Origin: Nemertoderma westbladi
Lineage: Eukaryota; Animalia; Xenacoelomorpha
DNA: 61,951 nt
Assembly: GCA_032718475.1 (NCBI GenBank)
Contig: JAUCBJ010004332.1
Location: 1-61,951, forward strand
Reading direction: 5' to 3'
Shown here one piece after another: positions 1 through 61,951 of this stretch (positions within the stretch are counted from its first letter, which is position 1; the number at the start of each line of letters is the position of its first letter). Under the pieces are notes generated by a model that saw only the letters and a list, made by a program, of their open reading frames with translations, did not search any database and was not told the DNA's origin. A program made the translations under genes and the position numbers.

Positions 1-92
1 AATTCTCCCTTAAGTGGATCGTCCCATGAGTGGTTTTTCAAGCCACATTTTGTTGTACCAAAACTACGAGCAATCAATATAACTGGGCTAAT
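1..92 (-). pseudogene. Degenerate BEL/Pao pol fragment of the element A family
   Basis: Near-identical, with small indels, to about 14904-14991 within element A pol (TTCTCCCTTAAGTGGA..GTCCCATGAGTGGTTTT..CAATATAACTGGGCTAAT). Runs off the window start. Confidence 0.75.
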
Positions 93-123
93 GGAACACT
101 GCATAAGTAACACATACTGACTG

Positions 124-796
124 TTCACCGCATTATTTTGCTTCTGTTATTAATTGGTGTTATGTTAATGTATATTGCTGATATATTTGGAGAATACCGA
201 TGAATAATCATAAAACCCCCAATCTTCTTGATTACTGAAGGTGAGAGGAACAGGTTTACCAGTAGCAACTGCGACTTACATTATAGTGGTTTTTTGTGTG
301 AATTAAATGCTATTTCATAATCCCTACATGTATCAGTTGCTATCCTCCTTATATATGATCAAATTCAGTGACGGTCGGCAGATCAGTGTGAAGCCGTGTG
401 AAGTAGTGTGAAGGTTAATAAAGCATCTCCTAAAGAATGCGCTTTTTACAAAACTCAGTAGCCATCTAGTTGTGATTAGTATAAGTCATAACTCTGTTTT
501 TTATACTTAAAGCGCCACGTCCTAAAGGAACTATTAATATTTCCCTGAAAGTAAATATATTGTCAGATTGTCATATTAACGATCAATTGAATAATACAGT
601 AGGTCTACACTGCAATCACTATCAAAGCATCCGAATCCAGTCTCCCTTAACTGTGGGTGAATGATCGCGCACAGGCTGGCTTCGGCTGATGTAACTTCAG
701 TACACTAGGTAATTGATATAGGCTAAAGTCGATTTATAAACAAAAGGACAACTAAAATTGGCAGGTTAAACTGCTAAAGGTCTAAAAGCGCGAACA
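124..796 (+). repeat. Older diverged partial LTR of the element A family, inverted relative to A
   Basis: Its reverse complement aligns to about 4167-4855. It ends in ..AAAAGCGCGAACA, the LTR 3' terminus. Confidence 0.85.
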
Positions 797-1404
797 CGTA
801 CAGAAGTATGTTTGTCCGATTTTTTTATAATTTTTTTTATCGAGTGTTATTGTTTACATAATTATGACGTATATTTGCCAACGCGCCCTTATTGCCATTG
901 ATCTGTTTACTCTGTGCCTCATTTTTATTATGTGTATTTAGTTTTGTTTTAGAACCGTCCTTGTTGTTTGTAACCTGGTTGTTTTCTCCTCGATCATAAT
1001 TTTACTGCTATCGAGTGTTAATAATAATATTTAATTGAATTTCTTTCGGCTAAAGATATATGTAGTGTTCGCCCTGTGTGTAGGTTATGATGTCCTGAGA
1101 TTTCTGGTCGAAGGACTTAAAGAAATCAACAAACAATACTAACTATAATCAATTACAACACTGAGTAATACAATTTAACAATACCTGTATACATTGTTAT
1201 TGTTTTGTATTGCTTTCTATATTGCTAGCCGGACGTCGTAATATTAGTAACAAAACAAATATTTACGAAATATTCTGTGATGTAATAATATAATAATTTA
1301 ATAATAATAATAGCCTTAACCAACAAATGCACTGAAATAAATATTTTATGAAAACTCTGCATTTATAAAACCTCAAATAGAAAATAGAAATCCAGCACAG
1401 GAGG

Positions 1405-1937
1405 TAGGGTGGCCACTCTTGACTACAGGAAAGTCCGGAAATTAATTATAGACCTAAAAGGTCACCCGAATAATAATTTTTAGTTTAAAGTGCAATATTA
1501 TGCAGTAATAGTGTCTCAATGGTGGGATGTGATGGGTTTTCTCCTGTGTTTCAATTTCACAATCACTTTACTTTTTGCTGTGGGCCTATGTGTAGTAGTC
1601 GTTACTGTGCAGAAGTAAGGGTAGGGCCGTGTCAGTGAAATATGTCACAAAAGCGGGTAAAAAAAGGTAAATCTTAAATAAAAGGTAATTCGAATTAAAT
1701 AAAGTCGTTCGTATTTCCTTCAGGCTCTCGTTTAATACTCAACTGTGGGAAATACGGTAATTGCTTTGTTAAATTCAATATTTAGTTTTATATATTCAAA
1801 GCGCTGCCCCCATAATGACCAAGTTGGCACGACCTTAATAAACAACTTATAGTTGAATAACTTATCGAAATATTATGTCTGTAAAGTTTGAAAAAACAAT
1901 CAGGGAAAACCAGAATCCGAATTGAGTGGCCACCCTG
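1405..1937. mobile_element. Putative hAT-type MITE
   Basis: TIRs TAGGGTGGCCACTC (1405-1418) and GAGTGGCCACCCTG (1924-1937), 13/14 match, with YAGGG ends. No TSD is visible. Confidence 0.5.
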
Positions 1938-2798
1938 AGAAATACCAAAATTTCAGAAATAAATACAATATATTATAATTATAGATAACTCAACATATAC
2001 TAGTAGACATAGTAGTACATATCTAGTAGAGATACAGTGTTTTACCGTATTAACATTTCCCAAAATACGTGATTTGGCGAGATACAGTGTTTTAGCGATG
2101 CTCCTAACTTGTAAACTATACTAAATGTAGAAAACGAATGGCACCACAAGAAAGAGCAGGTTCGAATTACTCAGAATCGATGTAAAAATTAAATCGAAAT
2201 TTTTCGAGATACAGTGTTTTACCATACAACGGCAGGGTAGCCCTACTGTCTTATCGACTGATTCATAAATACTGTTGTCATCAGGCCCGTACCGTGCGGG
2301 GGGGCTTTGGGGGCACTCCCCCCCCCCCCCCCCAGACAAGACCCACTGCCCCCCCCCCCCCCCCAGACCCCAGTCTCCCAGTCACGTCTGGTTCTCTTGT
2401 CTTGTTCACAATTAATTAATATTAATATTTTTGGTAATCAATATTATCGGATTCACATAGGCCTACTACTTCTGCCCACTGACCTGACCTGACTCCCCAC
2501 CATTCTATTTGGTCCAATTATAATGGCACTGGCACTGCCAGAGCCTGTGCCGACTCACAGGAGAGCTTATGTTTGTTGGCAGACCGCATATAGATTTTGA
2601 TAGTGATTGAATTACACTTCACTCTAGGCCTATCAGATTGCAGCTCATATAATTACTAAACATACACGGAAGCTCCAGGTTCTCTCATTGGCTACCAGGG
2701 CAGGGGTTGTTCTTGTTCGCTGTTGACCTATTGTCTGCAGTTTGGGAGCCAGCTTGCAGCTAATAGTAATAGGCTAGGCGCTGATGGTTGCTTGCGCT

Positions 2799-3307
2799 CA
2801 GGGGCGTACCCATGTTACAGTGGCACTATATTTTAACCCATACAATAAACTAAACACAATAGAACAGGTTACAGTTTTATTTTTGAGAGTAATCAGCTGT
2901 TATTTGCGTCCAATTTCCCCTGGAGAGGGATGAATTTTTATTGCGTCCAGTTTCCCCCCCTATCTGACCAGTGGATGCAAACGTTTTTTCCCTATAAATT
3001 TTTTTTGATACAATGTCCTGTTTAAAAGAGGAAAATTGTTCTATAAAATTGTGTATTTGTATTGGAAATATAAGAGAATCTGTAATTAGAATTATAAAAT
3101 TACACCGGTTTAATTTAAAATATATCAATTTAGACGGGGGAACACCACCTACAGTAGGTATAAATATCTATAATAACAGATATGAATAGAATATTACACT
3201 TATATTTTATTTATTACACACATTTTTTGGTAACATTCAAATTTTCTGACGGGGGGGGTAAACACCCCCACTACCCCCCCCCCCCCCTCCCCTTGGGTAC
3301 GCCCCTG
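2799..3307. mobile_element. hAT-superfamily MITE
   Basis: Perfect 14-bp TIRs CAGGGGCGTACCCA / TGGGTACGCCCCTG and a perfect 8-bp TSD CTTGCGCT (2791-2798, 3308-3315). Non-coding interior. Confidence 0.9.
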
Positions 3308-3676
3308 CTTGCGCTGGTTTACATATCTAAAATTTTGTTTTTTGTAATTTTAAACTTAACTTTTGACATATTTATGCCTAGAAATTTTAAACTCGACAGG
3401 TTTAATTAAATCCGACAAAGATATTGGCATGTCAATATCGTAACGACAACAACTATTTGCCAAAATTCCCCCACCTTCTAACAGTCCGTTTGTCAAGGCT
3501 CCGCCAACTTTGTGGCTCGCTCCACACACCTTTAAACAATATTGATTATACTTTATATACTAAATTAACTCCCACTTTGCTGTATGGTATGCCCCCCAAT
3601 CCCAGTTATGGGTTTGCCCCCCCAAATTTGGCCTCTGTCCCCCCAGATATAATTGGGTAAATCTTTTGCGTAGAGG

Positions 3677-3792
3677 TATAGCCTACATAGAGGCTACATG
3701 TAGGTAGGCTACATGTAGGTAGGTGTAGCCTACATGTAGGTAGTTGTAGCCTACATGTAGATGCACGTGTAGGGTGAATGTAGGTAGGTGTA
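3677..3792. repeat. Short tandem repeat of CTACATGTAGGTAG-like units
   Basis: Several degenerate copies built on the palindrome CTACATGTAG. Confidence 0.7.
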
Positions 3793-4166
3793 GTCCCATA
3801 GATATTAATGTAATTTAACATGATAACATGCAGTAACGGGATGCACGGTCGTCAATCCACAATCAGGGATGTAACGGTACTCTCCACGGTACATCAACGT
3901 GCAGACCTGTCTGCTGGCAGACAACAGACGGTTTTCTGTACAGTAAGCAGCAAACGTTGTTCTGATTTGTATGTTTATTAAGTAACATACAGTAACAGTG
4001 GACAGTCAACCATGATTGCGGTGACTAAGGACTACCATAACCCTGCCCCCCCCCCCCCCCCCTCAGCCCCTCTTTATCAACTGTACAGTCACTTTAGTAA
4101 TACTTGATGTACTTGTACTTCAGTAATATCAAGTCTACAGTATAGAATTAAATTCTGTACTCGTAC

Positions 4167-5369
4167 TGTTCGCGCTTTTAGACTTTTAGCAGTTTAACCT
4201 GCCAAATTTAGGTGTCTTCTAGGTTATAAATCGACTTTAGCCTATGACAAGTATTTGATACACATAAAGCTACATTAGCCGAAGCCAGCCTATGCGCGAC
4301 CATTCACCCACGGTTAAGGGAGACTGGATTCGGATGCTTTGACATAATTGCGATGTAGGCCTACTGTACTATTCGATTGATCGTTAATATATAATCTCTG
4401 ACAAATATTATTCACTTTCGAGAAATACTAACAGTTCCTTTAGGACGTGGCGCTCTAAATATGTAAACAGAGTTATGACTTACACTAAACGCAACGGGAT
4501 GGCTTATGATTTACGTATAAGGCGCATTCTTTAGGAAATGCTTTGTTATCTGTCACACTCATGCACACTACCTCACACTGCTGCACACTGATCTGCCGAC
4601 CTTCACTAATTTTAGTCATATATAAGGAGAATAGCAACCAACACATGTAGTGTCTATGAAATAGCATTCAATTCACTCCAAAACCACTATAATGTAAGTC
4701 GCAATTGCTATATGTAACCGGTCTCTAACCTTCAGTATATCAAGAAGATTGGGGTTTTATGATTATTTATCGATATTCTCCAAATATAACACATATCCAT
4801 CAACTGATAACAATTAATAACCAACAGTAAATAGCAGTAAAATAATGCGGTGAAAGTTGGGTAGGACGTAATGCATTGAGTTGACTGGACTGTACCGTGT
4901 GATTCGATTTGATATGATAACAGTTATACATTTCTATGATCAAAGCCGTTCTAATGTTTGGCTAAAGTCTGAAACACAGAATAATTCCACAGCCGATGTT
5001 CTGGGCTAGGAAAAAGGGTAAACAAAGACCATAATGCATTGCGCGATTTCCCGGAGGCCTCTGTGCAAATAAAATGAAAATCGCTCTGATTGGTTGAGTG
5101 AGTGAGCCTGAACAAAGGAAGCCAAAAGCTCCACGTCGACATATCAGCTGATAGATGTCGTCATCTGAACTACACTGCATCAAGAGTATTTTGGCGCATT
5201 GCGGCATAAGATAGCTTGTTATGTCCGCTAAAGTACACAAACAGAAAAATGGCTTTTTATGTCCACTAAAACACCTACACAGTAAGAAAACGGCTTTTTA
5301 TGTCCGCTAAAACACCTACAGAGTACTTTGCAGGGAAAATGACTAGCTAGATCCGCAAAAGCCTTTACA
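4167..5369 (-). repeat. 3' LTR of element A
   Basis: About 98-99% identical to 49684-50886. Preceded in element sense by a short purine tract GGGAGCGG (5370-5377). Confidence 0.93.
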
Positions 5370-5448
5370 CCGCTCCCAGAAAATGGGATTTAATTCTATA
5401 AAATATAAAAAAATCACAGTTTCTAAAATATAAAAATACTCTAAACAG

Positions 5449-8400
5449 TTAGTCTTTCTTGCGCGGACGGCATTTACGCAGTTTTTTAAGGTTAGCAAGA
5501 GTCCTTTTCTCATTGGGGTGAGCCACTTTACTAGGAAGGCTATAACTCCTGGGTGAAGGGTGCAATACAATTGCATCGGAAGGTTTGGGATTACGGTTGG
5601 TGTATCCGCTGGTCGAGGTACCTGGTTGATCGATATCAACCTCAGTAGAGCAAGGTCTAACGGCCTTTAGAGCGCGTTTTAGGACAGCAGCTCCTACTGG
5701 TCCCTGACAAGTTGTCTGAACGATAGCGGTAGGTGGACCATGAGTGGTGAGAAACTTCCTCGGTTTAATGGTTCTTTCCAACTTGCGTTCTTGGGCTCGA
5801 TATTCGTAGGGCCGTCAATGTACTTCCTGTAACTCTGGATGCGAGTTGATGAACAAATCGCCATACTCTGGGTCTTGACGGATGAAGTTGATCAAGTTGT
5901 ACGAATTAATATCGTTAGGATTGATGTTCCTGAGATATTTACAAACCAATTTGGTGGAAATACACTCACCAACACGCTTCATTAATTCATAACTCGGTGT
6001 GCGTGATTTTTGTTCAACAGACGCGAATAGATAAGGATGGAAAGCTTAAACTCCTTCATAGGCGCATCCAGGGTAATAGCGATGGCGTGACTCACAATGT
6101 AAATCCGCATCCGCTTCCCAAGCTCGGATGTAGCGCAGGGTAGTCATTTCATCTACGCTTTCCAGATCGCGGTTAAAAGGGCATTCAAAACTGGCATGTC
6201 CTTTAAGTTGACAATGATGGCATTGAGTCATAAATTGGGGGAAGACGGCGAAAATGTGCAAATTATTGAGTCTACAATACGCACAATAGATCTCCATCGC
6301 CGGTTGTTTGTGGAAATAGGAGCAGGGTACGTCTGAGTCCATGGGGGTGAGATGATCTCTCGATGCGCATAATCGGCAACGTTCTCAAGAAACATAGTTG
6401 GCGTGCCGATAATTGTATGCGGTGAGACATTGTGGACCTTGATACCATTCTAAGACGTAGCCGTTGTCACTGCTCCGGGGCGCTGTAGGCTGAATTTCCT
6501 CGGATTCTAAGCATATTGGATTGTCTTCCAATTGCATAGCTGAGGTAGGTGCGGCTGTCTCCTTAAGCGAACCCACTGTCTGAACTTCCACGATAGAATA
6601 ACCCGTGGGTATTTGAGGTCTTTGTATAACAGATGAATGTCAATTCTGTATACAAACGTCCTTGAAAATGGCGAATCCACCGCTGTCTAACATCTCAGCT
6701 TCTGAGTCTCTTAGGCTGAGCTTAGTCAGAGCGCGGTCTTTGAACTGACTATCAACGTTATGGAACGGAGTCAGAAAGCGCCTGAAACATTCGAAGCGGA
6801 TGAATTTATTGTGTTCATCTAGCTTGGCGAGTTTGGTTCCAAGTATTAAGGGATGGGCGCGTATAGTACGACTGCACACATCGGCTAGCCAACCGGCAAG
6901 TGCGGTGTTTTCAAAGATCGTATATATAGCTAAGGAGGGACAAAGTGGAACACTTATAAAGCTATACACGACGCCATGTGCGGTCAATGGTCCATCAAAG
7001 TATAATCGAGAATAATGATCTCCATATATTTGTTGATAGTTGATAGGATTTCCGACCTTGAAATTCCATCCGTATTCTTGAAAGGCAAGATGTCCGATGG
7101 AGGTTCGTTGTACTTTAGTAATGCCGCTGGGTGTATTGGCATACATAGTTCAGAAGAAACCTCGGCCTTCTGCCCAAGGAGCAATCAGCTGAGTATCTAC
7201 GAAAAGATATGGGATATTCTCCATGTTCCTAAAGTCGTTTTGGAGATCTCCATAAACAGCTGAGCCGATTTTAAGGATTCTTTTGTTAAACAACATCTCG
7301 AGCACGGGCTGGGGTAACATCGATCCATCGATACCCATGGCCGGTTTGCGCTCGGTGTCAGTGACATAACGCTGCGCGAGTTCGAATTGTCCATGTCGGA
7401 GTTTCTTTTGTATCTCGGTGAGGGTCTCAAAAGAATAATCAATCACATCGGAACACGCTTGAGTAAATACGTGGGTAGAACCAGATAGTCCTCGTATATG
7501 TATCATGCGCGTAGTTCCCAGTTCTCCAACCAGAACGCTACCTTTGTTATCGTAAGTGACAACTCCATACATCTCGATAACGTTAAGAGTTTCGTTCCAC
7601 TCTTTAGTGGCGTTTTCTAGGGTCATTCCCACTGGATGCCACAAGGTGGTGCATTTGCTAGCGTTAGGTAGATCTCTATACTTCAAATACTGTGTAGTAT
7701 ATGTTTCTACATCTCCATATCGTTGTATTCTCTCCTCTTCGAATAACACATTGAGATTCCAGTGGACTAATCGAGTTTTGATAAATCCATCAAGATTATA
7801 CGGAGGAATTATATCCTTCTCTATTCTGGAAACATTATAGGGTTTTCGGAATGAGTTTACTTTCACTAACTGATTCAGATGTTTCTGCAGTTGTTCGAGT
7901 TCGACAAGATCGAGAGGATTCATTAGTGGTAGAAACCTTAGACTATGTGTAGGATCTTCCGGTTTTACCATGTAATATTGAGTTAGATTGACATAATAAG
8001 GGTGATCTTTGATCCCATAAAACGAGTTCGGTAAAGGTCTAGCGCGTATGTTGACCTCGTGTACCATACGACGGACAAGATCAGCTCTATTGTCCGGAGG
8101 TTCTACGAGTATACCATCGACACGAGTGGCCTCGATTGGCGGACGTTGCAACATAAGAGCGTCAGCGATAAGATCTCGAGATCTTAGGTTGATATCAACC
8201 GGTTGTGGTTGTGCCGTGGCGAAGAGTTTATCTCCGAAATGGAGAACCATCAAAGGATGGATGATGGTTTTAGAATAGAGATCAGTCATAAGGATTTGAG
8301 CTTCTGGCTGGGCTAAAGCTGCTTCTTCTCTCTCATCCACTTCTATGTGTTTCTCCTTGATCTGATTTTTCTCCGCTTGTCGTTGTAAACACTCGTCTAG

Positions 8401-9686
8401 GAACTCTTGTAGAGAATAGGTTCGTCCAAGTTTGATGTCTTCCTCGAGGTTCTGGATTTCTCGATCGAATTGTGGTAAAGCTAATTCTTTCACCGCTTGG
8501 ACTTGTTGTTGCAATTTGCGTTTCTCTAGACAATCGTAAGTTCCTTTTCCAATCTTCTGCCGAATAGCGTCTAACGCGTTTCGACTTCGGTGACGGGTTG
8601 TATCGGGGTTAAACCGGGACGATTGTACGGGTTGAACGGTGATATTAAATGCCCGCGTCCCAATCCAGTTAGGTAGGAAGGGCGAATATCTAGCGAGCCC
8701 ACTACCGGAGTGCCACCGATTAATTGTTTGGGTAACACAAGATCTTTAAATAGTGAGTACAGTTCAGGGGGATCCGTTATACTATTAGGATCAAGCGTTT
8801 GATGTCTCACTAAGGAATGAGGAGGTCTGACCGAGTATTCTGGAACTCTGATCATGGGTTTATTTAAGGATCGTTTGAGTCGAGCGAGCGTAGGTGATAC
8901 GTCGAACAGGTTTTGCTCGAAACTTCCATAAGTATATCGTGTAAAACTGTGTTTAGCGCAACGTCTCCGCGGATGTTTATGTCTTTCTGTTTGCTGATTG
9001 GGTCTAGGGCATTCGTCGCAGTAATACCAAAGACGCACGTCCTGCAGTGGAAATGCGGGTGATCGTTCTCCAGTTTTACAATATTCCTCCATCTGTTTGA
9101 AGCTATCTGGGACAAAAGGTAGCGGTCGATCGGCGGTAAGATACATCATAGTGAAATAGAGCCGTTTGAGTTCTATCATAGGGTCATGATGTATACCTTG
9201 AGGATATCGAGTTTCTAGGTTCTGTTGACTGGCAATATTGAGATATGTTTCTCTCAAGAATTCCAGATAATCGTTGAAGTCGCTGCGTTTATCCGGCTTT
9301 TCAACGTCTTCTCTTTCGAGTCGGTTTCGAATAGAATTCTTGTGTTCTATTCTCGGTTTATCGTTCCGACTCCGCTGGGTATGATATTTAAATAAAACCA
9401 TTTCCCTTTCGGTGTCTACATCGTCCGTATCGTGTAAATCGATAGGATGGCCAGTAGTTAAGAAGTCCATATACGTACCATTATGATGCGTATAGCGAGC
9501 GGTAAATTTTCTATAGTCCAATTCACGTGTAAGTTGCTCCTGGGACATCGACGGTTCGATATAACAACCATTGTCCTCCGTAGTAGTTGGACTAGCGTTG
9601 CCGCGTATCAAGCTATCAACAAACGCTAGTAAAGGTAGAGTGTATCGCTCCCTGATACCAAGATCATCTTCTATCAACTCAGTCAT
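5449..9686 (-). pseudogene. Element A accessory ORF2 (about 1400 aa reconstructed): Cys/His N-terminal domain, DEDDy-like exonuclease, CCHC knuckles
   Basis: ORF 9686-8571, then one frameshift, then a single frame 8514-5449 with in-frame stops. Motifs: YDNKG; LPQPVLEMLFNKRILKIGSAVYGD; FVDTQ; SIGHLAFQEYGWNFK; YTIFE; CAYC..H; CHHCQLKGHASFEC. Confidence 0.75.
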
Positions 9687-10509
9687 AGTTGCTATATGAG
9701 TTTATTAATATTATAATGAGTTTATAATTAGGCTAGCGGGCGTCGCTGCCTACCCCTCTCGGCCCCCGGACAGTGCAAGATTCTCAGCACCGATGTACCG
9801 TCGTTGCTGTGTTTTTTGCCAACGTGTAGCTACACAACGACAACGATAACCAGCACGAGTCACTCCACTGTCCATCCCAAAGGCTTAGATTTACTTCAGG
9901 TTCTTACTGCAGAGTTAGGGCTACTTTCACAATTGCGACTCGCTACTGTAAACACACTTTAGTAGTAACATTCACCTATAAACGCACAAATTCCACACAA
10001 CTGTCACAAATTGTACGCATTCGGGCCATTTGTCCATTAGTCAAGTGCCTTCCAGAATGCCACGTTATTATTATGTACCCTTGGATACTAGCAGTGTGCT
10101 ATGTATTCTCTATGCAAAGCAATGGGGCAAGCTTTCTATTGTTCTCTTAACTCGCTTCTAATTCTATCGTGGTTGTTGCTATGGTGACATTATGGAAAGC
10201 TAGCGGTAGAATTAGGGTAATTCCCATGCATACAGATCTGGGATGCTATTTAATAGTAATTCTTTAATTGTCAATATTCCTCTTTATACATGATTTTATG
10301 AATTTTATCGGCTATTGACTATATATTGGAGATTCTCGCACACTAATATACTTAATAGGGTGAATCTCTGCTCCCATGATCTATTAATTAATGGAATTTT
10401 GGGAATGTTATAAATTGTATAAAAATGACAATTTATCAAATTCATTAAAAGATATGAATTTAAATTTATTCCCGTAAATTTTATTATTTAATATTAAATA
10501 GACACAATT

Positions 10510-10868
10510 TTATTCCAGAGCATGTCTGGGGACTAAGATCCTGAATTCTCTGAAAGTTGTCCTTTTAAGAGTATTGGTAAGTGCTACGATATCTTAATAG
10601 ACTAGAATTTTAAAGGATCTAAAATTTAACAGATTTTAATTTATAGATTTTCTAGAGTTAACTTTTAAGTATTTACTCTATTATATTTGTTTGACAGATT
10701 TTATAAATATTAATAGTTAATATTTAAGATGGGCACCGACTTATTCCAGAACATGTCTGGGGACGCTAACCACTGATTCTAGAATTTTGTCTTTCAAGTA
10801 TATCGGTGGGTGCCGCGATATCTTAATCGACTAGAATTACAGATGGTCAAAGGGTTTAACAGATTTAT
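10510..10868. repeat. Diverged ~130-bp direct repeat in the pol-ORF2 spacer of element A
   Basis: TTATTCCAGA.CATGTCTGGGGAC...CGATATCTTAAT.GACTAGAATT at about 10510 and about 10741. Confidence 0.7.
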
Positions 10869-12438
10869 TTGCGTTGTACACTACTGTTAAAGGGACATCA
10901 CGCTACTATATGTATTATTTAATATACGGTATGAGAGCAATATCGCAAGAAGCAATGTCAGTGAGAAGAGGCAAGTCGTTTCCAAGGTCTACCCAGAGCT
11001 TGGTTTAGCCGAGACACGAGGATTTGAATTTTGCATTACTAATACTCTACTTACCAATAATACTTGAATATAGTAGGAGCTTTATTGTACTTTAATAAGT
11101 ACGGATATTTCATCTTACTGTGGTCACGTATTTATAATATGATACGGACAGTAAGGAAAGAGAAAAATAATTATTTCTCGCCGTCGCACAAAATATATAA
11201 TATAGAAGTAATTAAGTAGTAAGACTAATATATTGCACTAATCTACTAAATAATCGCTAAAATAACATTCTACTAAATAAAATTAAAGAAAACGATTATA
11301 ATAAAATTACATAATAATACATACATAAATACTAGAAAGCCAGCAATCTGGCTGGAAAGAGCCCGGGGGAAAAGTCCTAGCCAAGACTATTACAAAGAAC
11401 TATGTCAGTCAGCAGTAAGTAAACTAAAATTGTCTAAACTGCAAGGCGTGAGGCTAGCTGACTTTGTGGCTCGCCCCACATAATAAAAAATGCAACTTAG
11501 CTACCACTAACAAAAATATAATATGAAGCAAATAATTTCATTATCAAGAACGTTTACAAGATATAAGATGCGATTACCAAATATTTATACAACCAGATAA
11601 ATAACAACGAATAGAGCCAAATAACAAATTTAGTTTCCTTCTATAGGTATTACCCCGTCGTCAAGCGGAATATCTCTTCCCAGTGAATTATATGTGAATA
11701 TGTAATATAGGTACTCCTTAGGCGGTAGGCCAGAGCGGGCTCCTTAAATACATGCAACTACTGTATTATAGTGTAGGTCAACTATAAAACATTTTGCAAT
11801 CCACAGTGAGTATCGACTGCAATAGGACACAGCACACTGCTTTGTGTAACTAAAATTCATTCTCCTGATCCACCCCCTAACATAGCAGAGTGAGTAACCT
11901 TATTGTAGATATACCCTTAGGAAGCACTGGGAGAGCAATCAGCTTAAGGGGTAATAATACATTAGAAACCAACAGCTTATGTGTGAGTAAACATTGCCTT
12001 TCCTTATAGCCTACTAGTAAAACTTGGCAACCAACACGTTTTTCTATGACTGTGTATAACATATTAAGCCATATTTCATCATGAACACCAGCTGTTATTT
12101 TACCATTGCTTTTAATTTCGCGACAAAACAATGTCAAAAAACTAAATATATCGAATACCACACATAGAATCGATCTGAAATTTTGTAACGCGATTATGAA
12201 CCACCAAAGCAATGTACTTGCAAAATTTCATCAAAATCGCCAGGCAGGAAGTGCCTTAACCTAGATAATTATCAGTCAGTATGTCAGTCAGTATGTCAGT
12301 CAGTGTAATGTATCCTGAGATTTTTACAGAAAGTATCCCTGAGATTCTTACAGTAAGTATCCTGCTGTCAAGCGGGCTCCTAATAAAAATAATAAAAATA
12401 TATGAAATAATATAGTCACACACCCACTCCTGACGCTA

Positions 12439-15400
12439 TCACGTTGGGGAGCCCCTAGATGTTTGAGGAATTAGGGAGGTGGTCGTGGGAAGAGTATCTT
12501 GCTTTCCATAGTTTCCGGAGAGTTCTCGGTCTCTTTCCAGTAAACATAAACGACAAACTGGGCGATTGAGCTGCTGCGTCTCAAAGACAATTCCTGGTTT
12601 TTTAAAGTTACGTCGCATGACGACAAGTTCTACCGATCGCACTAAACCATCATCTGACAGATGGGTCTTGATGATACGACCTGTCTGCCACCTCTTTCGT
12701 GGAAGATCTGAGTCCACAATAAGGACCATGTCTCCGGCGCTGACGTTTTCGTGCTGCGCAAGCCACTTAGTTCGCAGTTGTAGCATAGGCAGATAATGTT
12801 TTTCAAAATGGTCAGCAAAACGACGGGATAACAACTGCATAAGTTGCCAAGTTTGCTAGCAGTATTTGTCTCCGTCCGTGATTTCCGATCGTGGGAGCAT
12901 GGCTACAGGTTTCTCCAGTAGGAAGTGCGCGGGTGTTAGCGCTTCCAGGGAATCGGGACTCGATGAGACTGGCATGAGCGGTCTCTTGTTGAGATAGGTG
13001 GCAATTCCCTCCATTAACGTCCGCAAAAGTTTGTCGGTGAGATATGCGCGGCACGGCACTATAAAGTGAAATGCGGTCTTCACGCTCCTGATTAATCTCT
13101 CCCAACTTCCTCCCCACCAAGGGGCGTCGGCGGCGTTGAAGGTCCAGCTAGACGCTGTTACCCTTAGCTGATCGTCCACCTGTCTTTGGTTCCAATCTTT
13201 GACGTAAGCCTTGATTTCATTGTTGGGACCAATGAAGTTTGTTCCCTTATCAGATCTCATCGTATTACTAGTTCCAAAGCAAGCGATCTGTCGGCGTAAG
13301 CTCAGTATGAAGCTGTTGGTAGATAGATTGTTCACCATATTGATATGGATAGCTCTACAAGTCATACAGACAAAGATGACACACCATCTCTTGACTATAG
13401 TCCTAGCACGATATACTTCAATAGGACCAAATAAATCCACACCGGTATTAGTAAAGGGTGGTTCATAGAAGCTTACTCGTTCCCTAGGTAATTCTGCCTC
13501 TCGCTGTGTTAAAGGCCTACTGAATGCTTTCCTACAGGGTATGCAGTTCCTAAGAACTTGGTTCAGAGCTCTACGGGGTTTATGAAAATAATAGCGAGTT
13601 CGAATTTCGCTAAGAACTCGTTCTCTACCAGCATGATAAAGCTTACTGTGAACATCTACAATCATCTTGATTTGTATTTCAAGATTTCTAATGAGTATGG
13701 GAAACTTAGTGTCAAAGGATAATGGAGCATTAGTTAGTCTTCCTCCAACGCGTATTAACCCATCTATCATTGTGCTAGAGAAACGATCCCTTAAGCGCAT
13801 CTGTGGATTTCTCAACAACAGGAAATACTTATCGGAATCCTCATAGCATTGCAGGAGTCTCAGTATCTGCTTATTGGTTTCTTCATGCTCCTGGTAACTG
13901 ATCTTCTCCTTCAGAAACCTGTCGGATATCTTGTATTTGGGAAGATCTTTAACAACATGGACCTGCGCAGATGTCAGTGGAGCGGTATCACTAATGGTCT
14001 TCGTCCTGGAGTAGTGATGATGAAAACATCGCTTTAAATATGTAACAGCCTTACAGAGCCGATTCCAGAAACTATAGTGATGTATCGCTCTCTGCAGGAG
14101 AGGTGAGAGTCCTTGCGAGACGTCTGGTATTCCAGATTTCCAATCTTTCTCTCTGATTTCCACAACAGACTTATTTGTGGCTGGGGGTTTCGGATCCAAA
14201 GCGTTGTCTCCGGAAGTGTGTAGTACAGACAGATCTATCACGGGTTTAAATAATTTCGATTTACTCGCCCGAGTTTTAGGTTTGACTTTCTCTGCTCCCT
14301 TGGCTTGTCTAATCTCCGCCGTAGTAAGATGAGGAGGCCATTCATTCTCTTCTTTGCTTAGGAAGTCGGGTCCACCTAACCAGTCTGGAGTATCTATCAG
14401 TTCCTGTGGAGTTGCTCCCCTGGAGGCGATGTCGGCTGGATTAATCGACCCGGGGCAATGTCTCCATTGATCTATCTTCGTGCGACTAAGTATAATGGCT
14501 ACTCTGTTGGTAACAAAGACACTGAATTAACAGACTTCATTGGTTATATACTCCAACACGAGTAAAGCATCGGTCCAATAGACAATTTTCTCCAGTGAAT
14601 AGTCAATCTGTTCTGTTACATTCCGGCCGATGGCTGTAGCGTATAGAGCTGCCTTTAACTCCGCTCGAGGAACTTTCAACTTGTTGTTTATCAAGGCCTT
14701 AGAGGTAACCAAGGCGACCTTAATTCCATCCGGAGTTTCAACTCTCAGGTAGGCTACTATACCTATTGCCATATCGCTGGCGTCTCCAAACACATGGAGT
14801 TGATAGGAATACGTGGGGAGAAAATGACCAAAATAAGAACGGGAAATTATAAAGTTCTTGATGGATGGTAGAGAATCTTCCCATTTCATCCACTTCTTTA
14901 ATAGTTCTCCCTTAAGTGGATTGTCCCATGAGTGGTTTTCAAGCCACATTTGTTGTACTAAACTCCGAGCGATCAATATAACTGGGCTAATAAATCCCAA
15001 TGGATCGAAATAAGTGCTCAGGATACTTAGACAAATCCGTTTAGTCCGAACTGGATTATCTCGCTGTTTTAGCTGGAAAAACAGTATATCTCTCTCGGTG
15101 TCCCATTTCAAACCAAGCGTCTTGGTTTCTGGAAGATTGTCCCTGATTAGGTCTAGATCTTTAACTCCTCGGTCTTCTACCGGGATCGATTCCAGAAACT
15201 CACGGGAGTTGCTGGTAAATTTAGTTAATCGAAATTCACCTCTTTTTAAGCACTCTACCGTTCCTTTGGCGACATCAATGGCTTCTTCCACCGATGGGAG
15301 GGACTTTAAATTGTCATCCATTTATATATCCCGTTTGATGTTGTCAATAACCTCTTTGGAGAAGGCGTCCCGGTTGTCATCAGCAGTGGTACGCACTACT

Positions 15401-18400
15401 GCGCAGGCGTTTGAAGGGCTCGAGATGATCCCAAAAGCCTGGATGGTCATCCAGTACTCCACCGGTTTCTGGTTGAGGTCTCCGTCAGGCCACCACAGAA
15501 ATTGTAGGCTGTCTCAATCCCTATCCAGCGCCTTAACTTGTAAGAACATGCCTTCTATATCGGAGCCAAAAGCGATTGAATATTGTCGTAATCTTAAGAG
15601 TATTCCCAACAAGGATTGGAGTAAGTTGGGTCCTGGCAACAACTCGGAGTTAATTGATTGGCCTATGTAGAGGGCGGAGCCGTCAAATACTACCCGGACT
15701 TCGTTGGGTTTACCGGGTTTGGGAACGTAATGATGTGTTAAATAGTACGTTCTATCAGTTATGGGTGTTCCTTCCGGTACTCGCTCCGCATATCCCTTGT
15801 CAATGAATTTCTTCAGCTGGGTCTTGTACATCTCCTTAGCTGAAGCATTTGCCGTAAGGCGTCGATGTAGTTGCACAATTCTCTTCTCCGCCAAGGGTCG
15901 GTTGTTTATAAAATTGGGTTCTCGCCGTCGGAAAGGCAGACCAATCTCATACCTAACTTGATCTTAATGAAAACGTGTAGTTGTTTCCTGTATCTGCTTG
16001 GCTCTTTCTTCTTCTACCGATAGGGCCTTATTGTAGGAATTGGGCTCTACAGCCTCTTGAGTAAAGAATTGCACGGCGTGTTCATCACGAGACTTCGCGT
16101 TGTAGCGATCTATCACTTCATTCAGTTTGTCGTTGTATGCTGATCCCGCTGGATGAATGAGATGACATAGGTTCACTTGGTTTTGCCAAGTTTCATTTTC
16201 CGTAAGGAGGTCGATGGTATTCTCCTCATCAAAGAGTTGGTGGATATCGTCATTATCTGAGGAGTATGGTGTTCCCTCAGGTGGGTCGTCTCCCTCACTG
16301 GTCTCCTCATCCCATTCACTCACCTGGTAGACCCGTTCTTTGGGTAGCCTTTCCATGAGAGTTCTACGAGAAAGTCCAGTAAAGTACCAACCTACTCTAG
16401 TTCTTCCCGCATAGGTTTGTAGTGGTTGCAGTTGAGCAGGCTGTTTCTCCAATGTATCAAGCGCCTCATGCGCATTTTGGCCGATGAGTATTTGTACTCC
16501 AGGGTAGTCTGTGTTGAGTCTAGGTATCTTATGCTGCTGGGTGAAACAGTCCTCATCCCAGTTATAAGGTTCCACTTGGCTGGTAGCGAAGTTCTTTATC
16601 GCCACCAGTTTTACTGACCTTATACTGTGTTCTCCTAGTTCATCCTGGGGGGTGGACAACGCGCCTACATAGTAATCTGTAGTTACTGTAGATTTCCAAA
16701 CCTGCATAATTCCTGACATGTTCAACTTAGTTCGGAACTTGGGTTGTCCAGCAAAGATGTCTTCGGCTAGTTCTTTGTCGATGAATGTTCCTGTGCTGCC
16801 GGAGTCAAGGAGGGCGTTCACTATATAACTCTTTTTTGGCCCGTGGACTCTCAACTGCACTACGGGAAATTCTCGGATTCCTACGTTGGAAGTTGGTGTT
16901 TTCCAAGATGGTTGTCGGTCAGGAGTAGTGAGGGGGAGCTCACTATCGGTTTCCTTCTCATACGTAAGTGCTCGATACACTGCGGTATTTATTAGGTAAC
17001 AGGATTCGTTTTTGTCGGAGAATTCATCCGTATAGAATCCTTCCATCTCAGAACTTTGGTCAGTGTCGTTCACATCACTGAATTGGACATGTAGTTTGGA
17101 CTCACTTACCTGACTCGGGCTTTTTCTTTCGAATTCAGTGTGCAACAAGATATGATGTTTTGCGCCGCGCTTAGCACACCTTGCATCAGAGTAACAGGTT
17201 CTCCGTTGGTGTCCTTGTCTGAGGCAATTATAACACAACCGCTTATTCCACATGACTTCACGTCTATCTATTAGGGATTTCTTTAGGAATTCATCACACA
17301 CACTTAAACGGTGGGGCCCGTCGCACAGTACACATTTTGGTTTGATGTTACTTACCTTACTTTGAGTAACGTTGTGCACACTCGTTCTTTCCTCGGGCTT
17401 TCTTCCATGAATTATCTTAGGAGAAGTAGGAGGAGTTTTTCTTACCTGTTCTCTCCTGTCATTGGTTCGAGACTTAAATTTACTTACGTCTTTAGGCGCT
17501 TTATTGACATAGTAAGATCTTTCAGTGTCTTTCCCACTGTCCTCTTCTTGAGAAGCCTGGCTTTCGCCGTTGTCTGTATAACACACTTTCTCCTATAAAT
17601 GGGTTTCTCACTTACCTTATTTTCCGGTGTCTTCTCTCTGGACTGCTTTAGGAGCTGTAATTTTACCTCTCCATCTAAGAATGACATGAGATCAGCCATG
17701 GTAGGGTCTCTTCGTTGTTGTTCCATCATATATAAGACTTTCTTGTCCCAGCGTGTACCTACTCCACCCTTTGGTAAAGTAGAGGCCACGGCTCCAATAA
17801 CCATAGAACTCTGATATTCATGAGACTTACCTAGCCAATCTAATTGTCTACAGATCTCCTGAATCTCATCGGAAAGCTCTATAATCCCGCTGCTAATGAA
17901 CTTTCGGGGCGCTACCAATTTTGCATACAAATACCTAGCTATGTTATTCCTATTACCATACCTGATGTTTAGTGTATCCCAAACTTGTCTTAATCCATCT
18001 GGATGGATGTCCAATAAACTTTAACGCCATTAACTTGGGAGATCCTTCCAAGCACTCGATGAGGAATCTAAGTTTCTCTCCGTTAGATAGCACAGAGTTC
18101 TGTATGTTATCTTTGTAATATTCATTAAAAGGTAACCATTTCATTTCATCTCCATTGAACTTGACAATCTCTCCCACCTTTACCGCTTGACGGGCTTCGG
18201 TTCTAGCCATTTGACGCGTAAAACTTTCTTGGGCCATCGTGATTTTTAATATCGAGTTATCGGTATATAAATATCTCGGATTATGAGCAGGTCTATATGG
18301 AATATCATTGTCAACAGGTTTATAATTACCCTTAATAGGGTTTACTATAGGAGTTTCTACTTCACTAGCAGTATAGATGCGTGTAGGCTTCACACCTTGC

Positions 18401-20526
18401 GCATGAAATATTTCAGACCTAACAGGTTGACACATTGTTACAGGGTGTGTTGGTATACCCTTTTGTGTATTTACTAATCTATCGCGTTCTAACGCGATAC
18501 TCTGCTGCACTTCTTGCAACTCTAACCTACTTTCCCTTACTGTTCCTTTGAACTGTTGAACAGTCTCCTGCATCTGCCCAAGCAGGAGATCCATCCCCCG
18601 CCGTCCCTCATCCACCCACTCGAACGCTGAAGCGGGAGCCGCCAACATAGTAGCGGGTAGACGAGGGACAACGGGCGACAAATCATTGATATTTCGCTCG
18701 GAGTCCAGGACAGGAACTGTCTCAGGGGCGGTTCTGCTGGGCACAGGTAGTTTAGTGCTGTGCAAAGGGAATTTAGAGGTAGGTTCTGGGAGTACAGGTG
18801 TCTCTATCACCGAAGGGGTGGCTTCGAGAACAGGCCTAATTATTTCAGGTTCATCTACTATAGTAGGGAGTCTTTCTACCCTAATAATTTGGTCTGTGGG
18901 TTCTGTACTACCTAAGTCTGTGCTAGCTAGTTGTCTTCTAACAGCTGGGGGCAGATTAGGCAATTTCTGAAGGTGAGGCATTCTTCTACGTCTGTTGGAA
19001 CGAGATCTATTTCCTCCGCCTTCAGGATCGGTGGTATCGCCTTCCTCAGATGATGTAAACCCATGTCTTTTGGGAGTAGATCGACTTATCATCTGCATTT
19101 GACTAGCTGTTAACTGTTTATCTATGTAGTCTTGCTTCTCTTGCAGATTTTCCAACTCTAGTTGGGTGGTCTCTTCAGATGCTCTCCGTTCTGCTTCTGC
19201 CACTGCTATCTTTCTTTCTGCTTCTGCCGTTTTTCCTTACGCTTCTGCCGCTGCCTCTGCCGCTTTTGCCGCTGCCTCTGCCGCTTTTCTTTCCACTTCT
19301 GCTGCTTTTCTTTCCGCTTCTGCCGCTGCCACTGCCGCTGCTGCTGTCTTTCTGTCTTCTATACGTTTTTTCTTTACTTGTTCTTCTTGGACCCTAGCGA
19401 TGCGGAGGCGTTCATCAAATTTAGCTTGGTTTGCAGCTAACATTTCCGCATCTATTGCGTCCAGCACAAACTTGGCTCCTTCACTATTAGGGCAAAGTCC
19501 AGCCAGCCGTCTCCTCAACTCTTCGTCTCCTATAAATCGTTGATAGTCTGACAGATAGATGTCAATAGCATCCTTCTTATGCGGTTTCTCTGCCGTCGCT
19601 TCACTTTCCACTTGGGAAAAAGTAGCGTCTGTTGATTCTCCATGGGTTGAGCGCTCCTCCAGCTGAGTTTTCCACTGAGCCGTTCCTTGAACTTGGAGAC
19701 TCACCCGTTGAAACCAAGTCTTTACAGCAACTTGCAACAACGTGTCTTGTCTTCTTTTAGAAGCCTCTTCAAAGGCTGATAATATTAGCCTGATTCGCAG
19801 AATTCTTTCTCTAACTTGATAAAGCAGTTGTCCCTGCTCTTGAGGTCCTTGGGGTTGTTGAAACAGTTATTCCTCTAATCGATCCAAAGAGCTGAAGAAT
19901 CCCTGTACATATCCTGCTGCCGACCTCTTCCACACAGCTGGATCACTAGTGTCTTTTGTCACTCCCATCCTGTGTAAGTCCTCCCAGGCAGCTTCCGATA
20001 AGTTCAACGGGAGTCCGGGTCTGGGGAAGTTCCATTGCGTCTTGACAATAGACTTCAGTTCCTCCCTTGTGTATCCCGCATAACTGTCCTTGGTCGATTG
20101 CTTACTTCTCGCCCAATCGATTTGTTGTTCCTCCACCGCAATCAATACCCTAGTGAGTACAGCTGCAGGAAGAATGAGAAGGGAATCTGTATAAACCGCA
20201 TCTGCCATCTTTGCTCCACGCTCGGGTGTCAGCTCTACAGTATCCGAACTACTGGAGCTGTCGGGCCGCTGAGAAATAAGTTCTCGGCTTGGGTGTTGCT
20301 GCTGTTTGACAGCTGCTTCTTGATCCTGCTTGACTTGAGCCCGAGTACCTATGATAGACCTACGGTGTTGGACTAGCCTAGGGTTTGATACTACTACTGG
20401 AGGGATGACCTTTCTTACAGTAGGAGGTAAGATGAACTTTGGTCTCAAATGCTCCACAGTCCTATCTGGGTCACAGATGGTTGTATCTAGTAGACTGTCT
20501 GACAGGTTTTGCTTTGTGTCAGACAT
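12439..20526 (-). pseudogene. Element A gag-pol polyprotein (disrupted)
   Basis: Coiled coil; DUF1759-like KFNGDEMKW..EKLRFL; three BEL knuckles CVLCDGPH..C / CYNCLRQGH..C / C..HHILLH; protease LLDSGS; RT DIEGMF and YMDD; RNase H LHVFGDAS; integrase H..H..CIPC, DLFGP, SDKGTNF, WERL; C-terminal DUF5641-like region. Multiple stops and frameshifts. Confidence 0.93.
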
Positions 20527-20935
20527 GTTTGTTTGTACAGTTGAATGCCTACTGCTATAATTACAGTTAAAGCAAGTTTAGTAATTCAGTATCACTGTTA
20601 GCCTAGTAATTAATTACCGATATCGTTACTCTATGCAACGTGATATATATACAATATATCAGAATACCGGTATACACTTATAGTATATAAGTATTATTAC
20701 AGATCGAATATTAGGGTTCATCACAGAATACCGGTATATAATTTCAGCGCAAATATAAAGATATATAATAAGCCTAACGTGAATACCGGTATACAGCTTG
20801 ATGAATTATTTCACTATAAGATAGCATTTGTAGTTTAACTTTAACGTAAAACTTTCGAAAATCCGACGCATTTTCATTAAGTTACAGTAATGTAATATGC
20901 CTATTCATATTTGTATACATAAAACCCCTTGTTAC

Positions 20936-21010
20936 TCTCGTAGCGTAGTGGTCAGATGGTTAAGGCGTTGGTTGCATTACATAGGTTACGAGTTCGAATC
21001 TTGGTCGGGA
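20936..21010 (+). promoter_or_regulatory. tRNA-derived segment with Pol III A and B boxes inside LTR B (second copy about 39344-39418)
   Basis: A box TAGCGTAGTGG (20941-20951), then GGTTAAGGCG, then B box GAGTTCGAATC (20990-21000). No clean cloverleaf. Confidence 0.55.
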
Positions 21011-21057
21011 AATTTGCATTGTGGGGCAATTTATTTTCATTTGGTACAAATTGGTAA

Positions 21058-21198
21058 GCCAATGAGGTGCGTACAACGTATCGAACGATGAGTTAGGCCA
21101 ATCATAGGGCATGGAATATCTTATTGCTCCAATGTGAGGCCATGAAATACTCTAGAAGGTTCTAGTGAATTCTATGTCCCAGATTTAGTATATAAAGG
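21058..21198 (+). promoter_or_regulatory. Putative Pol II promoter of LTR B
   Basis: Three CCAAT motifs (about 21059, 21098, 21129) upstream of TATATAAA (about 21189). Confidence 0.5.
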
Positions 21199-24100
21199 GC
21201 TGGTTTGCCTTCGGTTATCACTTGTAAACCTAGTTATCTTCTGGTCTTGACACAATTGTACTCATTAGTTATCACTTCTTGTTGTCATTTCTTAACTTGT
21301 TTCTTGTTGAAACTATGTTAAATCTGTTTGATTATTCTTTTGCTAAACTGTAAATACACTGCAAACTTCTGAACATGTTTTTCTTTGGTCCAACTTTGGG
21401 ACAGCCAAACAACGGGAAGATGACCGCCTAGACCGTTAGGCTGTCGGCAACGCAGGAAAAAGATGTCCTCAACACGCTAGCGCACACATTAGATTAGACC
21501 GCGCACCCCCTTTGCCCTTCGAAATACTCCACTTGCCATGCAGCGCCCGCTTTATGAGGAAGGTAAGACTTTGTTTGACGCCCTTGCCCGCCGTAAGACC
21601 TATAGATCAGGGTAAGCGTGACGCCGTCCTGGGATGCCGCAAAATTTAGGATCAAGTAATTATATTTAGGCAGAACCCCTTTTGTCAATCCTGCAAACCC
21701 CCGGGTTACCTGTATACCTCACAGGTAATGTGAGCTATTGCCGTTCATCAGTACGCAAGTACATAATAGGAACAGAGAGCATACGTTCCATAATTTAGTG
21801 ATTTGTAGTACTGACTGTTTGGTACCGGTTCGCTTTGTAGAACATACATTAGTACCTCACCTCGCCTGAAGTTAGTTATTTGATCAGGCAAGGAGTATTT
21901 CTGCTACCGGCACACCGCTTGGCCTAGGGAGGTTTTATTAATATCCTACCGCGCCTTGCCATGTACTGATAGGTATCTGCTGCTAACTACCGCAGCAACA
22001 AAGTTCTAGAATCAAATTCGTATACCAGATCAGCTAACGTACGGTAGCAATTAACCCCTATTTCTTACCTTACAACCAGAATCTGGTATTTGTGCCGATC
22101 ACGAGTGTAGTTACTAACACCGTGGTTGCCCAGTGAGTTGTGGATAGGAAGGAGAGAGCTTTGACGTCATTTGTAAGTATAAAGTTCTACAAAACGCAAC
22201 TAGTTTATTTTAGTAGCTAGCGCACGGTATTATTTCGGTCAGAAAATTACTAAAACCTAGTAAAATGGTATACACCAAAATTGTTTTATTGTAACACACC
22301 CACACACACACGCCCTAAAACATATTTCCTCTTAGAGTTTCTACTAGTTATAGCGCACTTTAGATTACCTTTAGGCAGAATTTATCTGTATTTGTAAGAT
22401 TAGGATCTGATATTTAGTTACGGCAAGAAAGGGAGTATTTCATTTTGTTATTAAACTGTTGTTTTCTGCGCAGCAGTTATTGTTACATTAGGCCTGACCT
22501 TTTAGACTGATTTTGTGCAGGGAGATCAGTTATTGTTACATTTAGGCACGACCTCTTTTTAGGCTGATTCAGACAGGGGGATCAGTATTGTTACGCTAGG
22601 GCCGTAACCCACCTAGCTCGTATATAAACCATATAAATCACACCACGGCAAGTTAATGTATTTAGGACTGTCAGCGATAGTTAGGATTCGCTGCGCGGGG
22701 ATTGTTTTCCCGTGAGTTTGGTCTGTTACTGTAACTGTACATCTGCCATACCGGTTAGAGGACAGGTATCCTTTTGTCTAGTTTGTAGGCATTAGACCTG
22801 CTCACATACATAGAATAGACACCAGGCTCTGCTCCTCGCCAGTAGTAGTTTGTGTATTGTATCTGTTTGTTTAGATATCCTGGACTGGGATTTGTTGTCA
22901 GATACTGTACGAGCCTGTTTCATTACTAGAGTCTCATAGTAAGATACATCGTTACTAGGATCTGGTAAGCGGTATACTACTGGACTTTATGGATAGAGAT
23001 ATTCTATATCTTCATATTAGTAGATTGTAGGCTGTAGGGTAGTCCCTACCGTAGAGGACACAACAGTGAGGTATATTTATTACTAAATTTGCAAGTTGCA
23101 ATTTGCAAACGGTAAATATATCCCGTAAGTCTACCTAGTAAGATATAGTAAAATATACCTTACAACAGTGAGGTATATTTATTCTTACAAAGTAGGAAAT
23201 ATATATCCCAACAGTGAGGTCTCTCACATACTGTTAGCTATTGTAAGTAGGAGATATTTAAAAATTTAAGGTTTGTAAATTTAGTAATTTGTAGAATGCC
23301 CCCTGCTTCAGTAGGCTTTTAGGGTAGCTAGTAGTTTCGTATTTAATATTTGACTAGCTAATAGTTAGTTTGTAGCAATTTGTTTTACGCCGTGTGTGTG
23401 CGGTGTTACTTTCGGTACTTGAAAAGGTACATAGGGTTTAAAGACCAAGTTGTATCGGTACCTAGGAAGATTTTTTGTAGAGTAGAAGTAAAACTCTCAC
23501 CTTCGACTTTTCAGGACTCAAGGACTCATTTCTGGACCGCTTCGAGGATTAGACCGCTTTTCGCAAAATTTGGGAGACAAAAAATTCGTCCGCGCCGCCG
23601 AAAAACGGAACGACCCACGTCCGGTTTGTATTTGGGAATTTGTACGACTGGAAGATCAAAGGAGCGTAAGTTTTATGACTCGTGTCGTTCAAACTTAGAA
23701 GGCACAGTAGTACTCAAAATTTGTGGGTTTCACTGTCTATTAGTAGTAGTTTTGTTGGTACTTATTTTCCCGTTAGACGTTGCTGTTTTGCCTATTTATT
23801 TGTACTTGTTGATCTACATTTTGGTAACGTATACCATTATCTCATGCATTCGTACAAATTTAGCCGGTAGGCTAGATTATTACTTATTTTATTATATACT
23901 TTGTTTAGTTTTATTTGTACTGGTTAGGTTATATATATGATATATATATATATCAAGGTAAGTTTGACATTTAGACATTTCGACATTTTGACATTTTGAC
24001 ATTCTGACTTTGTTGATTTATTTGTACCGGTTAGGGTATATGTGCTATATATATACCAAGGTAAGTTTGACATTTCAACATTCAGACACTTTGACATTTT

Positions 24101-27100
24101 ATTACCCGTACTTGACGTATATAATAAGACATGAGTGACACACCACATTCGACGAGATACCCCCCTACCGACTATGACTCGTGCGACCCGGACAGATTGA
24201 CAGTAGACGAATCGAGAAGGAGAACCCGAGATTCTACCGATGTCACACCGTGTGCGTCGCCGGTAGCCCGAACGGAAATACCAGAAGCCGCAACGCGTGG
24301 TGACGGCAGAATCAAAGATTTCCTTACAGTCCCGCAGACCAGATCGCGGGAACCGGACATGGTAAGTTCGACTGGAAGCCAGGAGAACGTTATTAGGAGT
24401 ATAGGAGGACACATGGCCCAAATTACTCGAAACTTCGGAGAAGGTTTTTGCGTTTTACGCAAGTTAACCGCCCCGATGTCGAGATACGAGTTCAACACCT
24501 TACAGGTAAAGATAGAAAGTAGGGTACATGCCTCCATAGATAAACTGAAAGGTTTACACAAACTTGCAGAGTTGCGTGGCGACAACTTTACTCAGGTAAA
24601 GATAATAGATAAGTTGGTAAGTGCGAGAGAAAGCCTTATCCAGTTTAAGTCAGTAATAAGATTGGCTCAACAGGAGCAGTTTGATCAACTGCTAGGTGAG
24701 TCAGTTTCGGACGCGTTGTTACAACCCGAAGAGGAAGAAGAACTATACTGCCTGGACGGGAGGTTAGCGACGCTCACCAATTTTCTTCGTAGATGCGGCG
24801 TACCGATCGGAAAACCGGAAGTTGTACCGAGAGGGACGACGGAAGTTCTCACTACGGAAGGCTTGCAAGCCTACCAGCATCCACCACTGGATAGATCATT
24901 CATTAGTGTACGGAGCGACGTTGGCGACGTTAGTAGGACAGCGTCTGTAATTACTCAACAACAACAAGAGGTTGCACGCTGACAACAAGTCGCTGAGGAA
25001 GAAACGCAACAACAATTGGCGCAGATTGCAATGGAAGGAGAAAGACAGCGTAGAGAAGACGAGGCGAGAATTGCGCAACTCAAGGTGCAAGCCGAGTTCA
25101 AAGCATCAGAAATGCGGAGACTGGAGGATGACTTAGCGCGAGAAGCGGCGGCGGCAGCTGACGAGTTAGCACGGAAGAAAGCAGCATCCGACGCACGTGC
25201 TCAGTTGGAGGCACGACAAATGAAGTCACGATTAGCCATTCAGGAAGCGGAGTTAGCAGCACAACAACAAGTAGCGGATCGACGCAAAAGGGAGATGCAA
25301 TTACAGTTCAAATTTAATTGTAGATCGCGCAAGGCAGCAGACGCGCAAGCGGACCTTGAACTCGACGCAAGAGATAAATCTATAAGATCGCAAGCTGGAC
25401 ACGACTTGTCTACCCTGGATCGCATGGAAGCTCAATATTGCGGAATTCAGAAGCGAATCGAGGAAGGAAGTGTGGGAGCGATAGAACAAGGAGAGGAGTT
25501 TGTCGAGGATTACTGCAAACGTTTTCCCCAAGTTATTCCTATGCTCAAACCCACGACTCCGATAAAACCGGTCTTTGTTACGAAACCTAAGGAAATAACA
25601 CCTGTGCACTCGACGCAAGTTAGCAGGTTTGTTGTGACGGAAATACTGCAACCTAGGGCAACTTCATCACCAATTTTAGCACATAATGTATCCAGTCCAC
25701 CTACAGTAAGTCGTAGTCTACTTGTAGGAAGGGAGGAACCTGCGTTTATGTCAATTAAACAGGTAAGTAAGCCATTAGCAGTTAAACCTGTGACGTGCTG
25801 TGCGAACCCAGTTATTTATAGACCAACTACGAAACCCGACTACTTTACTAGACCGTTGACACAATGTTTGACGCAACCTACGACTTCGTGGAAGGCTTGC
25901 GAGCCTACCGAACAACGGAGGAGGACGGATGTGGGTAGTACCCACAGGATCAAACAATGTTTAACGAGACCTACGACTTTGTGGAAGGCTTGTGAGCCTA
26001 CCGAACAACGGAGGACCATAGATTCTGGACCTCGAAAAACGAGACAAAGAATAATACGCCAGACGCAAACTCGCCAACCACCTTATCTGGACAATAGCGA
26101 CTCATCTAGCAACTCGGAGTCGACGGAACGGGAAATATTCCGTACTGGAGCGGCAGCGGCAGCGGATTACAAATGGGAGGAACAATTGACAAACCCCTAT
26201 ATCGACAATCCTCCACGAGAAACACCCCAACAGAAACCCACGTTGCAACCAGTGGAAACGATCAGCGCCAAACAGTTCACCTAGATGACGGACCAACTAG
26301 CTCAACTCGAAAAACGAATTAAAGCGCAACCGGAGTTGGAACAATCTAGACAACATCGACTACCGAGGCGAGACAGGAGACTAGACGGACTCCGACCCAT
26401 CGAGAAGAAGATCCCGTTAATAATTCCTACCGACAAACAACGTGCGGAAGGGAGCGACTGGACAACGCCACCGAACAGGGACGCAGACAGTTGGGTTTCG
26501 TTAGCGAGATTGCGAAATTTGCGGCTAGACACTGATTACCGGCACAGCAACCGCCAAAGTTGTCTGGCAATGCAAAACACTGGCGCACATTGGTAGACTA
26601 CGTAGAGTCCCAGATCGCTAAGTGTGCTTTCACCTCAACGGAGAAGTTTAATTACTTGCTCCTAGTCCTGTCTGGTGAGCCAAAACAATTAGCGGAAACC
26701 TTTATTGGTGTTCCCGATGCCTTTGAGTTGACGTACGACCGTTTGTATTCGATTTACGGCGGTAACGTCGCCATGGCTAAATCCATTATAGAAGACCTCT
26801 GTATAGGAGGTAGCATTTCGAAACCGATCGATCTTCTACAACTTGCGGACGAAATCAAGAACGCTATAGGGACTTTACGGTCCATTTGACAACTCAAATA
26901 CGCTAATGCACCAACAGTTCTCATTCGAATAATCGGTTGACTTCATCATCGACTACGACAAGAATGGCGACACATTGAGTACCAGCGTGAAGAGGCCGGC
27001 GGGCTATTAAAACTCACCGACGTCTATCAACTGATTTTGCGGGAGGCCGATATCGAGACTCGATCGAATTATACTGATCATCATATCGCGGCAGAAGGGA

Positions 27101-28679
27101 TAGCTATTTCTGCGCCGACTCGGACAAACCCATTTCCGACAAACGCGAAAGCCGTTACCTACGCCACCCCTACTGAGAATTCTAAAGTTCTGACGCATAT
27201 CGGCACCACGCAGCCACAACAACAGTTGCCGGCGGACTTTGTGGGATGATCATACTGCAAGCGGAACGACAGAAACAATAGCGGAAATAAACTACGTGGA
27301 TGTCGCGCTTTTAAGGAGTTGGGGATCGAAGAAAGGAGACTCCAAATTCGATTGTTAGATTCCTGCTGGAGATGTACAAAGCCAGGACACGTCCAGAAGG
27401 ATTGCCCGAGCGACAACACATGTCCTCAGTGTGGATGTAACCATGACGCGTTGCTTCACACAACTAGTCATACTCCAACCAAACGCTTTCGACGAGAGCA
27501 TCCAGATAAAGCGGCTAGATGCGACGCGCTTTATAAGGAGCATGTGCCACGCAAGATCCGTACGTTTTACACAGACTGTATGGATCAATCGGGATCATCG
27601 GACGAGTACGAGGAGGAAGACGACACTTTCTACGTGCATGCGGGTAAGGAACAGCCATCGGTAACACTCCTCACACAGAACCAATTGAAAGGGTTTAGCG
27701 TGATTCCTATAAAAATTACCGGAACCCGAGGGAGCAAGCGTATATACGCTATCTTAGACTCTGCGTCATCACACAGTTATGTCAACGAACAAGTAGCCGA
27801 CGTGGTTACGGACATGAGTCAAGGTAAGACTGCTCAGGATATTATAAGCAGCATGCATGGTAAAAGAGTGATCCCTGTGACAAGAGTAAAACTAACCTTA
27901 GACACTCTTCTTTCCAAAGCGGAACACAGCAAGGAGGAGCGCTCATTACTTCCGGTAAGAAATTTAACCTTTACAGCTACGAAGGACTTTAGTAACTTGC
28001 TCGGCCCTGTGCCAGAGCAATCACCGGAAGATCGTAAGTATTTCCAACACCTTGGAATACCGGAATGTCCTGTTAATTATTGTTCCGTTCCATTACAATG
28101 TTAATTGGGACAGACCAGTTTAACTTACATCAGGTATGGGAGACACGCCCATCTGTTATTACAGCGGGCAACCCCTACGCATGTAGAACTCCCATAGGTT
28201 GGTATACTAGAGCACCAATACGTTCACTGGAGGTAAGTGACCAGGAGGACAACGTTTTGAGTACGTGTAGTTTATTGACTACTACGATAGATAATTCTCC
28301 TTCACACTCCTGTGGTCCAATTGTACAGACGGCACTATGACAGACTTGCGTCACTAACGCAGACGCCACCGTTACTGACGTAACTGATCTGGATACGACC
28401 ACACGGACCTCTGACTTACAACTACTTGCAGTAGACCAGGTTGTATTGACTACTGAAGACCAATGGGTTGATGCTGTGGATGACTTGATGAACGAGGATT
28501 TTGGAAGGCTTGCAAGCCTACCGAAAAATCCGAAAGTCATTGACCCCACCCACTAAGCTTCGACACCGGTCGTTGATCTTGGAAGGCTTGCAAGCCTACC
28601 GACAGATCAAGAAGTTGTCAAACCGCCGCACGACGATTCGACGCCAACTAGTGACACCGGAAGGCTTGTGAGCCTACCA

Positions 28680-29770
28680 TTATATGGGATTCCTGATGAA
28701 ATTATTGCAGCAATCAGATCAGTATACGATGGTTCGACAACATTTGTGTCTACTGTTGACGGTGACACAGAACCATTTGAAGTGTTATGGGGCGTCCTCC
28801 AAGGAGACACACTTGCACCATTCTTGTTCATTATTGTGGTTGACTATGTTCTACGCATGTCCTTAGATCATCATAATGATGATGGGGTGATGATAACTCC
28901 ACCTACTGGCTCCAGAAGTCGAGGAAATCCTGCCAAGTACCTAACTGATCTAGACTTTGCTGATGACTTAGGAGTACTCTCAGAATCATTAGAGGGAGCC
29001 CAGCGGCTCCTCAGCTCATTAGAACATGCTGCTTCTAGTGTTGGTCTTTTTATTAACTCCAGAAAGACCAAAATTCTGACAGTTAACTTTGAAAGTCCTC
29101 AGCAAGTCTCTGATCGGATGAGCATAAGCTCAAAGGATGGTATGCTTGAGCATGTGGACGACTTCTGTTACCTGGGATCATGGATCCGGAAGTCAGGTGA
29201 GGACCTTCGAATACGTAAGGGAAAGGCATGGGCAGCCTTGAATAGGCTTTCCAGGATTTGGAAGTCACCTAGAATTAATCGGAAACTTAAGGTCCGATTA
29301 TTTAGAGCAGCAGTAGTTCCAGTACTCCTCTACGGGAGTCCATGCTGGGCTCTAACTGTTGAGGACACCAAATCTCTGGATGGCACATTCACAAGAATGC
29401 TACGCCGGGTACATTGTGTCAAGTACAATGCACACATCTCCAACCAGACACTATATAACATTGGAGGTGTCTCATTGGTTCCCCCAAGCTTGACACTAGA
29501 ACAAAATCGCCTCCGCTTTGCAGGACATTGCTTTCGCCGTGAGGACCAGCCAGTGCATAATCTTGTACTTTGGCAGCCTCATGGAGTGAATAAGCATGGT
29601 GGACAGCCCATGACTTTCTTGAGACGCATCTTAAAGGACACTGGCCTTAAAGATGCGGATGATCTAGCAAATGTCATGGGTGATAGGGAGTTGTGGCGGC
29701 GCAATTTTGTTGACAAGCCGGCACAGCATTCTTAAAAATGCAGCTGCAATGCAGCATGCCGATCCTAGTA
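28680..29770 (+). mobile_element. 5'-truncated non-LTR retrotransposon (RTE-like) RT fragment; ORF ends at 29735
   Basis: Motifs GVLQGDTLAPFLF, DLDFADD, FCYLGS, VLLYG, RLRFAGH. 10-bp TSD GAGCCTACCA (28670-28679, 29771-29780). Removing it restores the B pol frame (VSLP|DTLTLA). Confidence 0.9.
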
Positions 29771-31764
29771 GAGCCTACCAGACACATTGACACTAGCCAC
29801 CGCAGCGGACGAAGATGTGGACGAGGACCATGGCGCAGTGCAAGCAGCGCTTGACCGACTGCTGACTGAACGGACCATTCAATGGTTGGAGCAGGACTCA
29901 GCAGAACCCGGTAGTTACGAGACCGCTATGTCAGAACAGGAAAAACGGTCATTAAATATTATGAGAGATACCATTCGCCAGACCGCGAATGGCCACTATG
30001 AGGTTGGTATGTTGTGGCGCAATGGACAACCTAAGCTTGTTAACAATTACCCGCTTGCTTTGAGGCGACTCAAATCAATAAGGCAGCAATTGTTGCGAGA
30101 CGAGACGGCCCATATGCAATACAATGCGCAACTTCAGACGTATCTCCAAAAGGGATACGCCATTAGGATGTTAAATCCCGAGGTAACCACAGATCAGACA
30201 TATTACCTGCCACATCATTTTGTTTGACACCCGGAAAAACCTGGCAAGGTGCGTGTAGTCAACGACTGCGCCGCGCTTTACCAAGGGATGTCTATGAACA
30301 GCAAACTTATGGACGGGCCGAATATGAATAATTACCTCATGGGAGTCCTAATGCGTTTTAGACAATGCAAAGTGGCTTTCACCTATGACATAGAGGCCAT
30401 GTTTCACCAGGTTAAGGCTTTGGAGCGGGACAGGGACAGCTTGAGGTTTCTTTGGTATCCGGACGGAAACTTAGAACTTCCGCCAGAAACTTACCAAATG
30501 CAGGTAAGAGTCTTTGGAGCCAGGGACAGCCCCAACTGCACCATGTATGCCTTAAAGCAGACCGCATTAGACAGTCGAGACCAATTTGACCCAGAAGTAG
30601 TTTGGACAGTGGAACGAGATTTCTACGTGGATGACGGCCTCAAGAGTTGTGACACTTTGGAGCGCGCTACAACCGTAGCACACCAACTCCAGGATTGTCT
30701 CGCTGAGGGCGGATTTTACATGACTAAATTCGCTTCCAACCAACCCGAACTGGTGAACTCATTTGACCCGACTGATCGCAGTGGAGGTGACTTAGACTTA
30801 GACCTAGAACCTCTGCCGACGACCAAAGTATTAGGACTTAGTTGGGACCCTAACACCAACAATTTTAGGGTACGTGTAAGGTCCAACAACCAGACTAGAC
30901 CTCTCACTAAGAGGACTTGCTTATCGACCATGAGTCAATTGTATGACCCATTGTGTTTCATTAGTCCAGTGATCCTACATGCTAGGATCATACTCCGCAG
31001 CATTTGGCAAGCCGGACTGGAATGGGATGATCCCATCCCAAAAAAGTTAGCTGAGCAATGGAGGGACTGGGAAGCCCAACTGACGTTCCTACAAGACTAT
31101 ACCATACCGAGGGTATACTTTCCTTTGCAGACCACCTTTCCTGCCGATTTAGAGCTTCACAGCTTTAGTGACGCTAGCAAGGATGGATTGGGGGTTACCT
31201 TATACCTTAGACGGCAAGTGACATCGGACAGCTACGAAGTGTCTCTCGTTACTTCAAGAGCTAGAACAATGCCATTGAAGTATATGACTGTACCTCGTGG
31301 AGAGCTGCAAGCCGGGACAATATCTACCGATATTGTCAGTCTAGTTCAACGCAAGCTGGAGGCTAACTTGAAGGTCACATATTGGACGGATGCGACGTTG
31401 GTACTTTGGTACATAAACAACGAAGCATTTGAGTTCAAGACTTTCATAGCCAACAGACGGGCTGAAATATTAGACCGGTTGCTCAAACAAGATTGGCGTC
31501 ACTGTCCAGGGAAGCTGAACCCAGCCGACATCGCGTCACGGGGGATGCAACCGCTTGACTTTTATAAACCGGACAATAAATCCTTTTGGTTTAGAGGACC
31601 CGATTTCCTACAGCGACCATCAGACAAATGGCCACCGTTATTCGACGCAACAACCAACACCATACCAGAGGGTGCCGAGATAAAAATCAACAAGGTTGTC
31701 AAATCTAAAGCGAAAGCCAACGCCAAGGTCAAGAGGAAACAGGGACAGACGAAATCTGATGACC

Positions 31765-32170
31765 TGGATGCCAGACCTGACATTATGCCAGACGTCTCAC
31801 CAGACTCTCGTCCAGACGCTTGTACAAATCTTTCGCCGGATGTTCCGCGGGAGATTTCACCAGACGTTTCGCCAGATTGTTCACCAGATTACTCGCCAGA
31901 TTATTCACCAGAAGCGACACCAGATTGTTCTCCGGATTGTTCGCCAGATTGTTTTATGGAACTCTTGACAGAATGTCTGCCGGACGTCTCACCAGACTTT
32001 CCACCAGACATCTCGACAGACTGTCCACCAGACTTTGGACCAAACTTTCTGACAGAAGTTACGCCAGACTTTCTTTGGGACCAACAACAAGACATTTTGC
32101 TGGATGTTCCGCGCTATGTCTCACCAGACGTTTCACCAGACTGTTCACCGGACGCTTCACCAGACTGTCT
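31765..32170 (+). repeat. 12-nt coding repeat giving an (xSPD)n linker between RNase H and integrase of B
   Basis: Recurring CCAGA(C/T)/CCGGA units translate as ..VSPDCSPDYSPDYSPEATPDCSPDCSPD.. Confidence 0.85.
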
Positions 32171-34781
32171 ACTAGACACTCAACTAGAAGACCCATTGGA
32201 GCGGACATTTAGAAACTTACCAAATTTGACTTCTTTGGACGACAGAGGTGTGGCCACAGCGATCACACTCCGCTCAAAGAAAGTACTTGACTTACCACCT
32301 ACAGGTAAACGTGTGACTAAGGTTAGGAAGCTCACAGGCTCACAGGAACACACAAATACTGTAGAGTTGAAACCGTTACTGCCAGTCGACACATTAGGTG
32401 CGGACGGTAAAGGTAAAACCGTAGAAATTGACATACTTGGGGACTCAGACAAACCTACCGGAAGGCCCGTGGGCCTACCAAGTCCAGACAAGTATCCACA
32501 CTACGACTATACTTTACCTGATGACGTCACTAACACTTACGTTGACTGGATAGTAAACCTAACTAGATCATGGACTGACGCGTGCCGCAAGTTAGCATGG
32601 CTCAAACGTTTGAGACAATATGCCAGAGGCAAACGCGACTTTCCTAGAAGACTTACCTAAGGGAAGTTGGTCATTGTGAAGTTTATATTGTTAGACATTA
32701 TCAATTGCGATATTTCGCACGAGAATTCACAGCGATCAACCAAGGTAAACAGATCAAGTCTTCACCGATTTTGAGTTGGAGTCCGATTATTTACCGGGGC
32801 TTACTTTGTCACAAGTCCAGACTCCAAAACATCGACTTTGCACTTGACTTTAGGTATCCTATCATCATAAGGCAACACCATGAATTACAGGGAGCTATGA
32901 TACTGGACGCACATGTACAACTCAAACACGCGGGTAGACATCACTGTCTATCACACTTATGATCGAGGTTTGTACTGATTAGACCTAGCAAGGCACTGAG
33001 TTCGGTGACACGGAACTGTATGATTTGTAAGAAGGTGCACGCGAGGATAGGACACCAAGAAATGAGTGAACTTCCACTAGCTAGATTACAGGCGTTTAGA
33101 CCCCCTTTCACTGAGACAGGGATAGACAGTTTTGGACCCATAATCGCGAAACGCCGAAGGGTCCAGGTAAAACGTTGGGGAATGATCTTCACTTGCATGG
33201 CCAGCAGAGCTGTCCATATAGAGCGTGTGACAGATTTAACCACCAATGCCTTTATCCTAGCCTTACAGCGATTTATCGCTAGACGTGGATTGGTCAAATC
33301 CATTTACTGCGACCAAGGGACAAACTTTGTGGGTGCATGGAACAAAACAACCAGAGCTTTGAGAAAATTGGACCAAAACCAGATTTCCGAGGAACTACGT
33401 CCTCACCGAATTGTTTGGTATTTTAATACTCCAGACAGTCCGTGGAGAGGCGGCATTTGGGAAAAGCTGATTGGCTCAATTAAGACAGCTATGGCTAAAG
33501 TAATACCGACGCAACACATATTGACAGACAACCAACTGACGACGCTGTTAATAGAAACCAAAGCAATTTTGAACACACGACCGATTGCTTTGATCCTAGA
33601 CAATAACGACGCACAGTTTGCCTTGACACCAGCGCACCTGCTTTATGCAGGCGCCAACGACATTGTTGCCCATTTTGGTACCCGTTAATAGCGACAGATA
33701 CGGCAACAAAACTTGGAAAATCACTCAATTGATTGCAAATAAATTCTGGGAAATATGGCAGAAATATTATTTGCCCTCTATTTCGACCAGAACCTCTTGG
33801 TATTTAAATACCCGATGTTTGAAACGTGGTGACCATGTTTTATTGACTGAAGCCAATCTGAAAAGACGGTTTTGGCTGACCGGAGCCATTTTGACCACGC
33901 ACCCTACATCTGGTGTAGTGAGAACAGTTACTGTAAGGACTATCCGCGGTCGTACCATAGACAGACCAGTACAACGTCTCGTGCTCCTTGAGGAGACTAG
34001 AAACGAGACAGGAGACTACGAATCTCCACCCAATATTAGTAAATAGAGATGTGGGACCCTTGTTGGCCACCACATAGACCTACCGTATTTAGTAATTTAG
34101 CATTTTGTATTACTGTACGTGCATTTGTAATCCTCTTCACTGTAGTTAGAGACAGCGGTGGAATTCCATTGTCTTTATATGTGAACATGGAGGGTAGTAC
34201 CCTTATGTATCACATAGGAGCGGGATTGTGTGTACAGTAGGAATGGAATTCCACTTGGAACCCACAAGTGAGACAATTTTTCAAAAATTATTAGACAAAT
34301 CCATTTAGTTGGATTTAAATTTAAGAAAAATGATTCTCCAGTGAATGTGAATTCTAGAATACAGCTAGATAAGAAATAAAATTGGGGAGGACAAGAGCGG
34401 ATGGAAGTCTTGCGAGCCTACCGATAAATTTTTTTTGGAAAAGAAAATCGGCCTTGTTCTACGTAGTCATGTCTACTATTATTTAGACCGAATTAACTCT
34501 CGACTGCATTATTTTCTTTGGGAATGTAGTTTGGGAAATTAAAAGGTGAGTATTTTACACTCGTGGCTAGTTTACCCGGAATTCGTTTTTTATCGGCACA
34601 TTTTTTTGGATTAGGAGCCACTGCAAAATCACGCGAGCCCAAAGTCATTAGGCAAATGGGTTGGGGTTTTAGAGCAAAGTTGAGCCAAAAGCCAACAAAC
34701 TCTAAGTCACCTCACATCTAACCTCTATTTTGTGCTTCATCTAGTAGAAACGTAACGATATGTAATCATATATAAGCGTAT

Positions 34782-37700
34782 ATGATGGCGGAGAATATTT
34801 ATAAGGAGTTACGTCAAGGGTTTACACAGGAACAAGAGCACCAGGCGCCATTTAATCGTCATGGAGCTAAAAACTTTAGTGTGTTTGGAGTAGAGAGTAT
34901 GGCTAGGAGTACAGCCAAGCTCGCTAAATCCAAGGCGGACCCGAATGTTACGCGGCAGCGATTGGACGCTTATAACAAAAGAACGGAGGAATTATGCACG
35001 GAGTTCAATGCGTTATATCCTTACAATGCGTTATGCGACGCTAGTGACATTTGCGAGGATCCAGACACCGAAATACGCCGATTATATCATATGCTGCAAT
35101 ATTTGACGGTAAACGAACCCTTACCTGCAGCCAGAGACAAATTCGAAGGAATGCATCTTTATAGACGCGCTCAAGGAGCGGATCCAGAGACAAAGGACGT
35201 GTTCTCCATATACAAACTGTTTTATAAATGTGGAGCATGTATGCGCGAGCAAGACAACGCGATTCCTATGCGGTTGAACTCGGAGAACCCCGATCGATGT
35301 TAGCGCGATGCTCATACCACCAAAGTCTACGTTACCAAGAAGGCGGATACCCTTTGACGAATCCATATCATTCATTTAAGATGAGTGGACTGAACGCGGG
35401 TGAGATCGTTATTTACAAACCCAAATTAGTCGAACCAGACGTCTACAGTATGGTAGTGGATGAGTCTATTAAGTCGACACAAGAGAAACTGGAAGCTTTG
35501 AGCCTCTACAGGGCATACAAGGCGTACGAGAAAGGCAAGATCGAGGAGTTTGGCGGAAGGCTCGCAAGCCTACCATTCTATTGGATATCCCACAATCAAA
35601 CCGAACCTAAGGAGATGACACCCGAGCTCTTCGATAGTATCACCTTTGCTCAGCGTTTGTCGCAGAGACTACAGATACCTCATGTCGATATGACGCGAGA
35701 ACCTCAACCCCATTCTGCTGGAACGATAGTACCGGTTGCAAGGCCAACTAGTTTTCCTATTAGTATACCGACCCGGAAGGAGACAACTTACAAGATTCCT
35801 ATAGTTGAACACCCAGAGATCATTTCAAACCTGGATTTCCTCCCATCGGTTACCTATGGTGATGTGTTCGAGTCAGCCGAGTTGCGTAGAACAATAGTTC
35901 AGAAAATCGTACGCAATGTGCCTCCACACATTACGGACTTTGAGGAAGTGGATCGCGCGGGGACGGATATCGCACCTTGTATCTTGCGAGGATATCTAAC
36001 TAAAACAATTTGATTATGGATTGGAGTCGGAACGTTTGAGACCGACACCGATATCGCGACCAATTGGACTGGAAAACCTATTAGTTTCGATGATGAAAAG
36101 TCGATTAGGAGAATTTGGAACCTACCGACGATTTACTCGACAATTGGGACGTGACTAGCCGATCTCTGAAGGAGAATGGTTATATGTTTCACGATAATGA
36201 AGGAGGAAGCCACCAGCAAAGCCTCACTTTGAAGACTATACAGATTAGAGCACCAGATGGCGTGTTACATGTCTTCAGCCGACAAAGAAGCGATAGAAAG
36301 ATGCCTATGCCGGAAGGAACGATGCAAAGACACGCGATGATAAAACGGATAGTTAAATCCATGGACCTGGCTTGTAGCATAGAAGCTAGGATGTTGCCAA
36401 AGGCTGTGCGAGACGTTGTGCTGGATAAAAGCATCGTCAAGATCGGATCCGGTGTACGGGATGACCTTATTAGCAACTTTGCAGGGATGCCCATGGAAGA
36501 GGACCGATTGCCTACGCCATACGTGGATACTAGACCATTGTTGCTTTGGGCTATCGAGCAAGGATACTTTAGAGAGTATAACACGCAAAAACTGGGACGG
36601 GTTATATCTCATATCTAATGTTCAGTTGGGATTATAAGGAGAGTAAGAGGAGCAAATACACGGATGTATACGGAGAGGGAGACACCCCCAACGTAAACGA
36701 GTTCGAGTCACAGCTAAAGTAGCGAGGTTGCGTGTACTGGGCGATTACATCACCTCCCCGAATAATCTTACAATACTACTTGGCGATAGAATCTTCAGTC
36801 AACGTCTGCTTCATCGCTGATGTTGTGTCTAGGACTCTAAAGCAACATCCGTTATGTCTCGGTGAAGGACATACCTTTTACGACAGAGGAAGAACGCATA
36901 CTGATGTATTCCAACGATTTCTCCAACCCTTTTATAACACCGATGCGCACTGTAAAGTTTTCACGCGAGCAGGACTTAGCATTTTCAGGGACGTCTATCT
37001 CACTCACGCGGGAAGTCTAGTCAACAGACCATCGATGTTAATGTTAGTACCCTATGAGGGGGAACGCCACGCGGAATTCAAAGGCCCGGAAGGATCCTGG
37101 AAGGCTCGCAAGCCTACTGCCCATCACGACGATGTGGATCCGACCGAGTTGGCGATAATAGACAAACCATTGCGGCAACTCATAGAAATAGAGGAGAACC
37201 TTCCGAGGAAGATGCAAACTGAGATACGCGAGTTGGAGAAAAGCGATGCCATGGTTTGTGTACAACCCACGGAGACGAACATACCAACTGACCCGACTGA
37301 TGAGAATTATCATGTGGACGGTAGCGCTCGCCCCATCGGAGATCTTATCTATGAGCGAGTTTGGTACCCTGCCAACACTATTTGTGGCAGATGCGGGGCA
37401 ACTGGCCACCATGCAAAGAAATGCGGAGCGAAACACATATCTCTACCGGACTTAGTATGCAACTGGTGCGGGGATCAGCGTTCGCATACTTTCTACACTT
37501 GCTGGCGTTTCGTGGCGCAGTGCACATATTGTAATATTAAAGGCCATAGGGCGTCCGAATGTCAACTTAGAGACGTTCCCTATGAGCATATGTCAGTTAA
37601 AATCGTTCGACAGCGATTCGACCATTGGGAGAATCTAGCAGACGAGCATGTATCAACGCAGCAACGCCGTTTCCCTATGAGAGCACATTTAGGATTTTGG

Positions 37701-38335
37701 GCCATAAACCCTCTCATAATGTCGAAGGAAGGATACGTGTTGGCTATACCTCAGTACGACGAACTTCTGGAAGTGCTGGATATATTGCCACTGGATAGCG
37801 GATTTAAGGTTGTGCGGGACTACTTTCTACAGGTACACCCCGACAACAAGAATACTTGGAACTTTCAAACTGTGGTGAACAAGATTACCGCCAGGGAATT
37901 CGACAAATTGCGAGTTGAACAGCGGAATCAAGGAGCCTGGCATTCGATAGCTTGGGCATACAGAAGCGCATTTTATCACAAACGCGTAACCTCGTGTATT
38001 CTGACGAGACCGACGTTTTGCGTGAGACTGGCTTCAAAGCCACACCGTTAGCTGAAAAGACGCGTCACCCACAGGATGATCAGCAATTTCGTATACTCAG
38101 AGCCCAAAAGGCCGGACAAGAGATAAAGAAAGTAGTAAATGTCGCCGAGAAGACAACATCAAAGTCGCAAATCCGGATGACTCGGGGCACGGTTTCCCTT
38201 GCTAGAGAACCACGCGGAGGGACAGGATACGTTTTGCCGGAACCCATTAGGATTCAAACAACGTCAGAGAGCAAGGTGTCAACGGACGGAACGGTCCCAC
38301 CCTTTCGACTTCCTCCCAGCGTTGTAGAAACTTGA
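34782..38335 (+). pseudogene. Element B accessory ORF2: Cys/His N-terminal domain, DEDDy-like exonuclease, three CCHC knuckles (disrupted)
   Basis: Motifs: HDNEG; LPKAVRDVVLDKSIVKIGSGVRDD; YVDTR; YLAIE; CGRCGATGHHAKKC; CNWCGDQRSHTFYTC; CTYCNIKGHRASEC. Collinear with ORF2 of A. The 3' end is approximate. Confidence 0.78.
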
Positions 38336-38573
38336 TCCGATGTTAAGCCGACAGTTGGAATCAGACGAGGATTTAGAGGACTGAGCGCACAACGGATGAG
38401 CGAGACTCCCATCGTCCCTTTTCCTAGCGTTTTGGAACCACCAACAACTCGACGCCGAAGTCCGAGACCAGTTCGATCTCGACCACCACCCAGTCGTGCT
38501 AGAGGACGTGGACGAGCCCGGTCGGCTAAGGAATAGGAAAGCGAAGAGAAAGGAAGGCTTGCGAGCCTACCGA

Positions 38574-38678
38574 TTGGATATTTATATTTGGATATTTATA
38601 TTTGGATATTATATTTGGATATTATATTTGGATATTATATTTGGATATTATATTTGGATGTTATATTTGGATATTTAT
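38574..38678. repeat. 12-bp minisatellite (TTGGATATTATA)n
   Basis: About 8 tandem units directly visible. Confidence 0.9.
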
Positions 38679-40884
38679 GTCAAATGTTGGTTTGGAGGAG
38701 CGAGATAGAGAAGGAAGGCTTGCGAGCCTACCATTAGCAATCAGTGCTCGGGAGAAGATATCCAGATCAGCAGGATGAACTTTTAAGATCGTCAGAAGGA
38801 CACTTTAAGACTCATTTGAAAGTTATTAGCGCATTATGTTTATTTTATATTTGGACTGATTTAATTTGGTGGAAATTTATTATGTATATTTACAATATAT
38901 GAAAGAATAATTGAAAGAGTTTGAAATTATTTGTTCTAATTTGTTTAATCTAATTTGTTTGATTTGCTTATCTTGATAACCAAAAGCTTATTTTTGTATT
39001 TTAGGCACTAAAGTTAATTAGTAAATTTTTATTTTGTATGTATGATCGATTGTATTTACGCCGTACCTGCAATATTAAGTATGCAATAATTAGATAGTGA
39101 TTATATTTTATATTTTAGGCCCCACCCGTAGATTTAGAAATATTTTGTAAATAGTTTTGTATTTCGATTGGTGAAAACAGTCTTACTTACTGTTTTCATG
39201 GAGAGGTGATGAATTATTTCACTATAAGATAGCATTTGTAGTTTAACTTTAACGTAAAACTTTCGAAAATCCGACGCATTTTGATTAAGTTACAGTAATG
39301 TAATATGCCTATTTATATTTGTATACATAAAACCCCTAGTTACTCTCGTGGCGTAGTGGTCAGACGGTTAAGGCGTTGGTTGCATTACATAGGTTACGAG
39401 TTCGAATCTTGGTCGGGAAATTTGCATTTTGGGGCAATTTATTTTCATTTGGTACAAATTGGTAAGCCAATGAGGTGCGTACAACGTATCGAACGATGAG
39501 ATAGGCCAATCATAGGGCATGGAATAACTTATTGCTCCAATGTGAGGCCATGGAATACTCTAGAAGGTTCTAGTGAATTCTATGTCCCAGATTTAGTATA
39601 TAAAGGGCTGGTTTGCCTTCGGTTATCACTTGTAAACCTAGTTATCTTCTGGTCTTGACACAATTGTACTCATTAGCTATCACTTCTTGTTGTCATTTCT
39701 TAACTTGTTTCTTGTTGAAACTATGTTAAATCTGTTCGATTATTCTTTTGCTAAACTGTAAATACACTGGAAATTTCTGAACATGTTTTTCTTTGGTCCA
39801 ACTTTGGGACAGCCAAACATCGGGAAGATGACCGCCTAGACCGTTAGGCCGTCGGCAACGCAGGGAAAAGATGTCCACAACACGCTAGTGCCCACATTAG
39901 ATTAGACCGCGCACCCCCTTCGCCCTTGGAAATACTCCACTTGCCATGCAGCGCCCGCTTTATGAGGAAGGTAAGACTTTGTTTGACGCCCTTGCCCGCC
40001 GTAAGACCTATAGATCAGGGTAAGCGTGACGCCGTCCTGGGACGTTGCAAAATTTAGGATCAAATAATTATATTTAGGCAGAACCCCTTTTGTCAGTCCT
40101 GCAAACCCCCGGGTTACCTGTATACCTCACAGGTAATGTGAGCTATTGCCGTTCGTCAGTACGCAAGTACATATTAGGAACGGACAGCATACGTTCCATA
40201 ATTTAGTGATTTGTAGTACTGACTGTTTGGTACCGGTTCGCTTTGTAGAACATACATTAGTACCCCACCTCGACTGAAGTTAGTTATTTGATCAGGCAAG
40301 GAGTATTTCCGCTACCGGCACACCGCTTGGCCTAGGGAGGTTTTATAAATATCCTACCGTGCCTTGCCACGTACTGATAGGTATCTGCTGCTAACTACCG
40401 CAGCAACAAAGTTCTAGAATCAAATTCGTATACCAGATAAGCTAACGTACGGTAGCAATTAACCCCTATTTATTATCTTACAACCAGAATCTGGTGTTTG
40501 TGCCAATCACGGGTGTAGTTACTAACACCGTGGTTGCCCAGTGAGTTGTGGATAGGAAGGAGAGAGTCATTTGTAAGTATAAAGTTCTACAAAACGCAAC
40601 TAGTTTATTTTAGTAGCTAGCGCACGATATTATTTCGGTCAGAAAATTACTAAAACCTAGTAAAATGGTATACCAAAATTGTTTTATTGTAACACACCCA
40701 CACACACACGCCCTAACATATTTACCCTTAGAGTTTCTACTAGTTATAGCGCACTTTAGATTACCTTTAGGCAAAATTTATCTGTATTTGTAAGATTAGG
40801 ATCTGATATTTAGTTACGGCAAGAAAGGGAGTATTTCATTTTGTTATTAAACTGTTGTTTTCTGTGCAGCAGTTATTGTCTATA

Positions 40885-41829
40885 CCCGTCCTTATTGAAC
40901 GACGATCCAACATCAAATGCTGGGGAGCCATCTTCACCTGCCTGAGGTCTAGGGCAATTTACCTAGATATCGTGGTAAATCTGACACAACACGCATTCAT
41001 AAACGCTCTGCGTCGGTTCGTGGCAAACAACGGGACATGCCGCCACATGTATTCCGATAATGGTACAAACTTTGTGGGAGGAGAAAGGGAACTTAGAGAG
41101 GCGATCGAGGGATGGTTTACCGATAACACTGCATCCCAAGTCTGGAAGGAACACCAGATACAGTGGCACTTCCAGACCCCCTTAGCACCCCATACGAGCG
41201 GGGTATGGGAGAAACTAATCGACCTAGTGAAACGGTCCATGCGCGTCGCTCTAGGCGATACCCGGGTAACCCATGACACCCTCCGCACAACATTTTGCGA
41301 GATCACGGCTACCCTGAACAACCGACCCATTGTTCCTATCCGCGACGACCCCACAGACCTGGAACCCCTCACTCCTAACCACTTACTGGGGAGACCCAAA
41401 ACCCACCTCCTCCCGGAAACCATGTTCCCGGATCCCAATGAGATCACGAAACATACAAACTGGAAAAAGGCCCAAGCATTGGCAGCGCATTGGTGGAGGA
41501 TTTGGGCCCAGGAATATCTCATAACCCTCCGGACCAGGAGGAAATGGAACAACACCCACCGGAACGTTGCAGTTGGCGACATGGTACTAGTTAGAGAAGA
41601 TCTCAAAGACCGCGTTCACTGGCCTGTGGCGCGGGTCGTGACCATACACCCAAGCAAAGACGGACTTGCGAGGACTGTGACGATACGAACGAAAGCGGGC
41701 CACTACCAACGCCCCATCCAGAAGCTGTGCCTTCTTGAAGGCAATGACAGTGGTGATTCTACAAGAGGTGATAAGTTCCCTACTACGGATCCTGCTGCAG
41801 ACATCGGTGACAATGACAAATGTGTTTAA
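40885..41829 (+). pseudogene. BEL integrase core and C-terminal domain of element C, N-terminally truncated
   Basis: Motifs KCWGAIFTCL..RAIYLD, SDNGTNFVG, GVWEKL, LNNRP, LTPNHLL, RPIQKLCLLE. Starts just after the first catalytic Asp. Confidence 0.92.
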
Positions 41830-42106
41830 ACCCTTCTCATCATGTTGACAAACTCTTTATAAACTGTGATTTATCAACAATGAGTTATGGACCCCCCTTA
41901 AACCAACTGTAACCACGCAATGGTATTTGTGTTTCCTCGTGTGTTATGTGGAGTCCAGCATCACCCTGCAGATGTTTCGACTGACGCAGGGTCGTTTATG
42001 CATTGTTTACCCTGATTTTGGTCATCGGGACCAACGATATTGGATTATTGGAAATGGAAAAGATTTGAAGTGGAATTCATTGTATTCATTGCAGTATGTT
42101 ATGTTG

Positions 42107-42530
42107 TCCGTTGCGTGCGCAGTTCGGGGCGTAGGCGGTGTAACGAGTCCAGCTGTAGATCCTGGATTGCCGCGCAACACCCCCTCTATCCCGTTATTCT
42201 GGTGGGTCCATGGTGCATCCACATGACTTCGACGATAGAGGGTTTTATGTTTCTCAGTCGCGTTATTCTGGTGGGACCGTTGCGTGGATTTTGGGGCGTA
42301 GGCGGTGTAACGAGTCCAGCTGTAGATCCCAGAATGTTGCGTAACCCCATCCCACATGACTTCGTCGACTGAGCTTTATGTTGTTGGGAGTGTTATTCTG
42401 GTGGGTCCCTGGTGCATCCACGTGACTTCACTCCCAGCGTCTTCATTGTCCGTTACGTGCGCAGTTTGGGGCGTAGGCGGTGTAACGAGTCCAGCTGTAG
42501 ATCCCAGATTGCCGCGTAACACCCCTTCCA
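42107..42530 (+). repeat. Three ~170-bp tandem repeats in the pol-ORF2 spacer of C
   Basis: Invariant core GGGGCGTAGGCGGTGTAACGAGTCCAGCTGTAGATCC at 42126, 42293 and 42468. Confidence 0.9.
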
Positions 42531-43087
42531 CGACAAAGATTAACCAAAGAAAATGATTGAATATAGTTGGAAATGATGAAAAGGATCAGACAACTCTGCC
42601 ATAAACCTGAATGATGACGCGTATACTGATGAAAATGAAATGATGCGCACCCTGGTGCTGCGCTTATAACAATGATGATAGCCGGGGGGCTATAAACCCA
42701 ATGATGATGTGGAAATAAATAAATAAATGTGAAATAAATGGTGGAACTAAATGTGTTGAAATATATGTGGAAATAAATGAAATGAGATGAAATAATAATG
42801 AAAAGAAATGAAAAAAGAAAAAAAAAGGTATAAAAGAGGTCAAAGAAAAGAATTGGAAAAAAAAGGACAAAAAAGTCATAAAAAAAAACTGGTTGGATAT
42901 TATGTATAGCTATAGTAACTGTAAATGCTGAATGTATTAGCAATAAGATGATAGATGTCTATATAGCAATGTTATTTAATAAACTGAATTCAATAAAAAA
43001 AACTGAATTATTCTGCTATCGCTATAGTTTCAGACTTTCTGGACTTATAATTAACTGATCTAATTTGTAACGGATATAATCGTAAAT

Positions 43088-45688
43088 ATGGACCCAAATC
43101 GCCAAATTATTGGCGAATTACGTAACACGATAGATCTACTGGAATATTCGCAACCCGGATCCCCTGACTTTGATACAAATTGGAACATTCTGCTAAATGA
43201 GAACGTACGAGAAATTAAATTCACCGGGCGAGAGGGACCGGATTCTAAGAATCTACGAGCCCTCCGGTTAGCCGATGCTAGTACGAGACTGAAAAGAACT
43301 CGGAACGCAAAGGCAACCGGAGGGGACGATTCGTCGTTTTGGGAAACGTTCCGGCAGAGCGTCTACAGATCCCGATGTTTGATCTACGACAACGAGGGAA
43401 ACGCGACGCCCACCTCGAAGGCGATTACGTTGGCGAGATGTCAGAGTTTCGTCGACGACAAGAGTACGTACCTCGCCCACTGGGGAAACCTGTCGGAGTG
43501 TACGGCGACGCTTCGAGAGGAACGCGTATCGATTATCCAAAACCGCGACGACTACCAGGAAAAGTACGGGGCGAAAGAATACGGTCGATCCTTAGTCGTC
43601 GTCCTCGGAACCCTGGACGGTTTGGTACTGGTGTGCCGAATATTCCCGACACCCAGACATGAAGTGCAGGCAGCCGGAGCGATCTGGTTGCTGCCTCCGG
43701 ATATCCAAAAGATCCTCTTCGACTTCGACGTCATTAAAATCGGGTCGGATATCAAGGCGGACGTCCGGAACGACTACGCGAACGCTCCCGCAGGAAGAAA
43801 CCGATGAAATGACCTCAACGCACTTAGCCATTGCATCGACACTCAAACGCTGCTAGCCTGGTTACGATTCGCCGAGTTCATGCGAGGATTCCAAGAAGTG
43901 AGACTGACGAAATCCGGGATCGGCTACCTCGCTGTGCTCAACGGCGGTATCGACTTCAAACCCCAGAAATTCCGGGACTATAATAAAATATACGGCGGAT
44001 ACCCGGGATTAGAGATAAAGAGCGAGCGAGAGGGTCGATGGAAGGACGTCGATCGGAAGTGGACGATACACCAAAGGTGGGAGAATCCCGATCGACGGAG
44101 CTATATCTACGTCGTTATGGAATGCTACACCGTCGCTAAGTTTATCTGCAAGACTCTAGATAACCTCATCACGGCGGTCCCCCTTTCCTTCGTCGACTAC
44201 GACTGGAACGAGGTTATAAACCACGCGTTTAAAGCGGTCGAGAACATTACACCGGGAGAATCAAAAACGCCCGCCGTTATCGATTCCTGGGACGAGAGCG
44301 GACCTTACGACATCCCTACGATTACCGAACTTCTCGGTGCGGAGGAGCCTCTGATCTCCTCGGAAGGGGAAGAGATATGGCTAAACGAGGGTGTTCTACT
44401 CTCCACCCCGAAGCGACAACTCGAACCGGAGGCCGCGTACGGACCGGCCGCCAAACGGGTTGCCTCGGCCGAACCGGTGAAGAGAGCAGGCGTCTACACC
44501 CCACGCGGCTCCGGTAGCCCCGCGAGAGAGGTAGCCACTACGGCTGCATTGAGCGACTTCGGCGACATATGCCAACGGTTATCCCCGTATCCTTTCCCGG
44601 GCGGCGAAGATTGGTCGTCGGAGATTCCGAGTACCAGCCACCAACGGACCCGCTCAGCGATACTGGTCGAGGAAGGCCCCAGCGATGCGCCGACACCCGA
44701 CGATCTCCTCGGTATCCCTCCGTCGAAAACCCCGGCACCTCTTCGCCGACCAGCGGTGGCTACTACACCCGCCATTCCTCAGGACCCTATGCGACTAACC
44801 CGTTGGTACGCCGAGCAAACTGAATGGATCCACCGCCAGAAACGGTCGTCCGAGTTGAGACCATCGGGACATAAAGAGGGTTATCGAAGCGAGAACATAC
44901 TACGCAAGAGCCCAGCATTCCGCGGGCTACCGACCACCGAGAATATTCCGAAGAGCGACCGACGTCTCGAATACTACGCCGGCGTCCCGATTCCGATATT
45001 CCCCGGTCGAGAGATGCAGTTGGAGGTATGCGGCGACTGCGGTTCGGAGCAGTGCCCACGCAGCAGAAGGAATCGAGTTACCGATTCTTGCCTCCAGCTC
45101 CTCGGGATACTCTATTGCCCATACTGCGCGATATCGGGCCACGACGTTTCGGTCTGTCCGATCCTTTATAACCTCTGCACCACGTGCGGTTTCCGTGGAC
45201 ATTCCGCTAGCCCCCACTGCTATATTAAATGTCCAACCAAAGACGTTACCGCTATGGGCAATATGGTCATGTTTGAGACATACGCAAACAGCCATTTAAA
45301 GACCAAGTTTCGGAGAAACGCTCGGAATATCGCGCAGGAGATGGCGTGCGGATATTTCTCCTTCCCGGAACGCCTCCACACGTCAGCCTCGCTACCCTTC
45401 CATTACGTGGATCTGCTACTGAGCGCCGGTTTATTCGGTCCATTCGAAGTTATTAGACGATTATATTCGTATAAAGAGGAGTTCGGTGACGGAGAATGGT
45501 TCCTAGAGACACGCAACTCCGAGTTGGAAAGACGAACCGACATGATCCCGTTGCCTTCGAAAGGAAGAGCCGCCAGGAGACAAGCCGAAGCGTTACTCAC
45601 GATGGATGTTGACGCTCCTCTACCAGCCATAGCGATCGATGAGAGTCGACGGGCGAAGAGACGGAAGGCGTATCAGAAAAAGAAATAG
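43088..45688 (+). pseudogene. Element C accessory ORF2 (about 866 codons, one in-frame TGA at 43805): DEDDy-like exonuclease, Pro-rich linker, CCHC knuckles
   Basis: Motifs: YDNEG; LPPDIQKILFDFDVIKIGSDIKAD; CIDTQ; SGIGYLAVLNGGIDFK; RWENPDRRSYIYVVME; CPYCAISGHDVSVCPILYNLCTTCGFRGH. Confidence 0.8.
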
Positions 45689-45854
45689 TGGATTGGGATA
45701 TTCCAGGAACATTTATCGAACATTTATTTTTATACAAACTCTAGGCCAAATTAATTAAAAACTATGCAATATTAAATTTGGGATTTTTTATATTGGGAAT
45801 GACCTACGCAAACTCAATCGACCGACAGACTTCATGAAGGTCATTGGGGGGGAC

Positions 45855-47440
45855 TGTTCGCGGTATTTCAACTTTCCATAACGCGAGTTGAATATTTTTG
45901 TATTTTATTAAAATTGATTATTCCGATATTACTACTGGGTGCGGGTCTATGGGTTTTGGGCACATTCAATAAACTGGGGGCGATTTATGGGCGAACTTTG
46001 GGGCAACTTACAGGGTACGGGAATAATTTCATAGTTATAAGGGCCAGGGGGGATGGAAAATGCAAGCAGTATTCAGGTTAGCCTGAGTACTATTAGGCCC
46101 TGGCCAAATTCCTGCTGCCTGTAGGGGTGGATTTGGTAATGCGCCAGGCCTAAAGGACAAGGACTGCCCTTAGCGGTCCCTGGCCAACGGCAGCTACTAC
46201 GAGACTGAAAAGAACTCGGAACGCTGACTGCTTGTGTCAGGGATTTGCGACGGGCACCGACGGCCCCTTAGTAGCCAAGCCGTTCTGGTTCTCGATGATC
46301 GAACCCCGGGGTTCGTGAGGGGTGGAGCGGACACGCGAACAGGTGGCCAACTTAAGACTGCCCCCTGACCTAAGCCGTACTGGTTCTCGATGACCGATCC
46401 CTTCGGGGTTCGTGAGGGGTGGGACGGACATGCGAAAGGGCTGGCCACAGGACTGGTTTGACAAGGACTGCCCTTAGCGGTCTCGGGTCAACTGCAGCTA
46501 CTACGAGCCTGAAAAGAACTCGGAACGCTGACTGCTTGACTGGGATTTGCGACGGGAACCGACGACAGACCCCTTAGCCAAGCCGTTCTGGTTCTCGATG
46601 ATCGCTCCCTTCGGGGTTCGTGAGGGGTGGAACGGACACGCGATGGGGTCGAAAGACAAAGGACTAGACTCGACTAGACTCTACTGGCCTACCGACCGTT
46701 CGGAGCAGTTTCTCGGCTGCCGAAGCGACTACGAGCCTGAAACGGACTCGGAAAGCCTAGGTGGTTGGGTTTCTGTAATGAACTGACGGACCCCTAGCCA
46801 AGCCGTTCTGGTTCTCGATGATCGAACCCTTCGGGGTTCGTGAGGGGTGGAACGGACACGCGAACGGGTCCACCGACACGACAGACTCTTAACCAAGCCG
46901 TACTGGTTCTCGATGACCGAACCCTTCAGGGTTCGAGAGGGGTGGTACGGATACGCGACAGAGTCTACCGACTGGACCGACCCTTAGCCAAGCCGGGCTG
47001 GTTCTCGATGATCGTTCCCTTCGGGGTTCGTGAGGGGTGGAACGGACACGCGACAGGGTCGACCGACACCGACACTACGGCACTAAGACTGGGACTGAGG
47101 GAAAATCTGGGGAACATTAGGTAGGCTAAAATTCTGAGCGAACAGTGGGTTATTAAATAATATACCGTAGGGATTTATATTATCGTGTATAATTATTGTG
47201 AATATTTGGTGTATATTGATTTGGGGAAGCCCAAAATTATTCTTAATCAGGTTTTCAACTATAGGAAGTTACATTAAAGAGTATATCCAACTAATGCAGC
47301 TTTTCTCAACCGCAAACTTGCATCTTAGAAATATTCCCTCCCCACAATCAATATCCGGTGACTGGCCGGGGCTCAGTGGTCTGTTAAGTCACGTCTCCAG
47401 CATCGGCGTTTTTCCCCCTGGTGTAGGAATAACGGCAACA
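45855..47440 (+). repeat. 3' LTR of element C
   Basis: TGTT..AACA termini, preceded by the PPT GGGGGGGAC; TATAA at 46036. There is no partner LTR to confirm the left boundary. Confidence 0.7.
46157..47060 (+). repeat. Composite tandem array of hairpin-forming units in LTR C
   Basis: Six 51-53-nt units at 46280, 46375, 46583, 46803, 46898 and 46993, interleaved with a second motif at about 46194, 46497 and 46725. Confidence 0.9.
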
Positions 47441-49683
47441 GTTATTGTTACATTAGGCCTGACCTTTTAGACTGATTTCGTGCAGGGAGATCAGTTATTG
47501 TTACATTTAGGCACGACCTCTTTTTAGGCTGATTCAGACAGGGGGATCAGTATTGTTACGCTAGGGCCGTAACCCACCTAGCTCGTATATAAACCATATA
47601 AATCACACCGCGGCAAGTTATTGTATTTAGGACTGTCAGCGATAGTTAGGATTCGCTGCGCGGGGATTGTTTTCCCGTGAGTTTGGTCTGTTACTGTAAC
47701 TGTACATCTGCCATACCGGTTAGAGGACAGGTATCCTTTTGTCTAGTTTGTAGGCATTAGACCCGCTCACATACATAGAATAGACACCAGGCTCTGCTCC
47801 TCGCCAGTAGTAGTTTGTGTATTGTATCTGTTTGTTTAGATATCCTGGACTGGGATTTGTTGTCAGATACTGTACGAGCCTGTTTCATTACTAGAGTCTC
47901 ATAGTAAGATACATCGTTACTAGGATCTGGTAAGCGGTATACTACTGGACTTTACGGATAGAGATATTCTATAGTTTCGTATTAGTAGATTGTAGGCTGT
48001 AGGGTAGTCCCTACCGTAGAGGACACAACACAGCTTACACTTATAGTGTATACCTTACCTAAGTATAATTATAGACTAGAATTAATTACAGAATACCGGT
48101 ATATATGTTCAGCCTAAATTTATAGAAATAAATATAATAAGCCTATTGTAAATACCGGTACGTCAATTATTTTAGAATAATTGAATTTCCGAATTTTCAG
48201 GGTTACTTAGTTACTTTACTTTACTTTATTACCGTTATTTAAGCAGTACTCCAACTGATATTAAGACCTAATTGTTGTATGACAGGCCTACTATTTTATA
48301 AATCGGTTTGAGTTGATTTATAATATATATACCCGTTTAAAGGGTTTTGTTACAATATTTGAAATTAATGTTATTATTTCTGGGAAGGAGTCACTACACA
48401 GAAGCTATACGCTCTCAGTGAAGTGCTACTTGTTGGACACTAAAACAAATAATTATACTTGCCTAAGTTACTTATTACTACAAATTACTTATAATGCGGG
48501 GTGAAATTACGATCTCTAAATAAACACAAAAATTACACGTACGAATTTTTAGGGTTAATTTTAAAGGGAATCTACAAACCAGCCTAACAAGAGTTAGAAT
48601 ATCTGGTTATTACAAACGGACAGGATATTACGGTATTTGAAAATAATAAAGTAGTAGTAAATATATTTCATTGTCTAGATAGGAAAAATACCACTGTCTG
48701 ACGACTTATAGCCGTAGCACTATAAGTACTATGTTATGTCCCCGGAGTGTTCCTACCTAGAAGTTAATTACCGCAGCCTACTATAGCTAACGTGCCTATT
48801 AACCACTTTACAACACAAATATACTGCCTACACACTAATTACCTTCGGAAAGCACAGTACACTAAACCCTAAATTAGGTACAAGTACTTATACAACAAAT
48901 AACCAGCAGTTAAAAATACTTGTACAGCTAAAAGAACCACGGTATCTGCCGGAGTGACCAGAGCACAAAATCACCAGTCTTTACCTACGCCAAACAGTCC
49001 TGATGTAGTACTGGGGTTAATTTAACTATAACGGTATGTATAACAAGCACAATTACTGTGGGAATAAACTTGGGGTTGTAAATGTTGCGAATAATCGCAT
49101 AAACTCTGAATAAAAAATATTACGCTACCCGTACAGACTACACAAACAAAATACAGACCAAACGCTGGCAGACTACTATCAAGCCTAAATAAACTACAGT
49201 ATATGCAGACTCCGAAATGGTTAGTTAGTATGCGTTCTAACCGAGTAGTACAACTTATTCTTTCGGAGGGGATTTACCTTACAGCACTGGATGCCCCCAC
49301 GTTCCTAACTAGTACTTTATCGGACATACACTCTACACACACTGCAATCTCTTCACACTTAACAACAGTCAGACAACAATCCAGCCTACAAATTATCTGT
49401 ACAATCTGAGCAGGCTTATACACGTCTTCTGCTCAATATTAACTTACAAATAAATAAAACTGAAAGAAATAAGCAAAATCCCAATAAAAAACCAGGGCGG
49501 CCGTCCCTGATTAAATATCAAGACCTACCGGTATATAATTATCAAAATCGAATAATACTGATGTACCTGTACTGCTGTAAGTACCAGTCCGGGTGGTTAG
49601 GTAGTTAGGCCTACTGATTACCGGTCGACCGGTACTTTTCGACTTTATTGCCTACGTTGCAATAAAGAAAGAATAACTGTTAT

Positions 49684-50886
49684 TGTTCGCGCTTTTAGAC
49701 TTTTAGCAGTTTAACCTGCCAAATTTAGGTGTCTTCTAGGTTATAAATCGACTTTAGCCTATGACAAGTATTTGATACACATAAAGCTACATTAGCCGAA
49801 GCCAGCCTATGCGCGACCATTTACCCACGGTTAAAGGAGACTGGATTTGGATGCTTTGACCTTATTGCGATGTAGGCCTACTGTACTATTCGATTGATCG
49901 TTAATATATAATCTCTGACAAATATTATTCACTTTCGGGAAATACTAACAGTTCCTTTAGGACGTGGCGCTCTAAATATGTAAACAGAGTTATGACTTAC
50001 ACTAAACGCAACGGGATGGCTTATGATTTACGTATAAGGCGCATTCTTTAGGAAATGCTTTGTTATCTGTCACACTCATGCACACTACCTCACACTGCTG
50101 CACACTGATCTGCCGACCTTCACTAATTTTAGTCATATATAAGGAAAATAGCAACCAACACATGTAGGGTCTATGAAATAGCATTCAATTCACTCCAAAA
50201 CCACTATAATGTAAGTCGCAATTGCTATATGTAACCGGTCTCTAACCTTCAGTATATCAAGAAGATTGGGGTTTTATGATTATTTATCGATATTCTCCAA
50301 ATATAACACATATCCATCAACTGATAACAATTAATAACCGACAGTAAATAGCAGTAAAATAATGCGGTGAAAGTTGGGTAGGACGTAATGCATTGAGTTG
50401 ACTAGACTGTACCATGTGATTTGATTTGATATGATAACAGTTATACGTTTCTATGATCAAAGCCGTTCTAATGTTTGGCTAAAGTCTGAAACACAGAATA
50501 ATTCCACAGCCGATGTTCTGGGCTAGGAAAAAGGGTAAACAAAGACCATAATGCATTGCGCGATTTCCCGGAGGCCTCTGTGCAAATAAAATGAAAATCG
50601 CTCTGATTGGTCGAGTGAGTGAGCCTGAACAAAGGAAGCCAAAAGCTCCACGTCGACATATCAGCTGATAGATGTCGTCATCTGAACTACACTGCATCAA
50701 GAGTATTTTGGCGCATTGCGGCATAAGATAGCTTGTTATGTCCGCTAAAGTACACATACAGAAAAATGGCTTTTTATGTCCACTAAAACACCTACACAGT
50801 AAGAAAACGGCTTTTTATGTCCGCTAAAACACCTACAGAGTACTTTGCGGGGAAAATGACTAGCTAGATCCGCAAAAGCTTTTACA
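49684..50886 (-). repeat. 5' LTR of element A
   Basis: Direct repeat of 4167-5369, followed by TSD CGTAC. Confidence 0.93.
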
Positions 50887-50940
50887 CGTACTGTATGTCT
50901 TGGTCTGGCTTTACGGTTCGTGTGCATATGATAATAGAAT

Positions 50941-51868
50941 ATGATATCTCTCAAAGATTTACGCAAACCATTTAAGACTAAAGAACTTGCGCGATTATTA
51001 CTATCTAATTGGGATCGTGTAAAAACATATACATATCCCTTGCAAACCAATGAATGTCCATTTGCATTCGTAACAGATCATGACCCAAAAGAAATAGAGT
51101 TTCGGTACTATAGGAAGGGGCCAACTATTAAATATGACACACATGACATTTTTCGCCACATATATCGCACAGGTGTTGAAGGTATATACAAGACTGTTGT
51201 AACGGTTCCAGGAAAACATGCTGACCGTATGTTACTCGTCTATAAGAAAAGCAGCCACGAAGAAGACTCATCTTCTGTTATTGAGCTAATTCCACAAAAG
51301 AGGGTACGTCATGTGTTAAATGATGAAGCTCTAGGGTGCGTGGAGCAGACCATTACAGACCCTATCGTCAAACACACTAAACCATCTGTTCTTGCCACTG
51401 AGCTCAATGTTCAGAGCGACTCTACTATTTTCGAAGGTGGTCTTGAGTCCCATATTACCAATAAACACATTTCGAATTACAAATATCAAATGAAAGAACA
51501 ACTACACCCGTATACAAACATATTCTTAATGAAAGCGTCGCAGAACCCTGGTGACGAATTCATTCGTGATTGTCTATATAGCCACTGTTATATATACATC
51601 TACTCCACATTCATTTCCACTCGGTGCTGACACAGTGTTTACCATATCAAATAGCTGTTGGGGTTTCTTCACGTGTTACAGGCTAACAATTTTTGAAGGA
51701 GACCCTGTAGTTTTGGGCCCAGGTGGACTTATCCCTTCAAGGGACATGCTGGACTATAGATTTGTGTTTCAACCGCTTGCTGACACTTTCCTTCAAACCG
51801 ATCTCCAATATTACATGACTGATGGAGAACAAGCGATTTCTAACGCTCTTGAGCATTTGAGCAAATAA
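50941..51868 (+). pseudogene. Mutator/MULE-like transposase remnant
   Basis: Frameshifted ORF pair. LGADTVF..GDPVVLGP..YYMTDGEQAISNAL matches the pattern around the first two catalytic Asp residues of MULE transposases. Truncated. Confidence 0.6.
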
Positions 51869-52253
51869 TATACTGTATAAAAATATATGATTGGATAATT
51901 AATAACTCTGAAATATATATTCAGTATTAATCAGGCTAAATAAACTATAAGAAAGTTCGAGATGTCAGTTATATTCGATGAAAAAATTCTGGGTTGGAGC
52001 AAGTTAAATTTATTATTAGTAAATCTCAAATATATTTCGGTAGCTCAGCGCTATCATTATCAATAAATTACTTACAAATTCTAATCTAATATAAATTGCA
52101 GAAATTGACTACCGTAACGTACTGTTGAAAATTGCACAAAAAACGGAATAAATTTGGTAACCAAAATTAGAAACATATGCTACTATATACATACGCTACA
52201 CATACATCTTACATACAACCCCCCCCCCCCACCAAACCTCCCCCCTTTTTTTA

Positions 52254-53301
52254 TTATTGATTGAAGGACACTCGCTTCCCCGAAAACTTTGCTAGAGTTG
52301 CTGCACTCAGGTAGCCTACCTCTACTGACTGTCGCTTGTTAAGGGCCCTGTCACCTAAAGCCTTAATGTATAGGCTCTCCAGTATGCACCTACGGTCCCT
52401 ATGCGTTTCCCTGCCTATGTCTTGCATGAGGTCAAACCTCGGTACATGGCCTGTCTGCACATGGTGGTCAGCCAAGTCAGTAGCCTTAGCCCTCTGGTGG
52501 CGTATGTCTGAATCATGTTGAATTAACCTTATGTCGCTATGATATTTTGATTCGCCTATGTATACCTTGCCACATGTACATGGGATCGCATAGACCACCC
52601 CCCTTGGGTCGGACTTTGGTTTATGACCCTTCAATAAATAGGAATGGAGCTTCCGCCCTGACATAAAGTATGTATCCACCCCATAACATGCACATATTCT
52701 TTCTAAGTTTTCTGTTAACCCAGTAATGTATGGTAGACCTATTCTAAATTCTAATTTGTCCTAGTCTAGTTTGTTTAGGGTTTGGGTTACTAAAGCGCGC
52801 ATTAATTCGGCGTTTTGTGTTATAAATAACCCTAGTGGGATAGCCATTATTCTGGAAGGTTTCATTTAGGTCTTTTTGAATTTGGTCTCTAGCCACTGTG
52901 GTTGAACATAATCTGTTTGACCTGAAAAATAGTGCGGAGCAAATGCCTTGTTTTATTCTTGGATGGTGATTGGACGAAAAGTTTAGGTAGCGGTTAGAAT
53001 GGGTTGGTTTTTGGTATACTGTAGTTTTAATTGAACCATTCGAAATTGAGACTAAAACATCTAAGAAGGGCAAGTTTCCGTGGGTGTCTTGTTGCTCTAC
53101 AGTGAAAAATATGGCCTGGTGTAAACTATTCATACATTTAAGTAAATTATCAATATTGTTCTTGTTGGTCAGACACCAAACATCGTCCACATACCTGTAC
53201 CATATGTGTGGCAGAAAACCCCTTTCCCTAGCCAAATGTTCAAGTCTATACATAAATAAGCAACTGAGTACAGGGGAAACTGGGTTACCCATTGGGAGTC
53301 C
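52254..53301 (-). mobile_element. 5'-truncated Penelope-like element (RT C-terminus plus GIY-YIG endonuclease), frameshifted
   Basis: RT motifs GLPMGNPVSP, WYRYVDD, LPFLDV, VYQKPTH, YLNFSSNH. Endonuclease motifs GVVYAIPCTCGKVYIGES, R..QH, LESLYI..LN. Confidence 0.9.
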
Positions 53302-53567
53302 TGGTTTCGGCTTCTATGTCCGTGTATCCCCCCCAGTAGTATAGGAAGCTAGCCCCTCCGGCCAAGGTCACCCGTAGTCCATCATTACCATCCATTTCTG
53401 GTACTGCAGCCAATCAGAAGCCACCATTTCAACCTTTTGCGGTGGTCGTTATTATTTCAACCAATCAGATGACAGCATTTCATCCGTAACCATGGTAACT
53501 TCTCAAGTTCCCGCTTATTCCGCTAGAGGCGTTATTAGTCACCCGACTCTAGTACTGCATCCAATCA

Positions 53568-53850
53568 CCAACCTTTATTTTACAGGTGTTCGAGTGTCTA
53601 CACTTAGCATCAGGTAACTTCTACTATTTTTCAAATCGCAATTTTTCAGCAACCAGTATTTTCATATTTACCAACCTTTATTTTACAGACGCTAGAGGTG
53701 TCTACAGGTAACGTCTACTATTTTTCAAATCGCTATTTTTCAACAACCAGTATTTTCATATTTACCAACCTTTATTTTACAGGTGCTCGGGTGTCTACAC
53801 TTAGCATCAGGTAACTTCTATTATTTTTCAAATCGCTATTTTTCACTAGT
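53568..53850. repeat. Three ~100-bp tandem repeats in the putative Polinton terminal region
   Basis: ACCAACCTTTATTTTACAG...CAGGTAAC.TCTA.TATTTTTCAAATCGC at about 53568, 53670 and 53764. Confidence 0.85.
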
Positions 53851-54396
53851 AACTAAATTTAATTTTGCAATTTTTCAGATAACAAAATATTCAACAGGGT
53901 TCGAACCCGGGACTGATATAACTCCTCACAACTCACCAATCACTCTTCCATCCAACCTCGAGAGAAAAAGGCGATAAATATCTGAGTTATACCATAGTCA
54001 TTGAATTCTTCATCTTCATCACTGGTAGCAGATGATTATAAATAGCTTCTAGTTCCTTAACATAATTACTATAGCGTAGAATACATTAATTCGACTATTA
54101 ATAATAATCGATTTCTTTTATCGATGTAACTGATCGATCAACTAAGTTGAATATAAGTTAGAATGATAGAGCTAGCATTGATTACGTTGCATCTGTTACA
54201 CGTTACTGCTATTTCACTCTCTAACTCACGCTAATGTAATAAATTTAGCTGTACACGTTGCATCTGTTACACGAATCTACTATATTCCTCACTGTAAGTC
54301 ACTCTGTTTTATTAAAGCAACCATATAAACCGAAGTTTTACAATCTAATAATCATTTATTTAGTTTTTATTTTTCAAAATAGTTTTCATTCTAATT

Positions 54397-55443
54397 ATGG
54401 ATTTATTTAAAAAAACTTCAAGCAATACTTGGAAATTTACATTTAATAAATATACCTGTAGTATTGTTTATGGCAAGTACTTTATATTACTCTCAAGCGA
54501 TAACAATGTAACAACGTGCTTCTCTTACCAGGATACACTCTACCTTCTAGACGTCTTAGAAATATTATTCAACCGACAAAAGGAATCACCAGTTTCAAGA
54601 GGTAATATTTATCCTAATATAGAATTTACAAGAGGAAAGTTAAATATTTCCACCTGTGTTATTACTGAAAACGTATATATTCAGAAGCAAGGCAAATGTC
54701 AAATTCTAAACAAATCACTCATTAATTTATTACTTCAGAGTAAGACAGAAATATTAGAATTGTTATCACCACCACTCGAAATAATAAATCGGTGTTATGT
54801 TGTTAATTTAACCAACCCATCTTTTGTTGGTTTTGTAAGCAAATATAAAGGAGCGACTTATATGGGACTATGGGAGATTTCAGCTAGATATTCTGATGCT
54901 ATTGGTCTTAGGTATTATAATGGGTTTAACTTAACAGCATCGGAAGTAAATTCATTGTGGTATGAATGGAATTATGAAATTAGTAACGAAGGTGTCTTTT
55001 CAGAGCTAGATACGGACGATAAAGTAGCTTTATCTGACCGACTTAAAGTAAAAATAAATGTACAAGAAAAAAAAGTAATTATTACAGACAAGGAAAGCAA
55101 ATATTTACAGTTACATTACGATAAAGACATACCTCATATAGAGTTTCTCTATGATATGATGTTAAAGGTTTCATCAACTGATATAGCAGACGGTTTCGTG
55201 ATTCTATATCCACCAACTTGGAAGTTTAAGGATAATAAGTCATTTCCAGAAGTAGTTTCATCCACATTTAATCCAAAGACATACATCGAAGAGACCTCGA
55301 GTGATAGAAAGCGCAGATCTACATCTCAATCATCTTCCATTCCCAACAATGATTCTATACCTACAAAGAAAATAAAAGTTACAAAAGCAAGTGAAGAGGT
55401 AGCAGATTACAATAAGGAACATATAAAAACAGTATCAGATTGA
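54397..55443 (+). CDS. Hypothetical 348-aa protein with a possible PC4-like ssDNA-binding domain
   Basis: Intact ORF in AT-rich DNA. FVSKYKGATYMGLWEI..NGFNLTASEVNSL resembles PC4 VSVRDFKGKVLIDIREY..KGISLNPEQWSQL. Basic C-terminal NLS-like PTKKIK. Confidence 0.5.
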   Translation: MDLFKKTSSNTWKFTFNKYTCSIVYGKYFILLSSDNNVTTCFSYQDTLYLLDVLEILFNRQKESPVSRGNIYPNIEFTRGKLNISTCVITENVYIQKQGKCQILNKSLINLLLQSKTEILELLSPPLEIINRCYVVNLTNPSFVGFVSKYKGATYMGLWEISARYSDAIGLRYYNGFNLTASEVNSLWYEWNYEISNEGVFSELDTDDKVALSDRLKVKINVQEKKVIITDKESKYLQLHYDKDIPHIEFLYDMMLKVSSTDIADGFVILYPPTWKFKDNKSFPEVVSSTFNPKTYIEETSSDRKRRSTSQSSSIPNNDSIPTKKIKVTKASEEVADYNKEHIKTVSD

Positions 55444-56006
55444 TTTATTATTAACTAGAGACTTTTCTTTTTCAGTTTCACACTGACTTGTAAAGGTAAC
55501 TTTTTATCACAAAGCGTGATTATTATAAAGTATTTGCATGTAAAGGTGACTTTATTGAGTAAATATTGGTGATAGTTTAATGTGAGCACGGGATTAGGTA
55601 TAAAACATTCGCATGTAAATGCGTGAGTTTACACCACCATAATAAAACATTTGCATGTAAAACCTACTTTATCAATGAAAATTAAAAACGCATTAGACAC
55701 ATCTTGGTTTAGACTTGATTTTATTATAAAGAATTCAGTTGTAAAAGCAACTTTATTTATGATATTAGTTTCCAATGTAACTGTTATTTATGATTGGTTG
55801 GTATAAGTAGAAACTTGAAATATATATATATATATATAAAGAGCTCAACTGATTCATTCGAGCTCATTCTGAAAATATTAAATTAATTAAAGTTTAGATA
55901 TTATATTTTATTTACGTTGAGTAGCTTATGAATTTTTTTTGATTATATATATATATATATAACAATATTCATATTAATTTTAAATTGTTTTTAGGATAAT
56001 AAAGAG

Positions 56007-59000
56007 ATGGATAAACAATTGAAATGTCCATTTTGTCCTCTTCAAATTTCTAAACGAAATTATTTAACACATGTGAAATCTCATTTTGAAGAATACAATT
56101 GTTTTAATTGTCGTGTGAAATGTTCACGTGAAGAAATATGTAAACGACATGAATCGACTACGGGATGTAAAGAAATGAAGTTTTGCGTGTATGAAAAAAC
56201 TTGCCCTACTTGTAATAAAGAGTATTTATATGAGAATTACTTACGTCACGACTGTCACCAACGTTATTATCATGTTAGACCACCACCACCACAACGGAAC
56301 CAAAACAATACTATGGTATCTAGAAAAAGACTGAAATCTGGTCAAGGTTCATCAATTTTTAACATCGAACGAGCCGCACACGATAACCGTTTAGAAATCT
56401 ATGTTTACAATCTTCCAGATGATGAAGATTTTCCTGATATTCATTCATCATTAATTAAAATTCTACCTCATATTAAAAACTTATTATTAGGAAAACTTAG
56501 CGAAATGAATGTACTTAGACCCTGGCTAGGTGTGAATATACTCATGTATCGATCACATTTTTCAGAGGGTGATCAAGAAGAAGCTTTCTATTTTAGTTCT
56601 TCAGGTGGTGCAGTTAATACCGTAGATTCACATGAAAGTTTTGACACATGGTTTGAGTATGTACTAGAAAAATTAATGGAAAAAATAGCCATATTTAACA
56701 CTCGTGACTCAGGGTGGCGCGTTAAATCTTTATTAAGAGTGGAAATTAAAGTAGCTGAATCCAAGTGTAAGTCACTGGAATATAAAGGTCACGGTTATAT
56801 GGAGTTACCTAAGGCTCTATCGAGTAAACGATGTGTTATAAATATACAAACGGCTGATAATGATTGTTTTAAATGGGCAATTATAGCCACAAAATTTAGT
56901 AGCAAAGTGAAAGATCACAAATATCGTACTTCGCAGTACAAAAATTATATGAGTCATTTTATTTTTGACAACGGCAACAAAGATTATCCAACAGAATGGC
57001 CGCTTGCAATTAAACTTTTTGAAAAACAGAATTCAGCATATATAATTAATTTATTACTCTACGACAACAATCGAGTATCTATATTAAGACAGGCTCCATT
57101 TAGTAAAATCACTCCAGATAAAGAGTTATTGAATATATTACTTGTAAAAAATAAGAATACGAGTAAACAATCACATTATGTTTGCATAACTAACTTGAAT
57201 CGTTTGATGAATACAACAGGTAAGCATATTAGATGTAGGAAATATTGCGAACGGTGGTTGTCGCATTTCTACAGCAAGGATGTTCTAGAACGTCACCGTC
57301 TTGTTTGTTATCGAGGAAAAAGTCAAGTTGAGAAGCTACCGTCTGAAAAAAGAACTCACATTAGCTTTAGAAATTTAGACAGAACATTACCAGCATTGTT
57401 TGTAATATATTTTGACATAGAATCTATTTTGGAACCAGCCACCAACAGTAAATTTATTCAGAATCATATTCCATGCGCTGTAAGTTATTTAATTGTTCCT
57501 AGTACCGAATTAATCAATCCACCAAAATTTTATTTGAAGACCTTTACAAAAACAATCGACAACAACTGTATTCAAGACTTTTTAGACTCTGTATATAATG
57601 ACATCACCCAATTATATAAGTGGGCAGAAACCCATACGCGGGAGAAGATTATACTTAACGATGTAGATAAGTTAAGTTTTTGGAAAGCTAAAACTTGCTT
57701 TTATTGCAATGTTTTATTTAAGGATAAGTCTGAGAAAAACAAACATCACTCACATATTACTGGTAATTATATAGCAGCCGCTTGTAACGCATGTAACCGC
57801 TCTTTATCATTGAAACGACACATGTATATACTCGCTGCACACAACTGCAATCACTATGATTTGCATTTTCTTTTACAAGTTGGTTTTACCAACAATAGAT
57901 ATTCCGATTGGGATATAAAGGTAATCCCTAAAAATTCTGAAAGGTATATTTCACTAAGTATGCATATACCTGTAAAAGATGAAAAAACTAAGATCGAGCT
58001 ACGTGTCTTAGATACATATCAATTTTTATCCTTTTCCCTAAGTACTTTAGTTGATTGTTCAACAAAGGATATAGACAGCGAGGATATAACATCAGTTCTA
58101 CCAATTACTGAACAGCAAATGAAATATTTTTATCCAAATTTAAATAATGCAACAATTAAACGAAAAGGTATATTTCCCTACGAGTACCTGACAGATTTAA
58201 ATAAATTCAATGATTCGAAATTACCATCAATAGACAAATTTTATAGTAAATTAACACAAAATACCTGTACACCCGAGGAATATAGTTTTGCCAACGCATC
58301 ATGGAGTCAGTTTGACTGTGTGAATCTCAAGGATTATCTTTTAGCATACTTAAAACTCGATGTTTGTCTCCTCGCTGATATATTTGAGAACTTTAGGAGA
58401 GTGTGTAGACAAAACTACGAATTAGAAGTAGTTTATTATTGTAGTATCGCAGCTTTCACTTATGATTGCGCCCTGAAATACAATAAATGTAAGTTAGCAT
58501 TAATAAAAGATTACCAAACATATAGAGATTTTGAAGCATCTATTAGAGGTGGGGTTTCATTCTGTCGAAAGCATTACATAGAATCAAATATACCAGATAC
58601 TGATAATTATGATCCAAGCAAGGAAGAGTGTCATATTTTCAATATAGATTTTAATTCCTTGTATTCTGGTAATTTAAGTAAAAAGCTACCTGTTTCAGGT
58701 TTTGAACAAGTCAATGTTACATATTTAGAGAATGCTGCTCCAGAAGAACTAATAAAATATTTATCAAATCTTGATACTGAAGGTGATATTGGGTTTTTCT
58801 TAATTTGCGATTTGAAATATCCCAAAGATATTCACGATCGTACATTAGAACTACCCTTAGCCCCAGAACATTTAAGTATAAATGAGACAATGCTTTCACC
58901 ATATATGAGGGAACAATTTAACAATGTTTGTAAACAAAGAGGTACTAATAGCAATTATAAGATGTGTGCACCGAAACTTATGTTGACACAATTCGATAAG

Positions 59001-60032
59001 GAATTATATCATGTAAATTTAAAACTGTTAAAATTTTATATAAAACAAGGTTTAATTGTTACTAAGCTCCATAAATTGTATTCTTTTCAACAAGAATTTG
59101 TATTTAAAAATTACATCGATTTAAATATTAATCAAAGGCGACTGGCAAAAAGTTATATTGAAACAGCTGTCGCGAAATTGCTGAACAATTCTTTATTTGG
59201 AAAAACGATTGAAAAGATAAGGGACCGATGCAACTTTCGTATCGCTAATAGTAAAGAAAAATGTGACCAATTGGTCAAACGTATAAATCACGAAAATTTC
59301 ATGATTTATAACGATTCCTTATCGGGACATTTATTAGTGAAAGACTCTGTAACTCTCGATAAGCCGGTCTATGTAGGTAGTACTGTCTTGGACTTGGCTA
59401 AATTGGATATGTATGAGTTGTATTACGATAAATTGCTACCTATTGAGAAAGAATTAAACTGTCGAATTGAAATTGTAGCATCAGACATGGACTCTTTAAT
59501 AGGTTGTTACTATAATACATCGCAGAATAATTTTTTAAAAGCCTTAATTAAAAATAATATTTTAGATACATCCAATTACCCCAAGGATCACCCTCTCTAC
59601 AGCGATAAAAATAAATCCAAGCTCTATTACTGTAAAGACGAACTAGCCTCACGTGAAATTAAACAAGCGGTATTTTTAAGACCAAAATTATATTCAATTT
59701 TGGAATGGAATGATTCCAATATTCGTAGAGCAAAAGGTATTACAAGAGCTGTCGTGGATAAAAATATTTGCCACGAAGATTACGTAAGAGCATATAACTC
59801 AAACGAAGAAATTTCCAAGGAAATACATCAGTTTCAGAGCAAATTACACAAAGTGTACACTATAGCACGAGACAAGTTTGCTCTCAGCGCATTTGATGAT
59901 AAACTTTATTGGGTTAATAAAAATCATTCGCTTCCCTGGGGTCACTATCGAACAAAGGTCGAAAAACCTGTGAAAAAAAACAATATACCAATTTATCGGG
60001 AACCAAACAATGAACTATCAGATAGTCAATAA
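56007..60032 (+). CDS. polB: Protein-primed family B DNA polymerase (Polinton/bidnavirus type) with N-terminal zinc fingers and an endonuclease VII-like insertion
   Basis: SGW and NDCFKWAI N-terminal motifs; ExoI YFDIES; ExoII HNCNHYDLHF; KGIFPYEY; ExoIII YLKLDV; IRGG; motif A DFNSLY; motif B KLLNNSLFGK; motif C SDMDS; LRPKLY; AKGI. EndoVII-like CFYC..HSHITG..CNACN. Confidence 0.95.
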   Translation: MDKQLKCPFCPLQISKRNYLTHVKSHFEEYNCFNCRVKCSREEICKRHESTTGCKEMKFCVYEKTCPTCNKEYLYENYLRHDCHQRYYHVRPPPPQRNQNNTMVSRKRLKSGQGSSIFNIERAAHDNRLEIYVYNLPDDEDFPDIHSSLIKILPHIKNLLLGKLSEMNVLRPWLGVNILMYRSHFSEGDQEEAFYFSSSGGAVNTVDSHESFDTWFEYVLEKLMEKIAIFNTRDSGWRVKSLLRVEIKVAESKCKSLEYKGHGYMELPKALSSKRCVINIQTADNDCFKWAIIATKFSSKVKDHKYRTSQYKNYMSHFIFDNGNKDYPTEWPLAIKLFEKQNSAYIINLLLYDNNRVSILRQAPFSKITPDKELLNILLVKNKNTSKQSHYVCITNLNRLMNTTGKHIRCRKYCERWLSHFYSKDVLERHRLVCYRGKSQVEKLPSEKRTHISFRNLDRTLPALFVIYFDIESILEPATNSKFIQNHIPCAVSYLIVPSTELINPPKFYLKTFTKTIDNNCIQDFLDSVYNDITQLYKWAETHTREKIILNDVDKLSFWKAKTCFYCNVLFKDKSEKNKHHSHITGNYIAAACNACNRSLSLKRHMYILAAHNCNHYDLHFLLQVGFTNNRYSDWDIKVIPKNSERYISLSMHIPVKDEKTKIELRVLDTYQFLSFSLSTLVDCSTKDIDSEDITSVLPITEQQMKYFYPNLNNATIKRKGIFPYEYLTDLNKFNDSKLPSIDKFYSKLTQNTCTPEEYSFANASWSQFDCVNLKDYLLAYLKLDVCLLADIFENFRRVCRQNYELEVVYYCSIAAFTYDCALKYNKCKLALIKDYQTYRDFEASIRGGVSFCRKHYIESNIPDTDNYDPSKEECHIFNIDFNSLYSGNLSKKLPVSGFEQVNVTYLENAAPEELIKYLSNLDTEGDIGFFLICDLKYPKDIHDRTLELPLAPEHLSINETMLSPYMREQFNNVCKQRGTNSNYKMCAPKLMLTQFDKELYHVNLKLLKFYIKQGLIVTKLHKLYSFQQEFVFKNYIDLNINQRRLAKSYIETAVAKLLNNSLFGKTIEKIRDRCNFRIANSKEKCDQLVKRINHENFMIYNDSLSGHLLVKDSVTLDKPVYVGSTVLDLAKLDMYELYYDKLLPIEKELNCRIEIVASDMDSLIGCYYNTSQNNFLKALIKNNILDTSNYPKDHPLYSDKNKSKLYYCKDELASREIKQAVFLRPKLYSILEWNDSNIRRAKGITRAVVDKNICHEDYVRAYNSNEEISKEIHQFQSKLHKVYTIARDKFALSAFDDKLYWVNKNHSLPWGHYRTKVEKPVKKNNIPIYREPNNELSDSQ

Positions 60033-60555
60033 GAATGTAAGTTGCCAGCAAGTGTCAGCGATTAATTTTAAAGAATTAAAAAATCAATTATCAGGTAAAC
60101 ACATACTCAAACCAAATCAGTTTATATATAAGATATTTGGTGCCACATTATTAATATTTAAAAATGGTCGTATTACATTATTAGGCAGTAAGTATAATTT
60201 CCAAAAAGTAAAAAAACATATATTTGATAAAACTAGTATTAATTTGATTTTAAAATCTGTTAATTTATGTACTTATATTTTTAGTATTAAGTCTGTAGTC
60301 TATAGGTTATTGATAAACAATACCGGGTTTTATGTTGTCTTTGATAATGTGCAACTTCAAGTTATATATGAACCTGAAATTTTTAATAATTGCAAAATAA
60401 GAATAAATAATACCGTAGTCATTTGTTGCTTTCATACTGGTAAATGTACTTTAATGTGTTCACCTAGCAAATTTCACATTTATTACCCTATATTTAGTAA
60501 ACTTGTTAATTATTTATTAATGTTTGGTGTTGTGACTTTAGGTGTTGGTGATTAG
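60010..60555 (+). CDS. TATA-binding-protein-like protein (divergent two-repeat TBP core)
   Basis: 181 aa. YQIVNKNVSC..INFKEL, IYKIFGATLLIFKNGRITLLGSK and YEPEIF..VICCFHTGKCTL match TBP FKIQNMVGSC, TALIFSSGKMVCTGAK and YEPELF..VLLIFVSGKVVL. Confidence 0.75.
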   Translation: MNYQIVNKNVSCQQVSAINFKELKNQLSGKHILKPNQFIYKIFGATLLIFKNGRITLLGSKYNFQKVKKHIFDKTSINLILKSVNLCTYIFSIKSVVYRLLINNTGFYVVFDNVQLQVIYEPEIFNNCKIRINNTVVICCFHTGKCTLMCSPSKFHIYYPIFSKLVNYLLMFGVVTLGVGD

Positions 60556-60638
60556 AAGGTGAAAATTAAACATTATTATTTTTCAATCAATCGGTAGTTA
60601 GGGAAAACTAACCTCGTTTGAATAAGCATGACTCTCAC

Positions 60639-60866
60639 GGGCTGACTGCGTGCCTAGCTGCGTAGCTGGCTGCGTGCCGCGAGGCTGGCTGCGTGGCTGA
60701 CTGCGTGCCTAGCTGCGTAGCTGGCTGCGTGCCGCGAGGCTGGCTGCGTGGCTGGCTGCGTGCCGCGAGGCTGGCAGCGATGCTGCTCTGACTGCGTGCC
60801 GCGAGGCTGGCTGTGAGGCTGACTGCGTGCCGCAGGGCTGACTGCGTGACTAGCTGCGAGGGTGGC
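60639..60866. repeat. GC-rich minisatellite of GGCTG(A/G)CTGCGTGCC units
   Basis: Degenerate 12-20-bp tandem units directly visible. Confidence 0.85.
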
Positions 60867-61035
60867 TAGATGGCAGCAAGGTGGACCGATCCCCAGCAGC
60901 GTGCACATCCGATTATATCCGGCTCACGATATTGTATACAATGGTTTAGTTTGTTACTGCGGGTACTGTTACATTAATACTGTGGTACCGGTACCGTACT
61001 GCAGTACAATGCTAATTAAAGGAAATCAGCATGCT

Positions 61036-61456
61036 CTATCTGACTATACTGTTACAACAGCGACAGTACTGTATTGTTTGGGTAGGTGATCTAATCCCTA
61101 TATGTGAGACTCCTGCATGTAATCTAGGTTATGACAGCAGTATGCTAATCAAGGTTCGGGTAGATAGCAGTATCCTTATAGTTGAAAAAAACAAATGCTA
61201 TTACATCAGATTACTGCTGTACTGATAAAGTGGATGACAGTTGTGGATAGGAGCCTCTATCTGATTATGCTGTTACATCAAGAACAGCGACAGTACAGCA
61301 GTACTGTATTGTTTGGATAGGTGATCTAATCCCCGTATGTGAGACCCCTGCATGCATCAGATTACTGCTGTACCGATACCAGTAGACAGCGACTACAGTG
61401 TTGGAAGAGTAAAACACTACCGGTACTGATAAAGTGGATGACCGTTGTAGATAGGC
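61036..61456. repeat. Diverged ~220-bp tandem duplication
   Basis: GTACTGTATTGTTTGG.TAGGTGATCTAATCCC and GTACTGATAAAGTGGATGAC.GTTGT.GATAGG each occur twice. Confidence 0.75.
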
Positions 61457-61951
61457 CTATAATTTATCAGAACCGGTACCAACAGGTTATCATTACACTC
61501 TATACAGATTATGTTGCATTTTCTGACTAATATTACTAGTCAACTACTGTATGTGTTATTAGTTTGCGACGTAAAGGATGTTTCGCAATACCAGTACATC
61601 TATATTAGAATGATATCGAGAATACTTACTGTACATGTTATGTCTACATCATATTGTTAAAGGTGTATGGTTAACCTAGCGCAATTGACTCTTTTTTAGA
61701 GAACTTGTAAAAAAATTATATTTTATTATATTTTTATATTAACATCAAGAGCATCACCAAAATAAAATTATATTATATCCCATCACATTACATTACATGT
61801 AGAGTAAACCTACAGTACATCTTCCACCGCAGTTATTTCTTTCTGTTTATCATCGACATCAGTCGCAGTTAAACGCTTTCTCAAGAAAAAGTGTAGAGCC
61901 TCAAACCAACCAACACGTTTTGCCGAGCAGTATCGCTGACAGTTATCCCTT

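What the first reader, a model, noticed from the sequence alone, without database searches (positions are those of the whole stretch)
5449..45688. Three diverged BEL/Pao elements all carry an exonuclease plus zinc-knuckle gene where env would be
Seen: between pol and the 3' LTR, elements A (9686-5449), B (34782-38335) and C (43088-45688) each have an 870-1400-codon ORF with collinear motifs. These are [YH]DN[EK]G, LP.....L.[DN]...KIGS....D, [VI]DT, G..G[YH]L.....[ND][FY]K, Y...E, then CX2CX4-5HX4C knuckles and a [WF]E..A[DN].H motif. Established: this pattern is that of DnaQ-superfamily DEDDy exonucleases (WRN-exo, EXD, Mut-7, RNase D), several of which act in small-RNA trimming. Known BEL extra ORFs are mostly env-like. 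I recall DEDDy ORFs being reported in some bdelloid rotifer retroelements, so the idea has precedent. Inference: retention in three lineages with little nucleotide similarity points to an old, selected BEL sub-lineage encoding an RNA-binding exonuclease. It could be an anti-silencing (piRNA/siRNA) factor, a primer or RNA 3'-end processing enzyme, or a proofreader for these large genomes.
Basis: partly seen in the sequence, partly recalled or inferred. Interest (0 to 1): 0.88.

Follow-up and report, generated by a model that had tools for sequence, protein, structure and literature searches.

The report
Giant BEL/Pao retrotransposons carry exonuclease gene
Three distantly related, nested jumping genes of the BEL/Pao group each carry, where an envelope gene would sit, a now broken extra gene predicted to encode an RNA-trimming enzyme joined to zinc knuckles, and selection appears to have kept it, so these elements likely bring their own tool against the host's silencing RNAs.

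Summary
A, B (nested in A) and C (a 5'-truncated fragment in B's 3' LTR) are BEL/Pao elements. Each has a 0.87-1.4 kcodon reading frame between integrase and the 3' LTR, broken in all three copies. The three proteins are homologous (about 27% identity) and have no envelope features. A DEDDy-type (RNase D/WRN-like) exonuclease is supported: ESM Atlas neighbours are PF01612 for A and B, and the three-copy profile matches a DEDDy reference (HHalign 83.8%, E 8e-6; 0 of 60 shuffles) but not DEDDh. Only the ExoII region aligns by profile; ExoI and ExoIII are read from motifs, the last acid is Glu, not Asp, and both folds failed. Among copies of C, 27 of 40 listed differences are synonymous (32% expected). 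No relatives were found in the databases searched. Exonuclease ORF3s are published for bdelloid Juno/Vesta elements, and this scan noted exonuclease-knuckle ORF3s in Gypsy elements of other genomes; I found neither for BEL/Pao, but Repbase/GyDB and older Cer papers could not be checked. Verdict: new variant of a known kind; target RNA unknown.

The parts
4167..50886 (-). Element A, complete BEL/Pao provirus, about 19.5 kb without the nested B; 5-bp target duplication
   Evidence: Peptidase_A17 6.7e-38
4167..5369 (-). A 3' LTR (TG...CA); 17 substitutions in 1203 against the 5' LTR at 49684-50886
5449..9686 (-). A extra gene, about 1410 codons, 5 stops and 1 frame change
9003..9194 (-). A N-terminal Cys/His-containing domain shared with B (37% over 68 aa, E 4e-8), absent from C; no Pfam match
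6910..7554 (-). A DEDDy-like exonuclease region (ExoI-like DNK, ExoII KIGS...D, DT, ExoIII-like YxxxE)
6100..6384 (-). A zinc-knuckle cluster and WExxADxH motif
12439..20577 (-). A gag-pol, broken at about 9-10 places
20799..48030 (+). Element B, complete BEL/Pao provirus inserted in A's leader, 5-bp target duplication; about 19.6 kb without C and a LINE fragment; 2267-bp LTRs (20799-23065; 3' copy split into 39207-40876 and 47446-48030)
   Evidence: Peptidase_A17 5.8e-40 and RVT_1
34782..38335 (+). B extra gene, about 1180 codons, at least 4 frame changes and 1 stop
36190..36791 (+). B DEDDy-like exonuclease region
37383..37650 (+). B three CCHC knuckles and WExxADxH motif
40877..47440 (+). 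Element C, 5'-truncated fragment (integrase C-half with DUF5641, extra gene, purine tract, LTR-like end from about 46052) inserted in B's 3' LTR with a 5-bp target duplication
43088..45688 (+). C extra gene, 866 codons, 1 stop; differences among copies are mostly synonymous
43385..44122 (+). C DEDDy-like exonuclease region
45032..45295 (+). C zinc-knuckle cluster and FExxANxH motif

Best explanation
These BEL/Pao elements carry a third gene, now broken in these copies, predicted to encode a soluble RNase D/WRN-type 3'-5' exonuclease joined to zinc knuckles, which would likely grip single-stranded RNA and trim it from the 3' end, most likely the host's small silencing RNAs aimed at the element. 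Shown: position, homology among three families, absence of envelope features, knuckles, and purifying selection in family C. Supported but not proven: the DEDDy-type fold (about 0.85). Inferred: catalytic activity with Glu as fourth acid (about 0.65), and RNA as substrate, by analogy with trypanosome RNase D, whose CCHC knuckles bind RNA and raise cleavage. Weakest step: the target. Anti-silencing is chosen because small RNAs are the main selective pressure on animal retrotransposons and family C is highly repeated; no call bears on the target directly.
For: ESM Atlas: B fragment top hits 0.92/0.92, 27 of 30 hits in PF01612 clusters; A fragment top hit 0.90, all four rows shown PF01612, the first a cluster commonest in Rotifera. 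HHalign of the three-copy profile against 63 bacterial PF01612 domains: 83.8%, E 7.9e-6, 48 columns, 0 of 60 column shuffles reach the score; against 30 DEDDh domains 0.18%. The same HMM run over 618 six-frame tiles of the window ranked A's KIGS region first (E 0.027), with B's and C's also among the top rows. In the joint alignment the D-x-[EK] of A and B falls on the RNase D ExoI column. A [WF]...Y-x3-acid motif closes the domain, as W-x11-Y-x3-D does in 57 of 63 references. 27 of 40 listed differences among C copies are synonymous, against 32% expected, P 3.5e-6, omega-like ratio about 0.22. No signal peptide by reading; highest 19-residue hydropathy 1.68 (A) and 1.48 (B). Exo + CCHC architecture with knuckle-dependent RNA binding: PMC7797062 (passages).
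Against: Pfam hmmscan finds no exonuclease family in any piece. PDB sequence searches gave nothing meaningful. Atlas shared-feature counts (158, 176, 163; 144, 126, 147) are mostly under the tool's 170 mark for same-family hits. The profile match covers only ExoII to DT; single copies score 45%, 10% and 3%, and the WRN-like subset gave 7.8%. Motif spacings are 30-60 residues longer than in most references. The fourth acid is Glu in 3 of 3, against Asp in 57 of 57 references with the motif. A has Lys at the ExoI Glu. C has one segment of hydropathy 2.08, in a predicted beta-strand region. The 40 differences were the tool's best-supported of 258, and selection was tested for C only. Nothing tested the substrate.
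Confidence: 0.35

Rival explanations
1. The same active exoribonuclease acts on the element's own RNA: it matures the 3' end, or trims a self-made primer back to its paired part.
For: A and B both lack a TGG tRNA primer site, and their first 11 and 10 leader bases pair exactly with one LTR-internal site (5 and 21 of 5000 anchored shuffles). PMC5408684 proposes 3'-end processing for the rotifer ORFs. Knuckles resemble nucleocapsid RNA binders.
Against: Unchecked notes of this scan report the same leader-LTR pairing in BEL/Pao elements of other genomes with no mention of an exonuclease, so the pairing may not depend on it. Tf1-type self-priming uses RNase H (recalled). The transcription start is unknown.
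Confidence: 0.22
2. The domain is catalytically dead or weak and serves as an RNA-binding adaptor (as EXD1, Maelstrom, Egalitarian), moving or protecting the element's RNA.
For: Asp to Glu at ExoIII in 3 of 3; long insertions; A's ExoI Lys. PMC5408684 names inactive DEDD derivatives in piRNA biology. Other notes of this scan describe dead DEDDh cargo (unchecked).
Against: Acidic residues and the Tyr are kept at all four positions across about 27%-identical proteins (except one position in decayed A), which is what catalysis predicts. Rotifer ORFs also carry a D-to-E change ('DEED'). I recall that the equivalent D-to-E mutant of Klenow keeps much activity (not checked).
Confidence: 0.2
3. It proofreads or trims the cDNA, allowing 19.5-kb genomes, like nidovirus ExoN.
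For: A and B are about twice the 4.2-10 kb ICTV range. The DEDDy class includes polymerase proofreading domains.
Against: It is a separate gene, not fused to RT. Knuckles point to single-stranded RNA. Much of the extra length is the gene itself plus long LTRs.
Confidence: 0.1
4. The motifs are a chance likeness, or the gene is a neutral passenger.
For: No Pfam, PDB or fold support; no database relatives.
Against: Two Atlas queries and the profile test point to the same family; DEDDh control negative; synonymous excess; retention in three families whose pol proteins are 33-44% identical.
Confidence: 0.13

Closest known systems
DEDDy-exonuclease ORF3 of bdelloid rotifer LTR retrotransposons Juno1/2 and Vesta2/5, also in Athena/Terminon elements (PMC5408684)
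   Same: Stand-alone gene after pol in the env slot, RNase D-like, non-membrane, one acid changed from D to E, function untested.
   Different: Those four rotifer clades (Juno, Vesta, TelKA, Mag) are not described as BEL/Pao in the passages read. The change is written DEED there and sits at the fourth acid here. Here the protein is 870-1400 aa with a knuckle cluster and, in A and B, an extra N-terminal domain.
Trypanosoma brucei RNase D (TbRND; PDB 7C42-7C4C; PMC7797062)
   Same: 3'-5' exonuclease followed by CCHC knuckles; the best model for how the protein would bind and trim RNA.
   Different: A cellular mitochondrial enzyme of about 375 aa. No sequence match to it was found, so the architecture may be convergent.
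Belpaoviridae (BEL/Pao) with env, e.g. Cer13, Atlas, Tas (PMC8742986, PMC9094657)
   Same: gag-pol domain order, Peptidase_A17 and DUF5641, third gene after pol.
   Different: The third gene is not env-like. Genomes are about 19.5 kb against 4.2-10 kb, B's LTR is 2.3 kb against 0.2-1.2 kb, and there is no tRNA primer site.
Cellular DEDDy small-RNA trimmers and adaptors (Mut-7/Nibbler, EXD1/EXD2, WRN-exo, Egalitarian)
   Same: KIG-x5-D form of ExoII, as in the bacterial WRN-like set fetched here (KVGVG-x3-D).
   Different: No direct match shown (WRN-like subset 7.8%); the eukaryotic members were not available as sequences.

Membership tests
BEL/Pao (Belpaoviridae) | LTRs with TG...CA ends and target duplication | tested here: met
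   A and B complete with 5-bp duplications; C has a duplication but only one LTR-like end
BEL/Pao (Belpaoviridae) | gag-PR-RT-RH-IN order with Pao-specific domains | tested here: met
   Peptidase_A17 in A and B, DUF5641 in C, YVDD in B; C's integrase is 33-42% identical to A's and B's
BEL/Pao (Belpaoviridae) | RT phylogeny within the family | not tested
   No reference BEL sequences were held
BEL/Pao (Belpaoviridae) | 18-nt tRNA primer site and 4.2-10 kb genome (ICTV description) | tested here: not met
   No TGG after either 5' LTR; about 19.5 kb. These are descriptive traits, so the elements are atypical rather than excluded
DEDDy exonucleases (PF01612 class) | Profile similarity to the family | tested here: inconclusive
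   HHalign 83.8%, E 7.9e-6 over 48 columns and Atlas PF01612, but no Pfam hit
DEDDy exonucleases (PF01612 class) | ExoI D-x-E | tested here: inconclusive
   D-N-E in B and C, D-N-K in A; aligned to the reference column for A and B only
DEDDy exonucleases (PF01612 class) | ExoII Asp | tested here: met
   3 of 3, aligned by profile
DEDDy exonucleases (PF01612 class) | ExoIII Y-x3-D | tested here: not met
   Y-x3-E in 3 of 3, against D in 57 of 57 references with the motif; placed by motif only. Filed as DEDDy-like, not as a canonical member
DEDDy exonucleases (PF01612 class) | RNase H-like fold | tested here: inconclusive
   Models unusable, pLDDT 34 and 33
DEDDy exonucleases (PF01612 class) | Two-metal 3'-5' exonuclease activity | not testable with these tools
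   Needs an assay
DEDDh exonucleases (PF00929) | Profile similarity | tested here: not met
   0.18%, E 0.33, while the DEDDy reference scores 94.5% against the same set
Envelope (env) genes | Signal peptide and C-terminal membrane anchor | tested here: not met
   N-termini hydrophilic by reading; no C-terminal hydrophobic stretch; one internal 2.08 segment in C
Bdelloid DEDDy ORF3 pool | Common ancestry with Juno/Vesta/Athena DEDDy ORFs | not testable with these tools
   Sequences not held; the paper's supplement has primers only

The most novel reading that the evidence does not exclude
An old, undescribed lineage of giant (about 19.5 kb), tRNA-independent BEL/Pao elements encodes an active knuckle-guided exoribonuclease with a Glu-variant active site that destroys or mis-trims host piRNAs: a retrotransposon-encoded enzymatic suppressor of small-RNA silencing in an animal.
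Probability: 0.2. Interest if true: 0.88.

Novelty: new variant of a known kind. Interest (0 to 1): 0.6.

Why it matters
Animal retrotransposons are not known to encode enzymes against piRNA silencing (my knowledge, not a search result), and third genes of BEL/Pao are described as env only (PMC8742986). A selected exonuclease-knuckle gene in three diverged BEL/Pao families, alongside similar cargo in rotifer elements, suggests repeated recruitment of one RNA-trimming design by unrelated LTR lineages. It gives a defined protein and a repeat-rich host in which to ask what that cargo does.

Tried and rejected
Homologue searches found nothing: protein database with C's 626-aa piece, C's exonuclease region against longer proteins and the 4-row alignment; metagenome contigs twice; viral contigs; phage tblastn. 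These are word-based and poor in animal transposons, so the blanks do not show absence. No result of the deep HMMER search of cluster representatives is used, so distant relatives remain open. No host genome was held, so whole copies, true dN/dS and trees could not be made. AlphaFold failed twice; no fold search was run on those models. PDB sequence hits (DJ-1 homologue D, E 0.076; an uncharacterised protein, E 0.56) were rejected as chance. The HHalign result is void because element A was read off frame in my script; it was redone (the HMM tile scan is unaffected). No RNA holder was listed; run X5 is only guessed to be RNA, so expression is untested. Rfam: 0 matches. Env and DEDDh identities were rejected. 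Literature: ten searches found no BEL/Pao exonuclease; 'exonuclease' occurs 0 times in PMC3118150 and PMC9094657. Malik et al. 2000 and the Terminon paper are not held. I have an uncertain memory that an exonuclease domain was noted in nematode Cer elements; it is unchecked and would lower novelty.
Full report
Layout. Self-comparison and the junction sequences show three nested elements. A (minus strand, 4167-50886) has 1203-bp LTRs differing at 17 sites and a 5-bp target duplication. B (20799-48030) sits in A's leader with its own duplication and 2267-bp LTRs. C (40877-47440) sits in B's 3' LTR, again with a duplication, but starts inside integrase. Pfam gives Peptidase_A17 for A and B and DUF5641 for C, so all are BEL/Pao; their pol pieces are 33-44% identical. 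Without nested inserts A and B are each about 19.5 kb, twice the range in the ICTV profile (PMC8742986, whole text).

The observation. All are broken: A by 5 stops and 1 frame change, B by at least 4 frame changes and 1 stop, C by 1 stop. By my count, break density in A and B is similar in the extra gene and in gag-pol (roughly 1.2-1.7 per kb), so the gene decayed along with the element. The motifs are there in order, except that G..G[YH]L matches none as written and A has D-N-K. The three proteins are homologous over the exonuclease region (E 4e-21, 8e-10, 4e-12; 27-28% identity) and the knuckle region. A and B share a further N-terminal Cys/His domain (E 4e-8) that C lacks. None has a signal peptide or C-terminal anchor.

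Is it an exonuclease? Standard tools say nothing: no Pfam exonuclease, no useful PDB hit, and two folds at pLDDT 34 and 33. More sensitive tests agree with each other. The ESM Atlas puts B's fragment among PF01612 clusters (0.92; 27 of 30 hits) and A's likewise (0.90), though shared-feature counts are mostly below the level typical of same-family hits. I built a reference of 63 bacterial PF01612 domains. Its HMM ranked A's KIGS region first among 618 tiles of the window (E 0.027), B's at E 4.2 and C's at E 13. The three-copy profile, with X at breaks, matched the reference at 83.8%, E 7.9e-6, over 48 columns from L-x2-[IML]-L to DT; 0 of 60 shuffles came near (best 20.5 against 40.7). It did not match 30 DEDDh domains (0.18%). 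The 17 WRN-like references alone gave only 7.8%. ExoI aligned for A and B but not C. ExoIII did not align: I place it at [WF]-x(9-12)-Y-x3-E by likeness to W-x11-Y-x3-D in 57 of 63 references. Spacings are longer than in the references (82-116 against 50-80 residues; 112-124 against 70-80). So this is a DEDDy-like domain with insertions and Glu as the fourth acid; it is not filed as a canonical member.

Is it selected? C's gene is held by public runs of one organism in three studies, plus a small share in a second organism. Thousands of contig pieces at 80-100% identity cover it in two runs, so the family is highly repeated. Of the 40 differences shown (of 258 listed; the tool's best-supported), 28 are at third codon positions and 27 are synonymous, against 32% expected: P 3.5e-6, omega-like ratio about 0.22. 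None of the 40 falls in a motif, which is weak evidence given the short motifs. A and B were not tested. Expression is untested.

How it likely works. The closest working model is trypanosome RNase D, an exonuclease with C-terminal CCHC knuckles that bind RNA and raise cleavage (PMC7797062, passages; its PDB entries appeared). By analogy the protein would hold single-stranded RNA with its knuckles and trim it from the 3' end. I rank host small RNAs as the likeliest target (0.35 for the whole chain), then the element's own RNA or primer (0.22; A and B lack a tRNA site and show leader-LTR pairing), an inactive adaptor (0.2), cDNA proofreading (0.1), and chance or passenger (0.13). Nothing here tests the substrate.

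What is known. DEDDy ORF3s are described in bdelloid Juno and Vesta elements and in Athena elements (PMC5408684: passages, Introduction and a primer-only supplement) and are cited as such in PMC6431247, PMC6338049 and PMC5718144 (passages). BEL/Pao third genes are described as env (PMC8742986; PMC3118150, PMC9094657 and PMC11599104, passages); PMC11662393 (passages) gave nothing relevant. Ten searches found no BEL/Pao exonuclease. Malik et al. 2000, the Terminon paper, Repbase and GyDB could not be read, and I have an unchecked memory of an exonuclease in nematode Cer elements. Earlier notes of this scan (unchecked) describe Rrp6-like exonuclease-knuckle ORF3s in Gypsy elements of other genomes; none was found for BEL/Pao, for this genome or for this sequence.

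Verdict. A real, selected, non-env accessory gene, very probably of the DEDDy exonuclease class, in three diverged giant BEL/Pao families. The idea has precedent; the host group, size, knuckle architecture and Glu variant appear new. New variant of a known kind, interest 0.6.

Noticed in passing
window 49673-49683 (A leader, minus) and 23066-23075 (B leader): Neither complete element has a tRNA primer site. The first 11 (A) and 10 (B) leader bases pair exactly with one LTR-internal site (LTR positions 444 and 915); 5 and 21 of 5000 shuffles. This is a possible self-priming signature, like earlier notes of the scan on other genomes.
   Followed up: partly
window 24857, 25891, 25984, 28504, 28582, 28660, 34404, 35556, 37100, 38553, 38714: A 19-base near-palindrome recurs at 11 sites through B's gag, pol, extra gene and spacers, and nowhere else in the window; 0 expected. 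Possibly a cis signal. Two copies lie inside the extra gene, tying it to the family.
   Followed up: partly
window 28680-29770: An RTE-like LINE fragment is inserted into one copy of that palindrome with a 10-bp duplication.
   Followed up: partly
window 46262-47069: C's LTR-like end holds five or six 95-base repeats; one folds as a long hairpin with a UUCG loop and a GAUGA/UGA internal loop resembling a kink-turn (name recalled). z-scores are weak (-1.95, -0.43, +0.72) and Rfam is negative.
   Followed up: partly
window 40877-47440: C begins at a TG inside integrase yet has a clean 5-bp target duplication: aberrant integration or a later deletion.
   Followed up: no
window 20799-23065 against 39207-40876 and 47446-48030: B's LTRs differ more (55 of 2251 sites) than those of A (17 of 1203), into which B is inserted; the excess lies in the first 1.67 kb.
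   Followed up: no
window 42104-42528: Three 83-base repeats between C's pol and extra gene; one folds at z -3.1.
   Followed up: partly
window 54364-60555: A 1345-aa ORF that by my reading resembles a protein-primed DNA polymerase B (no Pfam hit), next to a TBP-like gene (PF00352, E 6.6e-9); likely a Polinton/adintovirus-like element.
   Followed up: no
window 52254-53313: Penelope-like fragment by reading: RT (RVT_1, E 2.4e-6) followed by a GIY-YIG-like ORF.
   Followed up: no
window 124-801: A solo or partial LTR 81% like A's, on the other strand.
   Followed up: no
extra genes against pol: CpG observed/expected is 1.1-1.4 in the extra genes and 0.81-0.83 in pol, consistent with a different origin or constraint.
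   Followed up: no
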